Source: Rhizodiscina lignyota (Eukaryota). From it: DNA of 64,000 nt. The DNA is taken from the NCBI GenBank assembly GCA_010015805.1, contig ML978141.1:1-64000 (forward strand), read 5' to 3'. The position numbers were made by a program, and so were the translations under genes. Positions 1 to 64,000 of the stretch are shown in pieces. The notes below the pieces were generated by a model. The model was given only the letters and a program-made list of their open reading frames with translations, did no database searches and was not told the DNA's origin. Positions within the stretch are counted from its first letter, which is position 1, and every line of letters starts with the position of its first letter.

Positions 1-22
1 TTTGTGGCTTTCCGAGCCAATC

Positions 23-2326
23 CTAGAAGAAGGAAGAGTCTAGACTCAAAAAGATGTTGTCCCAATCAAAGCTGTTGACATCAATTCCTTGCTCGAAATT
101 CTGAGTAAAATCATTCCAAAACGACGAAAGGTCATCTCCACTTTCGTTTGGCGGTCCGTCGGCCGCCATGAAGTGGCCAAGACCGTCGCTGACTCCGCAT
201 TGACCATGTGAAGCTCTTGGGAAAGCTCGCTCGCCACATTCGTTATACCCGGGGGTTTCAGAGATGTCGAGAACCATTTCTTTGCAAGGAATTGCCTGAG
301 ACTGCTGCTCACTACCACCACCACTACCCCGATATGCAGTTGATTGCAGTTGCTGTTTCGGGACAGATTTGAGCGGGGGCACGTTGTACTTCCGCAGAAT
401 ATGCACCAAGGAGTCGACAAATTTGGCGGTAGTTTCGGACTTCTTCTTCGCTTCCTCGATGATTTTAAATGCTTTGTAAACCTCCTCTCGCTGCTTCTCA
501 TATTGTGGGGACAATGGGTTGACACACAGGTCCATAAGAAGAACGATACAGGCCAAGAAAACACCGATCAAGAGTCCGGTAAATTTAAACCGTGTTGCGG
601 TGTCGATGTCTGAGTTCTCCTGCCACAGCTCGGATTGAATGATAAGGCGTGCATGCTTGATGCAGATTTCGCGTGACGAGTAGTACGCCGGATCTTCGAC
701 CCCGCGGGCGAAATATGGGAGGTGAATCTTGCATCGTTGTGAATAGAGCAGGAAGTAAGTTGTTTTCCCTTGAAAGATGATATTCTCTGCTTCTGTCTGA
801 GTGAGTCCGTAGGTCTCCATCAGTGCGGACTCCGACATGGAGTAGAACGCCGGGACGTCGTTGATGAGTGTCTGAAGCTCGGTGTCAATATCCATGACAG
901 CATCATGGCTTAGACCACCAGAGTGCGCCATTACGAGAGGGCTGCGGTCGACGATACTGCGAGAGATCTCTGCCAGGGAGATTCTCTGCATAGTGTACGA
1001 CATTGTCGTCGGCTGAGACAGCGGTCGTCCGTCACGACTCATGCCATCAAAGATTTCTTCATCGTTGATATGGAGAGGCTTTTTGGTTATCATTTGACGC
1101 GGATGGCAGGAATAAATGCCTTCAGCCATACCACCGACCCTTGCGGCCACCGCCCTTTGAGATCTGTCAGCAGTCTGGTCCCGAGATTGCGAATATGTTC
1201 AAGGATTACCAATCACATGAACACAGATACCACCATATCCTTCGTCCGATCTCTGCCCGGGCTGTGTTCGCCATGCCTGCATTGGATGGATGGTCGATCC
1301 GATGAAGTCCCAAGTCTCGAGCTAACACTATGCCCATAGCGAACAGCACCCGGCATCTGTGAAGTCCGTCGAGATGGGACGCAACGAATCCTACAAGGAC
1401 GGCCCCTTGGACGCCTTCCATCGAGACCTTCGGCGATCGACAGGCGATATCGAGAACATCCTCAGCAGCTTTGATCCATAGCGAGGCTTGGTCATTGGCT
1501 TCTGCAGAAGTAGGGAAAAGGCCATACGCACAATCGCTTTGTACCCAGGCATGGGTTGCTGCCGCGAAGATGCTTAGAAGTAAGATGACCTGGCCTGACT
1601 GTATTTGGCGTTGTTGGTTCAAGTCTGCATATGCTTGTTCAAGGACAGAAGGTAGAGAGGGGACATGAGTAACATAAGGCAAATGATGGGCAACGCGAAT
1701 GAATTTTTCCAGAAGTATTCGAGCCTCGGCGCGTGAAGGTAGCCATATACACCTTGGCGGCTCGGAGTTTGTGATGGAATGAAATTCGCTTGGGTATATG
1801 TAAGATTGTGCTTTTGTGACCCGTGCAACCGGACATGTCCTGAACACAACACGGGTCCTCGGTATCTTAGTCTGTTCTGTCCATCAGTGAAGACTGGGCA
1901 ATTTAAAGGACGGAGTGAGCGACTCACAGAAGGTATCTGGTCTATGTAGACACTTTCAAGCGAAGCGACATCACCGTCCACCTCGATGTTTTGGATCTGA
2001 GGTGGCGAAGCGGAAGGGTGTACGAGCTGCGGCCGAGACTCTGCAACATCAGAAGGTTGGCCGTTCTGTTCTTGTTCCTCCCCTTTCTGCTGGGCGGCCA
2101 GCAGGCTTTCGAGGCGATGAAGACGTTCAAGAATCTCCGAATTTTCGGAAGTGCTGGGAGTGCTGCTGGGCTGCGCGACGGGATGTTCTAGATCGCAGGT
2201 GATGCCCCTGGAGGCACAGTTGAAGCAGGGCACTGTTCGGCTGCACCGCAACTTCCGCTTCCTACAGAAATGGCAAGACACCGGCCTCTGGCGAGACGGG
2301 CCCTGCTTCTGCTGCTCTTTGGGCAT
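23..2326 (-). CDS. Zn(II)2Cys6 transcription factor with fungal-specific TF (middle homology) domain, 3 exons
   Basis: N-terminal CHFCRKRKLRCSRTVPCFNCASRGITC binuclear cluster. ARDLGLHRID...EIGRRIWWYLCSCDW middle-homology motif. ORFs 1619-2326, 1206-1847 and 23-1150 join through introns at ~1872-1927 and ~1156-1209. Confidence 0.92.
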
Positions 2327-2889
2327 TGTATCGATGGATACTCCATGGAAACGGGAAATTTTGGAAATCAGGAAATGCAGCGCAATGGGAAGAAAAGAAC
2401 GGAATGTCCGCGGCTAGGTGCTCCATAAGCCACAATAACTTACACCCTGCCAACTACTCAAGTGGAACACTGGTGGCAGAATGGTTGAGCCCGATTAATT
2501 GAAAGGCTGTTGTAAGAACGAGTTTGATTCTTCGACACGAACGAGAGCATCTCTTAAAGTTCGATCGAATATATAGCAGACCGTATTTATCTAAAACACA
2601 CAGCTTCAGTGTAGGATATATAATCTAATTAATCGAGAATATGCACCCTCACGGTTCGACATCCTGTAGCCACGACGCAACACATCCTCTATCACTCTCA
2701 AGTCGAATTATGCGGAAAGCGGCCACACCAGTTATTATCGCTGAATACACTGTATGAGCTACTCTATCTTCTCTTGCCCTTGTTCCGCCAATTAAATGAG
2801 TAAAACTGCAAGTGGAGATTTTGGGATCCCCGCGCATCGATATCGCTACACCTTTTCCGCTTCGAGTTTCGTTCCATTACTAGATCCAA

Positions 2890-4649
2890 TCAAAATTTGA
2901 CCTGAGAGAGTCCGCTATTTCGAATCCTCTCCCCATACTTCCAGAAGATCAGAGGGACTGGAGCGAAGGCCACCGCAATAAAACCCAGAAGTGATGTGCC
3001 CCATCCAACGCCAAGTGCATCATACATCCGATTACCTGCTAGCGGAAGCAGTGCTCCAAGCAGGGAGCGAGTGACAGTCGCTGCTGCAGTTGCCGAAGCA
3101 GCATAGACGGTGTAAGCATCAACAAGATACCCTAATGACGGCATCTAGGCAAAATCAGCTGCTTGCTTTGCGAGTTCAGTTGCTAGGCGGGTTACCATTA
3201 TATTGAACGTCGCAGCCCCAAGAAAAGCGGAGCCAATGATCGGAACAATCCAATGGACCTTCTTCTCTGCAGTCCAACCGTACAGAAATAATCCAATAGG
3301 CGCGATAATTGCGCCAACGAACAAGAGCGGGAGTCGATATTCCGGCTTTGCGGTTCCGCCATTGCGTTTTGTCAGGTATTTCACAAGCCGGTCAGAGGTC
3401 ATCCCGCTGAAGACCAAGGCAACGAGGAACCCGGCCCCAATCCCCAGATACACTAGCCCAACACTGGTGTCTGAGAAGCCGTATTGCCCTTTAAAGACTC
3501 GTGGGAAGGTCGTGAACATAAGGTATTGGTAACCATATATTGTTGCCATGTAGAGCGACAGCAGGAGAACAATCGGCGAAAGGAATAGCATCTTGAGAGG
3601 CCGGACAATGGCGGTTTTGAAAAGCTCCTTTGGGTCCTTGCCGCTGTCAAGAGCGGATCGAAGGCTTGAGTTGCCTGATTCCTTTCGTAGGCGCTTCGTC
3701 TTTCGTTCCAGGATCGCGTAGGCGTAGGATTCGTGCAAGAATAGCAGACTTACTAAGAATATGGCACCGGCCTAATATCATGAATGTCAGTTGCCGTTTG
3801 CATTTGAGATGCCAAGAGCTTACGAGTATCGACACCAACCAGAAAATCCATCGCCAACCCTTGGCCCGAGCAATATATCCAGCAACTAGTCACCATCAGT
3901 ATGGCTCGGTCGGCGGTATTTGACTCTCTCTCACCTAGTGGGCCGAGTGTAGGTCCGAGCACTGGGCCTAAGATCCACCCCATCATTGCGAGGCCTCTTT
4001 TCTCCAACGGAACCATGTCCGCGATCGTTCCCGCTCCGAGTATCAATGCAGCACTCCCAGCGAGTCCAGCGAAAAGGCGGAAGACGATCAGAGCGCTCAA
4101 GTTGTTGGCAAGAGCACAAGCAATGCTCCAGATCACAAAGAAGAAATTGCAGACGTTATAAACGATGGCGCGGCCGTACAACTCGGAGAGAGGAGCGAGG
4201 ACGAGGGGCCCGAAGACGTAGCCGAGGAGGTAGGACGAAGTTACAAAGATTTCTAGGGTCTCGTTCGTGGAGTGAAATGTCGCCATGATATCTGCACTGG
4301 CGGGCGAGGTGACGGTAGATCCAAAGGGACTGTGTAGCGTCAAACAGGGCCCAACTTGGTGGACAAGAAATACGTACGACAGAAAAGTAAGGATAGAGAC
4401 GATGCCAATGGCTGTGACCTTCTTCTTCAAAGACCAATTCATGGGATTTGCTGGGTCGTCAGGCCCGTCCCAGTCGACGATATTGGGGTCCTTTATTGGT
4501 TGTTCCCCTACAACAGTGTCCGAAGGAGCATTGTCGTGAACGGATTGTTTCTCGAGATCATCTTGGTACGAACGATCGTCGTTCTGGCTCTCGCCTTTTG
4601 CAGACGGCGGCGGTGTTGCTACTCTTCCGAATTCCTTGGTGGTGTCCAT
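2890..4649 (-). CDS. MFS drug:H+ antiporter (DHA1 family) multidrug transporter, multi-exon
   Basis: VDWDGPDDPANPMNWS, APLSELYGR, GPVLGPTLG, PEYRL and YLVDAY...ASATAA motifs typical of fungal DHA1. The ATG at 4649 gives MDTTKEF. Confidence 0.92.
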
Positions 4650-5211
4650 TGTGAGAAAGGAGAAGGGTTCAGATATTAGATCAAATGCAAGGAATGCTCT
4701 CAAATATAATCAGAGTGCGACCAGAATCTTGATTAAATGGCTCTGAACTTTAGAAAGAAGTGTACGATTGAACGAACTTATGAATCTGTTGAGATTCTCC
4801 AAAAAGGAGATCAACGGAAACTCCGCCCGCGGAGCTCAAGGCTTGTAACTTTGATAGCGAACATTTCGTCCGAAGAGCGACCCATGCTCTAGAGACTACG
4901 GAACAGCAAAAGATACGACTAGATACTTCGACTTTCCGCCGTTCTCCTTCGACTGGTGTCCTCGACGGAGAGACATCCTCTTATCAGAGACACTTCCTCC
5001 GAGCTATGTGGGCTTTTACTCTATCACTATCAGATTCTTGCTCTTGATTCATGACATCACGTCGAATCCAGATGTCTCAACTTCGTAGAGGGTCTTTAGG
5101 GTACTGAACAATATAGTAATAAATAAGAAAGGAATCCTGTGTGTTCAATATGTTGTACAATGTTGTAAGTCAGGGGGACGTGGCCAATGCTCAGACGCGC
5201 TAGAGCCTCAG

Positions 5212-5540
5212 CAGGGTGTCCAATAATCCTCTGGGATTATAGATTATCATAATCGGATTATAATCAGATTATAATCCTAGTACCTAAGCCTAGGGGGGTA
5301 GCACCTAAACCTAGGGGGGCTTAGGTCCCGAAAGCTAAGTGCTCTAGGGGTGTACACAGATCATTATTTTTAAAATTTAGAGTATAGTAATTAAAAGTTA
5401 TAGCTACCTAGCTTTGGGTACCTAACCCTTCTAGGGCTAGGTACATCCAGATTATGAGAGGATTATATAATCTCATAATCAGGATTATCATAATCTAACC
5501 TAATCCATAATCGTTCATAATCTGATTATTGGACACCCTG
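5212..5540. mobile_element. Non-autonomous hAT-superfamily DNA transposon (MITE), 329 bp
   Basis: Perfect 17-bp TIR CAGGGTGTCCAATAATC (5212-5228) and its reverse complement (5524-5540). Flanked by the identical 8-bp direct repeat AGCCTCAG (5204-5211 and 5541-5548). Many subterminal GATTAT/ATAATC motifs. No ORF. Confidence 0.92.
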
Positions 5541-6231
5541 AGCCTCAGCCTCTCGACCCTTGAGCCAAGCGCTTCTTAGCGACAGTCGGAGCAAGCAGAT
5601 TGTGCATGTTGGATATGACACGATGTATTGGAGCTTGATCGTATTCACTGGGGTAAGCGTAACTCTCGGGGTTTTTGGATTTGGAGCAAAGAGACTTGGC
5701 TGGCTTTAATGAAGAATGCGAAGAATGATATTGATCTAGTTGAGTTTACGAGAAGGGGAAGTTTCAGATCTTGAAAAATTGAACATCAAATAGACAGCAT
5801 AGAGCCAGACAAACAAAAGAGAGCCGAAGTCATTACCGCATACAATAAATACGGGCCGAAAGGAGTAAAGGCGCACTCGGACAGCCCTCGGTCAAACCTC
5901 GTTTGCCCGCAAAGTGGTTGTTCTCCAAGTTCCCGAGCTTTTCGAAAGGCCCGAATTTCATCCAGACTCTCCGATAGGAGAACTCGACACCGTTTATCTA
6001 CTTCCATTTCAGTTGCCATCGACCTTGCCGATGATTAAGCAAACGTATATCAAGGTAAATCCTTCGAACCAACACCTAACAAGGTGATAATAATTAAATC
6101 CGAATGTGGATACTCGTGCGAGTGGGCGATCACGGAGCACCAGCTACCTCGGAAATAGGAGGAGGTTCGAGATGAGGAGTATATAAAGGTGCGGAGTGGA
6201 ACGATTTCACATTCTCCTGGCATCACTAAAC

Positions 6232-7092
6232 ATGTCGTCCAACACGCCTGTCTGGCTCATCACTGCTAGCTCCTCTGGCTTTGGTCGCGCAGTGGCGCTC
6301 GAAGCATTAAAACGAGGCCACGAAGTCATCGCAACTGCTCGAAACCCATCAAGCAGTAAATTAGACGGATTACGATCAGCCGGCGCTGAAATTATCGCCC
6401 TTGACGTCACCTCACCGCTTCAAGATCTCCAAAGAACTATAGCGGGAGCCCTCTCCATTCACGGTCGCATCGATATCCTCGTCAATGCTGCTGGCTTTAT
6501 CTTGGAAGGCGCTCTCGAGGAGTGTACCCCAGAGGAAAGCCTTCAACAATTCAACACCAACGTATTCGGCACGATGAATGTCTCCCGTGCTGTACTCCCC
6601 TACATGCGTGCCCAGCACAGCGGCGTGATCGCAAACTTTGGCTCTGTCGGATCGTGGCGTGGTTCACCGGGTGTTGGCATGTACGAGACTTCCAAATGGG
6701 CGGTCAGTGGCCTAACCGAGTCGATGAGGCCGGAGCTTGAAGAGTTTGGAATCAAGGTGACTGTGATCGAACCAGGTTATTTTAGGACTGGATTTCTCAA
6801 CGATTCTGCCAGGGTGAAAGCAAGGCACATGGACGAGTACAAAGGATCCAAAGTCGAGGTATATAGGCAAGGGCTTGCGGCTAAAGATAATAAGCAGGCC
6901 AATGATGCTGCAAAAGGAGCTGAGCGGATTGTGGATGTCTTAACGCAGTCCGGCCGCGCGGCAGGGAGAGATATTCCGTTGAGGTTACCATTGGGCACGG
7001 ATGCGTATGGGATTATCAAGGCGAAATGTGAAGAGACAGTGAAATTGATGGATGAATGGAAAGAGATAATATGCGGTACCGAACATGATTGA
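6232..7092 (+). CDS. Classical short-chain dehydrogenase/reductase (17beta-HSD-like subgroup), intronless
   Basis: WLITASSSGFG Rossmann motif, VNAAG, catalytic YETSK, IEPGYFRT, LRLPLGTDA. Confidence 0.9.
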   Translation: MSSNTPVWLITASSSGFGRAVALEALKRGHEVIATARNPSSSKLDGLRSAGAEIIALDVTSPLQDLQRTIAGALSIHGRIDILVNAAGFILEGALEECTPEESLQQFNTNVFGTMNVSRAVLPYMRAQHSGVIANFGSVGSWRGSPGVGMYETSKWAVSGLTESMRPELEEFGIKVTVIEPGYFRTGFLNDSARVKARHMDEYKGSKVEVYRQGLAAKDNKQANDAAKGAERIVDVLTQSGRAAGRDIPLRLPLGTDAYGIIKAKCEETVKLMDEWKEIICGTEHD

Positions 7093-7960
7093 GACAGATA
7101 ATCGAGCAGCGAAAAGGGATGGAGTTGGTGTTTCCAATTCATCATTATTATTCATGATGCTGATGCTAGAATTGACTGGTCAGAGTCTTTAGTTTGATAT
7201 CCTTGAGTACCTCTGCCATTCTCACCAACAGCTAGGTTTTCCTAAGCCATTTTGTCCATTTCAGCCCATTAGCTTCATCACAAAGCTGGTACAGTTGCCA
7301 TTATCCAGGTTGCCATCCATTGTCGCATATACGTCTGCGCTGAGAATCGTTACAGAAGCTGTTCTTGTGTGAACAGTACGGAGTTCGGATGATGGTAGGT
7401 TACATGGTGTCTCATGTTGCAGGGTGATCGAAAAGGTGGCTTCGTTTGGATATCGAAAGGCTCTAGAGGCAGCTTAAGTTTGGGGATTAGTAGCATACTC
7501 AAGAACTACGCAATACCTAGAAGCACTTGACACTTCATGAAGGCGATGGGCGCTGATATACGTGGAAACGTTTCAGTTTCAGGAGCTGGCTGGACACGCT
7601 CGGCCGGACGTCGGAAAAGTCTCAGTTCGAACTAGTTGTTGGCGGCCTGGCGGAGGTCCACTTCATCTTGAAGCGAGTACAGCATGGGACAGCTTCTTCA
7701 GATATACCAACATCAGGATCACAATCTTCGAATCTCTCAGTTCAGCACGGAGAATATGCAAAGTTTGTTGCAGGTTCAGTTCGATATGCTACTGCCGTTG
7801 AGACGCTCTTGGCTAGCGGAATCCTGCTTCCGGCTACTGGGAGCGGGAGGGCAATTCCCACTACCAACTCGCTCATTCGGAAGCTGAATGAACCTGATGC
7901 TCTCAAAGGCTCTCAGGCAACAATAACCTGCGAGGGCTCAACTTCGAGCAATGCACAACC

Positions 7961-10671
7961 ATGACAGAGCCTGCTTCGAAGCGAAGGCGAGTCCCACAGG
8001 AACTTCGCAAGCGTTCAGAGCGGAGCTGTGACCAGTGCCGGAAAGTCTGTCTTCCATATTCCGATTCCGTGGCGAAGATTGGATCAAAATTAGGAACTCA
8101 CACTGAAACCAGCGTCGAGGCCGCTGCGAACGTTCGGCTGACAGCAACGAATGTGTTGCTTGTCGAATGAGCAAGACACCATGCACGTATGATATGCCGA
8201 GAAAGCCTCGCTTTCAAGGTAGCATTGATGAATTGAGCGGCCGGTATGCGCATGCGCTCACAAACACTCCCAGTTCTCATGTTAACTTTCTTAGATATCG
8301 CTGCCTTGATGCTATCGTGAGAGCGGCATTCCCGAATGACGCGATAGCTACCGTGGATGATCTCAGGCGTTTAGGTAAACGACTGGGGTATCAAATGCCA
8401 GAAACCCCAGATGAACCTCCTGTGGAATTAAAAGACCTTTTCGGGCCGTCGCGCTTGGCTACTGAGGATGCCAATTATGCGCCGGCTCCTCAAGTTGCGC
8501 TAGCAGAGGACGATGAAGGTACCACATCGCCAACATTTACAGCCGAAGACTTGGACTCTCCTGGCCTTGTTCGTGACTCAACTGGTCATGCTCATCACAT
8601 TGGACCATCTGGAAGTCTGGCCTTCTTTGCCTCACTGAGACATCTCATCGCTTCGAGATGTAATAGTGCTGCAAACAGTCTCAACCGTTCATCGGGGTTT
8701 GCCGATGATAATGCAGCAACGACACTTGAAAGCGATCGAACGCAGGATTCTGACGACCTGCCTAATGACTCAGCTAGGGAAGAAGACCCAGTGGCCGTTC
8801 AGCCGTCGCCATGCATATCTTCCCAAAGAAGCGACCATAAGCTGGAACAGCCGGACATGGCAGAACAGGAGAAAAATTTACCATCCTCCTCAATTATGAC
8901 TGAACTGATTCAGTCTTACTTTGATCACGTCCATCTCGACTTCCCCCTCTTTCACCGTGCAACATTTGAAGAGGAATATGAGTGTTTCATCCTTGGAGCG
9001 CGGTCAGACAGAAAGCGCCCTACAAATGGTTATCTACCATTCCCGGATTGTGGCTGGGGGTGGTTGGGTTGTCTCCATATGATGCTGGTCTTCGGTTCGC
9101 TCATTGGCGAAGCGCCAAATAGCGCCACTTGCCGATTACTTCGACGAAACTCGGTGTCGCTAGTCAGATCATTCCTTCCCCATATTGTAACCAAAAGCTC
9201 ACTGTGGAACGTTCGATGTCTCGTTCTGCTCTCGTTGTACCTGCACAACAACAGTGAACGGAATGCAGCTTGGATGCTTGCTGGAACCGCCACGAGAACT
9301 GCTCTGGCTCTCGGGTTACATCGGCGGGATCTTGACAGCTCGTTCCGGCCGATAGAGCGAGAAATGAGAAAACGAGCTTTTTGTTCCCTTTACAGCTACG
9401 AGCAATTCCTTTGCAGCACTCTTGGCAGGCCGAGTGGAATGGGTGATCCAGACGTAGAAGTTACCCCTCCGCGCGAGGGCTTCCTTTACAATGGCAACAC
9501 CATCACAGAGCTCACCGCTGCAAGTATGGAACTGCAAAAGCTTCTCTCCCGAACTCGCCGGGCTACCTCCACAGATGGCACAATTCTCGAAGCTCTCCGA
9601 AGATGGAAATCTCAATTACCGGAGTTCTTGGACTTGCCACGCTGTATTTCTTATCAAGATATTAGCATTCGCGGTTCGGCTTCCAACCCACCCGCCCACA
9701 AGCAGTTGCGGACTATTCTATCCCATCAACCGCCTGCGCGGGTCCGATCTGTGCTCCTACTACATATTCAATACCACTACATTGCAGTGCTTGTTACAAG
9801 GTCGGCATTACTGCATTTCGTCGCCTCTACATATGACGCTTCATCTGCAGCGGCACCAGGTCCTGGCCGGATTATGGAGTCCTCTGTAGACAGCGCAGAA
9901 GCAAGTGTGTACCACGCTTGCCAACTCTCTTCCCTAATAGGCATGCTCTACCGTTTCAATTTGTTACGAGGCGAGTCGGCGCTGGATGTGTTCTATGGGT
10001 ATTCCGCCGGTATGATATTGGTCCTTCGGCTTCTCTGCGCACCTCTCCCGGAAGGATCAACAACTACAGAAAGGGGTAGAGAGCTCCAGATTAGGGTCTA
10101 TCTCGAAAGTAACACGAGTTCATTGAGAGATGTCATTCGGAGAACGTCGAAATCGCCGACCATGATGCGCTTTGCATCTGTTCTGGAGTCGTTTTCAAGT
10201 CTCTTGTCAAATCCTATTCCACTGCAAACCACTGCGCATCCGAGCAGCAATTATGCTCAGACCGAATCTGCAAACGAAGCTAACCAGCATGCAATTGCAC
10301 CTCTACCTGCAGGCGCCGTCCTCGATATTGCCAATGCAAGCCCTACTGGAGTAACAAGCAACGGCACCAGAAACGCGCAGCTGAATACTGATATCTTTGG
10401 TGCCCGAATTGGTACTGATATGGGTTTGCCACGCTTCCACAATATTGGAATTGGGGAGAGTTATGACCGAAGTAACGAATCACCTAATAGACCCAATATC
10501 GCATTGACAACTAATACCGACAACACGTTTTCTCAAGCCGAAACTTTCGACGAACTCCCTCACCTGCCACTTGACTTCTCATGGTCTCCTCTTGAACATG
10601 ACCTTGGCGTTGGCTGGGCTGATTTCGAGTCACTCATTGGTGGTAATGACTTTGAATTTACCCAATTCTGA
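7961..10671 (+). CDS. Zn(II)2Cys6 transcription factor with fungal-specific TF domain
   Basis: SCDQCRK|RRGRCERSADSNECVACRMSKTPCTY once intron 8045-8112 is removed. A second intron lies at 8244-8294. YFDHVHLDFPLFH, ALALGLHR and LGRP middle-homology motifs. Acidic C-terminus. Confidence 0.92.
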
Positions 10672-10735
10672 GTCATCCCGCATCGAGCCACAGTTTCAAT
10701 CATCTGGGACTCTACATACCACTTAATCCTCGCTC

Positions 10736-12444
10736 TTACAGCGTGTACCTAAAGTCTGGATGCCTTTCGCCTAGTCTGCGCTGCTCCTCTTCGGGTAAAT
10801 CTCGAAGATGATCTCTATCTCCTCGGTCACGCTTCTTATTCTCAGCAGCGCAAAAGAAATACATTACTAATGCGGCGATGATCCCAGAAGCGGAGAAGGC
10901 AATACAAGTACCAAGTCCAGGGTAATAATGGGGCGTATCCTTCTGGGGAAAGACGACTTAAGCAATGATTCCACCGATTTGACCAAATCCGGCTGCAAAC
11001 GCAGTGAGAACTCCACGTTTTGTCTGGCCGACAACCTGGTTGACCCTTTACCAATAGTTAACTAGCGCTCTTGCAAGATGAAAGCGATGCAGGTGAATAC
11101 GCACCCCCATGCGATTACGAGCGCTTGGCAATTATATGTGCCAATAGCTGCAAGATACATCCCGAAATATCTTACCCCGACAGGTGAGACCAACATAACG
11201 AGAAGGTTGCCAACTACGGCCACTGCAAAGCTGGAGATGACGAACGGTGCTCGCTTCTTGACTTTGTCGGACCAAATTCCAACTGACACGGAGAAGATAC
11301 CTGAGACAGCACGTACCGGCGCGCTCAACAGATTCGACTTCAAATCGCTCCAGCCAAAAGCGCTCAGAATTGTCGGTTGAAAGATGGAAATGGCGTATGC
11401 TGCGACCGTAACAGACAAATACAACCATCCACTGCAGATGACTTTCCAGTCTGTGATGGCTTTAAGCGCACCAAGAAACCGGAGCTTCTCGTCCTTCCCC
11501 CTGCGGTCGTCGTCGCGCAGTCGTCTGACATACCAGTCTTTCTCTGCTGGCCTCAAGAAGGTAGATTTCTCCGGAAATGCTGGCAAAAACACAAATGACA
11601 CGATGGCCGCTATGCAAGTCATGGCCCCTTCGATGAAGAAGATCCAGGACCAACCAGAGTACCCTCCCGTCCCTTGGAGTGAGCCCAGTCCTGCACCGAG
11701 CAATCCCGAACCGATACCAGCAATGTCGTTTGACACAAACAGCCATGCGACTCTGGTGACCATTTCGTGTCTTCGGTACCAAGTCCCAATCAGAAAAAGA
11801 CAGCCAGGTAGCATACCGGCTTCGAAGAACCCGATGAGAACGCGAGCCGCTATCAGTCCCCCAGCTGACTTTGAGAAACCAGAGAATGTAATAGTAACTA
11901 TCAGAAGTGAGCTGATTGAGCGAATTTGAGATGTCTTTCGAACTTACGGCCCCAGCACATCGCAAGCCCGGAGATATAATATCTCGGAACAACACGATTC
12001 AGAATCATATTCGAGGGAATCTGTATTCCACCACCGTCAAGACAATGTCACCGGTAAAGCGTCGCTACCTCCTTACCTCGAACAGGATCAGCGGGACGTA
12101 GAAAACGAGTACTGCAACATTGTACTCATATCCATGCATATGCAAATCTTTTTCCATATTCCAAAGCCTTGCGTTACCGATGTTCACTCTGTCCAAAAAC
12201 GTGACAGTGTACAACAACACCAGGACCGGCATAAGCCGATAGTCAATCTTTTTAATTATTCTTTTCGCCTCAACTGGATCTTCTGCAGTCTCAATAATAG
12301 ACCTGTCTCAATTAGGATTTCAATCAAGGAATGGACGCAATTAAAGGCTCACCCAATGTCAGATGTTTGTTCTGTGACATTTCCTTTCTCTAAGTTCACG
12401 TCCGGCACCACGGGATCCGAGTTGTGTTGAGGCACCGTTGCCAT
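10736..12444 (-). CDS. MFS anion:cation symporter (allantoate/nicotinate permease, DAL5/TNA1-like), multi-exon
   Basis: DRVNIGNARL, GWSWIFFIEG and C-terminal HPDFRYTL* are hallmarks of fungal ACS permeases. The ATG at 12444 gives MATVPQHNS. Confidence 0.9.
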
Positions 12445-13096
12445 ACTGAAGACTGCGAGGCCGGGCTTGGCCCGACAAATGAAGAAAATGAGTCCACGAT
12501 ACAAGGATAAAGTAGTCTTTCTTTGAAAACGTCAGTCGGAAGTGCAAGTCGTCTTGATTTGTAGTTCCTGATATTGATGGTAGTGAACAGGAACAAGTCC
12601 GGCAACAGGCTTCATGGAGCACGCGGGATTTGGCGCTACCCCAGGATTATGCACCATTACTTGAACAAGAATTGCGGGGGGATTTTTCGATTGTTCAAGG
12701 TCTTCCGCATGTCGCAAACAGAAGGGAGACCTGCTTCCGGGATCTTCATGCAAGATACATACTCGGGCGGAAGCAGAACTCCTCCAGCAGACTGGGGCTT
12801 GGGTGGCTGCATCCACTACAAGTTCCTTCGATGGCGACAAAAAAGTTGGCCGTGGCTTTCAAAATACTGAACAACTATAATCCATAATCTCTACAGTGCA
12901 TAAAGCGTACAAGTTTGCCAAAGGTATGCCATTGCCATATACACTCCGAAAGACATTGTACTAAATTTTCAGAGACAGTCTCGCTGACCTTGGAGTAGGA
13001 GAGTTGTGCACACTTACACATTACTCCTGTCTGACGACCAGTTCTTTTGTCCCCCTCCACACTCAGTCTTAGCAATTCACCACTCCATTGCACGAA

Positions 13097-14474
13097 ATGC
13101 CTGCTGCCGCTGTCAAGAGAAACGTTCTCATCGTAGGTGCGGGTCTCGGTGGTCTGGCAGCATCCTTGGCTTTGCAAACGGATGGACACAACGTCACCAT
13201 AATTGATGCAGCACCGGAATTCGCTGAGGTATGTTCCCAATTCCTTGGCTTTCGAACATCAATTCACAAAGACTTTAGGCGGGAGCCGGCATTCGCGTAC
13301 CGCCGAACAGCTCCAGACTCCTCCTCCGCTGGGGTGTGGACATGGAGAATATGAAGAAGTCAACCTCGCAGATGTATCACTTTGTCCGATGGGAAGATGG
13401 CTCGACTATTGTCAAAATTCCATTTGGGCAGATTGTGGAGAATCATGGCGCACCGTACTGGCTCGTTCATAGGCACGACTTGCATAAAGGACTTCTGGAA
13501 GCTGCAGAACGGGCTGGTGTGAAAATTCTCAATAATAAGCATGTCACATATTACGATTTCAATACGCCCAGTGTCAAGACTCATGATGGTCAAGTCTTCA
13601 CGGGCGACTTGATCATTGCGGCAGATGGTAAGCCCACCTTCGGCGACGAGCGAAGACAATGATTCATAACGGCTACTCAGGCATAAAGTCGATCGCACGA
13701 CCGCAACTTACTGGACGCCCTGATATTCCACGCGACACAGGGGATGTAGCATACCGTATCCTCATTCCAGGCTCAGAACTCTTGAAAGATCCCGACTTGG
13801 CATCTCTCATCACTCACCCTGCAACCACCTCATGGTGTGGCCCGGAGGCGCATCTCGTTGGCTATCCAATCCGCGACGGTGATCTGTACAATATTGTCGT
13901 TTGCGCAACTTCGCACAACGAGACCACCGATGACACTTGGGTGGTTAAGGGCGACAATCGGGAACTTTGCCAGCGCTTTGGAAACTGGGAGCCAAGGGTA
14001 CAGAAACTGTGCGCGCTCACACAGGACTTTATGAAGTGGCGGCTGTGCGACCTCCCGGTGCTTACGAGCTGGGTGCATCCATCACAGAAAGTGTGTCTCC
14101 TTGGAGACTCGTGTCATCCGATGCTCCCATACCTTGCCCAAGGTGCTGCACAAGCCGTGGAAGATGCTGCGGTGCTTCGGCAATGCTTGGCTACCGAGAC
14201 GGATTTGGGGAGGGCACTGAAGAGATACGAGATGATTCGCTTGCCGAGAGCGTCACTCATACAGGCCAAGACGAGAGAGCACCAGTATATCTTGCACATC
14301 GACGATGGGACCGAGCAGGAGGACCGCGATGTCAAAATGAGCGTCAATGGAGAGGATAATCCAATATTTTGGGGCTGCAATGATCGAAGACACTGGTTAT
14401 TCAGCCATGATGCTGAAAATCTGAATAAGGAAGGCGCAAACTTTGACCAGGAATCAGTCTTTTCTCGTCTCTAG
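13097..14474 (+). CDS. Group A FAD-dependent aromatic monooxygenase (salicylate hydroxylase / 6-hydroxynicotinate 3-monooxygenase family), PTS1 SRL
   Basis: IVGAGLGG FAD motif, IIAADG, LLGDSCHPMLPYLAQGAAQAVEDA. Introns at ~13229-13278 and ~13628-13680. Ends SVFSRL*. Confidence 0.92.
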
Positions 14475-14723
14475 TCTTCTCTAAAGAGCTACATTCTGGA
14501 AGCCATGTTAACGGTTTCTTCATGCTCATGTCGTCTAAAGCCAACTCTACGGAGTCAGTCGTTAGACGTGTGCGGATGCAGGACTCCGTTCCGCGAAGTA
14601 GCATCCCGGCCAACAAGATCTCAAACAATCCCGACTAAACTCGACTCTCACTCATAAGAATTCCCAACTTCATATATTCTAAGTGTACCGCTGACGTCGG
14701 AGAACATTGGAGTGTATTCAACA

Positions 14724-15507
14724 CTACGTGTGTGTGACTGCGCGCACTACAGGTATTTGACTACGTACATGTGCGAATCCCTTTTTGCACCTGGTGCATT
14801 TTTTACGCGTGAGCCTCGTTTTGTGAACCAATTCGCATGGCGGGTCAGAGCATTTGAATGCTTCAGCGTATTCTTTCAGGTGGATATCAGTCTCGCTGCG
14901 CGCCCGTCTTATTGCCCCGATCCACTCATCCTCGCTAACAGACGATGGCTCTTCATTGTGCTTTACGGTGAAGCTATGAGACGTTAACTCAAGTCGAATA
15001 CGATACCCTGTAGAAGCTGGGGGCGGAGTTACACACATGTTGCATGTGACTCTCCGCCAAAATCGACGATCGCGTAAGATCTGGATTGCCACATGAGGTA
15101 TGCGCTTTCGTGCTGGAAAATACGCCCTCTGTGTCTGAAGGTCATGTATTGTTAGCTTCAGAAGTATTGAAGCAATGGGAGTGCTTGCGTACCATTTCGA
15201 GAAGCGAAAACCACTTCTCTTCCGAACAGCTTTCCTTTTCGATCAAAGTACTGATGACGAATGTTGCCCTGTCCTGCCGGCGTTGCTCAATGTAGGCTGC
15301 TCTGTTCCATTCCGCTCGCAATGTCTCGCGCTCCAGATACCTGGAGCGGTTTCTAACCATTATGCGCCAACAGTCGCGGCAAAAGGTCCAGATCGCACTC
15401 GTGAGAAAGAGAAGAATCACACCCAGGACAAAGCCAATGAGGATTCCTAGGAAGGTCCCGAAGGCCAGCCCGGCTCGTGCGGCTGAAGAATTTGGCATCG
15501 GTGCCAT
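14724..15507 (-). CDS. Hypothetical single-pass membrane protein with CxxC pairs
   Basis: ORFs 15142-15507 and 14724-15092 join in frame through a GTACGC...GCTAAC...CTTCAG intron (~15135-15192). Hydrophobic N-terminal helix LAFGTFLGILIGFVLGVILLFL. Confidence 0.55.
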
Positions 15508-16073
15508 GTCGATGGGACGACTATTGGGACAAGACCTGCTTGCGGCTAACTTTGTATGCGTGTGAAATGCTTGGATCGAGTAAGATGGGAAAATTCGGTC
15601 TGGAAGGGTAGGATGAGAAGCTCATACTCCTTTCTTAATTAATGAAGGCCAGACGACTGTGATGAATTAAGATGTACAGATAAAGATGAAAAGTGGAAAG
15701 AAACTATGAATGTTAATAATATTTGGCCGCATTAGTAAAGGCAGGCGTAACTCAGTTTCAAAGCGTCGCCCTTTCCAATCTGTGGTATTTTGAATTCACA
15801 TGTTCTCGCTAATGCGTACCTGCATTACGATGCGATGGGTGGCGATAGGTCAGTCTCCGTCGCATTGGCCCTAGGACAATGTGTTTTATTCCAACTATCG
15901 TCAGGAAAACATTCGAACGGCTTTTATGTTGTAGCTTTTGAGCTTAAATGCAAACAATGAACAGCAAATGGCATTTACAGTGTCATTTTGACAATCATGT
16001 CTGAAATTAAGGGCGGTGCGCTGAAAAGAGCGTCAAGAAACGGGCTGGCCGCAGCAAGGAGTTCCATTTTGTT

Positions 16074-17698
16074 TTACATCCTCGCTTTTCCCACTTCTGA
16101 TGTCTCGTAGTCCTTGATCCACTCGTATTTATCGCCAAGGTATTTCTGCGCTCGCAAATCTCCGGATCGCGCGTGGCCTTCGAAGTTCTCTGCTCTTGAT
16201 GCCCTTCCGCAAAGTCTTCCCAACTCACCGCTTGCCTTTTCATTCTTGACTTCTTGATACGTTACTGTTCGAAGGAATTTCCCAACCCAGAGACCTCCAG
16301 TATATTTGGCGGCTTTCTTTGTAGGAAGCACGTGATTTGTACCAATGCACTGAAGAGATTATGAGATTGGCGGTCAACAGAGAATTTTGTGGCATCTTAC
16401 CTTGTCACCGTACGACACACAGGTCTTCTCGCCCAGGAATATGGCACCATACGCTGTCATTTTTTCCAGTGCTTCTCGTGGCCTTTGCGTGAGAATCTGG
16501 ACGTGCTCAGCGGCATATTCATCCGCAAGTTTGTATGCCTCATCCAGTGAGTCTACGACCACGACGTCGCCAAGTGTTTTGTACGATGTTCCTGCTAGCG
16601 CTGCGGTAGGTAATCCTTTCAGTAGCTCATCAATTATCTCCATTGACTTGCGCGCCACTCTTTCCGACGTGGTAATGATGGTAGTCGGAGAATCAGGTCC
16701 ATGCTCGGCTTGTGAGAGGATATCCGTGGCGACTGTGAATGGGTCTGCATGTTCGTCTGCTACGACGAGAATTTCGGTTGGTCCAGCAAAGAGGTCAATT
16801 CCGATCTCGCCGTACAACTGTTTCTTGCCCTCTGCTACGAACGCATTTCCTGGACCAGCAAGGAAGTCGACTTTCTTAATCGTCTCAGTGCCGCATGCCA
16901 TCGCAGCGATCGCTTGGACACCGCCCAGAATATGAATCTCGTCAGCTCCAGCTAGATGCATTGCTGCCACGGTTCCGTTTGGAATCTTTCCAGCAATGGG
17001 TGGCGTCATGGCAGTCACATGTTTAACACCAGCCACCTTGGCAGTCAGGATCGTCATGTGCGCGGATGCCAGTAGTGGGTAACGGCCTCCAGGGATGTAT
17101 GCTCCAGTGGTGTTGATAGGGATATTCTTTTGTCCAAGGAATACGCCCTGACGGATGTCAGCTTAAGCCGTACTGCAAGATAGATTAACGGCGAAACACA
17201 TACTGGCTGCATCTCCACTTCGAAATCTTTGAGAGATTCCTTTTGCGCTTCTGCAAATATCCTCACATTCTTTTGGGCCTCTTTGATGTCGTCAACTACC
17301 TGTTTCGGCAAGGCCGCAATTGCCTCATCAATCTCTTTCTGTGAAAGCTTTTTCGGCTCCCACTTGTCGAATTTCTGCGAGTACTTGCTGACAGCAGCAT
17401 CACCATTCTGGCGGACATCGTCAATGACACCCTTGACAATCGAGGCAACATCCAGTTGAGGAGAGGATGACGCGGAGGGTTGTTCTCCCTTCTTGAGGTA
17501 ATGGCGGCCCATGTTGGAAGACACACTTGCGTTGAAGCGGATTTGGTTGTTGGTGAAGTTACGCCCGTATCTCGGCCGATGTTCAAATTTAGAACTGGAG
17601 TTACAATGGCCAGCCGTGACGAGAGGCCTCAGCCCATTTCCCCGCGAGCAGACGGCATACCGCCCCCACCTGGAGAAGAGCAGCGCGGGGTTTGACAT
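16074..17698 (-). CDS. Stand-alone histidinol-dehydrogenase-family enzyme (HisD/HpsN-like), not the trifunctional fungal His4
   Basis: YIPGGRYPLLASAHM, LGGVQAIAAMACG, AGPGNAFVAE, IDLFAGPTE, LSQAEHG, AEHVQ, GDK|CIGTNHVLPT. Introns 17148-17203 and 16350-16400. No HisI/HisE domains upstream. Ends GKARM*. Confidence 0.92.
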
Positions 17699-18734
17699 GT
17701 TGGATTGCGCTGTAGAGTATCCGAACCCGCCGGACGTCTCAATGTACCTTACGAATAAGAAGAAATGAAGTGAGAGCTCGTAGATGGAGTCGGGGGCATA
17801 ACCGGGGGAAAAGCCGACCAGTAATGTGCGGCCGAACAGCGGAAACTCATTGGCCGGAAAGGGGCAAGACACAAGGAAAAGGTGCTTCTCATAGATTTGG
17901 CCGTTGCGGCAGGCCTACTGATCGAGGACACTTGCTATCACCAGAAAGATGAGCATAGCCTTATCTTGGTATATGCTATGATTTTTTGACACTATAGAGC
18001 TGCTCTTGAGGAGCGTGGCGGGGGTGTTTGTAGCTCCGAGCATAGGTTTATGTCGTATTCTCGCAGCCTAGCCGCTTTTGGAATAACGTAACTAGCCTAC
18101 CCTTGAGCAAGTTCAAAAGCCTCTTCACTTCCTTGGACTTTTCCTTCCTCATCAACGCTCTCTTGACACAGCCGACGTCGATGCTTACAGCTACTGTGCT
18201 GATGATGATCTTCAGGCGAATTAGACCTCGGCGAGAACCACGCCACCCGGCAAGTGCGACCAGTAGCTCGGTAGAGATGCACAATACGGAGTTTCACAAT
18301 ATTCAGACCGCCGATTAATATCCCAGGGCTACGTTGCTTAAGAGCCCGACAAAGTCAAACTATTCGATCGGGGGTCTGCGTTGTAAGAACCCCGATGCGG
18401 CCGATAGAAGACTCGCCGACTAAGGACCCTCCTTTTCGAGGTCGCCGAAGTCACGAAGTGGCATGGCGAGGCTAGTGCCTGTAAGGTACATGCTTACAGA
18501 GAGGGTTTGCTTATTTCATCGAGCTATCAGCCACCTCTGTCTGTTCTAGGTTAGAAACCACGATCATTATTCATATTTGAGTTAGTAAGTCATTTAGGAT
18601 TCTATGATACTCAATCCTCAGTTCGAAACTCGGAAGTATTTAAGAATACACATTTCTCCTGCGACGCTAGACTTTAGAGTCTGCATTTCATTTGCATCAA
18701 TACATAAAGCATTTATTTCACAGTGACCAATCAA

Positions 18735-19667
18735 ATGGCTGCAAAACCCGAGGTGCGCTGCTACTTCCACGCCGGTACGGGAACATGGCAATACCTGGTA
18801 TTCGATCCAAGTTCCCTTGAAGCATGCATCATTGATCCAGTGCTTGATTTCGACATAACTTCAAGCAAACTCGGAACGGAAACGGCAGATGAACTCATCT
18901 TTCGCATAAACGAGCTCGGCGTCATTGTCACTCGCATCATGGAAACACATGCTCATGCTGATCACCTCACTGCTTCTCGATACATTCAGCAAAAGCTTGC
19001 TCAGGATGGACATGTCCCACCGGACATATGTATCGGCAAGCGGATCAAGGAGGTACAGTCCACGTTTGCCCAGAAATATGGCATCAACCCTACAGAGCTT
19101 GAGAATGTGTTCGACCACCTGTTCGACGATGATGAGCATTTCAAGATTGGAAAAGTCAATTGCTCGGTCCTCTATCTACCCGGGCATACCCCTGATCACA
19201 TTGGATATATGATCGGCGACAACGTCTTCACTGGTGACTCCATTTTTAATCCAGACGTCGGATCAGCCCGCTGCGACTTTCCTAACGGCTCAGCTACCGA
19301 TCTCTACCGTTCAATGTCAAAGCTGCTATCTTTGCCAGGACATATTCGTCTCTATACTGGTCATGATTACCCTCCTGAAACACGCACAGCCACCGAGAGT
19401 GGTCAGAAACAGATGGCTTTCACCACAGTGGAGCAGCAGAACGAGAGCAACAAGCATGTCAAGCGTGGCACTCCCGAGGCGAGTTTTGTAAAGTGGAGGT
19501 CTGAGAGAGATGCGACACTTGGAGAGCCGCGCCTGCTACACCGGGCCCTGCAAATTAACATCAGAGCTGGACGCCTTCCGCCTCCATCTAAGAATGGAGA
19601 TCGACTTCTGAACATTCCAATCAAGGAGGATAAGGTGTTGTTTGATTTAATGGATTCGAAGCTGTAA
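18735..19667 (+). CDS. Persulfide (sulfur) dioxygenase-like metallo-beta-lactamase-fold protein (ETHE1/SdoA/Blh type), PTS1 SKL
   Basis: IIDPVLDFD, METHAHADHLT, LPGHTPDH, FTGDSIFNPDVGSARCDFP, GHDY, RDATLGEPRLL...NIRAGRLP. Ends MDSKL*. Confidence 0.85.
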   Translation: MAAKPEVRCYFHAGTGTWQYLVFDPSSLEACIIDPVLDFDITSSKLGTETADELIFRINELGVIVTRIMETHAHADHLTASRYIQQKLAQDGHVPPDICIGKRIKEVQSTFAQKYGINPTELENVFDHLFDDDEHFKIGKVNCSVLYLPGHTPDHIGYMIGDNVFTGDSIFNPDVGSARCDFPNGSATDLYRSMSKLLSLPGHIRLYTGHDYPPETRTATESGQKQMAFTTVEQQNESNKHVKRGTPEASFVKWRSERDATLGEPRLLHRALQINIRAGRLPPPSKNGDRLLNIPIKEDKVLFDLMDSKL

Positions 19668-19851
19668 TACTGCAAGCTGTAGCAACAGCTGCTCATGATA
19701 TCATGTATTTTCTTCCCAGGGATAAGTCTGTACAGCGTGGTCGCTTCGTTGGGATATCCGTCATCGACTTGATCTTTTCTGTAGCCATATCCTTTATCCA
19801 GTCTATCTTCTATGCTGCACCACAATAAGAACCTGGCAATCACACCGGATC

Positions 19852-20808
19852 TTATAACTTACTCGTCGAGATGACGTTCTTCAACTCCTGTCCCGCCAGG
19901 AACCTGCGTAGATTGTGCGCAATCAAAGCTTCACACTCTTGCGGCCTGCCACCTGCTGCATGCGGGCTGATGATACAGTTCGGTGCCTTATACAGCGGTG
20001 AGCTCTCCGGCAGCGGCTCCTTCTCGAACACATCAAGTGCGGCACCACCAATTACTCCATCCTCCAATGCTTTGACCAGCGCATCTTCGTCGATCGACGT
20101 GCCTCTTCCCACATTGATGATCCACGCATGATTAGGAAGCAGTTTGAGAGTCTTCTCATTTATCACATGTCGTGTAGCGGATGATCCTGGCAGAATCATG
20201 ACCAGTGCATCAGTTTGAGAGAATAGCTCAGGAATTTCGTCTTCGCCGTACACTTCGACTCCGTTTCTCACGCCAGCTGAGCGGGCTAAACCACGAACGT
20301 TCGCCCCGAGACTCACTAGGTGTGGAGTCAGCGTCTTTGCGATGTTTCCGAAGCCCCAGATGAGCACGTTGGCGCCACGGAGAGATGTGAACTTCCCCTT
20401 GGGGCGATCGGGTTGGGGTCCGCCGAGATGGCCGGGCCATTTGGACTGAACTTGGTAGTCGCGCATTTCGAAGAAGCGGCGGCAAGCATTGAGCAAAAGC
20501 CCGACTGCATGCTCTGCAACAGTGTGATCGTGGAGACCGGATCCGGTGGTGACAACCACAGACGAGGGAAACCCGGCGGCCAGGACGTCATTAGGACCAG
20601 CGGCGAGCGATTGGATCCACTTCACATTGCGCATGCGCTGAGCGGCGTCCTTGAGACACTGTGCACTGTTCGCCCAAGTCACCAAAAATTCGGCGTCGAT
20701 GAGATTCTCAGGAATTGTCTCTTTAGGGTTGTATGAATGTAGCGAGACCCCAAATCCTTCCAAGCTCTTTTCATCGATCACGAGCGACGTAGGATAGAGG
20801 AGCTTCAT
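19852..20808 (-). CDS. D-isomer-specific 2-hydroxyacid dehydrogenase, intronless, PTS1 SKL
   Basis: VAEHA, IWGFGNIA, INVGRG, AALDVFEKEPLP, SPHAAG. Ends ISTSKL*. Confidence 0.92.
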   Translation of the reverse strand: MKLLYPTSLVIDEKSLEGFGVSLHSYNPKETIPENLIDAEFLVTWANSAQCLKDAAQRMRNVKWIQSLAAGPNDVLAAGFPSSVVVTTGSGLHDHTVAEHAVGLLLNACRRFFEMRDYQVQSKWPGHLGGPQPDRPKGKFTSLRGANVLIWGFGNIAKTLTPHLVSLGANVRGLARSAGVRNGVEVYGEDEIPELFSQTDALVMILPGSSATRHVINEKTLKLLPNHAWIINVGRGTSIDEDALVKALEDGVIGGAALDVFEKEPLPESSPLYKAPNCIISPHAAGGRPQECEALIAHNLRRFLAGQELKNVISTSKL

Positions 20809-21614
20809 TGTGACGGACTGATTCAGGCCTCAGATCTTTCAATTGAAAACGTATGAAGTAGAGAATCGTGACTGAATGAAAATCAGAAAGACAATTGACG
20901 TTTCTCCGGACAGCGGAAAAGTGTATGGTTATATCCGCTTTCGGTGAAGATACGGAGCGATGCCCGAAAGTAGATATGGCCTGCCGTAGGGCATGAATGT
21001 CTCCCTCAGAATGCAGGGACAGCTTTCAGCCTCGCTATCTCTCGCCAAGATTGTGTTGTTTGGCCGTAGATGCATATCGGCCGAGTATTACAATACTTTT
21101 CAGAGCTCTGTTGGTCTATATCTTCAACTGACAACGTGACATAACAGGCATCTTGCGACACACCCTCCAACATTCTGTCCCTATCTAAGAGGAAACCGAA
21201 AGAAACCTGCCTCGTCGAAGCATATACTGCATATCGTGCTAGCTCATGAATTAACTAAGCGACGACTCTGGCTGCAAGCTCGGCCATGATACAGGATACT
21301 CTGGCAAGATGGCAATGGCATCAATCGACCCTCCGTGAACCACTCCTCAGCATTACAACGCGTACATCCCTGAGGACAGTGAAGGGTGACAATGCATTAT
21401 GATGCATGGGGAACTAGGGTTACAATTGTTATGGAGTGAACGGGTGGGGGAACGGCGAGATATCAGGCACATGTCTGCGAAAGGCTCAAGATGTCTATTC
21501 AGCATCTGGAACTCCTCATCTCCGCTTCAAAGGGCAATAGATAGCCCATTGGAACGACTTCAAATCTGGCGTATCATACCAGGTTACTGCATCAGGTTCC
21601 TTCACTCTTCTAGA

Positions 21615-21848
21615 CATACACTCTAAATACATACTCTGAACACACACTGAACACACTACAATCATTAGACCCGCTCTAAACACTGAATATACTGTGAATG
21701 CCGAATACATACTAAACACTGAATACACTCTAAACACCGAACACACACTGAGCACCGAATATATCCTAAACACTGAACACACTCTAAACACATCTTTAAA
21801 TATACCCTAAACACTGAACACACACTGAACACACCTCTGAACACACCT
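21615..21848. repeat. Degenerate minisatellite, unit ~18 bp (AAACACTGAAYACACTCT)
   Basis: Repeated aacactgaa/aacaccgaa + cacactct/tatatcct units, visible directly. Confidence 0.8.
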
Positions 21849-23135
21849 TAAGACCTACGACTTAATGCGTTTGTAATAAGTTCTAGATGGCATACCTTGT
21901 ACATCAATTGCCTCACAGGGCCAAAGGTGAAATAATCAACTCCAATTTTCATCTCGGCTCGTTCCAGGGCAGCAGTTCTTGGGTTCTTAAAGGCCCTGTA
22001 AGGGAGGCGATAGCAATTTCACTGTTGTCAAAATAACCATGAAGTGAATATTCATCATAATGTGTCATTAACCATTGCAATTTTAGGCCGAGACAGTCAT
22101 TCCTTGCTCCTGGCCAACCATAATTCTGTAAGGACATTAGAATCACCTTCCAATACCGAGAGGTAGGCCATCAAGTAGAACTATTCCGGCCTTTGCTGAA
22201 GAGAACATTTCCACTAAATTCATGATAAGGTGAACAAATTTCGGAGGTCGGTGGGCCTCAAACTCGATCACACTGAAGCACCTCCCTTGAGACTCCGCCT
22301 CAGAACATTCAACTCGTTCAGTCCACGTCAAAAGGAGGTGAATCGGATACTGATCCAATACTCCAGATTGGTGATCTCCGCTCGCCGCATGTGAGGTCCA
22401 ACATCGAAAGCGGTCCGTTACGGTAATCATATCGACCGCCGCCTAGCGTGGATTGCGTGCTCAAACACGTGACCTCGCACGCAATATCATATAACAACCT
22501 CACCTCTCTTCTCTATGAGATTCCTCAGACTGCTCATACCAATGATTGAATGATACAAATGGTGTATACCCCACTAATGGGACTCAAATGTGAGTTGTGT
22601 GGCCCTTCTGAACTCTCTGATGCTTGCCGGCAAGTAACCGCAGAGTTCGACATTTCAATCTCGTCGCAAATTTCGCTCCCATGTTCATACGTCTTGCTAA
22701 GCTTCAACATATTTCATATTTTGTTCTCCTTTATGTCTCGGTCCTCTTTTCAATCTCCGTGTTGAGTCTTCATGCATGTCTCGTGACTCTGTCCGCCGGT
22801 CGCCATCTCCAACTCGACGGCGACGTCGACGCCGACCTTCCAAGTCAAGGAGGAACCTTAGTGATGCCCGCCGCATTCAATCCGCTCCACGCTGACTCGG
22901 ATGGGCCTCAATTATGGACTGTACCTGGCATCCGACGACCTCACGGAGGAGAAGGGGCCTATGGTGCGGGGCAAGTTTGACCTGGTCGGCGACCTGGAAA
23001 ATGCCGCGTGGTCATCCTCAGCGCTCTCCACCTCCTCTCCTTATCACGCCTTGTATGTCAAACCCATCATAATTCCGGCCATCGCTAGAGATATCATTCT
23101 TTCCAGCACTATAGAGCGTACCTCCTAGAGCCGCA

Positions 23136-24872
23136 ATGGCTTCCAAGCTCTTTTCTCCGGTCGGTCCCGGTGGCTTCATTCTCCTGCGGACTGGTGTGCC
23201 CGAACGCTTCACCGCCAGTACAAGGACACGAGCACCATTTCGTGATATCTTCCGATCATTCCAAACATTGCCACCTCGTCAGCCAAAAAGACCACTAGGG
23301 TGGCGAAAATTACTCAACTCCCCAGTGTACGGCCCATTCAGGAAACTTCATACCGCCATCGGCATAACCAAGTTCCCGAAGAGCATCTTGCTCCTTGGCG
23401 GACTACCGTTCATTCCACTTCTAGGTACAGCTTGGACTGAAGAGGATGAGACGACGACCGAAATTCCTGGAGAAGGACCTCCAAAGCTACCAAAGTTTCG
23501 ATTCTCCGACGTGCAGCAACATGGCTCGAAACACGAAAACCCTTGGATTATCAGAGGGACAAAAGTCTACGATATCACAGACTGGGTTGCTGCACATCCT
23601 GGTGGAGAGATCATTCTTCGGGCTGCAGGTGGAAGCGTTGAGCCATACTGGAAAATTTTCAAAATCCACGAGAAACAATTCGTCTACGATATTCTGGAGC
23701 AATACCTGATCGGCACTGTTGACGAACGTGATCTGGTCGACGGAAAGGTACCCCTTGAGAATATTGAAGACCCATTCGCCACCGACCCCATTCGCGACGC
23801 CCGGTTGAGGACACTCACCGACAAGCCATGCAATGCTGAAACACCTGGCGAAGTACTCAAGGATTACATCACCCCAAATGAAGTATTCTATGTCCGCAAC
23901 CATATGTGGGTACCCATTGTCGATGATACATATCGCCTTACCATTGAGCTTGCGGATGGATCCGAAGCATCATACTCTCTGCAGGACCTCAAGGATAAGT
24001 TCAAGAAGTACACCATCACGTCTGTCATGCAATGTTCAGGGAACCGTCGTAAGCAAATGAACGACAGCGTGCGGCCCACGAACGGCCTTCAGTGGACTGT
24101 GGGTGGCATTGGAAACGCTACATGGGCCGGTGTACGATTACGTGACGTTCTCGCCGATGCAGGCTTCTCAGTCGACGACCCACCGGAAGATTCTCAACAC
24201 GCTCAATTCATGGGCCTTGAAGCTTACGGTGGCTCTATTCCTATTGGTAAGGCCGTAGATGCTCATGGCGACGTTCTACTCGCATACGAGATGAACGGCG
24301 AGACTCTCCCTCCCGACCACGGTCATCCGATCCGCGTTGTTGTGCCCGGCCATGTTGCAGCACGGAGTGTCAAGTGGCTCAGCAAGATCACAATTTCAGA
24401 CGACGAGTCGATGTCCCAGTGGCAACGGAAAGACTACAAATGCTTCGGCCCAAACGAAGCGGGGAAGGAAAACTGGGCCAAAGCGCGATCGATCCAAGAG
24501 ATGCCAATCACGTCTGCCTTTACCTCCGTCTCGAAAATTAGCGACGAGCTCGTCGCGCACGGCTTCGCATACTCTGGAGGAGGGCGAGAGATTGTCCGGG
24601 TCGACGTTAGTGAAGACAATGGCAAAACGTGGAAGCAAGCGGAGTTGGTCGATGGAGATCGAAAAGGGCATAAAGCGTGGGCATGGAAGCGTTGGAAATA
24701 TCAGATCTCTCCAGAAGGCGCTGCGAATGGTGCTGAGCTCGTAGTGAAGGCCACCGACGAGGCGTACAATACACAGCCGGAACGGTACGACGCCATATAC
24801 AATGTCAGAGGCAATCTTGCTACAGCATGGCACAGAGTCCAGTTGAAGGAAGGGCGCGTTGATGGACTTTGA
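23136..24872 (+). CDS. Sulfite oxidase (presequence + cytochrome b5 + Moco + dimerisation domains), intronless
   Basis: Arg-rich presequence and hydrophobic stop-transfer stretch. b5 motif VYDITDWVAAHPGG. FYVRNH, Moco cysteine in QCSGNRR, DHGHPIRVVVPG, SVKWL, AYNTQPE. Confidence 0.95.
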   Translation: MASKLFSPVGPGGFILLRTGVPERFTASTRTRAPFRDIFRSFQTLPPRQPKRPLGWRKLLNSPVYGPFRKLHTAIGITKFPKSILLLGGLPFIPLLGTAWTEEDETTTEIPGEGPPKLPKFRFSDVQQHGSKHENPWIIRGTKVYDITDWVAAHPGGEIILRAAGGSVEPYWKIFKIHEKQFVYDILEQYLIGTVDERDLVDGKVPLENIEDPFATDPIRDARLRTLTDKPCNAETPGEVLKDYITPNEVFYVRNHMWVPIVDDTYRLTIELADGSEASYSLQDLKDKFKKYTITSVMQCSGNRRKQMNDSVRPTNGLQWTVGGIGNATWAGVRLRDVLADAGFSVDDPPEDSQHAQFMGLEAYGGSIPIGKAVDAHGDVLLAYEMNGETLPPDHGHPIRVVVPGHVAARSVKWLSKITISDDESMSQWQRKDYKCFGPNEAGKENWAKARSIQEMPITSAFTSVSKISDELVAHGFAYSGGGREIVRVDVSEDNGKTWKQAELVDGDRKGHKAWAWKRWKYQISPEGAANGAELVVKATDEAYNTQPERYDAIYNVRGNLATAWHRVQLKEGRVDGL

Positions 24873-25471
24873 GGGCGGATTCTTAATGTATCATTTCGTT
24901 TTGTTCGTGGCGTTCAGCGACGTTCTTTTGCGTTTAGCACCGGCTCGTAGAGGTTCCCACCTCTGCTTGAGCCCGATGGCGTTTTAGATTTGAAAGCGTC
25001 TGTAATTACCTATTGAGCAATCAATTATATTCATTACAACCGTTTTTTGGTTTCGACAACGGCCGTTGCTGCCCCATTACATCACTCGACTCCAAACGCT
25101 AAGGACGTATCCGCGGATCATGGCATTCCGCATCCATTCCGCCGCAAGTTACCCCGGCTCCTCCACCCCGCGCCCTGCTACTGCACTCCACACTCCAAGT
25201 TCTCTTGGGGACCCAATCTAGATTTCAGCGATACTAATTAGGGCCAGCCATCCAGTAAGGAATGGCGGCAAACACCGGAAAATGTTTACAGCTGCGAATC
25301 GGCGCAGAGAGGAGGGGCAAGGCGTCATTCGGTTGATCCGATGTCTACGAGGAGAAGTACAGATTTCATATTGAAGTACCTCAGCTGTTAGCGAATTCTT
25401 TTATCAGCTCGTCAATTATTGTCTCTTTTGTACTGAACTTTCGTATTTGTCTACTCTTACACTCCTCGACC

Positions 25472-26967
25472 ATGGCGAACTCTCAGGTCGTCCATTCCGA
25501 GGGCATCTTTCATGGCCTCCCCACATATCCCGATGCTTCTGGCTACACCAATCTCACTGCAGTCGTCACTGGAGCAAATGGAATCACTGGATATGCTATG
25601 GTGAAGGTGCTAGCCGCTGCCCCGAAGAGATGGGCAAAGATATACTGTCTCTCACGAAGGCCACCACCAGATTATTTCTTTTCAAGCCTTGGGGATGGAG
25701 CGAAGCGCGTGGAGCACGTGGCTGTTGATTTTCTGAGTGACCCCAATGATATTGCGAAAGTTCTGAAGGGGAAGGTTGATAAGGTGTAAGTCATCACAGT
25801 TGCAACTGAAAGGTTCGAGTCGGGGTTGCAAGACTAATGTTTCGTAGGGACCATGTATTCTTCTTCTCATATCTCCAACCGAAGCAGGAGGGAAAGCCAC
25901 TGTCGATGTGGTCTAACGCAGACGAGCTGGCAGAAGTGAATTGTGAGCAGCTGATCTAACCACACATGTCAAATTTCTACAGTAACATACTGACAATTAA
26001 AGCCCGCCTGCTGAATAATTTCTTAACCGCCTTGCGGAAGTCCAGTTTGCAGCCAAAACGATTCATGTTACAGACTGGAGCAAAGAACTACGCCTTTCAC
26101 ATAGGACCGGCAACGAATCCGTCATTCGAAAGCGATCCCCGTGTAAATATTGAGACCAACTTCTACTATCCTCAAGAGGACTCGCTCTTCGAATACTGTC
26201 GCGACCAAAATGTGGGCTGGAACGTTGTCCGTCCCTCGTACATTATTGGCGCCGCACAAGACTCAGCCTTGAACCACCTTGTTGGCTTCTCTATTTACGC
26301 TGCAGTCCAGGCGCACTTGAAGAAGCCGATGAATTTCCCCGGCGACTACACGGCATGGGATCGAGAGCACTGTCAGAGTTCCGCAATGCTAAACAGCTAC
26401 ATGGAAGAATGGACGGTCCTGAACCCCGATGCGGCGAATCAGGCCTTCAATATGACTGATTGCCAGCCGTTTACGTACGGTCGGTTGTGGCCGTATTTGG
26501 CCAATTGGTATGGTACGTCTTGGAATCCGCCAGAGCCAGACGATTCGAAATATAAGTCAAGTGTGAGCAGATATGAGGTTACACCACGAGGGTAAGACGG
26601 CCTGCAAGCTGTATTGTCCAACTTGCTAATGCAGCTACACAGTTATGGACCGCGCGGCGTGACGCGATTTACCTTCAACTTTCTCGATTGGTCCGAGGAT
26701 CCCGAGGTTGTCAAGGCTTGGGGCGAGTTGAAACAGAAGCATGGCCTTTCCCTCGATCCGTTCGCCTCTCGAGATGTGATCTTTGGACAGGTGAACTCGT
26801 GCGTTATCGGAGGTTGGCCATTGTCTATGAGCATGCACAAAGCTCGAAAGTTGGGCTGGCATGGTTTTGCCAATTCGTACGAGTCGGCGTTCCACTCCTT
26901 GCAAGAGATGGCAGGGATGAAGGTGATTGTTCCGATGGTAAAGTCTGAGTGGACAGAGGCCCTGTAG
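25472..26967 (+). CDS. PRISE-like (progesterone 5beta-reductase/iridoid synthase-like) NAD(P)-dependent SDR, 4 exons
   Basis: VVTGANGITG, LSRRPP, LQTGAKNY, NFYYPQED, WNVVRP, KARKLGW. Introns at ~25785-25848, ~25943-26001 and ~26592-26642. Confidence 0.88.
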
Positions 26968-27621
26968 CTATATAATTTTGACGTATCGAATTCGATTGGA
27001 TTGTTGTTTGCTGCATTCAAGCACACGAGATACCGAACAACAGTAGCTACGACGAAGGCGCAGAGATGAAGCTAAAATAAGAGAGCTAGACGACACGATG
27101 GCCGTCTTGTCAAACTAGGGAATAAATTATCGCAGAGTCCGAAGAGAGAGAATGTGCCCCTACTGATCTTCCGACATGTCCCCGATCTGGAGCATGAGCA
27201 AACAAACACCAACAACCTCAAGCAATACCGATGAGCATTGCTAATGTGAAATGGTTAGTCTGAATAACACTCCTCGGAGCCGCATGCTGTTCCCAAGCGC
27301 GTGTTTGATGGTCCCTGGAGTCCGCTCTTACAGTCTGCGCCGACTTGGAGAAATTTGCCTATTTCGCCTTTCGGCCTTCCTTTAGTAGAATCATACTAAA
27401 GTGGAGGTCGGTATTGAGAGACCATTTCACTATTGAAGACGAGTTTGTTATTGCTGATTGATCACCCGTTTAGGTTCTCGTAGACTCCGCTTGAGCGGCT
27501 TGCGCTTTCCATATCTGAGTCTTGAACAGTCTATTTAGCGATAAGCTAATTCAAACAACGCTGGTATGTAAAATCACAAAATTACATAACTGGGCGCTGC
27601 GTTCTATTGTTGGACACACAA

Positions 27622-29424
27622 TCACAGCCTCGACCTGATTTTGCTCCACAGCCCATGTCGTTGTAGGTTCGCTTCTCCGTCATATATATCTCGCTCCACA
27701 GCACGGACGTTGATCTGTGAGCCGGTCAGTATGTCATTTTGCTGGGGAGGAGAGAGGCTGTCACGTACATGATGCATGCCCAAGTCTTCGACCTTCTCAG
27801 CACCTAGCAGTCGCATGCAAGTCTCGGTCTCAGCTTTCAATACTGTATCAATGTCAGTCAGTATTCCATTATAAGGCCGGGAGCTCTCGACAAACGTACT
27901 CTCAAACACGCGCTCCACACCCTCAATACCTCCCGCTCCAAGAGCAAATAGCGGCGGTCTTCCGATTCCAACACCCTTCGCGCCCAAGCACAGCGCCTTG
28001 ACGACATCCGTGCCACGCTTGATACCGCCGTCTACCCAGACCTCGATCCGGTCAAAGACCTCCGGGCAGTATTTACGGATTTCCAGAAGCGTGTGCACGG
28101 CCGGTGGAGCAGTGTCGAGTGCTCTGCCACCGTGATTTGAAAGAATGATGGCTTTGACCTGCGGCGCGTACTGACTCGCTATGTAGGCATCCTCATGAGT
28201 CTGTACGCCCTTCAATACAATAGGGAGTTTCGTGTGTTTCGCAAGCCAAGGAAGTGTCGTTTGCCACGTCAAGTCCGGCGCTGTTCCCGCGAAAAGCGCG
28301 ACTCCTACTCCACCTGATCCTGGTGCATCCGGCGCAGACGAGCCCGACGTCGCTGCTCCTGTATTCGGTGCTGTGGATGTGCTTGCCGTAGATCCAGATT
28401 CGCTCTGCACCGCAGCCTTGACCGGCAAGTTGCTCCCAATATTCTTCGAACGCTCATCGTGCTCTCGCTTCCCCGGCACCGGCGCATCGAGCGTCAGAGC
28501 GATGAACTTGATTTGGGCTAGCTTGTTGATTCTCGCAATCATCTTCTCGCTCTTCGCACGGTTCGTCTGCACGTATAGCTGCCAGCCGAAGATCTGTCCG
28601 GGTGCGGAGTCCTTAACAATGTCCTCAGGTGTCTGACTCGCGTTGTTGCTGATGACCTGCAGAGCGCCGTATTTGGCTGCAGCCTTTGCGATGCCGTTCT
28701 CACCCGCAGGGTGAGCAAGTCTTGCCATAGCTGCTGGAGAAACGTAGATTGGGAGGTTGACTTTGTGTCCAAGGAATGTCGTCGATGTATCGCAGTTTGT
28801 GCAGTCGACGAATATTCGTGGCCGGAGGAGAATTTGTCGATACACAGTGTTGTTCAGTTGCTTCGACATCAGGTCGTCTCCTGCAGAATAGTAGTATGCC
28901 CATGCTTTCTTCCTCAACCGCGGAGTTGCCGCAGCTTCTATGTCTTCTATGTTCAACAGGCTCGAGAGGTCCACCGGCTCGTTCCTCGCAGCTTTGGCGG
29001 CCGAGTCCGAAAACACGTCCGACTCAATCGCTTCCTCCAGCCGCTTTTGTGACCTCGGTGTAAGCTGGAGACCCTCGGCTTCGCCCGTCTCGACTTCGGT
29101 CTTTTCAACTTGTGGAAGTGTCTTGGGGTCTATTGTGCCGAGCTTCGCGGACGGTTTGAGATTCGACTCGAGGGTGCCTGGAGGATGGACGGGATCGTAC
29201 TCTTCTGTGGCATCTTGGCCTGCGAGCTGGAGAATGATTTTCGATCCGCCAGGATGGGACGAGAGGAAATCGGTTACGTCGTAGACGGCGCCGTAGAGGA
29301 TGACCCAGCAGCTGTCTGGCGAGTTGTGCTTGGAAACTATACATCCGTTAGTTCGATTGGGTCTCTAAATCAAGAAACTGATGCCAGAATACATGCCTTC
29401 ATCGTACGAAAACACCTTCGACAT
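27622..29424 (-). CDS. Flavocytochrome b2 (cytochrome b5 + FMN alpha-hydroxyacid dehydrogenase), no mitochondrial presequence, PTS1 SRL
   Basis: [14 protein letters not shown] heme domain. [37 protein letters not shown]. Introns 29337-29396 (GC-AG), 27843-27899 and 27715-27768. Ends KIRSRL*. Confidence 0.93.
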
Positions 29425-29899
29425 GTTTGAGATAGGTCGCGAGACCAGAAGCTATATACAATAGAAATACTATATGGCAATCTATGAGGTAGGATGGAGC
29501 GAGCCACTGTTATACCTGCCCTCTACGAATAGCTGCCAATTGAAGATGCACAGGAAGAAGAGCAAGGACTCGAGCCATGGCGGATATGCAGATCAATCGA
29601 TAGGCGGATTCGGCACCGTCGTCGAGTGAGGATGCTGGTTTCTTGGGCGGCCGTCTCCCGATTGAGGGCTGCTTGTTTCCGCCGGGTTTCCGCCCGCGGC
29701 CGCCGCATCTCGTCACCAAATATAATGGCCCAGTGGAGTTTTGTCCGAGAGTTGGCATATCTCGCGCAATATTAACGTAAGTCATAATGGCGACATTCTG
29801 ATTGGTGGAAAATATCGGCTACAGCTCTCATTGGTAGTCCCTACGCATTTAATAGTTAAGCAAAGATTAATTGTCTCAGTATCTTCCAAATCTATAACT

Positions 29900-31299
29900 C
29901 TATATCCTTCTTCTCTTTCTGACGAAGAGCACGACGAGAGTAGCGGCCACAGCAGTCCTTGTGAATAAAGTGACCGTAATGCTATGTCGAATATAGTCGT
30001 AGTAACCTTCAAGAAGGGAGCCAACAGCATCGCTCCTTGAGCCGCGCATCTGTTGAAAAGCCCTCCCTGTTCCCAGTCCAAGGCCTTCGATACCAGCTTC
30101 ACCATAGGATGGGGCATCTGCATCTGGAAGCTGAGGGTTGGCAAAGCTTTCATTGCGGATTGGCACTGCTTGAGCTCCTTCCTCAAGTGTGATTGGACTC
30201 CCCATATCTGCAATTCCCTGCAGAAGAAACTTCTCTTTCCTTGCTCTAAAGCGATACGACAGTGCCCAGAGAATGAATTGCAGATCATATGCTGTGAATG
30301 TGGGGTATATCCACAAACGAATTGCATTATGAGGAGGCAGGAGGTCGAGGAAGTCGGCCATGACGCCCAAAGTAAGGCCCCATAGGTGCAGCGGGACATC
30401 CAAGCTTGGAGCAGGCAGCGGATCGTTACTCAGCCATCTTCTCAACTTGTAGAAGATAGGTGCGCGCTTGGGGTCTTCGGGTATGAAACCAGCTTGCGAA
30501 GTACTGTATATACTTTCCGATGGGATGAGACGAACAGCCGCAAAGACCATCTCGCCGAGTAGAAGGTGATTATGCCATCTCCTCAGATCTTTCTTATACC
30601 GATTTGCTACGTCTACTAATTCGACAGTTCGTTGAGAGGGTGAAAGAAGAGCGCGCAGAGAGACCCAGTGCGCTGAAGCCACTTCGGATGGCTGGAGACG
30701 GAGTGGAGCAATGTCATGTTTTGCAACGACGAAGACGTAAGGGCAGAGGACCATCAATCTATGATCTGATTAGCAAGGCAGTCCCGTTTCTTTGATACCT
30801 AACAGACTTACGGTGTCTTTCCCCACGAAGTCGTCACCACTCTCTGCGCAAGATTGCCCGCAGCAATTGCGTTCTCCTCAGACAGATCAATCCCGACTTC
30901 CTCACAGCTCTCCCTTATGGCCGCCGCCTTATCATCCTCATCCTCCGGATCGCGTCGGCCTCCCGGAAACGCGACATGGCTACTCCACTTGTCTTCTTTT
31001 CTTGATGATCTCTTGATAAACAGGACCTCCGGGTCGCCGTGCTTCACCCAGTCCTGCGCGAAGAATCTTTCCAGACGCTCGCGAACAGACTCATTCTGGA
31101 TGTTCACATAGCTCTGCTCTGACTCTTTAGGCGGCCAATACGCGTAGTCGGGAGATATCCGGATTATCAAGGCTACCGAGGCACGTTTTGGAGCTGCTGG
31201 TGGATTGGAGACATATGGGTAAGGATGCTCGCAGAGGTCGATAAGGACGGAGCGAAGATGCTCGATCAAGTTCGGAGGCAAGTCGCTCCTCGAGGACAT
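29900..31299 (-). CDS. Nudix hydrolase (CoA-pyrophosphatase-like) with C-terminal membrane anchor
   Basis: RASVALI, HVAFPGGRRDPEDEDDKAAAIRESCEEVG Nudix box, LWGLTLG. Intron at ~30759-30811. Confidence 0.88.
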
Positions 31300-31572
31300 G
31301 TTGATGGCTGAAGGTACATAAATGAAAGGAAGCGCGACACAGAAATTTAAAGTAAGGTTAGCCCCCGTGCTGCGAGATGCATGCGATCTCAACGGCACGC
31401 TACCGAGCGCCGAAAAGAGCCGCATCAGGGGTGCACATTGTACCAAACTTTAGGACGCTGGTACCGAAGACTTGGGCACTTCAGGCACGCGTCATCCGCA
31501 TCGACTTTAAAACATGCTCTAGGAGTTAGACAACTTCTATCACGATGTCATACCACATACACGTCCTGCCAT

Positions 31573-33398
31573 TCACCCGATTTCCCAAATGACCGAGCAG
31601 CTTTGTCCACTGTGACATACTCCATTCATACAGCGCAATAGCGACCACGACAATCTCACGACTTTGATGCTAGGCGATAAAGTGTCATGCCCCGGACTAC
31701 GGAGTCCTCCAGTCACACCGACCCGGGTAAAAGTAGAACTTTTCATATCGAACGACTCTGCATCCGCATCACTCATCGTGCCGGTAGCACGGCCAAGATA
31801 CACAAGATAGTGTTTGAGGAGTCGCATTAGCTCGTATTTCTGTTTCTCAAATTGTTGATTAGATCGAGAAATTTCCATACTAGGCGTGCAGTTAACAGAA
31901 AGATCCGATGTAGCTATTGCGAAACCAGAGAGGAGAATTGAAAGCGCCAGTATCTGCTCGTACTCGAGCTTTGCCAGACTCGTAGGACTAAGCAAAGAAT
32001 CGAGTCTCTGAAGGATTGAAATCCCGGAACGAAAGAGTTGTATCGGGAGCTGCATTGGCGAATCCGATTCTGGGCCATTTCTGTGAAACGAACAAGTAAG
32101 AACTAAAAGCCTGACCGAATCCACAAGGTTGTTGTCAATGTATAGGTAAAGAATTTTCCTAAGTGTCGTCGATGCCATGAATCCAGTCATGCTACGTTTC
32201 GAAACTGATAGTCCTCGGAGCCGTTCGTAGACGAAATCTGCTGCAGATTTCACGTCCGAAATACGAGAAAAATGGTCCATGATATCAAAACTCGACTCCG
32301 TAGCTGTAGAAAGAGATACTTGATGGTAGTACGGCATAAAATCGCTTGTTTCTGGTAGTCAATGTCAGCTACAGCTGTTCCCGCAAAGATACAGTTGAGG
32401 AAAGACCTGATTGAAAGATACTGCATCGAGCAATATAAGGCCGGACGCAATCCATCCAGAGGAGACATTTGGATGCATGCCTTGAAATTGCTCCACTCAG
32501 CTCCAGACATGGAATACAAGGATTGCCGCTGGAACACTATGTTCAATGAGTATACAACCCGGGTGGAATAAAGCTCATTAGAACTGCTTACCGGTTGCTT
32601 CAGGAATCGACACCTCAAGCAGGCACCAATGCGCCGGACCTGTGCGATCTCTCTACGCCTCTCAGCAGACACTTCTGCTTTCTTTGGCTGGTGGAGCGGT
32701 TTCAACACGAAGCATTGAAACCCCGGAAGTTGTGCAAATTTCGAACCAGGCCTTGATGTTTTCATAGGCCTGAAGGTCTCAGTCGAATCTTTTGTGCCGC
32801 GTTTTCGCTTTTTGTCTGCTGGAGATGTCACTGTTGTGTCTTCCTGCACACTCGGCTCCCGAGAATGAGCAATTGAGCGCTGTTCGAGGGACGCGATGTT
32901 TCCACTTTCAAGTTCGCGGGACGCTGAATGGATGGGTTCTAGCTGCTGGAGCTCGTTTGGTAAATCTGGATAAGTATTACGGAGAATACTGTTTTCCAGA
33001 CTAGCTGAGTTGTCAGGCATGATCCCAAAAAGGTCGGTCGTCTCAAGAGAGAGGTCATTATCAAAGAAGAACGAATTGAGATCATGATCGCTAGGGCCTC
33101 CGGCGGTGGACGTGTTGTTGTCATAAGGAAAGCCATCATGTTGCAGGAAAGGCCACTGGTCATCAGATAAATGAGCTTGAGGGTAGTTCAGCGTGCCAAT
33201 TGCCGTCAAATCTGTGGCTATGGAATCGTCCGCAGTCGAATTTTCAGCGATCTGGTAGTTAAGACTGTCCAGTTGCAGCCCAGGAGCCTCCAAAGTATCT
33301 TCTGTCAGGAGGTCACATTGCTGCGCCGAACCAGCTTCCTGATACCACTGCTCTTCGAAAAGAAAGTTAGGGATTGAGAAATCACCTATTCCTTCCAT
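31573..33398 (-). CDS. Putative Zn-cluster-like transcriptional regulator (internal ACLRCRFLKQPC...C motif)
   Basis: Acidic N-terminal region, KKRKR basic patch, and RRIGACLRCRFLKQP followed by an intron. Downstream exons in ORF 31573-32337. The 3' end is uncertain. Confidence 0.55.
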
Positions 33399-34089
33399 AA
33401 GTGAGAAGTGGTACAGAGACTTCGAGATATGAAGAGGGATAGAGAGAGGAAGATCATGATTCAGAATACTGGATCGGAGGGAGCATAAATACTCCTCTCG
33501 AGCCTTACGACGAGGCTGTCCTTCACTGGCCGGACTTCCCAAAACGGAAAAGCGGCCATCAGCGCTTTTTGGCCGCTCCTCCAGAATTGTGTCTCGCAGT
33601 TGCCTTCACCATCATGCGAAACGCCTGGCTAAGCGACAATTCGTACGTGTCAACCCCCAAGCGGTCCGTTGAGTGAGAAGATTGTTGATTAAAGCTACGA
33701 GGCTGGGCCAGGTTCAGCCACATATCGTACCCCTTACGCCTCAGCACTTCATACTTATGGGAACAACTCTATCGGACCGATGCATAGGTCCTAAGGGCCG
33801 CATCTCGACATATACCATCCAAAAGAGGAGAAAGGAGACTGCCTCCTACATATCTTAATATGTTATGGAATCTCCCCGTGCTGCCCCGCTCCTCCGCCAA
33901 TGATGACCTACTGAAAATGGCAGATTACAAATGTGGAGTTATGGCAAGAATGTCGAAATCCCGACATCGCAATGACGTATAAAGTTTCTTACCTCCTTGA
34001 CCTTTAAAGTTCGAGTTTACTGATCTTGCATCTACCTACTGTACTCCCTTAATTTCAATTTACCCTGGGACCAGAAACGACAATAGAGA

Positions 34090-35249
34090 ATGGCGCATAT
34101 CTACATCGACGAGACCCCCGCCGAGGTCAAGAATGCTAAGGTGAGGAGTACCCGAAATGGCGTCTTCGAGGCGCTATGCCATATCTCGTAATCAGCTTCA
34201 CGTAAAATGGGTTTTGCTGGACGACGCGGTTAAACGTAACTGGAGAGGCTGCCTTCTGAATTCTGATTGTTTGAGCAATCCCATGCGAGATGTAGCTTAA
34301 GGAATGTTACTAGCATGCTCTCATGTTGTGATGGAATCCGTTTCGAGTCACCCTTTAGAGCACAGCATAGCTGCAAGATGCTGACATCGCCAATCAGGGC
34401 CTCCACCTCATCACGCAAAGCACTCCAAACGGCCAGGCCGTCCAGATCTACCTCGAGGAGCTGAAGGACGTCTACGGCACCGAGTGGACCACCACGCTCA
34501 TCAATATTAGCACAAACGAGCAGAAGAAGGAATGGTTCCTGCGTCTTGATCCCAATGGTACCTTCCCCCATCTTCTTCTTTTGCATATGATGGAGCGATC
34601 TCACACGACACAGGCCGCATCCCCGTGTTAGTCGACAACTCGCAATCCCCACCCTTCCCTACGATGGAGACGTCCGCCGAGATGTTCTACCTGCTCAAGT
34701 TCTACGACAAGAACGACGAGTTCGGCTTCAAGGACGAGCTCGAGCGCATCGACTGCCTGCAGTGGACGTTCTTTTGGCACGGGTCGGGCGCGCCGTATCA
34801 GGGACAGGTGAATCACTTCACCAGGGCGGCGAAGGAGAAGATTCCTTGTAAGTTTTATTCCCATCACATGACTGATTGATGATGTGTAGATGCTGACATG
34901 AGAATTAGACGCAATCGAGCGCTACCGCAACGAAACGCTGCGCGTGTACGGCGTGCTGGAGATCCAGCTCTCGGGCAAATACACCGACGAGCCGAAGGAG
35001 TACCTTGCGGGCAAGGGCAAGGGGAAGTACTCGGTTGCGGACATGAAGGTATGAATCGTGCCCAGTCTCAGACCTCCCTCGAATTTCACTGACTATTCAC
35101 AGACATGGCCGTGGGTCAAGAACTGGGAGCGCAGCGGCTTCACGCAGGAAGAGATGAAAGAGTTCCCGCACCTACTCAAGTGGATTGACCGCATTGCCGC
35201 GCGCCCGGCCGTCCAGAGGGGCTGTGGGTCGGCGTATCAGCAGTCATAA
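34090..35249 (+). CDS. Glutathione S-transferase, Ure2p/Nu-class (YfcG-like), multi-exon
   Basis: STPNGQAV, EQKKEWFLRLDPN|GRIP, YRNETLRVYGVLE, YSVADM, WIDRIAARPAVQRG. First intron 34141-34397. Confidence 0.92.
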
Positions 35250-35704
35250 AGACTCTCGTCTCGTACACGGAGATCCATGAATTTTTGTGTCATAAATGCT
35301 CTCATTTGGCATGACGCCATTGGATACTCTAATGACATGATCTCGATTGCAAATCTGCAGTGTGTCCATAATTTTTGCTAAGTAAGCAACGCGCTTTTCA
35401 ACGAAATGTTGCAGAAAGAAAGAGGCCGCCTGAACGTGCGTGCGTGCCAAAGCCCAAGATTGAATCCGCATACGAGATAGACTATTCGCTATGCGCTGTG
35501 AGCCATGTTTCAAACGCCAACGCCGTCAGTCGTTAAAGAATCCCGTATTTCATATCGTATCTTATCCATACAGATGTTATTCCCGGATACGTAACAGCGG
35601 GAGCCGCCGCTGATGGGTATCGTGCCAAATCATATACCATTAAAGCTCAAACGAGGGATCCGTCCCAAAATACGCCAGAAACGAAAGGCAATAAAATCAT
35701 ACTG

Positions 35705-36964
35705 TCATACATGCGGAATGACGCCTATCTGATCGAGCGTTAATGACTTGACGTCTACCACGCTACTCTCGGGGATCTGATCGAGTATTGAGCCCAATCG
35801 TTGCTGATAGCTCGCTTTCCGTGAAGGAGTCGGAGGCGATTGAGGTGGAGATTGGGCCTGTTGGGGTTGCGTCGGCCCGGACGGCGGACTCGGCGGGCTC
35901 GAGTTCAATGTCGTTGGTGGGGACGACGCCCAACCGTCTTTCTCGTTCGAACTAAAGCTCGACTGTGCCTGCATCATGCTGCCCGTTACGGGGGCCGTAC
36001 TGCTAGACCCCGACATGCCTGATGTCGAATCCGCGCTGATGCTCGTGAGCCCTGGGATACCCAGGCGTGATATATCGACGAGCTGGTTGAGCACAACGAA
36101 TTCCATGTCCAGCTTGATCGCGTACACGAAGGAGTGGATGATGGCCTTGAGTGTGAAGTAGCCGCTGCAGTCGACCACGATGATGATGATGTCGAGCGCT
36201 AGCACGATGAACTGCACCACAAGGAGCAGCACCATAACGTTTCGCGCGCGGTTGCTGGGTAGCATGCGGTCCTTAAGGTGGTCGTATGCGGACTTCATGT
36301 AGAAGAGTCCGATAATGAGCTCTTGGACAGTGAACCAGCAGACTTGTACACGTTCCATTGGGTTGATGGCCGCTAGCCATGGTGCTCTCTTCGACGGATC
36401 GTGCACAGGCTGTGATGCGAGCCCGAATTGCAAAACGATCAGAATCGAATGCAAAGTGACTCCGTCAATAATGATCATCGCTAGAACAAGATGCAGGATT
36501 CTCCTACTCCCGATGATCAGATTGAGTCTCGAGTACATGACCAGCGAGAAACCGGTGACCATGGCGACCCATCCGGCCTCCGCGAGAATCGTGCTGAGAA
36601 TCCATGGACAAGCAGGAACGGTAAACTTCACCATGAAGCCAATTACACGAATTGAGAGGCCCCATGTCGTGACGAGAATTGACCAGAAGTAGAGTCCTTG
36701 GTATTTCTTGAACGTGAAGAGCAACCGTGTCGTGAGCGGGATGCTGGACCACACCGCTACCGCTGTGAAGGCCGCAATAATACTATCAAAAGATATTCAG
36801 TGAGAATTCTTTGATGCAGTGATGGATTCGAAATCATTCCAAATAGGATCAATGGAGACTTACCTGTATACAGCCGGACTCCAGGGCAGCGGACCGACAC
36901 GATTGAAACTCCAGTCGAAGTCCGCTAGAGGCACGTACGGATGGCAAGGAGCGTTGTTCGCCAT
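35705..36964 (-). CDS. Fungal multi-pass integral membrane protein (about 7 TM, GLYFWS / YSRL family) with Ser/Pro-rich tail
   Basis: GLYFWSILV, GWVAMVTGFSLVMYSRLNLI, WFTVQELII, YAIKLDMEFVVLNQL. Intron at ~36786-36863. Confidence 0.8.
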
Positions 36965-38648
36965 TTTGATGTGGATGAAGCGTTGTCAACTCCCGACCGA
37001 AGTTGGAAACGGGTGTCAGATTTAAGAAAGGGTCTTCGGCGGATTGATATCAGGGACAGCAGCGACGCTCTAAAAGCTACCCACCGCAGTCTCCACAATG
37101 CCCCACAGTACGTGTAATGAGGTTGATGTTATTTCCGGAGAGGAAGAAGAAAGCAACACCACACTGACCACAAAGACGAGAAAATAGGCTGAAAGCGAAA
37201 AAGGGCTGAAGCCGCTCAAGATGAAAGGAACCCGTGATAAAAATGGGGGCGAAAGCAAGAAACAGAACCAGAAAAGACACCAATATTTCCCGAGTCAGCG
37301 ACCAGAAGGGCCATCCAGGCGCGGCGCGCACGTCAGGCCATATGAGGCATCGTGAGCTCCCCATTGCCCACAGCCGAAGTCGTGGCGCTGGCAGGCCGAG
37401 GGCTGCCAGGCATGTGGATGTGGAACAGCGCTGCATGTTCGGCGGGCCAGCTCAGTAAGCAGCCATGCAGCAAATAGCAGCGCGGCCGGCCGGCGACTGT
37501 GCTCGCAAGGGCTTGGGATCGGAGCCGCTCGTTTTCCTTTTGGCATGTAGACCCTCAGGTACGACGTGCAAGAGATGTGCCGCGATGATGAAGGGATCAG
37601 CCGCAATTGATGCCCGTGAACGTACGAAGCAAGAATCTTCGTGGAGATGGACGTGGGGAAGTGGAGAGAGTCGTCGCCCCCACGTGCCGTTTTTGGTGTT
37701 GCGCTCACCTCCAACGTCGCTCTGTGCTGAGAGCGCGTTGTCCTGCCACGCGGCTGCTCGGCAGTGCCCGTGGCCCATTATCTCCATCGAGCCTCCACCC
37801 GGCAGCAGTACCTATTCTAAATCGCCCGGCCATGCCAAATAATAGACTCCTAGCCCCAAGTGCTGATGTTAACCTACTACTTTACTGACCGCGGGCCCAC
37901 CTGCGGGACTGCTGCTCACAGACGAGCGTGCAGCACAAGTGCTTTCCTCTACTCGTCCATTCTTCGCACCGCAGGCTTAGCATCGTTACTCAGCTTCATT
38001 TTGCGCTTGTCATCCCGTTTCTCAGCCGTGTATTCGTCAACTTTGACATGTAGGGACCTGCCAGCACAGACCGACTGTTGACCGTTTGGGCGGGTGCGTC
38101 CCGCGTGCTCGTTCGGCGAGATATGGACGAGCCACAATCCTTATTGCCGGCATAAGGCGTGTGACCCGTGCGGGCATATCGGCCGGGGGAGACACTGCAA
38201 GACAGCAGTAGGCATGCAAGACTTGCGAGGAAGGTACAGGGGGCTGGTTGCCTCAAACGGCAATGTTGTATTGCATTTGTGGTGGAGGAGTTAACTGCGA
38301 CCCTTTTCTCCCAACGGCTATCGTTACCAGTCCTCCTTCTCTCCATCCCCTATCCCTGGCTCTGGAATTCGAGTGTGACCATAGCTCTTTGTCAAGCTTT
38401 TTCTCCACTCTTTCTCAATTGGCGAGGACGGCGAAGGCCCACCTGTCACTCACTTTGTCATCGAAACAGAGCCAATCTCCAACAACTTGTGCGACGCCAC
38501 AACCGAAATGCAGATACAACCAAGCCTGGGGCCAAGCGATGGCAACGCCAAACAGCAGAGGCCAAGCGATGCCACTCGAAACAGCAAAGATTGACAAGGT
38601 CTAGACCCACATTATAGTCGTTTAGTAACCTGCAATTGGTAGTACAAT

Positions 38649-41638
38649 TCAGATATCCTCCGCGTCCTCGTCCTCATCCAACTCAGCCCTCTTCCCGTTG
38701 CCGTCTAATCGCGTCATCTTTATTCCGTCTGCGTTTCGGCCGGACATCGCCATGGCCTGCCTCCCAGTGTCGCTATTCTCGAGAAATTCGCGAAGGCGCT
38801 CCTTGCCCACTTCCAGTGCCTGGTGACTCGCGGCATCGGCCATGCGTAGCATCGGGCCCCAGAGGTTGAGAGTGTACGTGATGTACGCGCCGGCACCCAG
38901 CAGGATTAAGAAGAGGAAGTAGATAGGATTGCGGAGCACTGTGCCGAAGCCAAGTCAGCAAAACCATAAGACGTACCCAATAAACATGACCAAGAAGATT
39001 GCAGGAAATATTTGAATAAAAAATGTAAAGGCATGAGTGTGTGCCGAAGCCGGTCAGCACCTAAACATTACCAAGACCGCAGGAACGCAACAAGTTAGTA
39101 AACGCGACCTGCACTCACCAGCAACCATCTCATTCCACCCCAGCGCAAGCAATAACCCATAAAACCACAGCGGAACCTGCGTGACACCACCCAACGCGCC
39201 TCTTTTCGCCTCAACAAACACCCCGTCCGCCATCTTCCGGAATCGATTCGCTAGATCCGTCGCCTTCGCCTCGCTTAGCACCAACGTCTCTTCTTCTAAA
39301 CTCTTCCCCTCGTCCTCGTCAACCCCGCCAATAGGCGCGAGGTCATCCTCATCTGCAGGGCTCACACCGGGTGGAGCCGCGCCAATCCACGCATCCAGCG
39401 GCGGCGGGGAGCCTGTCTCGCCGAGACGGAAGCGCGTGAGCAGTGGTATGAGCTTCAAGGTTGATTCGCGGGCTTTTGTGTACGCGCCCTCGATATCGTC
39501 GGTGGGCCTCCAGATGCGCGGCACGCCTGCGTCGTCGTAGCGGAACTTGTCTTCAAAGTTCTCTCGTAGTTTAAGCAACAGATTGCCCTCCATCATCTCT
39601 TCATCAATCTTTGCACTAAGCACGCCCCAGCTCTTTCTTCTAAGGCGCCAAAGCCCAACATCAACTTCATCCGGGCTAGCATCGAAACTCTTTGCGCGCT
39701 CCGTAAAGCGCGCCTCTGCCTGCGTCACTGTATCCGTAAAGACGTGCCAAATACGGTCCCACAGATCCTTCTCGGACGCTGGTTTCTCGCCATTCTCCGG
39801 CGCGCCCGAACCGCCTCGTCCCGTGCCAAGCTTATTGAACTCGAGGCCGATGGATTCGCCAAGACGTGAACGCACCCAGCGCTCGACTCTGTTGGCCAGG
39901 CGCTTCATCTCATCCCTGCGCAGGCGTTTGCTAGACTCATCAAGCTCTTTCTTGAAGAGCGTAAGTTCCTGCTTGTAATCGCTCCAAGTCGCGCCTTGTA
40001 CGACGACGTTCTGGGCTGTTCTTTCGAAGGAGGCGAGCGCTTTCTTCTTCTCGCTTTCAACGATTTGCGCAAAGTCGTAGGTGGCCCCTTTCTTCTGGCC
40101 CGCTTTGACAGCGCCGCTGACGGCGTCGCCGAAAGCCGCCAAGCCGGATTTGTGCGCTGCTTGAAGCTGGCCTTGGAAGAGCGCTTTTAGGCGCGTATCG
40201 ACTTTGGATTCGAGTTCTGCTCGTTTCCGCGTGTACACTCCCTTGTGATATCTGCTCGCATTCGTTTCGAAGTCTTTGAAGACAGTCTCTCTCGCTTTGT
40301 TCATTGTCAAACCTAGATTTTGAATGATGATTGGTTCCCCGACTAATTTGGCGGCTGCCTGCTTCTCTTCTAACGGCGCGATGGTTTCGTCGAATGGGAT
40401 GAGCACTTCTCGCGCAATCTCGTCGCACCTAAATTGAGCGAGCAGTTCTTGCTGCGTAGGTAAATCAAGGTCCTTGTTCTGCTCAATCTGATCCCAGATG
40501 CCTTCCGCGTATACTGGGAACCCATCTGCGGGAATGCGACGGTGGTACTGAGGTTGGAAGACGCCTGTGTCTTCATCATTGACCAGTCCGGCTTTCTTGG
40601 GATCTTTGAACCCCTCAACAAATCTCTTGCTGAGTTTCTCGACGGCCTGCTCGAATTGCTGGGGTTGCAGGATCTTGTGCGGTAAAGCGACAAAGGCGAA
40701 GTCGAAGTAGTCGTCGATTTTCGAGTTCTCCAGTCCCGGGGGTTTTGATATCGTCGACCATAATCGTGACAGGTCTTGTAGGAGAGTCGCACGGAGGTTC
40801 TCCAGTGGTGTATTGCCAAGGTGGTCGCGGATGACGAAGAATAATAGGGATCGCGGGATAGTTCTGCAAGGTCGTCAACGCCACTTCCTTACTCCATCAT
40901 AGGTGGGATATCGCAAGGCCAAACTCACTTGCTGTCCTTTAAGAATAGCTGTAAATTGACCTCAAACACCGTTTTCAACAGCCCCATATTCGCTCCTTGA
41001 TACAACCCCACCTGGTGCTCCCATATATTCACCATCAGTACCTCGCTCGTCGCCAATGCGAACAAACTACTCTTGCGCTCAAAGTCCTGATCCTCGCCTC
41101 GTTCCCGGCCATCCGTGCCCTCGACGTCCATGACGAGTATGTTTTCCGCCATCGTCGTCTTCCCGTCGGCGCCGGTGGTCGGACGCTTGTTCTTCGACAT
41201 CCATATCCCCTTCGTCGTTTGTCGCCGTTCATTCTCTTGCATCACACCGAATTGCGTGCCGAAGAGGTAGTTGAGGAGTGTGGACTTGCCGGTCGATTGG
41301 GAGCCGAAGACTGAAATGATATGGTAGTTGAAGCCGGCGGGTATTACGTTTTCTAGCGCCAGGTACTGCGAGATATGTGGGCTGCCGTTTACTCGTCAGA
41401 AAAGCGGTAGACGGATTGTGTAAGGGGTTATAGGGACGCACTTGAACTCCTTGTCCTCATCAACAACCTGAACCCCATGCTCGTACTGCTCCCTCGTGCC
41501 CTCCTCGCCGACGCTCGCAAAATGCCCGTTCATCATGCGCGTAGGTGCTGTCTCGCCTCTTGCTATGCTTGGTCTGCGAGCGCTACCGTTGACTGTGGAG
41601 GTGCGTCGCGGAGATGTTGGGGAGGTAGGTGAAGTCAT
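38649..41638 (-). CDS. SEY1: Dynamin-like ER-fusion GTPase Sey1/RHD3
   Basis: [14 protein letters not shown]-loop, [21 protein letters not shown]-terminal hairpin TM (LGWNE...LRNP). Introns at ~41383-41440, ~40863-40928 and 38939-39118. Confidence 0.97.
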
Positions 41639-42160
41639 GATGGCTAGGAGGCGAGAAATATGTACAGATGTAGACGTGAGGTCACGGTGCCGCGGAAGGC
41701 AAGCCACAGGACACTGCAAAAGGAACAAGGATTATGGTGTGTGGAAGAATGGGCTGCGGCCAAAAGTGGTGTGCAGGTGAACGGTCATGCGCTGTTGGGT
41801 GGTTTCGTGCAGGAGATGCGTATAGGATGGGGGCAGAAGGACGTGATTGGAAGGTTCAATTCAGGTATGAATGAAAACGTCACGAGGTGAAATAGGAGAA
41901 CACAAGAACTAGATCCGCATGATGGTCAACCTAGGCGCGAGGAATATGTTCAGCAGTCATGGGAGGACACTTTTCGACTTCACGAAAGTTGTTCACCTCC
42001 ATGCAGGGGTCCCTCGGTCTGGGTTATGTTCCGAGTCAGGTGCCACGTGACTCGGGAGAGACCCGGCTTCGGCCCGAGAGGCTAGCGGGGGTTGGGTTGG
42101 GTTATGGTCCCCTGGCTCTCGTTCCTTTCAAGCTTCGACACATATCAACGACAGTAAACA

Positions 42161-42595
42161 ATGGCGGCGTCACAGTCTCTCTACCCGCGAGGCACCGTAA
42201 AGCGCATAGTGAAGGCGCATAGCAATCGGCCCTTGAGCAAAAATGCTGATATTCTGGTGAGTACCTTCTCTGCCCAGTGTGGACGGCGCAAACAAGAGTT
42301 CGATGTTTGTTTACTTATTCGTATCACCAGATATTCCTCGATTACGCGCTGTTTCTTCAGGAGCAAGTTTCCCTAGCAGAAAGAGCGCTTCAAACAGAAT
42401 GAACTGTGGATTTGTGCTAACTGGAATGCTCAGTCTGGTCAAAGAAGCGGCAGTCAAAAGTCGCCAGAATGGCGAGCGAACCATCTCTGCGCGAACCGTA
42501 CGGAAAGTCCGCGAGGTAAATAGACCATGCCATTTCATGACAATTTTAGATGCTAACAATATCCGTAGGGGTCGTTGAGAAAATTCAAAGCTTGA
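42161..42595 (+). CDS. Small histone-fold kinetochore protein, CENP-W/Wip1-like (78 aa, 4 exons)
   Basis: YPRGTVKRIVKAHSNRPLSKNADIL|IFLDYALFLQD|LVKEAA...ISARTVRKVRE|GSLRKFKA*. Exons 42161-42256, 42331-42362, 42434-42515 and 42569-42595 sum to an exact frame. Confidence 0.85.
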
Positions 42596-42895
42596 GATAG
42601 AAATTACGGGCATTCCTTGGTGGAGTTTTGGAGGCGTTGGAGGCTTTGGACTCTTGGTTGGGCTTAGATACCCTTTCCTGTCTTGGAACTCTGAAACCTC
42701 AGCTTACGAAGTTTGAAGATTGGATACTTGAAATGAATCACAATTCAGAAACGCATCGCTACGAAGAATCAAAACTCCTCTATGTCCATGCGCAGCCCAA
42801 AATGCAGGTACTGGTCATGAAATGCAGGCCTTCCCATCCCACCCAAACGCCATCTAAATGCATTCCTTTATCTCTTATAGTCCACCTTCACGCGG

Positions 42896-45285
42896 TCATC
42901 GTCTTACACTCGTCCCCTCCCCGAAAAGCTCAGCAGCCTCCCAGCAGTATCCAGCTCTGGCATCTCCACCCCTACCTTGCTTCCCATCCCTTGCCGCACA
43001 CTCTGTCCCCCAGCACACCGCCACTGCATCCACAATCCCTCCCATGACTGCCTCTGTCGCACCCAGGATACTCCACCCGATGAAACCCGCAACGATGCCC
43101 ACGATGTACGCGTACAAACTCCCTTTAATCCCCGCATTACCTGCGAGTTTCAAGGAGTGGCTGGTTGAGACCCAGCCCGCGATGCCAAGTGCTAGAGAGG
43201 TGACGTAGCGCGTTGCGTGGAGGAGAAGTTTGGCGAGGCGGTAAGGGAGGAGAGGTGCGGAGCGGTCGGACGCAGATGCGGGCGTGAGTGTTGTGGTAGG
43301 CGACATTGCGGACACGAAGGACAAGCTGCTGAGGCCACGCGCAGCCTGTGCCAGGGGTTGGGAATGAATCGCCGCATAGGTCAAGGTGAGAGGATTTGTC
43401 AGTGACGCGATGGGTGTGGGGAAGATATTGTACATGCAGATCGATACAATCCCCACAAAGCGGCGCGGGAGAAGGAGCAGAGGTAGGCGGACGGCGAGTT
43501 GGCAGAGCGTGGAGGCACAGACGGTGCCGAAGAGCGTGGATGTCGCGTGCTTGAACGACTCTTGGACGACGGCGCGAGATGTCGGCGCGGGAACGGCGTT
43601 GCGGTGGAAGTACCACTGGCTGACGGTTGCAGCTGTCGTGGCGCGCTGGACGCCCGCGATAATGGCCTGCGTCCAGAGGTACATGACGATGAAGAACGCG
43701 CCGAGCCACCACGTGCCGAGGTCGACGATGAAAAGCATGCTGCCACCGCGGGAGGAGTAGTGCCCGCCAAGGAAGAGGCGGCGGAACATGAGAATCCACG
43801 TCCACAACCAGAATACGTTTAGCACGAGAGTGCCAAAACCGACGAGGACTAGGCTGGGTGACGACTCAAGGATGCGAGCTGAAAAGTCGAGGATGTCGAC
43901 TGCGCGGGAGATCGCATGGCGGCTGCGGATGTTCATGATGATCCAGAAGACGGCCATGGCGGCGGGAATGAAGGAAGTGAAGCGCATAAGGCGGTCTTGG
44001 ATACTTGTGCCGACCCAGTAGCCTTTGAAACTGGCGACGAAGGGGTATATTGCGAAGGACATGAGGATAATTGGGACTGCGACGAGGATGAGGTATACGA
44101 GAGGACGGAGGGCGGAACGGAGAACTGCTAACCATAGTACCGCTACTATAATTGTTACCAAAGTGTCCACGCCCAGGAGGTGAAATGAGGCTCGGAGGGT
44201 AGAGTAGATGGAATCGCCCAGGGGATGTTTCTTGTCAGGTTCTGAGTTGTGGAGGAAGGAAAGTAGGAAGCTGCCAAAAAGTGCGGCGAGCAGGAGGAAG
44301 AAGAGGTGGGACCAGAATATATCGTGGCGTGGAGTCCTCGACTGGTCTCCAGGCACGATTCCTGGCACACTCTCTCGGTCAGGACTAGGTGGTCTGGGGT
44401 TGGCAAATGCAGTCTCTTCGTCCGTTTCTCGTGGCATCCACGTGTGCTGCGCAGGTATTGAAGTGGATGGTGGTTTGCGGAATTGTTGGTATGCGGGTGG
44501 ATCGTCATCTTCTTGAGCATCTAGATCCTCTGACACATCAACCTTCTCCATAGACTCCTCGCTTGCTCTGGATGCCAGCTCAACCTCGACCAGCTTCCCC
44601 TTCCCTTTGCTACTGTCGCTTCCTTCTCGTTCTCTGCTCGGACTCTCCTTGACCATTCCTACAGTAGGTGGCTTGAGGTTCTGGTTCGTAGATTCGCCTC
44701 TCCATGAGCTTCTAATTCCCCTTCCTCTTCGATATTCTTCCGCCTCCGGGCTGTCGTGTGTTGGAGACGATCTGCCAGCATCATCATCGCCCTCTGAAGA
44801 CTCTGTGAGCTGGCTAGCCCCTACCTGCCGCCGTGATCTCTGCAGTGCATAGTACTCAGCAACATCCCGTTCATGCTCCTCCACGTCGTCCTCTTCCCGA
44901 AAATCGTCTAGTGTGCTGTGAAACAGTGGCGCCGGCGCAGCAGAGGTGCGGGACCCAAAGCCAAACCTCCCCAACTGCGACCCGCCCTGCTGATATGGAT
45001 TCTGCATGCCTGGCCGCTGCAAATACGATCGTGAGGTCTGGTATCGAGAGGTGCCGGCGGTGGGGCGCTGCTGGCGATTCTGAGGGTTGCGGCTCAGCGG
45101 ATTGCGGTCGGCGAAGCCCATACTGAGTGTTGACCCAGACTGGGCCAGGAACTTGGAGGCATCTATGGAGTGTAGAGAGATGGTTAGCTGTCACGCGATC
45201 TAGGCAGTGCGGTATCATGGCCGTGTCGCCTGCTCGGCGCAGTTGACTGATAAGACTGGGGTGGTTACTCACATTCGGAGAACAT
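42896..45285 (-). CDS. Choline transporter-like (CTL/SLC44, Pns1-related) membrane protein
   Basis: MFSE|YASKFLAQS across intron ~45163-45272. Disordered N-terminal half, then many TMs. RATTAATVSQWYF motif. Confidence 0.85.
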
Positions 45286-45878
45286 GTTGCCCTACGGCGG
45301 GACAGCACCGCTGCTGCAAAGAGGGTGGTGTGCTGCTTTATGGATGTTGAAAGAAGCGATAAAGCCAAATGGCGGTGGTTGACTCGGAGGTGTCTAGCTT
45401 GGGGGATCGGTGTGCGGCGAGTGTGAAGGTACTTCGGTACCCGATCGGTTGTCGCGCCCGCGAACGGTGGCGGCTATGAGTGTAACATGTGTGACAAAGA
45501 ATACTGCTATCAATAGCTTGTGGCAAGAAGTCTCAAGGTACTGGAGGTCAGAGTACATTCAGGAGAGGGTTATAGTGAGTTGCAGTGGTGAAGGCAGAGT
45601 GTCGTAGCAGGTTGCTATTCGGTCACGTCACGCAGCCCCGAAGCATCACCGCCGCGGCCCAAGCTCCAGCCACACAGGAACGTCACACGAACAGGATCAT
45701 GACACGCTCCCGCTCATCTGAGTCCCTTCTTCACCTATGTGAAGCCAGAAGCTCAACATAACACTCCTGCTTTGTCTCTCTTCATCCGAACCGCTTTGTT
45801 CCTCTTCACAGTCTCATCCACGCGACTCCTGACACCTAACTTTCAAAGCTCTAAACACTATCACCCCTGCAACAACAT

Positions 45879-46760
45879 ATGTCCTGGGATTACATAGCAA
45901 AGATCGTATCTCTCGGCGATTCAGGATGTGGTAAATCAAGTGTGAGTCAATATAGTCTATTCATCCGAGCTGTGAAGTGTTATCCTTACTAACACAAGCC
46001 ACTATACAGCTTACAATCCGCCTCTGCGAAGGCCGCTTCTCCCCACACCACGATGTCACCATCGGCGTCGAGTTCGGCTCGCGCATAGTCTCCGTTGGTC
46101 CTCCCGCTTCTCTCTCACTAGGCATCAATGCTCCTTCCACAACCTCTCAGTCTCCAACGAGTCCAGCGGCCAGAAATGCGAAGCAGAAGCACATGAAGCT
46201 GTCGATATGGGATACCGCAGGCCAAGAGACGTACAAGTCGATTACGAGATCCTACTTCCGCGGTGCGTCTGGCGCGCTGTTGGTTTTTGACGTCTCTCGC
46301 GCTGCGACTTTCGCGTCGGTCACAACATGGCTTAATGATTTGAGGCAGATTGCGGAGGAGGAGATTGTGGTGGTTTTAGTGGGGAACAAATCTGACTTGG
46401 CAGCTGGTAGGACCCTTCCATCAGGCAGTATGTCATAGGCTCCGCTAACCTATGTATGGAACTATAGGCGAGGAGAACAAGCGCGAAGTCACCCGCGAAG
46501 AGGCCGAGGAGTGGTGCAAAGCAAACAAGGTCATGACGTACGTTGAGACCTCTGCAAAGTCGGGAGAGGGGGTCGAAAGAGCATTCTTGGAGGTTGCAGA
46601 GAGGATATATCAGAACATCGAGGCCGGAAAATACGACTTGAACGACCGACGGAGTGGCGTCAAAGGTCCTGGGGCTGCGGGGAATACGGCGAAGACTGTC
46701 AATCTTGGAATGAATGATTCCGACGCAGCAAAGAGAGGGAGTGCGGGAGGGTGTTGTTGA
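45879..46760 (+). CDS. Rab GTPase, Rab2/Rab4-like
   Basis: GDSGCGKSS, HDVTIGVEFG, WDTAGQE, GNKSDL, ETSAK, C-terminal GGCC prenylation site. Two introns. Confidence 0.92.
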
Positions 46761-47014
46761 GTTGACTCAAGGGTTATTCTACAAGAAAGCATAAGCAGCT
46801 AGAGCTAAGAATATGGCGAAGCTTTTGGCAGGCAGGCTAGCAAATTCACGCGAGCATTCTCGAAGATACTGGTCCAGTACGAGAAGGCAAGTAGACTGCT
46901 CCACTTGAATACCTGTTGTGCTGACATATTGAATAGTTGCATTTATACCTAAATCATCGCTGGATACCCAATTCAAATTTGTCGATCCTATAGATTTGTC
47001 CTTCGATAGGGACT

Positions 47015-48354
47015 TTACAGAATGGCTTGACCGTTGACATGCGAGCTTACACCGGCTGTGTGAAGTCAGCATACTTAGCTTATATGCAAGCTTAGCTTTG
47101 TATCTCTGTGCAGACTGCGTACCTGGGCAATTCGCCGGCGTACTTGAGAAGAAGAAGAAGAATCTATTCTTCTGCCGACATGCCTGTGCTAACCTCTCCA
47201 GATCGAGCATCTCACCAAGAGGCATTCCCCACAGCGCCAGAATATACTCATGAAGATGGTAGTCTGCCGTCTGCATTAGCTCCCTTTCCATACTCTCAAC
47301 GCTCCTTGGCTCCAACGTACCCTCATGAGTCGGCCACGCCTCAAACGTAGGGGCGTCACCCGCTACAGTCGCGAAATAGCAATCATGCAGCCAATCCTTA
47401 ATCTTCTCCTCCTGTGCCAGCCCCGCGTACCTCTGCCCGCTCTCTTTACCCGGCTTGTGCTCCCTCAGCGCTAGTCTAGCTCGTTCTTCCGATGGCTTGA
47501 GGTGGTACTGCTCCGTCCATCCAGCTCTGACGAACAGCATATCCCCCGGCTTGATATCGCCTCCTTGCGCTGCGGGCCGGATGTCGATGCCCTGCTCCTT
47601 GCCGCAGGCTTCGAGGTCAGTGTACGAGATGGGGTAGTAATCGTACGGGTCTTTATAGCCACATGTTAGTTATGTAAGGCTCTAGTGGGGAAGGAGGGGT
47701 TGGACATACCATACTGAATCCCCTTCTTATGTGCGTATCCTCTGTAGTCGAGAAGGACACCGCGCCCGGCAATTCCATGGTCCGCCCAGTGATGAATCGA
47801 GCATTTCAGATTCGCGGTCGGGCCTGTGATGTCCGCTCCCTTGGTTCCGTTGTAGAAGCACTGCGTTGGCATGTGCGCGAAATGCCGGAAACCTGTTGAA
47901 AACTTAGGTCAGTCTATCTCATCTCTTTGTCGAGTATTTTTTTCAACGAACCATCCCACTGCGTTCCGCTCTGCGTATTCATAGTATACAAATCATCATA
48001 TGCCGCTCCCTCCCTCAGTACCTTGATCTTATGCTGGAACGTCTCCCTTCCAAATGCAGGCTGCTCAGGTACGTTGAGAGGCAGATTCACCGGAATGATC
48101 TCGCCTGTTCGAATCTCCTTCGCTGCGGCAGCGACGCGTGTCGGCGTGAGCAGGTTGATCCGGCCAAGGTAGTCATCTGAGCCCCAGACCCAAGCTGCTT
48201 CTTCTGGAGCACCGGCGATCTTAGGCAGTTCCTGGCGCGTTGGGAAGCGCGTGGAGTCTGGATCCCAGGGGATCGTGGAGGCCGTTTTCTGCATGGTTAG
48301 GAAATCGCGGATTTGCGTGAGGCGGCGCTGGGTTGGGGAGGGTGGGTCCGACAT
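47015..48354 (-). CDS. Cyclase-family metal-dependent hydrolase (kynurenine formamidase-like)
   Basis: LGRINLLTP, NTQSGTQWDG|FRHFAH, GIAGRGVLLD, GDMLFVRAG, LHEYILALWGMPLGEMLDLE. Three introns. Confidence 0.88.
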
Positions 48355-48907
48355 TTTGAATGGTGTATGTGATGGAAGACAGACAAGACCAGAGTCGTCG
48401 TGAAGTGATTATTGAGCGGTGAGAAATGACCCAAAGACAGCGACAACAAGGAACAATACTACCAATCTCTTGAAATGTAGAAAAGATACTTGATCACACG
48501 AACAAACCTCTCACCCGTTATGTCGTGATATCACCCCGCATTATATTACGCGGAGGTTTGGGTACTCTCCGCACCGAGGTCGCCTAGCAATGGGAATTTT
48601 CGGCAGTTTGGTTCCTTTGGGACGCTAGAGCGTGCATACGCGACCTACCGTGTCTATCGGAAGACTGGATTCATCTTTAGTGCCGTATGTGAATCCGCAG
48701 GCAGTTAAATATGTGTAGGTGAGACGGAGGAAGAGGTTGTAAGAAAAGACGAGATGGACGACAGGGGGTGGCTGTGGTGGGGTGAAGTTCCACAGGACAT
48801 CGAGGGGCAGCAAACAGCTTTTGATGTCATCGCCCAAATTTCCACTTTAAAAACACCACGCAGACAAAATTCAAGATATATTGCCAGCTCACATATCCGT
48901 GCTAATC

Positions 48908-51007
48908 ATGTTTAAAAAGAAGCCAACAGTGCGTAGAAAGAAAACGCAATGATTAATCAACGTCCAGTCTCACCTTGCACAGATCAAAGCTCTTGCTCCC
49001 CTCAGGTCTTCGGACAGGCGAAAGACGGCAGATGAAGTGATTGCAGACCTGGGCCTGAAGCCGGTCTCCAAGGATGATGCGAATGAAGAGGAGAAGGCTG
49101 CAGCTGTAGCAGAGACTACGGCGCTGAGGAACGCCCTGTTTCCAGAGAACACCCTCTCGGCGCGATTCACGACGACTGCGGGGCCTGATTTGAAGCCTGT
49201 GTCTGGCACTGTGTATGCTGGAAGCCAACCGGGAGAAGAGCAGCGATTACTATGGGTCAGGATAAAAGAACGCATGTACCCAACAGGTAGGCGCCCATTT
49301 GACCTCGACGTTACAGTTCGTGATCACTTATGGATTGGCCTGTAGTATACACATTATGGCGCAACTCTGCACTCCTGCCTCTCCTCCACACCCCGAGTAT
49401 CGTCGTATCGAAGCTCCAACAAGGAGCCGACCTCATGACACCAGGTCTTGCGGGCCCTCCCTTTCCTCCTCGAGCGAAGAAAGATGCAGTAGTCGCGATA
49501 GCAAGTACAGAGTCGCCGAGTGTGCCAGTCGCCGTAGGAGTTTGTGAGATTGATGTCAGTGCGCTTCAAAAAGTCCAGGGTACCAAAGGACATGCCGTAA
49601 GGATAGAACATTGGATGGGCGATGAGCTGTGGGGATGGAGCGCTTCTGGCAAACCAGGTGCTTCTGCCCCAGAGTCTCTCCCTGGCTGGATGCCACAGGA
49701 AGAGGACGACATCGCGGAGAAGATGGAAGATCTAGATATTGAGGGCGAGGCGCAAGGTGGTGGTGTTGCACTTGGTAGTGCAGAACCTGTGTCGAGTAGA
49801 GAAGCTCCTCGGTCTAACGGCGGTGTAGACTCGGAGCTGATTGAGGAGGTGGAGCTCAATGAGAAGGAGCTCACGACTAAAGGTAAGAACTTTTTGAGCT
49901 CTTTGCCCTGAGGGATAATAACTGGTTACAGATATCGACGAAGCTTTCCGAAGCGCCTTTATCTATGGAGTTTACCATCACAGGCAGACCAATAAAGACG
50001 ATCCCAAATTCGGACTGAAATTCCCTCTCACACAGTCCTTAGTCATGTCGACACTCGTACAACCATTCCTCCCCGCCTTCACGCCTGCTCAGACGCAAGC
50101 ACTCCAGATCAAGAAGACGTCATGGAAGAATATCAAAAAATTCATCAAAAGTCTCGACAAGCAAAAACTGGTAAGATCGAAAGATCGCGATGGGAATGAA
50201 GTGGTAATCCTCGATATCGACTTTGACGATGCTTGTTTTCTTAACTTCAAACCATATCGACTACCAAAGAAAGAAACAGCAGGCGGTGCCAGTCAGGGAC
50301 GAGGTGACAAGGACAACATTCCAATTTCCGAGACCTCAGGCGATCCATCCGTAGGACAGAAGCTCCAGAAGCTAGAGCTCTTCCGCCCAAGAGAAAAACT
50401 AGCTCCCATATTCGAGGTTGGTAACGCTGACTCTCACCGTCTATTCACCGCATCAGAACTCCGCGACCCCATCAACGCCTACATCGAGCTCGAGAAGCTC
50501 GTCAGTCCCACCAACAAGGCCCTCGTGAACCTCAACCCCGTCCTCGCAACAATCTTCGACTCCTCAGCCTCCCTAGACAAACAAGTCCTGGCCAAAGGCT
50601 CCGTCCCGCGCAACACCCTCATCGAGCGGATTCGCGAGAGCTGCGCCCGCTTCTGGATCGTCCTCAAGAACGGCGAGACTCCTCACACAGCTGTAGCAAA
50701 GCCCAAATCTGGCAATGCGCCGGCTATCACGATCACATTGCAGTTAGTTGGCTCTGGGAGGAAAGTCACGAAGGTGACGGGGCTGGAGCCGTACTTCATA
50801 CCTCCGCAGCCGCTGGCTGATGAGTTGAGGAAGACGTGTGCTGGGAGTACGAGTGTGGAGAAGTCGCAGGGTAGTTCGCCTAAGGATCCGAGGATGGAGG
50901 TTACGGTGCAGGGGCCGCAGACTGATGCAGTACTCAAGGCGTTGGAGAAGAGAGGGGTGAACAGAAATTGGGTCGAGCTTGTGGATAAGACGAAGAAGAA
51001 AAAGTGA
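48908..51007 (+). CDS. Translation initiation/recycling factor eIF2D (ligatin/Tma64): pre-PUA/PUA + SWIB + SUI1
   Basis: MFKKKPT|IKALAPLRSSDRRK, GADLMTPG, IKKTSWKNIKKF, and SUI1-like KVTKVTGLE...VTVQG. Confidence 0.9.
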
Positions 51008-51992
51008 GGAAAAGCAACAGGCAGAGGCATATACTAAGTTGCCGTGAGCTTTGAGAGAGGTATTTGATACTACCACTTGTGCGCTCGGAATTATCTCTCC
51101 TGCTTTTCGTCACTATTCATCTGCATTAACTACATACGTTGTGTCCACCTAACTCTGACGGTCATGAGAAGCTTTGACGGATTTCATTTTCTCGACAGAT
51201 GATGATAGGAAGATCGCTGTCTCGAAAAATGCTGTCCATGGTGCCTAGATTTCGCAACAAGATTTCCATGTACATATCTTCATTCATCAGCGGCGCGATA
51301 TATATCGGGGTTAATGCGGAGAGCCGGTCGCTCATCAAAATTATGGTCTCAAAAGGTCCGTGAGGAGTACGTACCACAATTCGCTACTATTTCTCGTTGC
51401 AGCTCTGCTTCCTTCAACTTAGATTATTTGTCAACAAATCAATCACCTGTTGAACCCTGATTCAAGCACCATTCAGTTGGCAAATGCCACGCCACGCTCG
51501 TGCAACCTTCACCTTCCCGATCCCTCAGTCCCTCTGCGGGTACGCGTACCCCACCGCGTGGCGGTTCTCACGAAATTTAAGGCAGACATATTTCCTCCAT
51601 CAGGCTGCAATTTAGAAGACTTTCAGAGCTTCGGCTCTTGTTTCCTGTCCCCGCTCTCGCTTCACCATGCAAAATACCGCTCGATCTATTGGTGCGAATC
51701 CTCCGCTCCTTCACCGAACGGGACTCGTAATTGCGGAGAGGACGTCCGAGCTGCAGTTTGTGCACCTCCATCTACACAACATGATCGTAGCACGAGGCTC
51801 GCGAGGTAGGAAATCGAAATTTCAAAGGCAAGAGAATTATGTTTCTGTCTACGATATTTCCTATAAACATTGCCGCCTTGGATGACCTTCTTGCTCCTCA
51901 ACCTCTCTGATTTCTGATCAGTAACTCTTGTCTCAAGCTTCCAAACTCATCAAATACCACACAGCGTTTGGAACCCTCTCAATTGAGCAGCA

Positions 51993-53195
51993 ATGGCAAG
52001 AATATTTCTGTTCCTGGTGTGCGTTGTCTCGGTCTTCGCGCAGAACATCACCCTTTCACCGATTATTCTGCCAGCTCCGCCAGGACCTTATGTCTCGAAG
52101 CTCTCGGTCCATGTGCTCACCGATACCTCTCGACCAGATCCTTATAACAGCTCAGAGCCTCACAGACGTCTGGTAGTGTCTGTGTTTGATCCAGTTCCCA
52201 AGTCACAGTGCTCTAAGACTTGCGAAGTGCAGTACATGCCTCCAGCAACAGCGGCACATGAGGACGCTAGCATCGGTCTCAATGTACCCCTGCTTGAGCA
52301 ATTCAAACTTTCAGGAATTTGCTGTGGCTCAGCTATTCCAGAGCACCACTTCACGAGTCAAAAGAGCACACAAGGCAACCAGTACAGCAACGAAGATACT
52401 CCATTGCTCATCTTTTCGACCGGTTTCGGTGTCTCAAGGCTCGAGTACGGTGCGATGGCGCAATACGTCTCGAGTTATGGCTATACAATCGTCACAGTCG
52501 ACCATACGTATGATGCAGACATTGTGGAATTCCCGGACGGCCAGATTGCGTTGGGCGTGTTCACGGGCAACACCACAGATGCCGAGGTCGCAGGCGCTCT
52601 GGCTGTAAGGACTGAAGATGTTCTTTTCGTCTTGGACGCAGTAACAAAGGGCGCTCACGGCTGCTCATACTCGTATAAGGCCAACAAAGTCGGGATGTAC
52701 GGCCACTCACTTGGCGGCGTGACTGCATCCAATGCGATGCTGAACGACACGCAGCATCGAATTACAGGCGGCATTAACTTGGATGGCGGATACCTCGGTC
52801 CTGTCCTCGAAGATGGGCTAGGAAGTGGGAAGAAGTCGTTTCTCCTGTTCGGCAGCGCTGTTCATAACTCATCCTCCGATCCGAGCTGGGAGCAGTTCTG
52901 GGAGACTACGGACAAGTTAGATCCGCAGGATTGGAGGAAGGAGATCCACCTGAAAGATTCGCTGCACACCACTTTCTCCGACTTCCCTTTGCTGGCTGAT
53001 GTCAGTGGTTTCAGACAGATCGATCCGGATCTCGTCAACGGAGAGCTGGGAACAATCAATGGGGTGAGAGCGATGCAAATACTCACCACATATATAACCG
53101 CATTCTTCAACATGGTGTTGAAGGGAAAGAAGGAACCACTACTGGGAGGGCCGAGCAAAGAGTTTCCGGAAGTGTATTTCACTCGCTCAGGATAA
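51993..53195 (+). CDS. Secreted alpha/beta-hydrolase, PAF-acetylhydrolase-like, intronless
   Basis: Signal peptide MARIFLFLVCVVSVFA. LPAPPGPY, VTVDHTYDA, nucleophile GHSLGG, INLDG, HTTFSD. Confidence 0.9.
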   Translation: MARIFLFLVCVVSVFAQNITLSPIILPAPPGPYVSKLSVHVLTDTSRPDPYNSSEPHRRLVVSVFDPVPKSQCSKTCEVQYMPPATAAHEDASIGLNVPLLEQFKLSGICCGSAIPEHHFTSQKSTQGNQYSNEDTPLLIFSTGFGVSRLEYGAMAQYVSSYGYTIVTVDHTYDADIVEFPDGQIALGVFTGNTTDAEVAGALAVRTEDVLFVLDAVTKGAHGCSYSYKANKVGMYGHSLGGVTASNAMLNDTQHRITGGINLDGGYLGPVLEDGLGSGKKSFLLFGSAVHNSSSDPSWEQFWETTDKLDPQDWRKEIHLKDSLHTTFSDFPLLADVSGFRQIDPDLVNGELGTINGVRAMQILTTYITAFFNMVLKGKKEPLLGGPSKEFPEVYFTRSG

Positions 53196-53960
53196 CCCTA
53201 ATCTGAAGTAACATGAACGAAAGCAATGTACAAATGCGTACACGCTGAAACGAGGAATTGCTGAAAGATTTCCGAAAATCCATGTCCGCTTGTGAACTCA
53301 TTAGGGTGTTGCAGCAGAGCAGCAGTCGCAACTGACAGGGCGATTTCCTTGAACCATCTTCTCAAGTGCTGTCAAGCAAACTCTCCGTCATCTTCTACGA
53401 CTTTGTAATGTAAGTGCCAAGTAGTCGTTCGGCTCCGTCGAGGATCGCGGGCTTCCTGAAGCGGAATGGTCTCATGCCCCCAATGTCGATCAACTTCGTC
53501 TCCGCCTCCAATTCCAGGCCAACCAAAACTCATCTCTTAACCACACTCCTTTACCATGTCTTCAACTGGTCTCTTACGACGATGCATTCTCGCTTGTATT
53601 CCTGTTTACTAGTAAAGAGTGAGTGCTTAGCTTGCATTAAAAGCGAAGGTGATATAGGCGTCGGCTTATTCCTACGCAGGTACGGTCTCCTGCCAAAGGA
53701 AGTATTGGAAAAGCAATGTAGGGAAAGCTTGGCTCCTTATATTTTCTTGCAATTGTGCTCGTGGACAAGTGTCTTACAGTCCGGTTTGCAGATATCTCGT
53801 ACTCTGTACACGTGTGAAGGTAACACGAGTAATAACGCTGGGTGCTATTGCCGTTTGGCAAATATATATTGCTCCTCATTGACGACTCATAGTATTCAAC
53901 TTCGGCATCTTATTTTCATTCAAGCAGTTAAGTCTTCTCGTTTGGTTTCCTTCGTTCGCC

Positions 53961-54431
53961 ATGAAGTTCCATCTCCCCATTCTCGCTCTCATTTCCACCG
54001 CGTTCGCTCTACCCAACCTGTGAGCCTCCAACATCTCATTATGTTCCATACATTAACCCACCATCAGCGAAATACGCCAATGCTCGACAGCTCTGGCCGA
54101 CGACTACATCTTCACTCTCACCCTCGACGAATTTGAAGCCAAGCGCGCAGCTACCGATCCCCCATGCTTCGACTGGTCTTCCGACAACTGCTCCGACTCC
54201 CCGGATAACCCGCTCGGCTTTCCCTTCTCACCAGCGTGCCAGCGGCACGACTTTGGCTACCGGAACTACAAGGCCGAGGGACGCTTCACCGAGGACAACC
54301 GCAAGCGCATCGACGACAACTTCAAGAGCGACTTGGACGGCATTTGCTCGCAGTATAGCGGACTGGAGAAAGACACGTGTGATGGGCTGGCGGATGTTTA
54401 TTACGAGGCTGTGAGGGAGTTTGGAGGCTAG
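53961..54431 (+). CDS. Secreted phospholipase A2, group XIV (fungal/actinobacterial type); absent from the ORF track
   Basis: MKFHLPILALISTAFALPN signal, intron 54020-54067, then FDWSSDNCSDSPDNPLGFPFSPACQRHDFGYRNYK...IDDNFKSDL...YYEAVREFGG*. Confidence 0.92.
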
Positions 54432-55370
54432 AAGTGATTCTTCGATGTAGTCTTGAAATGCCAGCGACGACGAATGAAAGATGTTAACCAATCTTGGCCT
54501 CATAGTTGATGCGTTTAATACAGGTTCTCACCATCACTGCGTACGACAAAAAAGGGAGGGGGTACCTGTCCACCCCGAAATGGGTTGCTAATATGATCCA
54601 TCCAGCTATGTTCAATACTCTGTTCGATCCTTTAATTCATCTCAGGTATGCTGCAGATGCATGCCCTAAGTTTAGTACCTTCCCAGTACGTCAATTGAAC
54701 AGGCCAGGTTCGGCGATCATTCGGCGGGAACGAAACCCCAACCGAATTGGGAAAGGGGCAAAATGATTCATCTCCTAAAGCGTTCATGATGTTTTGGAGG
54801 CTGCCTGTTGGACCAAATTGCACTCCAGACATGTTGTTGCAACAGCCACTCGGCTTGCGACAGGCAGTCACTTCGATTTCTTCATTGGTGTGATGATAGT
54901 TGATATTTAGGCGCTCCTTATTCTCATTTCGATATTCCTTACGATACCTTCACTCTCATCTGCTCTATCACCTCCTTTATTGCCAGCTATGAAACACACT
55001 GGAAGTGTTGGACGTGGGTCATTTTGGAATTGCACATAACTCGAATCTGTTGAATCGTAAAACATCATCTGTGTTCCTACATGCTTGATAATATAGGCGA
55101 GCCATCAACTCCTTGGAAGGGAATCACGATTCAAAGGATCATTGTCTGGGGAACGAAGCAAGGCAACGTCAAGATCTGGATGGTGTTTTAGAGTGGCAGG
55201 AGCAAGTTGCAAAAGTTGCCCCAGCTAGGCTAGTAACCGTATCCAACGGTCGTCGCTTTCCTATTTCTCCTCCTCTCTTCCCTCCTCAACTTTAATCCAA
55301 CAACCAAAACTTTTCAATTCAAGAGCAAAACACTTCAACTCTGATCTCACACATAACACAATACAACACA

Positions 55371-56348
55371 ATGGCAATGGCAATGGCAAACATCGCCGAC
55401 GAATTCCGATGCATCGGCAAGGGCTTTTGCGGAAGTGTGTGGGCTAGTAGTCAAGCAGACGAACCTGCGATGAAGAGAGAAGACGGCGGCCCTGGCAGAT
55501 CTCTCCGGAACGACTGGGACATGCACAACATCGTCAGAAATGCATTCACCAGCCTCAAGAACAATTTTGACAACATGATTGTACCGCAGCCACACGTGTT
55601 CATCACCGGCGAGGATATGGACTGGTGGAACAAGAACGTGTCCAGATTCCCGGTCGGCTTTTCGCCCTGCAATACTCTCGTGTCCACCAGGGTTCCTCCA
55701 CTGCCAAAGCCTGTCCGAGAACGTCTCGTCGACCGATACTGCCCTCCACAGCTAGCTCCCCTGATAAAAACAAATCGTGGTGACGAAGACTGCGTGGTCC
55801 GACCCTACCTGGGACGAAGACGCATTGGACAAAGAGTGTCTCGCTTTCAATCCTTTACCCTTCGCAATTTTCCCCTGCATGTCGACCAGATGGAAGATCT
55901 CGGGCTCAACATATTCATATATGCAGCTAAGCTCGCCGATGCGCTCGCCATAATGCATTGGGTAGCTGGTGTCGACGCAAACGACGTCGAATTCGTCTTA
56001 GCATCATGCCCACATCAAATATCGAGTCCATTGACATCTGACTTTCTTGGCGAGCACACATTATGGATACTCGATTTTGACTGCTGTCCCGGCATGCCAA
56101 TGGATCTCGCAGGCGTTGAACAGGCTGTCGCTGCCTTCTTCAGGAATGACCCCTTCTTCCCTCGTCCAGCGGCGACAGATGCGCGAGACCAGGGACTCTG
56201 GAGACATTTTCGGGCACAATATATCCGAACTAGCGACGAAATGTTGCGGGACAGCTCTTTGAAGAAGCTACCGGAGCTGTTCATAGAGCATTTAGAAGAA
56301 AGAGGGCGGGAGTTGGCTATGCATAAGGAAAAATTGAGTACAGACTAG
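55371..56348 (+). CDS. DUF3669-type fungal protein of unknown function, intronless
   Basis: IGKGFCGSVW, KREDGGPGRSL, LRNFPLH, MHWVAGVDANDVEFVL, LWILDFD, FFRNDPFFPRP. Confidence 0.8.
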   Translation: MAMAMANIADEFRCIGKGFCGSVWASSQADEPAMKREDGGPGRSLRNDWDMHNIVRNAFTSLKNNFDNMIVPQPHVFITGEDMDWWNKNVSRFPVGFSPCNTLVSTRVPPLPKPVRERLVDRYCPPQLAPLIKTNRGDEDCVVRPYLGRRRIGQRVSRFQSFTLRNFPLHVDQMEDLGLNIFIYAAKLADALAIMHWVAGVDANDVEFVLASCPHQISSPLTSDFLGEHTLWILDFDCCPGMPMDLAGVEQAVAAFFRNDPFFPRPAATDARDQGLWRHFRAQYIRTSDEMLRDSSLKKLPELFIEHLEERGRELAMHKEKLSTD

Positions 56349-57391
56349 CTTCTCCGGTAATGGAATGTGCACATGCTCTTTAGTAAATCCAAGTTCAGTG
56401 TTTTCTCAATAAGCACTCTCTGATGCTAGTTGAATAAAGAGCAGAATTAACTTTTCATGCAGCGTTACAAAAGATTGAGTCAGTTCAGTATAAGCGAAGC
56501 GCCGAGAAGAACACAACAACGCATATACAGTGGCAATCAGGACTTCTGATTCGTCTATCAAGGAGGCACTGCAGAGACTGAACTGTTTCGGTGGGAGGAT
56601 CGCCGCGAGCGCGAGTGAAGAGGCAGTGGAACAGCCGCGATGCGGTTCCGTAACGATTGGGCTTTTCCTAAATCCGATTCGAGCTCTTTCAAATGGGATA
56701 ATGTCAAGAAGTACTACCACGAACATATTCCGTCAGAGTTCTAGATGAGCTGCTATTTGTTTTGAAAAGGGAGTTCGACTTGCCGCTTGGGGTTACACGG
56801 CATTGAGCTGATAGAGTACATGAGCCTTTTCGTGATTCTGCATTTGAATTCTGTCAAGTGATGCAGTCTCAAGAAATAGTACTCCAAGTATCTTGCATCG
56901 AAGCTCTCGAAATGCCCTTGCTTGCGCCGAAGAGCATATTCAACTTCCCGCGCTACGCACAAGGTTTCAAGCTGCCAGGGTGCATCAGCTCTTTCGTCAA
57001 TCCCAATAGGGTCTATGTCTACAGTATAATTTCGGGTAAGTAATTGCCAAATTATATTGCATCGAGCTTTCGGGGGTGCTCGCACCGGGTTCGAAGAGCA
57101 ATGTCGACTTACCGCCTTACGTTACAATGCACTGCGACGCCAAGATGCGCAAGCTCTTTCGTGAATCCAACTATGACCTTGGGCAACAGTGCAATTCCTA
57201 GTAAGCAATACCCCAAGCATGTTACGTCAAGCCTTCGGAGACGCTCTCGCCTGGCCTGAAAAGGAACGTCGATTTGCCACTGTTACAACTGCCTTTGCGG
57301 TCGAAGAATTCGTGAGCTCTCGACATGCTAAACACAACGTGACTGTACAAGTATCTCTATTAGCTCGGGTATCAAATCTAGAGGCATGTGT

Positions 57392-58587
57392 CTATATGCT
57401 GTAAATGTCTCTCCATTTACCCATTACCGGTCCTTCCCCATCAAACGTGTCAAGAAGCGCGTCCAATGCCGCAAAATGCTCTGCAAACTTCAATCCTTTC
57501 AATCTTTCCGCTTCGACTCTCTCCCAAGTCCATTCCTCATTCGTAGATGGGAACAGGCTTTCCTCCAAGACGTTGTCAGTAGAGGCACTGATCCCTTCAG
57601 ATGGTGTCGCCGTTCCGGAGACATCTGTAGAGTCGATCGCCACAGGAGGCGACAGCTCAGAAGCTTTCGAATATACAGCGATATTCGCTGCAGGAGGAGC
57701 GCTTCTAGGCTTTGGAGGAAGCATTTCAGAATTCTGCAAGACCAGCTCCGGTGGGATCGTGAGTCTTCCCTTCTTAACCACATACTTCGCAACACTAACA
57801 GCGAGTACAGCTTTTTTGGCCTTCGCTATCCGCTCCTGCGTCTCCTGTGCCGTCTCTTCCTTCTGTCCGCGACCTTTCTTCCACGGCTGTAGCGAGTACG
57901 ACGCCGGCTTGACCGTCCCAGCCTCCACAATGTGTGATACCCAGTACAGCCACTTCCTATCCCACGCTAGAAGTCTTGTCCAAATCTCGACCTTCTGGTA
58001 CGGCTGCACCTCTCTTCTGAAGTGGCATGATACCGCACCCAGCGCCATCTTGAACATACCCTTTGGTATCTCTTTCAAGTCTGGCTTGCCAACCGCCTCT
58101 CTGTATTGATCTATTGGCATCTCCAGTTGCTTCCCCGAGTTCCGAATGCCTCTCCGGAGGATAGCGGAGACTAGCCCTGTCCGCGCTTCGTCGAGGTCGG
58201 AGAAGTATGTGCTGTTCGACTTGTGGCCGTTGTAGTCGCATTCTGCGAGAGGGGAACGTGTGGTGGTTATTACGGGGTTGAAGAGCATTTGAGGCGTTAT
58301 CTTCGTGCGCTGGATGAATATTTGGTAGTACATGGTGGTGAATATCCTGAGCTGTTCTCGTCGTAAGCGTCGGTACGATGAAGACAGTTGAGTGTGCCGG
58401 GAGTACTCACATGCCATACGAATGGTAAGTTCTTGAAATTGAGAATCGCTAGTAGGATCGCGACAGTCTTCCATGATATGTAACCGCCTAGCATGCTGAG
58501 TATCCTCTTGCGAACTGATGGAATTAAGAAAACGCTGGCGCCAACGACGACGCCGGAGAGCGCCTGAATGCGCCCGAGTGCAGACAT
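57392..58587 (-). CDS. Hotdog-fold thioesterase-like protein (YBR096W-like)
   Basis: LNFKNLPFVWH|, ECDYNGHKSNSTYFSDLD, CHFRREVQPY, WDRKWLY. Intron at ~58350-58408. Confidence 0.85.
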
Positions 58588-58928
58588 GACGTGAAAATTA
58601 GAAAACTGGTGAAACTCAAGAAGAGTCTATACATATCTTGAAACGATTGCAGAAGATGTAGAGTTCATGGCTTATCTCAGCGCGTTAAAACAGCGTAACT
58701 AGGTCATCATCGCAAGGAGCGAAGAAAGTGGTTAGCAGCCCGAGCCGCGGTTCGGAGGTGGGCGAGAAACTCCGCAACATTTGATCGCAACAAGGTAGAA
58801 TTCGCAGACTGTGGGTCAAGAAATAAACTAAAGGTTCGTATTCAATGAATCCGAGACACATCTCATATATCGTACATGATGGAATATTCTATCATGGCTC
58901 TATCAATGTCAAAGGAAACCCCAGACAA

Positions 58929-60835
58929 TCATTCTTCACCGCCATTGAGTAATTCTTCATGCTCTTCTGCCTCATTATGCTCCTCTGCATGGACTATTTT
59001 CCCTCCATGCAATTTTTCGGCCATTTCTAAAGCATCTGACCTACCGGAGTCCGTGTTCATCATCCAGATTAACGGGAGCGGTGTCAGGTTCAGCACAGCC
59101 AGGAATGGAAACGAAGATCGAATCGATCCAGTTGTGTCAACGATACGGCCGACAATCGCGGGGCCGAGGATCGAGCTACCTTTGTCGGTGAACGCGTACA
59201 AGGCGTAGAATGCCGCTTCGCTGCCTGGTGGGATGAATATCCCAAAGAGTGAACGACAGTAAGACGAGATGCCGCCCATTGCGAACCCATGTATGAAAGC
59301 TAGTGGGAAGATTTCATACGGTTGTTGTATTCCACCGACGCCCCATGCCTTGATGAATGGGAGGAATCCTAGCGATCCGTAAACGGGAATAACTTCAAAG
59401 ACAAGCAGACAGGCGATGACCGTGTGATTTGCATTCCATCGAAATCTGCGGGATATGATCGGCCAACAGGCAGCTCCAGCGATACCGCCTCCTGTTGCTA
59501 AGATAGATATCAAAGCCACTGCAGCGGTCTCCATTTGTAACTCTGTCCTCGCAAACAGGATAGCCGTCCCTTGAATTGTTGCGATTGCGTCGGAGAGCAA
59601 GAACCATGCGATGAGGAAGCGAAACGCCTGTTTAAGCTTCGCAGCAATTTTCATTGTTCTCCACAACGACATCCAAGCGAATGCGATGTAGATGAAAATA
59701 GTTTTGTACCACACGTTCGAGCGCTGAGATGCCAACGGAGGTCCAGGACGAGGTCGTAGCCAGAGAGCAGTGGGTACTGTAAAGCAAGCCCACCACGCAC
59801 CGACCAGGAATAAAATCAAACGCACGGGAAAAGTCGTCTTCGAGATGGATGGCGCCATCTTTGAGAATAATATCAGAATTCCTATGCTTACTATTTGCAC
59901 AGAAACAGCGGAAATATAGCCAATGCCGACTCCTTTGGCTGATATTTGATTGGAGAGCTGGAGCTCTGGAGCAGCCTTTTCCGCCTCTGCGTAGGCACTG
60001 GCGCTGGGAGATCTGAATGCTCTCGAAAATCTTTCATCGTCGTTTGGAACATGTTCGTTTGTGCCTGGTTCATCGTTCGGCATGCCTGCTGTTGCAAGAC
60101 CGACCGACTCTTCATCGAGCCCTGATCGACCAGGCTCGGTGTTGATGGACGGATGATTTGCAACCAAAAGAGGTAAAAATGAGTTGAGCAAAACGAAGGA
60201 GGAGCCAAGACAGGTGACACCAATAATGACTAGTACGGATGCCATCATATAAAGCTGAGGCACGATAAAGATGAATAGCATGCTTGATGCAGATCCAATC
60301 CAGGCAAATATCAGGAGCAGTTTCTTGCGATAGTTCCCTTTTCGAACATTTAATCTAACCATGTCAAAAAAAAAGGGCTCAGCGGAGCACATACCATGGT
60401 CTGCAATGGCGCTAATGGACACAAGAGTGATTGCTTGGAAGAACACAGCGACGGAGAACGTGTACATAGCAAAGCTTGCCGAGTTCACTTCTGAGCCGAA
60501 GATATGGATGACGCATTGATTATCAGTCGAGCTTGTGTCGGCACGAGGCAACAGAAGACTTCTGGCGTCTTTCTTCGCAGCAGTACATGGAACGCTATGA
60601 TCGGATCTGAGTACGCCCATCTCACGAGCTGATTGTTCCAGAGTCACCGGCAGGAAAGAGCCTATTGCGTCAGAATATGAAATGGAATTGATATGTACGA
60701 GTAAAACGTACCGACGCCACTTATGGCAAAGACCTCTGCAGCAAGACCATAGGCATACCATCCCCATAGCTCTTTCTGACTCGTCGGTCTTGCATCTTCT
60801 CCGGCATACTTGGAGCCACTCCTAACGGTGACCAT
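58929..60835 (-). CDS. ATG22: Vacuolar amino-acid efflux MFS transporter Atg22
   Basis: [69 protein letters not shown]. Two introns. Confidence 0.93.
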
Positions 60836-61419
60836 GACTAGAAACTAGCCAAATTTGAATGAACTAATCCAGAAAGAGGCTGGATATCCAAAGTCTTCTC
60901 CCAGGTCACAGACTCGTCTCGAAAAGGGGTGGCTCGGTTCCTCCTCCGGATCATCGAGGAGAAGACATCATGGAAGACTTGAACACAATTCGTAAGCGTG
61001 ACAGTGTGTAGAGAAGTTCGCTGAAGAGCTTCTCATCTTCAGAGGAAAATAAGTAACAAAGCTTTCACGTCGTCCTCGGCGATGTCAGCAGGGGAGGCTG
61101 GGTTTCGCAAGCAAACGGTTCCGCTCGTGTCCGCTTTACGTAAGCAGGTCGAGAGATATTTAAGGAACGGAGAGCATATATTTCTTCTTCACGGCGCTGT
61201 ATAGTACAAATATGCCCTCTTTGATGGATTTCAGCAAATATCGCGGACTTCCACTTCGGGGCAAAGATTAAAGATCGTGATCTGCTTCGCTAGCCAGGTT
61301 CGTAGAGCCATTCATCGCGCAGCTGACGTGATCGAAAATCTGGAGATAGAGGTTGTAGATAAGTATACAATGCCAAGTTCCTACTTCCATCAAGTCTCTC
61401 AATACAATATTGCATCAAT

Positions 61420-62565
61420 ATGGTGAAATTGGCTGTTGCTGGAGGCACAGGTGGATTTGGGAGGACGCTGGTCGGGGAACTGGCAAGCGTCAAAGAAAAC
61501 GACGTGCTCGTGCTGACACGAAATGCAAGTTGTTAATTCCGCCTTGATATTGATTCTATTCGTAACATTATACGGTACCATATCATCAATCCATCTGACT
61601 CGTCACTAGCCAACTGCACTCTTCATGCACCTCACCAATGTCGAGATTGCCGTCACTGATTACAAAGACGAAGAGACGCTTACGGAAATCATGTTGTCAC
61701 ACAAAATCGAAACTGTGGTATCGTCATTGAATCCGCCATTGCCAGAGGTGTTCGATAGAGAATGTACACTTGTGAAAGCAGCATCAAAGGCCAGCGTCAA
61801 GAGATTTGCGCCGAGCCAATTCGCGATCGACTATGAGAAGGATGATGAGTACGTCTGATAATTCATACAAGGTCTCGTTTTAATAATCTTCGAAGCCACT
61901 TACCACTATCCTGGAAATCCGGCAAACAACAAGTCATCAATGAGCTCAGGAAACATCCCAACTTGGAATGGACACTATTCTTGAATGGATACTTCATGGA
62001 CTACTGGGCGCAGCCTCATCTGTCCGCGCATATGGTACCGGAAACACCCTTCATCGACATAGCTGCTGGAGAAGCCTCGATACCGGGAGCGAAAGGCAAT
62101 GTCAAAGTGGCGTTCACCATGACACGTGATGTTGCAAAATTCATCACGAAAGCCGTCATGTGCAACGACAAGTGGCCGGAAAAGAGCTATATCATCGGGG
62201 ACAAGATGACTTTCGACGAGATTGTAGCTGCGGCGGAGAAAGCTCGAGGTATGTCTCTGTTCAAATTCAAAGCTCTGTGACTTCAGACCAAAAACTAATA
62301 GGTCCGCATAGACATGAAATTCAAAGTCACTTACAACAAAGAAGAAGACCTGCGAGTAGGCAAGATTGAACCAATTCCCACTTGGATCGCCCTATGGGAC
62401 AGATATCCAAGAGCGATCTTCGACGAAATGTTTTCTGCCTTTGGATTGAGCATGGTATTGGGTGACACGGATTTCGACTATGATACTTCGCTGAATGCAA
62501 AGTTTCGGGAGATAGAGACTACGAAGATCACAGCTCTGATTCAGAAATATTGCAGCAAGCGGTGA
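61420..62565 (+). CDS. NmrA/isoflavone-reductase-like atypical SDR, 4 exons
   Basis: LAVAGGTGGFG, VKRFAPSQF, EWTLFLNGYFMDY, RDVAKF. First intron 61525-61609 has a GC donor. Confidence 0.88.
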
Positions 62566-62622
62566 AAATGGCAGGGGAAATTGGTTATCAAAATAAGCGC
62601 ATTAAAATAAAATATAAAGCTC

Positions 62623-63539
62623 TCAATTGATGATGTAGCCACCGTCTACCACCATTGCACTGCCCTGGCAGAAGCTCGCCTTTGTAGAGCACAGGAATAT
62701 CGCGCAGTCCGCAATTTCTGCGACCTGGCCCATTCGCTTCATTGGTGCGATCAGAATTGCAGGCGCCATCAATTCTCTTCGCCCCGGTTGACTCGTCGTC
62801 ATCGGCGTCTCGATCACACCAGGACAGACACAGTTGACTCGAATGTCTTTATGGGCATAGTCGATCGCGTCGCCACGAGTCATTGCCATCACAGCAGCCT
62901 TGCTAGCACAGTAAGCAGTCGCCGCAGGCCGTCCAACAAATCCTAGCTGGCTTGCAATGTTGACGATGCTGCCTCTTTGCGGCGGTCGCCTGGGGTCGTG
63001 ACTCGGCAGGGGTTCTTGGTTGAGCATCGCTTTGATCTCGGCACGAGACGAAAGCCAGCAGCCGCGATAATTTACATCGTTGATCTTGTCGAACATTTCC
63101 AGTGACGTCTCTGTGGATATTTGATTGTTTCCCATAATACCGGCGCAATTGACCTGAGATCGCGTTAGTAGTTAATCCCAGTGCCTCTCCTTTCCAACGA
63201 GGCGTACGCAATAATCTAATCTCCCAAATGTCTGCACAACTGTGGCGATAAGCTCATCCACAAACTTTTCTTGCGTTATATCCCCAGCCAAGGCAAATAT
63301 TTTAGCATTGGGGAACTGTTCCGTCAGCGCTTCCTGATTCTTCATCAGAAGCTCCTCGTTTCTGTCCGTTATCGCGATGCTACGGCAACCAGCTTCTGCA
63401 AATGCCAAGGCAACGCCTGACCCGATACCTGCGGTGACTCCTTAGATGATATTCGTGAGAGGGGCTGAGCTGCTATTGATATACCAGTTCCAGCTGCACC
63501 TGTAACCAATGCTACGCCAGGGTAGAGTGTCTCCGCCAT
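62623..63539 (-). CDS. Classical SDR (3-oxoacyl-ACP reductase-like), 3 exons
   Basis: VALVTGAAGTG|IG, GRLDYC|VNCAG, SIVNIAS, YCASK, RVNCVCPG, VDGGY. Confidence 0.9.
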
Positions 63540-64000
63540 ATTGTCTCGTCTGGTTGAGGGGTCGACTATGTGATATTGCTCGATTAAAACAACGGATGTC
63601 CAGGGAAGGAAGGACGATGTTCACGGTGATGCTGCAGCTGTGAGATGGTTAGCTCCAACGTTAGCTGAAGGTCCCCATTTACATAGGGCTGCCGAGAACC
63701 GCTCTAGTCCGCAGATAAGGATGGCCGAGGATTTCTCGTCTCCTTCATAGCCAGCTAAGACGCAAGTCTCGCTGTCAGTCTCCGAGTTGATGCCGTCGGC
63801 AAACTACCCGATTGAGTTTGATAATGGGGATGGAGGTGGTTTGTCAAGGGTACCGCGTGGTGACATGGATGTCGCGGGACACGCGGTCCGGCTAAGACAT
63901 CACCACCCTTCGTTCGCAACTCTTTCTTCCTCTCATCACCCATCCTTCTGTCCGTCACGAGCTATCGCGAGCCCTCCAGTCCTCGAGCATCCGAGTCTAT

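Follow-up and report, generated by a model that had tools for sequence, protein, structure and literature searches.

Fungal gene clusters with peroxisomal steps include those for the late steps of penicillin, for AK-toxin, for steps of fusarinine-type siderophores and, in Aspergillus nidulans, the nicotinate hxn cluster. As generally described, these clusters hold neighbouring genes with a C-terminal peroxisomal signal (PTS1) beside the pathway transcription factor (TF) and MFS transporters, and a similar layout was found in the stretch of 64,000 nucleotides from the wood fungus Rhizodiscina lignyota analyzed here (hereafter the window). Reference enzymes for single members of the run have also been described: PcMNX1 (PMC13559804) stands for the MNX1-type decarboxylating hydroxylases. 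For HpsN, PMC11382572 assigns roles to a catalytic Glu-His, an Asp-Lys pair (with a Zn-binding Asp), a Gln and a His that bind Zn, and a trans-subunit His; the sulfonate-binding His126 is part of the motif G-R-Y-A/S-H.

The interval under study comprises nine adjacent genes:

7961..10671, + strand, Zn2Cys6 transcription factor; first exon from the ATG at 7961, an intron, main exon 8107-10671; Fungal_trans E 1e-24; C-terminus FTQF
10736..12444, - strand, ACS-type (anion:cation symporter) MFS transporter; several exons; MFS_1 E 5e-23; C-terminus RYTL
13097..14474, + strand, group A FAD monooxygenase, 424 aa; three exons (13097-13228, 13279-13627, 13681-14474); ends SRL
16074..17512, - strand, HisD-family Zn/NAD 4-electron alcohol dehydrogenase, stand-alone, 443 aa; three exons (17512-17204, 17147-16401, 16349-16074); Histidinol_dh E 9e-92; ends ARM
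18735..19667, + strand, MBL-fold protein, type-II persulfide dioxygenase-like, 310 aa; single exon; ends SKL
19852..20808, - strand, D-isomer-specific 2-hydroxyacid dehydrogenase (2HADH), 318 aa; single exon; 2-Hacid_dh_C E 5e-48; ends SKL
23136..24872, + strand, sulfite oxidase with cyt-b5 domain (Cyt-b5, Oxidored_molyb and Mo-co_dimer; SorA 182 bits); ends VDGL, without PTS1
25472..~27000 (3' end approximate), + strand, PRISE-family Rossmann reductase; about four exons; PF22917 E 1e-11; ends TEAL, without PTS1
27622..29424, - strand, flavocytochrome b2 (cyt b5 and FMN_dh), 543 aa; four exons; FMN_dh E 7e-96, Cyt-b5 E 3e-20; ends SRL

The original prediction placed a Zn2Cys6 TF and an ACS-family importer next to the enzymes, which the Fungal_trans and MFS_1 matches bear out, so that a cluster-type layout is present. 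The CDQCRK...C motif of the TF is interrupted by the intron, and the MFS sequence also gave two matches that stayed under the cut-off, to TIGR00893 (2A0114; E 4e-27) and to HpaX, a permease for 4-hydroxyphenylacetate (E 4e-18). The two divergent promoter pairs proposed with them are likewise real, with starts located at 12444 (-) and 13097 (+) for MFS and monooxygenase, and at 17512 (-) and 18735 (+) for the HisD-like and MBL genes. The sulfite oxidase and the PRISE reductase, absent from that prediction, separate the fifth PTS1 gene from the fourth. A second TF and MFS pair, two SDRs and one NUDIX gene were also observed in the island. Regarding the gene models, the spliced monooxygenase and HisD-like models were letter-identical to R. 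lignyota proteins (P0246 and P0006, respectively), and the single-exon MBL protein showed 100% identity to a third (P0126). The flavocytochrome b2 model has introns of 60 (GC-AG), 57 and 54 nt; its SRL end stands whether spliced or unspliced, because the two 3' introns (57 and 54 nt) are in frame, and its start, predicted via the GC-AG intron, would open directly in the cyt-b5 domain.

The five claimed C-termini proved to be true last-exon ends, each directly before the stop: FSRL at 14474 (+), KARM at 16074 (-), DSKL at 19667 (+), TSKL at 19852 (-) and RSRL at 27622 (-). Four of them belong to SKL and SRL, the strongest PTS1 classes, ARM being a weaker PTS1. Across the whole window, the six frames held 498 stop-terminated ORFs with a length of 60 aa or more; 5 ended in [SAC][KRH][LM], and these were exactly the five; that no other gene in the window ends this way thus agrees with the absence of matches among the remaining 493 ORFs, in a census that, beyond the interval, covers last exons of 60 aa or more. 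When ORFs of at least 20 aa were counted, 11 of 1977 had such an end, the remaining six being non-coding ORFs of 21-58 aa. Scored from the C-terminal tripeptide alone, PTS1 is carried by five of the nine adjacent genes, all five encoding soluble, cofactor-bound oxidoreductases, and is lacking in the TF, MFS, sulfite oxidase and PRISE reductase. At a background of 2%, taken from general knowledge, five PTS1 in a nine-gene run would arise by chance with an estimated probability of about 4e-7. Five tagged neighbours are far above chance expectation, and the run is non-random. Since chance is so unlikely, a common function of the five genes is a fair suspicion, and a mosaic reading leaves the run unexplained.

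Inspection and regular-expression searches found neither a PTS2 nor an N-terminal extension in any of the five enzymes, which begin at, or a few residues from, the first domain, and peroxisomal import is plausible because they lack an N-terminal presequence. Moreover, the PTS1 tails project past the region that aligns with bacterial structures, by 14 aa for the MBL fold and by 19 aa for the HpsN alignment. Most likely, the cytosolic receptor Pex5 would bind the PTS1 tripeptide and the folded enzymes would thereby enter the peroxisomal matrix. The sulfite oxidase, whose N-terminus has a long basic extension and then a hydrophobic stretch, looks mitochondrial-type, not peroxisomal. Hence, of the peroxisome-compartmentalised single pathway originally proposed, the import part remains plausible (PTS1, no N-terminal signal), while one conserved pathway is unsupported, given the unlinked orthologues, rare PTS1 and unrelated chemistry described below.

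The top solved structures for the monooxygenase were 8gsm with 304 bits ('4-hydroxybenzoate decarboxylase') and 8x38 with 297 bits ('decarboxylative vanillate 1-hydroxylase'), both over near-full length, and the enzyme resembles the MNX1-like decarboxylating phenolic-acid hydroxylase family. For the HisD-like protein, HpsN and (R)-DHPS dehydrogenases (343-361 bits; the maximum for CpHpsN 8v35, residues 5-424) scored above HisD structures (212-248 bits; the maximum for E. coli HisD 1k75). A role as histidinol dehydrogenase proper was considered for it and rejected, given this ranking and a motif that reads GRYPL, not G-S-A-P-L; its nearest assignment appears to be an HpsN-related 'GRYPL' clade. 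Equivalents of HpsN Glu318-His319, Asp352-Lys353, Gln248/His251 and His411 are conserved in the alignment (aligned motifs AEH, GDK, QAEHG and GHAR), whereas GRYPL replaces G-R-Y-A/S-H, with Leu at His126, and therefore the sulfonate-binding His is lost in the window protein. GRYPL was found in 111 of 120 fungal matches and, among 66 bacterial relatives, in at least 43. The bacterial relatives lie in operons under LacI control that also encode a GolD/DthD-like SDR and ABC transporters of the sugar type, a setting that points to polyols, not sulfur compounds. The MBL protein carries a THAHADH metal motif (HxHxDH), matched PDB entries 9g8t (242 bits) and 4ysk (219 bits, E 1e-63), and aligned with the dioxygenase part of NF040641 (Blh; positions 139-421 of 423, E 2e-84), with a score that stays under the 625-bit cut-off for lack of the rhodanese half. 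It thus resembles a type-II persulfide dioxygenase (PDO), closest to the P. putida-type PDO and Blh. The top NCBIfam match of the 2HADH was a D-2-hydroxyacid dehydrogenase (174 bits, below cut-off), its nearest full-length representatives being only 49% identical, and flavocytochrome b2 matched S. cerevisiae Cyb2 with 281 bits.

The explanation that we favour, and to which we give about an even chance, is that the interval is a lineage-specific Dothideomycete metabolic island, a mosaic of at least two modules whose five PTS1 enzymes are imported. The genes give the impression of a patchwork peculiar to this species, made up of unrelated enzymes, rather than of one conserved degradation pathway, and, judged by sequence, the nearest characterised relatives of the enzymes belong to unrelated pathways. 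In module A (TF 7961, the ACS-type MFS and the MNX1-like FAD monooxygenase), a 4-hydroxybenzoate-type phenolic acid would be imported and would lose its carboxyl by ipso-hydroxylation (NAD(P)H + O2 -> hydroquinone + CO2). Module B would be a set of hydroxy-compound oxidisers, in which the HpsN-related Zn/NAD enzyme may use two NAD+ steps to turn a primary alcohol whose neighbouring carbon is 2-hydroxy or 2-amino into the acid, the D-2-hydroxyacid dehydrogenase and the L-specific flavocytochrome b2 could together convert both 2-hydroxy acid enantiomers to the 2-oxo acid, and the type-II PDO-like Fe enzyme may form sulfite from R-SSH and O2, with a mitochondrial-type sulfite oxidase close by. 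These module assignments follow from identities of 40-55% to characterised enzymes, and the substrates named are candidates only. We know of no obvious electron acceptor for a peroxisomal flavocytochrome b2, cytochrome c being absent from peroxisomes. Overall, the locus is best described as a real, non-random, lineage-specific "peroxisomal island".

Conservation of the signal among homologues bears on a different reading, in which the tripeptides are mostly non-functional or weakly used, the enzymes are cytosolic and their adjacency is an accident of a gene-dense, oxidoreductase-rich accessory region. Strict PTS1 was found in 8 of 93 HisD-like, 8 of 120 MBL and 4 of 120 monooxygenase homologues and in none of 150 2HADH representatives; most homologues of the first three lack it (85/93, 112/120 and 116/120), and therefore many family members work outside peroxisomes, so that the enzymes can function without them. 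PTS1 calls made on the tripeptide alone and the second TF and MFS pair, SDRs and NUDIX gene, typical of loosely organised accessory regions, are also consistent with this reading. On the other hand, the signal is enriched among the nearest relatives and subclades: by a hand count from names and termini, 8 of 16 full-length HisD-like entries named as Dothideomycetes had a strict PTS1 and six more of the 16 were near-consensus (AQL, SKI, AKI, GNL and AMI twice), and ARL ended three of the four closest monooxygenase homologues having a complete C-terminal tail, -AH being the end in 51 of 120 relatives. Among MBL homologues, 25 of 120 ended in x[KR][LM], mostly via a common LMRGPKL-type tail. PTS1 conservation, which the original prediction set as a check, is thus limited: strict signals are rare overall and commoner in near relatives. 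Tails that come on top of the bacterial domains and are seen again in near relatives, together with five strict matches in nine genes, four of them of the strongest classes, against none in the other 493 ORFs, make non-functional tags unlikely.

Less probable again is the pathway as first proposed, in which TF 7961 would control one co-regulated peroxisomal route, and the ACS-type MFS would supply it, for the breakdown of a single small anion via the five PTS1 enzymes. The adjacency of TF, permease and enzymes, the divergent promoter pairs and the restriction of PTS1 to this run favour it, and the adjacent D- and L-specific 2-hydroxyacid dehydrogenases fit a racemic 2-hydroxy-acid intermediate from the HpsN-like enzyme. 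However, synteny across fungi did not hold: orthologues lay on contigs that differed in length, an indirect proxy for separate location, in nine species comparisons (HisD-like and monooxygenase in seven named species, HisD-like and MBL in one, MBL and monooxygenase in one). Nine fungal metagenome contigs, of only 1.2-8.3 kb, had the HisD-like gene without an adjoining PDO, 2HADH, monooxygenase or flavocytochrome b2 orthologue, and on contigs L004, L042 and L075 it was paired instead with an orthologous convergent SDR. Nor did the other window enzymes co-occur in bacterial loci (71 intron-less HisD-like ones and 80 with PDO), except for one sulfite oxidase-like gene (L102) and matches of 27-30% identity in L001, L002 and L031. 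Moreover, persulfide dioxygenases and decarboxylating hydroxylases of aromatics are not known to share a substrate, the run is broken by two genes without PTS1, and no k-mer of at least 8 nt was common to at least four of the seven promoters, which is a weak test. Unlinked orthologues and non-conserved PTS1 are what the original prediction had itself named as evidence against it, and this is largely what was found.

An organosulfur route is improbable. Here the substrate of the HpsN-like enzyme would be a C3 diol or amino alcohol that carries sulfur, such as an analogue of DHPS or cysteinolate with a thiol or sulfonate group, and the product a 2-hydroxy acid. The D- and L-dehydrogenases would yield the 2-oxo acid, and sulfur would leave as persulfide or sulfite, to be oxidised by the PDO and next by sulfite oxidase 23136. 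Among solved structures, the HisD-like protein is closest to DHPS-3-dehydrogenase, with catalytic and Zn residues conserved, its gene has the PDO-like gene as divergent neighbour with the sulfite oxidase 3.5 kb further, and HpsN homologues also oxidise L-cysteinolate, according to PMC12814064. Against this stand the widespread change of His126 to Leu, the polyol-type operons of bacterial relatives, PDO and HisD-like genes that are unlinked elsewhere, and a sulfite oxidase that looks mitochondrial; in addition, Pfam matches in the window included no desulfonating enzyme (SuyAB, Xsc, CuyA), sulfurtransferase or rhodanese, and no such sulfolyase was matched around the seven of 71 bacterial loci scanned. 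Most doubtful is that bacterial-type enzymes (GRYPL dehydrogenase, type-II PDO, D-2-hydroxyacid dehydrogenase) gained PTS1 tails and joined a presequence-less flavocytochrome b2 in a peroxisomal route that turns a C3 alcohol carrying sulfur into a 2-oxo acid, with sulfur leaving as sulfite; if true, a pathway of peroxisomal sulfur oxidation would thereby be described in a fungus for the first time.

The mosaic peroxisomal island that we prefer can be set against known systems at both levels. Fungal biosynthetic histidinol dehydrogenase is part of the trifunctional His4, whereas the window enzyme is stand-alone, although it shares the family of E. coli HisD (1k75) and passes the TIGR00069 domain model (299 bits from exon 2 alone). 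With HpsN of Cupriavidus pinatubonensis (8v35), its top PDB match, it has the PF00815 fold in common, but it is eukaryotic, with introns and a PTS1 tail, and has no suyAB, xsc or cuyA neighbours. The monooxygenase is, like the MNX1-type hydroxylases (8gsm, 8x38), a group A flavoprotein monooxygenase, yet it forms a separate orthologue group (70-84% identity within Pezizomycotina) and ends in SRL. The MBL protein shares fold, THAHADH motif and full-length alignment with type-II PDO (Pseudomonas putida 4ysk; Blh dioxygenase half), and differs in having no fused or adjacent rhodanese and a 14-residue C-terminal tail ending in SKL. The cyt b5 and FMN_dh architecture of Saccharomyces cerevisiae Cyb2 (1fcb) recurs in flavocytochrome b2, whose model lacks the mitochondrial (intermembrane-space) presequence and ends in SRL. 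Finally, while the peroxisomal clusters described in fungi are, to our knowledge, syntenic and of defined chemistry, synteny here fails in all comparisons made and the enzymes fit no single chemistry.

The window is of fungal origin, since its genes carry spliceosomal introns and Zn2Cys6 regulators are encoded among them. Genes were modeled manually, using the translation of all three frames and splice junctions of the GT-AG type, with one GC-AG exception. On translation, five ORFs ended, immediately before the stop codon, in FSRL (14474, +), KARM (16074, -), DSKL (19667, +), TSKL (19852, -) and RSRL (27622, -). These five genes, and two neighbors lacking a PTS1, were modeled as follows:

13097-13228, 13279-13627, 13681-14474 (+): FAD monooxygenase, 424 aa
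17512-17204, 17147-16401, 16349-16074 (-): HisD-like protein, 443 aa
18735-19667 (+): MBL protein, one exon, 100% identical to database protein P0126
20808-19852 (-): D-2-hydroxyacid dehydrogenase, one exon, Pfam domains reaching to 5 residues or fewer from the end
23136-24872 (+): sulfite oxidase (cyt-b5/molybdopterin), ending in VDGL, without PTS1, between the D-2-hydroxyacid dehydrogenase and flavocytochrome b2
25472 to about 27000: PRISE-family reductase, ending in TEAL, without PTS1, between the same two genes
29424-27622 (-): flavocytochrome b2

The monooxygenase and HisD-like models were letter for letter identical to database proteins P0246 ("salicylate hydroxylase [Rhizodiscina lignyota]") and P0006 ("histidinol dehydrogenase 1 [Rhizodiscina lignyota]"), which share with P0126 one contig of 275,077 bases. 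The SRL end of flavocytochrome b2 is independent of splice choice, because both of its 3' introns (57 and 54 nt) are in frame and free of stops. Intron 1 of this model (29337-29396, 60 nt) requires a GC donor (GCATGT...CTAAC...TAG); alternative GT donors broke the frame, and a GC-AG intron is predicted.

Six-frame translation of the 64 kb gave 498 stop-terminated ORFs with 60 aa or more; exactly five of them ended in [SAC][KRH][LM], and these corresponded to the same five coding exons named in the original prediction. With a cut-off of at least 20 aa, 11 of 1977 ORFs (0.56%) had such an end, the six additional matches being ORFs of 21-58 aa outside all gene models. The frequency of this tripeptide class in proteomes is about 2%. 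The interval 7961-29424 contains nine genes (Zn2Cys6 regulator, MFS transporter, monooxygenase, HisD-like, MBL, D-2-hydroxyacid dehydrogenase, sulfite oxidase, PRISE reductase and flavocytochrome b2), and the probability of at least five such ends in nine consecutive genes, computed from the 2% background, was near 4e-7, or about 0.004 once ~12,000 genome positions were allowed for. Based on the translations, the ORF counts and this chance estimate, the predicted run of five PTS1 C-termini (SRL, ARM, SKL, SKL, SRL) was therefore confirmed and is non-random, being too improbable to dismiss; the sulfite oxidase and the PRISE reductase, which lie inside the run, had not been mentioned.

No N-terminal extension or PTS2-like pattern was detected in any of the five proteins, and the PTS1 tails extended 14 (MBL) and 19 (HisD-like) residues beyond the region aligned to bacterial structures. 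The five tripeptides are most likely functional, and we infer from them that the enzymes are imported. Across homologues, PTS1 conservation appears shallow. Strict [SAC][KRH][LM] ends were present in 8 of 93 full-length matches of the HisD-like protein; 16 full-length entries bore Dothideomycete names, and a manual tally of names and termini gave eight of them as strict and six as near-consensus (AQL, SKI, AKI, AMI twice, and GNL), while the proteins from Xylariales ended in EARR or EAKK. For the MBL protein, 8/120 matches carried a strict PTS1 and 25/120 x[KR][LM], mostly a common LMRGPKL-type tail; other homologues were about 303 aa long and had no tail. None of 150 representatives of the D-2-hydroxyacid dehydrogenase ended in a strict PTS1. 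In the monooxygenase set (4/120), strict ends were restricted to the query and to three of the four nearest homologues whose tail is complete. An -AH end (AAH, KAH, TAH and others) was present in 51 of the 120 monooxygenase homologues (P0246-P0365); to our knowledge, this conserved C-terminus fits no targeting signal.

The original prediction had further read the locus as one co-regulated peroxisomal catabolic cluster. Linkage was compared through the contig given for each match in the protein tables, an indirect proxy that could be misled by separate assemblies of one species. The contigs bearing the HisD-like and monooxygenase orthologues were of unequal length in seven species: Hypoxylon trugodes, Hypomontagnella monticulosa, Xylariales sp. 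PMI_506, Rostrohypoxylon terebratum, Hypoxylon texense, Parahypoxylon ruwenzoriense and Rhinocladiella mackenziei. The same was observed for HisD-like and MBL genes in Tricladium varicosporioides, and for MBL and monooxygenase genes in Xylogone sp. PMI_703. In these tables, only R. lignyota entries placed the HisD-like, MBL and monooxygenase genes on a common contig.

In addition to protein tables, metagenome contigs were scanned with exon 2 of the HisD-like gene, yielding 80 loci; 71 of these were intron-less, and the other nine had introns where the fungal gene has them. When the nine fungal contigs were searched by tblastn with all window proteins, orthologues of the persulfide dioxygenase, D-2-hydroxyacid dehydrogenase, monooxygenase, flavocytochrome b2 and sulfite oxidase were absent beside the HisD-like gene; the remaining loci of this set gave only 27-30% identity matches (L001, L002, L031). 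In three metagenome loci (L004, L042 and L075), a convergent SDR gene lay downstream of the fungal HisD-like gene; these SDRs were orthologous to one another (55-83% identity), and genes for a CocE/NonD-type hydrolase, a cupin, ADC and an isochorismatase were located near the pair. The corresponding position in the window is the 1.6 kb gap at 14475-16073, toward which the monooxygenase and HisD-like genes converge; it had no Pfam match, and a tblastn search turned up no SDR remnant there. Among 80 bacterial persulfide dioxygenase loci (36-45% identity), no homologue of the HisD-like, D-2-hydroxyacid dehydrogenase, monooxygenase or flavocytochrome b2 genes was present within 8 kb, and a sulfite oxidase-like gene was found in one. 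Linkage outside R. lignyota was thus seen in no comparison. Peroxisomal tagging remains likely, given five PTS1 ends and no N-terminal signals, but the comparative evidence argues against a single conserved catabolic pathway.

The enzymes themselves appear to be of different kinds. The monooxygenase is a group A flavoprotein monooxygenase whose top solved relatives were 8gsm ("4-hydroxybenzoate decarboxylase", 304 bits) and 8x38 ("decarboxylative vanillate 1-hydroxylase", 297 bits); 6-hydroxynicotinate monooxygenase scored far lower, at 164 bits, and salicylate hydroxylases reached 120-153 bits. By homology it is assigned to the MNX1 type, which, according to PMC13559804, strips the carboxyl group from lignin-derived 4-hydroxybenzoates. 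It is adjoined divergently by the ACS-type MFS gene, whose second-best NCBIfam match was a 4-hydroxyphenylacetate permease. The MBL protein aligned to positions 139-421 of the 423 in the profile of Blh, a bifunctional sulfurtransferase/dioxygenase, thereby covering its dioxygenase half (E 2e-84) but falling under the Blh cut-off because the rhodanese half is absent. It also matched the Pseudomonas putida-type persulfide dioxygenase structure 4ysk (E 1e-63); the predicted label of persulfide dioxygenase therefore seems reasonable. The flavocytochrome b2 scored 281 bits against yeast Cyb2, yet differs from it in opening directly with the cyt-b5 domain, without a presequence. The top full-length relative of the D-2-hydroxyacid dehydrogenase, among 50%-identity representatives, was only 49% identical, and the gene appears to be rare and possibly of bacterial origin. 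Its best representatives begin MK[IV]L.P, in the style of bacterial proteins, and identities of 67-73% were reached by short fragments only. The sulfite oxidase, whose gene is separated by 3.5 kb from that of the persulfide dioxygenase-like protein, has a basic N-terminal extension of about 95 residues, followed by a hydrophobic segment and the cyt-b5 domain. It resembles mitochondrial intermembrane-space enzymes in this respect and looks animal-like and of mitochondrial type.

The HisD-like protein is not an enzyme of histidine biosynthesis. Its score was 361 bits with the DHPS-3-dehydrogenase CpHpsN (8v35) and 343 bits with a further (R)-DHPS dehydrogenase, whereas no true HisD structure exceeded 248 bits. 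The alignment retains these CpHpsN residues: the catalytic Glu318-His319, Asp352-Lys353, Gln248 and His251 as Zn ligands, His359, and the trans-subunit residue His411. HpsN is diagnosed by the motif G-R-Y-A/S-H, whose final His, as stated in PMC11382572, binds the sulfonate; at this position the window protein has G-R-Y-P-L, and HisD G-S-A-P-L. Membership of a DHPS pathway was rejected because Leu replaces His126 in this motif and sulfolyases are absent. GRYPL was present in 111/120 fungal matches and in at least 43/66 bacterial relatives, and the proteins carrying it form a third, uncharacterised clade beside HisD and HpsN; no report of this clade or of a fungal HisD paralogue was found in literature searches, including the literature listed for PF00815. 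Identity within the clade was 74-83% across Pezizomycotina and 65-74% between the fungal HisD-like exon and the intron-less bacterial genes. In the intron-less loci, a same-strand SDR gene followed the HisD-like gene in 52/70 and a divergent LacI-type regulator preceded it in 32; the top model for the bacterial SDR was the GolD/DthD polyol dehydrogenase family, with sugar-type ABC components close by. This context points to polyol-like substrates rather than sulfur compounds and, together with the identity values, suggests that a polyol-type dehydrogenase gene passed long ago from a bacterium to a fungus. Of all leads from the locus, the HpsN-related GRYPL clade is the most concrete; with HpsN itself recently solved, it offers a well-defined target for enzyme discovery.

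Readings as a nicotinate (hxn) cluster or a mandelate/aryl-lactate pathway were rejected, the D/L 2-hydroxyacid dehydrogenase pair being the one feature that fits either. In seven upstream regions, no k-mer of 8-10 nt was common to four or more, and CGG/CCG pairs occurred everywhere without common spacing, a weak test that was not counted as evidence on the putative co-regulation. The locus is best read as a lineage-specific island in which oxidoreductases with peroxisomal tags, drawn from two or more modules, are brought together. One module would combine phenolic-acid uptake and a decarboxylating hydroxylase with the Zn2Cys6 regulator; the second would comprise oxidisers of hydroxy-compounds, namely both 2-hydroxyacid dehydrogenases (D and L), the persulfide dioxygenase-like enzyme and the dehydrogenase of the GRYPL clade. 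In its flanks (1209-7092 and 30808-31449), the interval is bordered by another Zn2Cys6 regulator paired with an MFS gene on the minus strand (1209-4709), by an SDR gene (6232-7092) and by a NUDIX gene, so that the metabolic island is wider than originally delimited; housekeeping genes (Sey1, Ras-type GTPase, eIF2D, Atg22) follow past about 37 kb. The 2.3 kb stretch between the D-2-hydroxyacid dehydrogenase and sulfite oxidase genes is non-coding and includes, at about 21500-21800, a short tandem repeat whose translation reiterates NTEYTLNTEHTL in one frame.

If the five enzymes are co-imported, persulfide dioxygenase and flavocytochrome b2 would sit in peroxisomes; among the publications listed in literature searches, none described flavocytochrome b2 in peroxisomes or a persulfide dioxygenase in those of fungi. 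Co-import would also mean that fungi can quickly build a peroxisomal reaction space by attaching three-residue tails to enzymes of diverse origin and bringing the genes together. No described case of the same gene combination was found in literature searches; the locus belongs with the already known fungal gene neighborhoods whose products carry PTS1.

Follow-up and report, generated by a model that had tools for sequence, protein, structure and literature searches.

Sequence comparison places a stand-alone HisD-family gene of Rhizodiscina lignyota in a third, uncharacterised clade of the superfamily

A 64,000-nucleotide stretch of the Rhizodiscina lignyota genome (contig ML978141.1 of assembly GCA_010015805.1, positions 1 to 64,000; hereafter the window) carries a stand-alone paralogue of histidinol dehydrogenase (HisD) which, judging by its residues and its place in phylogenetic trees, is a member of a third, uncharacterised clade of the HisD superfamily, of neither HisD nor HpsN type. 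On balance, we regard the product as a catabolic Zn2+/NAD+ four-electron dehydrogenase of this clade, neither a histidinol dehydrogenase nor a bona fide HpsN; by analogy with these two enzymes, its substrate is probably anionic and not histidinol. In the available text of the literature found, two functions of the superfamily are described, namely the oxidation of histidinol and the oxidation of DHPS or cysteinolate. The window gene marks a large third clade, whose bacterial members belong to a strongly conserved, uncharacterised LacI-controlled operon. The substrate of the clade, once found, would assign a function to that whole pathway. It would also correct a systematic annotation error, since all three clades look alike to the NCBIfam hisD model, and would put on record that a catabolic enzyme passed long ago from a bacterium to a fungus. 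Since the window gene is itself an already annotated and ordinary-looking orthologue, the interest attaches to the clade and not to the locus.

The gene occupies 16074-17512 on the minus strand, with a possible start at 17698, and its three exons encode a product of 443 amino acids (Table 1). Joined at canonical GT..AG sites, these exons give a protein identical, letter for letter, to the database entry P0001, which is named "histidinol dehydrogenase 1 [Rhizodiscina lignyota]". A preliminary description of this DNA had placed a gene with two introns at 16074..17698. The gene is real and both introns are reproduced through P0001; the lower end stands, whereas the upper end is an upstream in-frame ATG and the database model starts at 17512. 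The two ATGs share the context CCAACATG, and the downstream one agrees with where bacterial relatives and most fungal orthologues begin; the alignment with CpHpsN begins at residue 5 in both proteins. The 62-codon extension between them is rich in Arg and Ser and poor in acidic residues (R+K 9, D+E 1 of 62). Because comparable extensions occur in at least five of the 120 homologues listed, a longer and possibly organelle-targeted form is possible. Exon 2 holds GGRYPLLASAHM, GPGN, SQAEH, AEH and GDK, and intron 2 splits GDK from CIGTNH exactly. Four fungal metagenome loci (L175, L178, L179 and L183) are likewise interrupted at about residues 352/353 of the protein, and five (L172, L177, L184, L185 and L194) have one near residues 105-120, a range set by imprecise HSP ends.

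Table 1. Parts of the HisD-family gene and their positions in the window
Feature	Coordinates	Strand	Description
Possible N-terminal extension	17513..17698	-	62 codons; upstream in-frame ATG; no Pfam domain
Exon 1	17204..17512	-	residues 1-103; database-model ATG at 17512, start MGRHYLKK
Intron 1	17148..17203	-	56 nt, GTATGT..CGTCAG, phase 0, after residue 103
Exon 2	16401..17147	-	residues 104-352; 100% identical to P0001
Intron 2	16350..16400	-	51 nt, GTAAGA..CTTCAG, phase 0, K352/C353 boundary
Exon 3	16074..16349	-	residues 353-443 and stop; begins CIGTNHVLPT; holds GGLWVGK, R401 and EGH (E409/H411)

Family and motifs can be read directly from the protein. Its sole Pfam domain is PF00815 (Histidinol_dh), which spans profile positions 9-410 of 411 over the three exons (96-345 in exon 2, E 6e-91; 348-410 in exon 3). 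Cyclohydrolase and pyrophosphatase domains were found by Pfam neither in the gene, as the preliminary description had said, nor in its 62-codon upstream extension, nor in the 16 long window ORFs scanned at 4-31 kb. The gene is thereby confirmed as a stand-alone HisD-family dehydrogenase paralogue. The motifs listed earlier (SQAEH, AEH, GD, EGH and YLKK) are all present in P0001: YLKK at residues 5-8, SQAEH with Q249 and H252, AEH with E317 and H318, GDK with D351 and K352 followed by CIGTNHVLPT, and EGH with E409 and H411. Nine residues (Q249, H252, E317, H318, D351, K352, H358, E409 and H411) are invariant across 27 fungal orthologues. Under the roles given in the accessible portion of PMC11382572, all Zn ligands (Q249, H252, D351 and H411) and the catalytic pair (E317 and H318) are kept.

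The clade is likewise observed directly. Its signature is GG[RK]YP[LM]xASAHM, GDK[CV]IGTNH and GGLWVGK, and the residues Q80, H133, V319, I354, C399 and F408 are found in this clade only. In a tree of 72 rows, all 16 fungal rows form one clade (SH-aLRT 98), which is joined by the Actinomycetes rows (99) and then by the proteobacterial rows (98); the HpsN-type rows, the Cupriavidus HpsN orthologue among them, make up a separate clade (97). A tree of 73 rows gives the same picture, with 35 fungal rows (99), 17 Actinomycetes rows (96) and the two joined at 99, all trees being 'quick' searches with SH-aLRT support only and an assumed root. The clade ranges over Proteobacteria (many), Actinomycetes (21 of 401 sampled genomes) and Pezizomycotina, and its fungal copies form one group, sister to the Actinomycetes copies, inside an otherwise bacterial assemblage. 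Most likely, a fungal lineage got the gene once from a bacterium in an old transfer, the direction of which is suggested by this nesting, and the introns were gained later; the trees fit the bacterial origin followed by intron gain that had been raised before. The clade members examined bear the name "histidinol dehydrogenase" or none, and the automatic JGI name on the relatives P0065 and P0274 differs.

Histidinol dehydrogenase of ascomycetes is the C-terminal domain of His4. In fungal His4 this domain is fused to HisI/HisE, whereas the window protein is unfused, and it is very improbable that the gene, true to its database name, encodes a second, redundant enzyme for histidinol. The protein does share with HisD (E. 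coli 1k75) and with the His4 C-terminal domain the Pfam family, the Zn ligands and the Glu-His pair, so that every catalytic and Zn residue of HisD is kept, and it passes the equivalog-domain cut-off of the NCBIfam hisD model TIGR00069 (436.7 against 243.8 bits). However, an HpsN orthologue passes it too, at 425 bits, so the model cannot separate the functions, and the mislabelling by automatic annotation that had been predicted is seen in both the NCBI name and this score. The replacement of GDY by GDK reported in the preliminary description is upheld, since Lys352 stands where 27 of 27 HisD-type rows have Tyr; in addition, Ser130 (27/27) is replaced by Ala and Pro138 (26/27) by Thr, and identity to five canonical HisDs is about 36%. 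A canonical GDY HisD is kept beside the clade member in all five bacterial genomes tested, one of which also has an HpsN orthologue. Starred branches of both trees part the window protein from HisD/His4-type sequences, and a clade that unites P0464, a row of His4 architecture (HisI-HisE-HisD), with the fungal paralogues is rejected by the AU test at p = 3e-70, in trees built without a verified fungal His4 sequence; the phylogenetic check proposed earlier thus shows no grouping with HisD. CpHpsN has no activity on histidinol according to the part of PMC11382572 available. As for further His4 sequences, no named fungal one is among the best 120 matches of the homologue search with P0001. The 860-residue P0175 was tried as a His4-type control and set aside as bacterial: NCBIfam describes it as a HisA-HisIE-HisD fusion, and those of its relatives that have a name belong to Phycisphaerales, Gemmatimonadota and Palauibacter. 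A function as organosulfonate 3-dehydrogenase of the DHPS/cysteinolate type, that is, as HpsN, is unlikely as well. Under this scheme sulfolactate or cysteate would be desulfonated, and the freed sulfite would be oxidised by the sulfite oxidase encoded nearby. The protein is indeed closer to HpsN than to HisD, as had been described: by phmmer against the PDB, its top solved relatives are the sulfopropanediol 3-dehydrogenase 8v35 of Cupriavidus pinatubonensis (CpHpsN, 361 bits) and the (R)-DHPS dehydrogenase 8wwe (343 bits), as against 248 bits for EcHisD 1k75, and identity to the Cupriavidus HpsN orthologue is 44.8%. Like HpsN, it is a stand-alone PF00815 protein of about 440 residues with the Zn ligands, the Glu-His pair and the Lys of GDK. 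K352, E317, H318 and D351 align with Lys353, Glu318, His319 and Asp352 of HpsN, and Lys353 hydrogen-bonds the sulfonate in the accessible text of PMC11382572. Five residues (A130, T138, P257, K352 and R401) are common to the window clade and HpsN and absent from HisD, and JGI gives P0065 and P0274 the automatic name 'sulfopropanediol 3-dehydrogenase'. The AU test does not reject a tree with the window clade and the HpsN type as sisters (p = 0.096), and as HpsN is also the best-scoring solved relative, a sulfonate or HpsN-like substrate is possible. However, the residue that sets DHPS dehydrogenases apart, caps the Zn and binds the sulfonate is His126 of the motif G-R-Y-A/S-H, as stated in the available part of PMC11382572, and its position is taken by Leu in the window protein (GRYPL), in contrast to GRYAH in the Cupriavidus HpsN orthologue (L091). 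In the 80 bacterial loci that a search with the window protein gave, GDK is always present and this position is either Leu or Met, never His, in a sample that is biased because DKCIGTNH was one of six search patterns. HpsN further reads GDKTSGPNH, GGLSV and ASAYM where the window protein reads GDKCIGTNH, GGLWV and ASAHM. HpsN-type rows form their own clade (support 97 to 100) without the window protein, and in Cupriavidus sp. H19C3 an HpsN orthologue (GRYAH, GDKTSGPNH), a HisD and a member of the window clade coexist in one genome. The genes hpsO/hpsP and those for sulfolyases (SuyAB, Xsc, CuyA) are absent from the 13 neighbour families found most often at 68 bacterial loci; those ten with an NCBIfam match include neither a sulfolyase nor an HpsP-type dehydrogenase, so that hpsO/hpsP/suyAB-type neighbours are not recurrent around the relatives. 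None of these genes is present in the fungal loci examined or among the window ORFs scanned, and the 16 ORFs at 4-31 kb show no sulfolyase-like domain. The earlier match to HpsN therefore holds for overall similarity and fails for the sulfonate-binding His, the clade and the neighbours. According to the portion of PMC12814064 available, the HpsN of Bilophila/Desulfovibrio acts on L-cysteinolate, which shows that enzymes from this part of the HisD family take substrates other than DHPS. Its authors report 55% identity to CpHpsN and the same substrate-binding residues. That enzyme resembles the proposed one as a HisD-family member recruited to the catabolism of a C3 alcohol with an anionic group (PMC12814064, same portion); it differs in that the window protein has no His126 and no cuyA/cuyB/cuyC-type gene linkage in the loci examined.

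The relatives lie in conserved catabolic clusters. Within 7 kb at 68 loci of proteobacterial type, the neighbours include a LacI-type regulator (57 loci), an SDR (56), a bicupin (48), a PcaD-like alpha/beta hydrolase (44), an HpcH/GarL-like aldolase (39), double SnoaL-like proteins (32) and an SSF transporter (24). Cupriavidus, Vibrio, Pseudoalteromonas and Marinomonas are among the carriers of this conserved operon. Thirteen top neighbour families occur at six or more of these loci each; ten have a family match (regulators, SDR, alpha/beta hydrolase, aldolases, transporters, a receptor and a MetE-like protein), and the three without an NCBIfam match are the bicupin, the SnoaL-like protein and one of 468 aa. 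Look-ups of the bicupin and the double SnoaL protein in the PDB and the ESM Atlas gave generic names only. Among Actinomycetes loci, the set of SDR, SnoaL, bicupin and hydrolase is found in 4 of 16 and LacI in 9 of 16. An SDR often adjoins the relatives, but SDRs are generic. It is rather improbable that the enzyme serves a specialised, secondary-metabolite-like pathway instead of nutrient catabolism. Its substrate would then be a larger molecule, possibly aromatic or heterocyclic, with a hydroxymethyl group to be oxidised. In four independent fungal metagenome loci, the orthologous neighbours are a CocE/NonD hydrolase, an SDR, a cupin, an FAD monooxygenase-ADC fusion and a BBE-like oxidase, and fungal clusters around relatives also hold two SDRs, an MFS transporter and a Zn2Cys6 factor. 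These genes would suit such a pathway, as would the fusions of Actinomycetes relatives with a BBE/EncM/6-HDNO-like flavin oxidase (P0273 and P0275) and the SnoaL-like proteins of the bacterial operon, which are named 'ester cyclase'; another relative (P0288) is fused to an SDR and a hydrolase. However, the ORFs scanned in the relatives' loci and in the window at 4-31 kb include no core biosynthetic enzyme (PKS, NRPS or terpene synthase), and the LacI-type repressor, solute symporter and pyruvate-forming aldolase of the bacterial operon are typical of catabolism. Such neighbours are missing from the window copy: it lacks the cluster of the other fungi, and tblastn of the bacterial operon and fungal cluster proteins against the window gave generic SDR matches only, plus one FAD monooxygenase paralogue (32% identical). 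Since this copy belongs to a fungal subclade other than that of the cluster-embedded copies, their context may not transfer to it. What surrounds it is a divergent persulfide-/sulfur-dioxygenase-like gene 1.2 kb off (286 bits to the dioxygenase part of NF040641), a D-2-hydroxyacid dehydrogenase gene 2.3 kb away and a gene for a cyt-b5/Moco sulfite oxidase at 5.6 kb. These neighbours possibly point towards sulfur and would then speak for the organosulfonate scheme above and count against a catabolic reading without a sulfonate. We consider it highly unlikely that they form, with a mitochondrial third-branch enzyme acquired from bacteria, a eukaryotic pathway that turns a C3 organosulfur alcohol (DHPS, cysteinolate or a thiol-diol) into pyruvate and sulfate. 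Such a pathway, if true, would be the first fungal dissimilatory short-chain organosulfur pathway of its kind, and its enzyme would be HpsN-like with a re-engineered binding loop, His133 being in place of His126. When the window neighbours were compared by tblastn with the fungal metagenome loci, no persulfide dioxygenase, 2-hydroxyacid dehydrogenase, sulfite oxidase or cytochrome b2 was found, and the first three are missing near the gene in L175, L178, L179/L180 and L185.

For the favoured catabolic dehydrogenase of the third clade, a mechanism can be proposed by analogy with HisD and HpsN. A primary alcohol would be converted through a bound aldehyde to a carboxylic acid in an NAD+-dependent, four-electron oxidation. 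The enzyme would be a dimer, with the Zn held by Gln249, His252, Asp351 and His411 of the partner subunit. At this metal, the C2-OH or C2-NH2 of the substrate and a distal polar or anionic group may bind, and His318 with Glu317 would serve as acid/base through two hydride transfers. Lys352 and Arg401, which are common to HpsN and absent from HisD, are kept and thus suggest an anionic group on the substrate, while the loss of the sulfonate-binding His126 of HpsN and the clade-specific His133 suggest a ligand other than DHPS. The resulting 2-hydroxy or 2-amino acid could be supplied to downstream dehydrogenases, hydrolases and aldolases. Substrates with pyridoxine-type hydroxymethyl groups, kojic acid, 3,4-dihydroxybutanoate, KDG and 1,2-propanediol were considered on general chemical grounds and dropped as claims.

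A literature search of article texts found neither the third clade nor any stand-alone HisD paralogue from fungi to have been characterised. The one fungal mention found at the level of a gene, in the accessible part of PMC5371717, is that of AN2723 in a table of NapA-dependent genes.

The HisD-like gene of this dothideomycete is a single long interrupted reading frame on the minus strand (16074-17698), and its product is P0001 (443 aa), a database protein named "histidinol dehydrogenase 1 [Rhizodiscina lignyota]" in one source. Joining the three exons listed in the table rebuilds P0001 letter for letter, and the introns of 56 and 51 nt are both GT..AG. PF00815 is the sole Pfam domain and spans the whole length; Pfam found no cyclohydrolase or pyrophosphatase domain in the protein or in its 62-codon upstream extension, as the preliminary description had stated, and the motifs listed there (YLKK, SQAEH, AEH, GDK followed by CIGTNHVLPT, and EGH) all occur in P0001. 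Its gene at 16074..17698 is likewise confirmed, with 17698 as a candidate start beside the 17512 of the database model. Arg, Ser and Thr abound in the 62-residue extension, which has only one acidic residue; extensions of like character are annotated in at least five of 120 listed homologues (P0058, P0069, P0080, P0096 and P0097), and the context CCAACATG is common to both candidate ATGs. The extension may be a mitochondrial presequence.

Parts of the HisD-like gene and its neighbours in the window
Feature	Coordinates	Strand	Basis
Exon 1 of HisD-like gene	17512..17204	-	P0001 match
Exon 2 of HisD-like gene	17147..16401	-	P0001 match
Exon 3 of HisD-like gene	16349..16074	-	P0001 match
Possible N-terminal extension, 62 codons	17513-17698	-	in-frame ATG at 17698 upstream of database ATG at 17512
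MBL-fold protein, persulfide/sulfur-dioxygenase-like	18708-19667	+	286 bits to dioxygenase part of Blh sulfurtransferase/dioxygenase model NF040641
D-2-hydroxyacid dehydrogenase (D-isomer-specific)	19852-20829	-	Pfam and PDB matches
Sulfite oxidase, SorA/SoxC/SorT-like	23115-24872	+	cytochrome-b5 and molybdopterin domains
Cytochrome-b2-type FMN dehydrogenase (FMN_dh and Cyt-b5)	27622-29364	-	Pfam
Fungal-specific transcription factor, two MFS transporters, FAD_binding_3 monooxygenase (listed together)	8107-10671, 3753-4709, 11062-11943, 13279-14474	+, -, -, +	

The solved structures that best match P0001 are the sulfopropanediol 3-dehydrogenase CpHpsN (8v35, 361 bits) and an (R)-DHPS dehydrogenase (8wwe, 343 bits), with the best histidinol dehydrogenase at 248 bits. 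P0001 shares 44.8% identity with a Cupriavidus HpsN orthologue; against five canonical bacterial HisDs the figure is about 36%, against proteobacterial relatives 54-56%, and a Blastococcus protein reaches 68%. Excerpts of PMC11382572 report that a G-R-Y-A/S-H motif sets DHPS dehydrogenases apart, that its last residue, His126 of CpHpsN, caps the zinc and then becomes a sulfonate ligand, that Lys353 makes a further sulfonate contact, and that HisD reads G-S-A-P-L in place of the motif. The window protein has G-R-Y-P-L there but keeps the Lys of HpsN; read from its aligned residues, it is a hybrid that falls outside the published definition of HpsN. Across 58 focal, 5 HpsN-type and 27 HisD rows, Q80, H133, V319, I354, C399 and F408 are confined to the focal clade, whereas A130, T138, P257, K352 and R401 are common to this clade and the HpsN type and absent from HisD.

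Three quick maximum-likelihood searches agree with one another, the runs being short, with an assumed root and SH-aLRT support in place of bootstraps. In tree 1 (72 rows, LG+C20 PMSF), all 16 fungal rows fall into a single clade (SH-aLRT 98), which groups first with two Geodermatophilaceae rows and P0121 (99) and next with 14 proteobacterial rows (98); five rows of the HpsN type make up a separate clade (97), and the remainder are GDY rows. Tree 2 (73 rows, LG+G4, HpsN-type root) takes in 16 Actinomycetes copies and eight fungal metagenome copies, the latter as composites of HSPs, and makes fungi (35 rows, 99) and Actinomycetes (17 rows, 96) sister groups (joint 99) with Proteobacteria outside (97). 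In tree 3 (71 rows, LG+G4, with AU test), His4 is represented by P0464, a row of that domain architecture (HisI-HisE-HisD, 808 aa), which clusters with canonical HisD; joining it to the fungal paralogues is rejected (p = 3e-70), and the focal clade as sister to the HpsN type is not (p = 0.096). P0175, meant as a His4 control, is a bacterial HisA-HisIE-HisD fusion. Two bacterial/metagenome relatives kept out of the trees, P0005 and P0065, have a stretch of the HisD-like domain duplicated internally, which probably arose in assembly or gene calling.

A scan of bacterial genomes gave 80 loci, and in this sample, biased by the inclusion of DKCIGTNH among six search patterns, all 80 read GDK[CV]IGTNH…GGLWV, and the His126 position is always Leu or Met in place of His. 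A canonical GDY HisD stands alongside the focal-clade relative in all five bacterial genomes searched with PF00815. In Cupriavidus sp. H19C3 a third PF00815 gene matches the HpsN motifs GRYAH and GDKTSGPNH exactly, and because all three occur there, the focal type, HpsN and HisD are paralogues coexisting in one genome.

Organism-named matches among the best 120 are all fungi, which we take to be entirely Pezizomycotina, except one Streptomyces protein. Copies at E ≤ 1e-120 occur in 21 of 401 sampled Actinomycetes genomes, and the fungal clade sits nested within bacterial clades. The gene phylogeny fits a single ancient transfer into Pezizomycotina, for which the nearest donors in the sample are Actinomycetes-like bacteria; its direction depends on the assumed root and the otherwise bacterial membership. 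The fungal gene tree departs from the species tree, with Aspergillus copies interspersed with those of Dothideomycetes and a Leotiomycetes copy with those of Pleosporales (tree 2), a mismatch that hints at old paralogy or transfers between fungi. Metagenome contigs hold ten interrupted, fungal-looking copies; four loci are interrupted at about 352/353, as by the window intron, and five near residues 105-120, matching the window's other intron. Bacterial copies are uninterrupted.

Neighbours of proteobacterial-type relatives were counted within 7 kb at the 68 of 80 loci where the ORF caller kept the focal gene (12 were dropped), of which only 49 extend 3 kb or more in both directions; families were named with Pfam at ten loci and with NCBIfam for cluster representatives, every assignment falling short of the equivalog cut-off. 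The 68 loci yielded a LacI-type regulator (57), an SDR (56), a bicupin of about 330 aa (48), a PcaD-like alpha/beta hydrolase (44), an HpcH/GarL-like aldolase (39), double SnoaL-like proteins (32) and a sodium:solute symporter (24), with an RraA/CHA-aldolase-like gene in six. No sulfolyase was identified among their 13 commonest neighbour families, three of which have no NCBIfam match. A strongly conserved LacI-controlled operon (L007, L015, L020, L039, L047, L077 and others; marine Gammaproteobacteria and Burkholderiales) contains the HisD-like gene, SDR, bicupin, PcaD-like hydrolase and HpcH/GarL-like (or RraA-like) aldolase, together with an SSF symporter and two double SnoaL-like proteins. 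Of the 16 Actinomycetes loci (out of 22) in which the focal ORF was retained, nine have LacI and four combine SDR, SnoaL, bicupin and hydrolase; a second group has an aldehyde dehydrogenase (five loci) and a phosphoglucomutase-like gene (six loci). Fusions join the HisD-like domain to a BBE/EncM/6-hydroxy-D-nicotine-oxidase-like flavoprotein (P0273 from Trebonia, and P0275), to SDR and hydrolase (P0288) and to a GH3 domain (P0274). In P0278-P0287 (about 835 aa), an HpsN-like PF00815 domain, whose identity to the window protein is 43-45%, is fused to DegT/aminotransferase domains (PF01041, PF00155), reminiscent of the cysteinolate pathway formed by HpsN and CuyC in PMC12814064; in P0280, a eukaryote-database protein, PF00815 is fused to a sodium:alanine symporter domain.

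Fungal metagenome copies with flanks (L175, L178, L179, which nearly equals L180, L185 and partly L194) have orthologous neighbours at 54-78% identity. Their cluster encodes a CocE/NonD-type hydrolase, an SDR with a small cupin, an FAD monooxygenase fused to an acetoacetate-decarboxylase-like domain, a second SDR with a BBE-like FAD oxidase, and an MFS transporter with a Zn2Cys6 factor. From bacterial and fungal loci together, focal-clade genes therefore recur in catabolic-looking clusters with SDR, cupin and hydrolase.

By homology, the product would be a dimeric Zn/NAD+ enzyme oxidising a primary alcohol via the aldehyde to the acid; neither its metal ligands nor its Glu-His pair vary across 27 fungal orthologues. 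The alignment suggests a substrate with an anionic group, because Lys352 and Arg401 are kept, and a ligand other than DHPS, because His126 is replaced by Leu and the clade-specific His133 is present, two residues past the conserved Ser131. We favour, as reasonably probable, a catabolic dehydrogenase of the third clade with a probably anionic substrate. An HpsN-like sulfonate function would agree with the sister placement that the AU test did not reject, but Leu at the His126 position sets the protein outside HpsN and makes this function unlikely; the tailoring of a specialised metabolite ranks just below it as a doubtful alternative. The preliminary description's HpsN-like label holds for the Lys of GDK and the closest solved structures, but not for the His126 position or the clade, which is separate. 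Its doubt about histidine synthesis is shared here, with a GDY HisD beside the relatives and the P0464 grouping rejected, and a place in the histidine pathway is very unlikely. That the protein is a true histidinol dehydrogenase is highly improbable: it passes the NCBIfam hisD model at 437 bits, but so does an HpsN orthologue at 425 (HisD, 534). The model passes all three kinds, and the name is wrong across the whole focal clade. The gene already has a database entry and belongs to a known family with common orthologues; new is the recognition of the window gene and many misnamed relatives as one functional clade of their own, which comes with an operon conserved in bacteria and a cluster in fungi. 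We found no characterisation of this clade in the literature.

Searched by tblastn, the window lacks the cluster genes of bacterial and fungal relatives, giving only generic matches to SDRs (6256-6789 and 62635-63450) and an FAD monooxygenase (13462-14276, 32% identity). Counterparts of the window neighbours were not found next to the HisD-like gene in the other fungal loci examined, those with flanks belonging to subclades other than the window copy's (tree 2) and L184, the sole locus of its own subclade, being too short. The transcription factor, MFS pair and FAD_binding_3 monooxygenase lie 1.6-12 kb past the HisD-like stop codon, towards lower coordinates, where there is also an SDR. On the other side, the MBL-fold gene is divergent from the HisD-like gene across a shared intergenic region of 1.2 kb, and its PDB matches include ETHE1 persulfide dioxygenase. 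It lies 3.4 kb from the sulfite oxidase, and the two look like a sulfide-to-sulfate oxidation pair. A sulfur link of the HisD-like gene is suggestive, and a persulfide dioxygenase beside a sulfite oxidase makes sense even without that gene. The D-2-hydroxyacid and cytochrome-b2-type dehydrogenases both have 2-hydroxy acids as substrates, which is also the product type expected of a HisD-family enzyme acting on a 1,2-diol.
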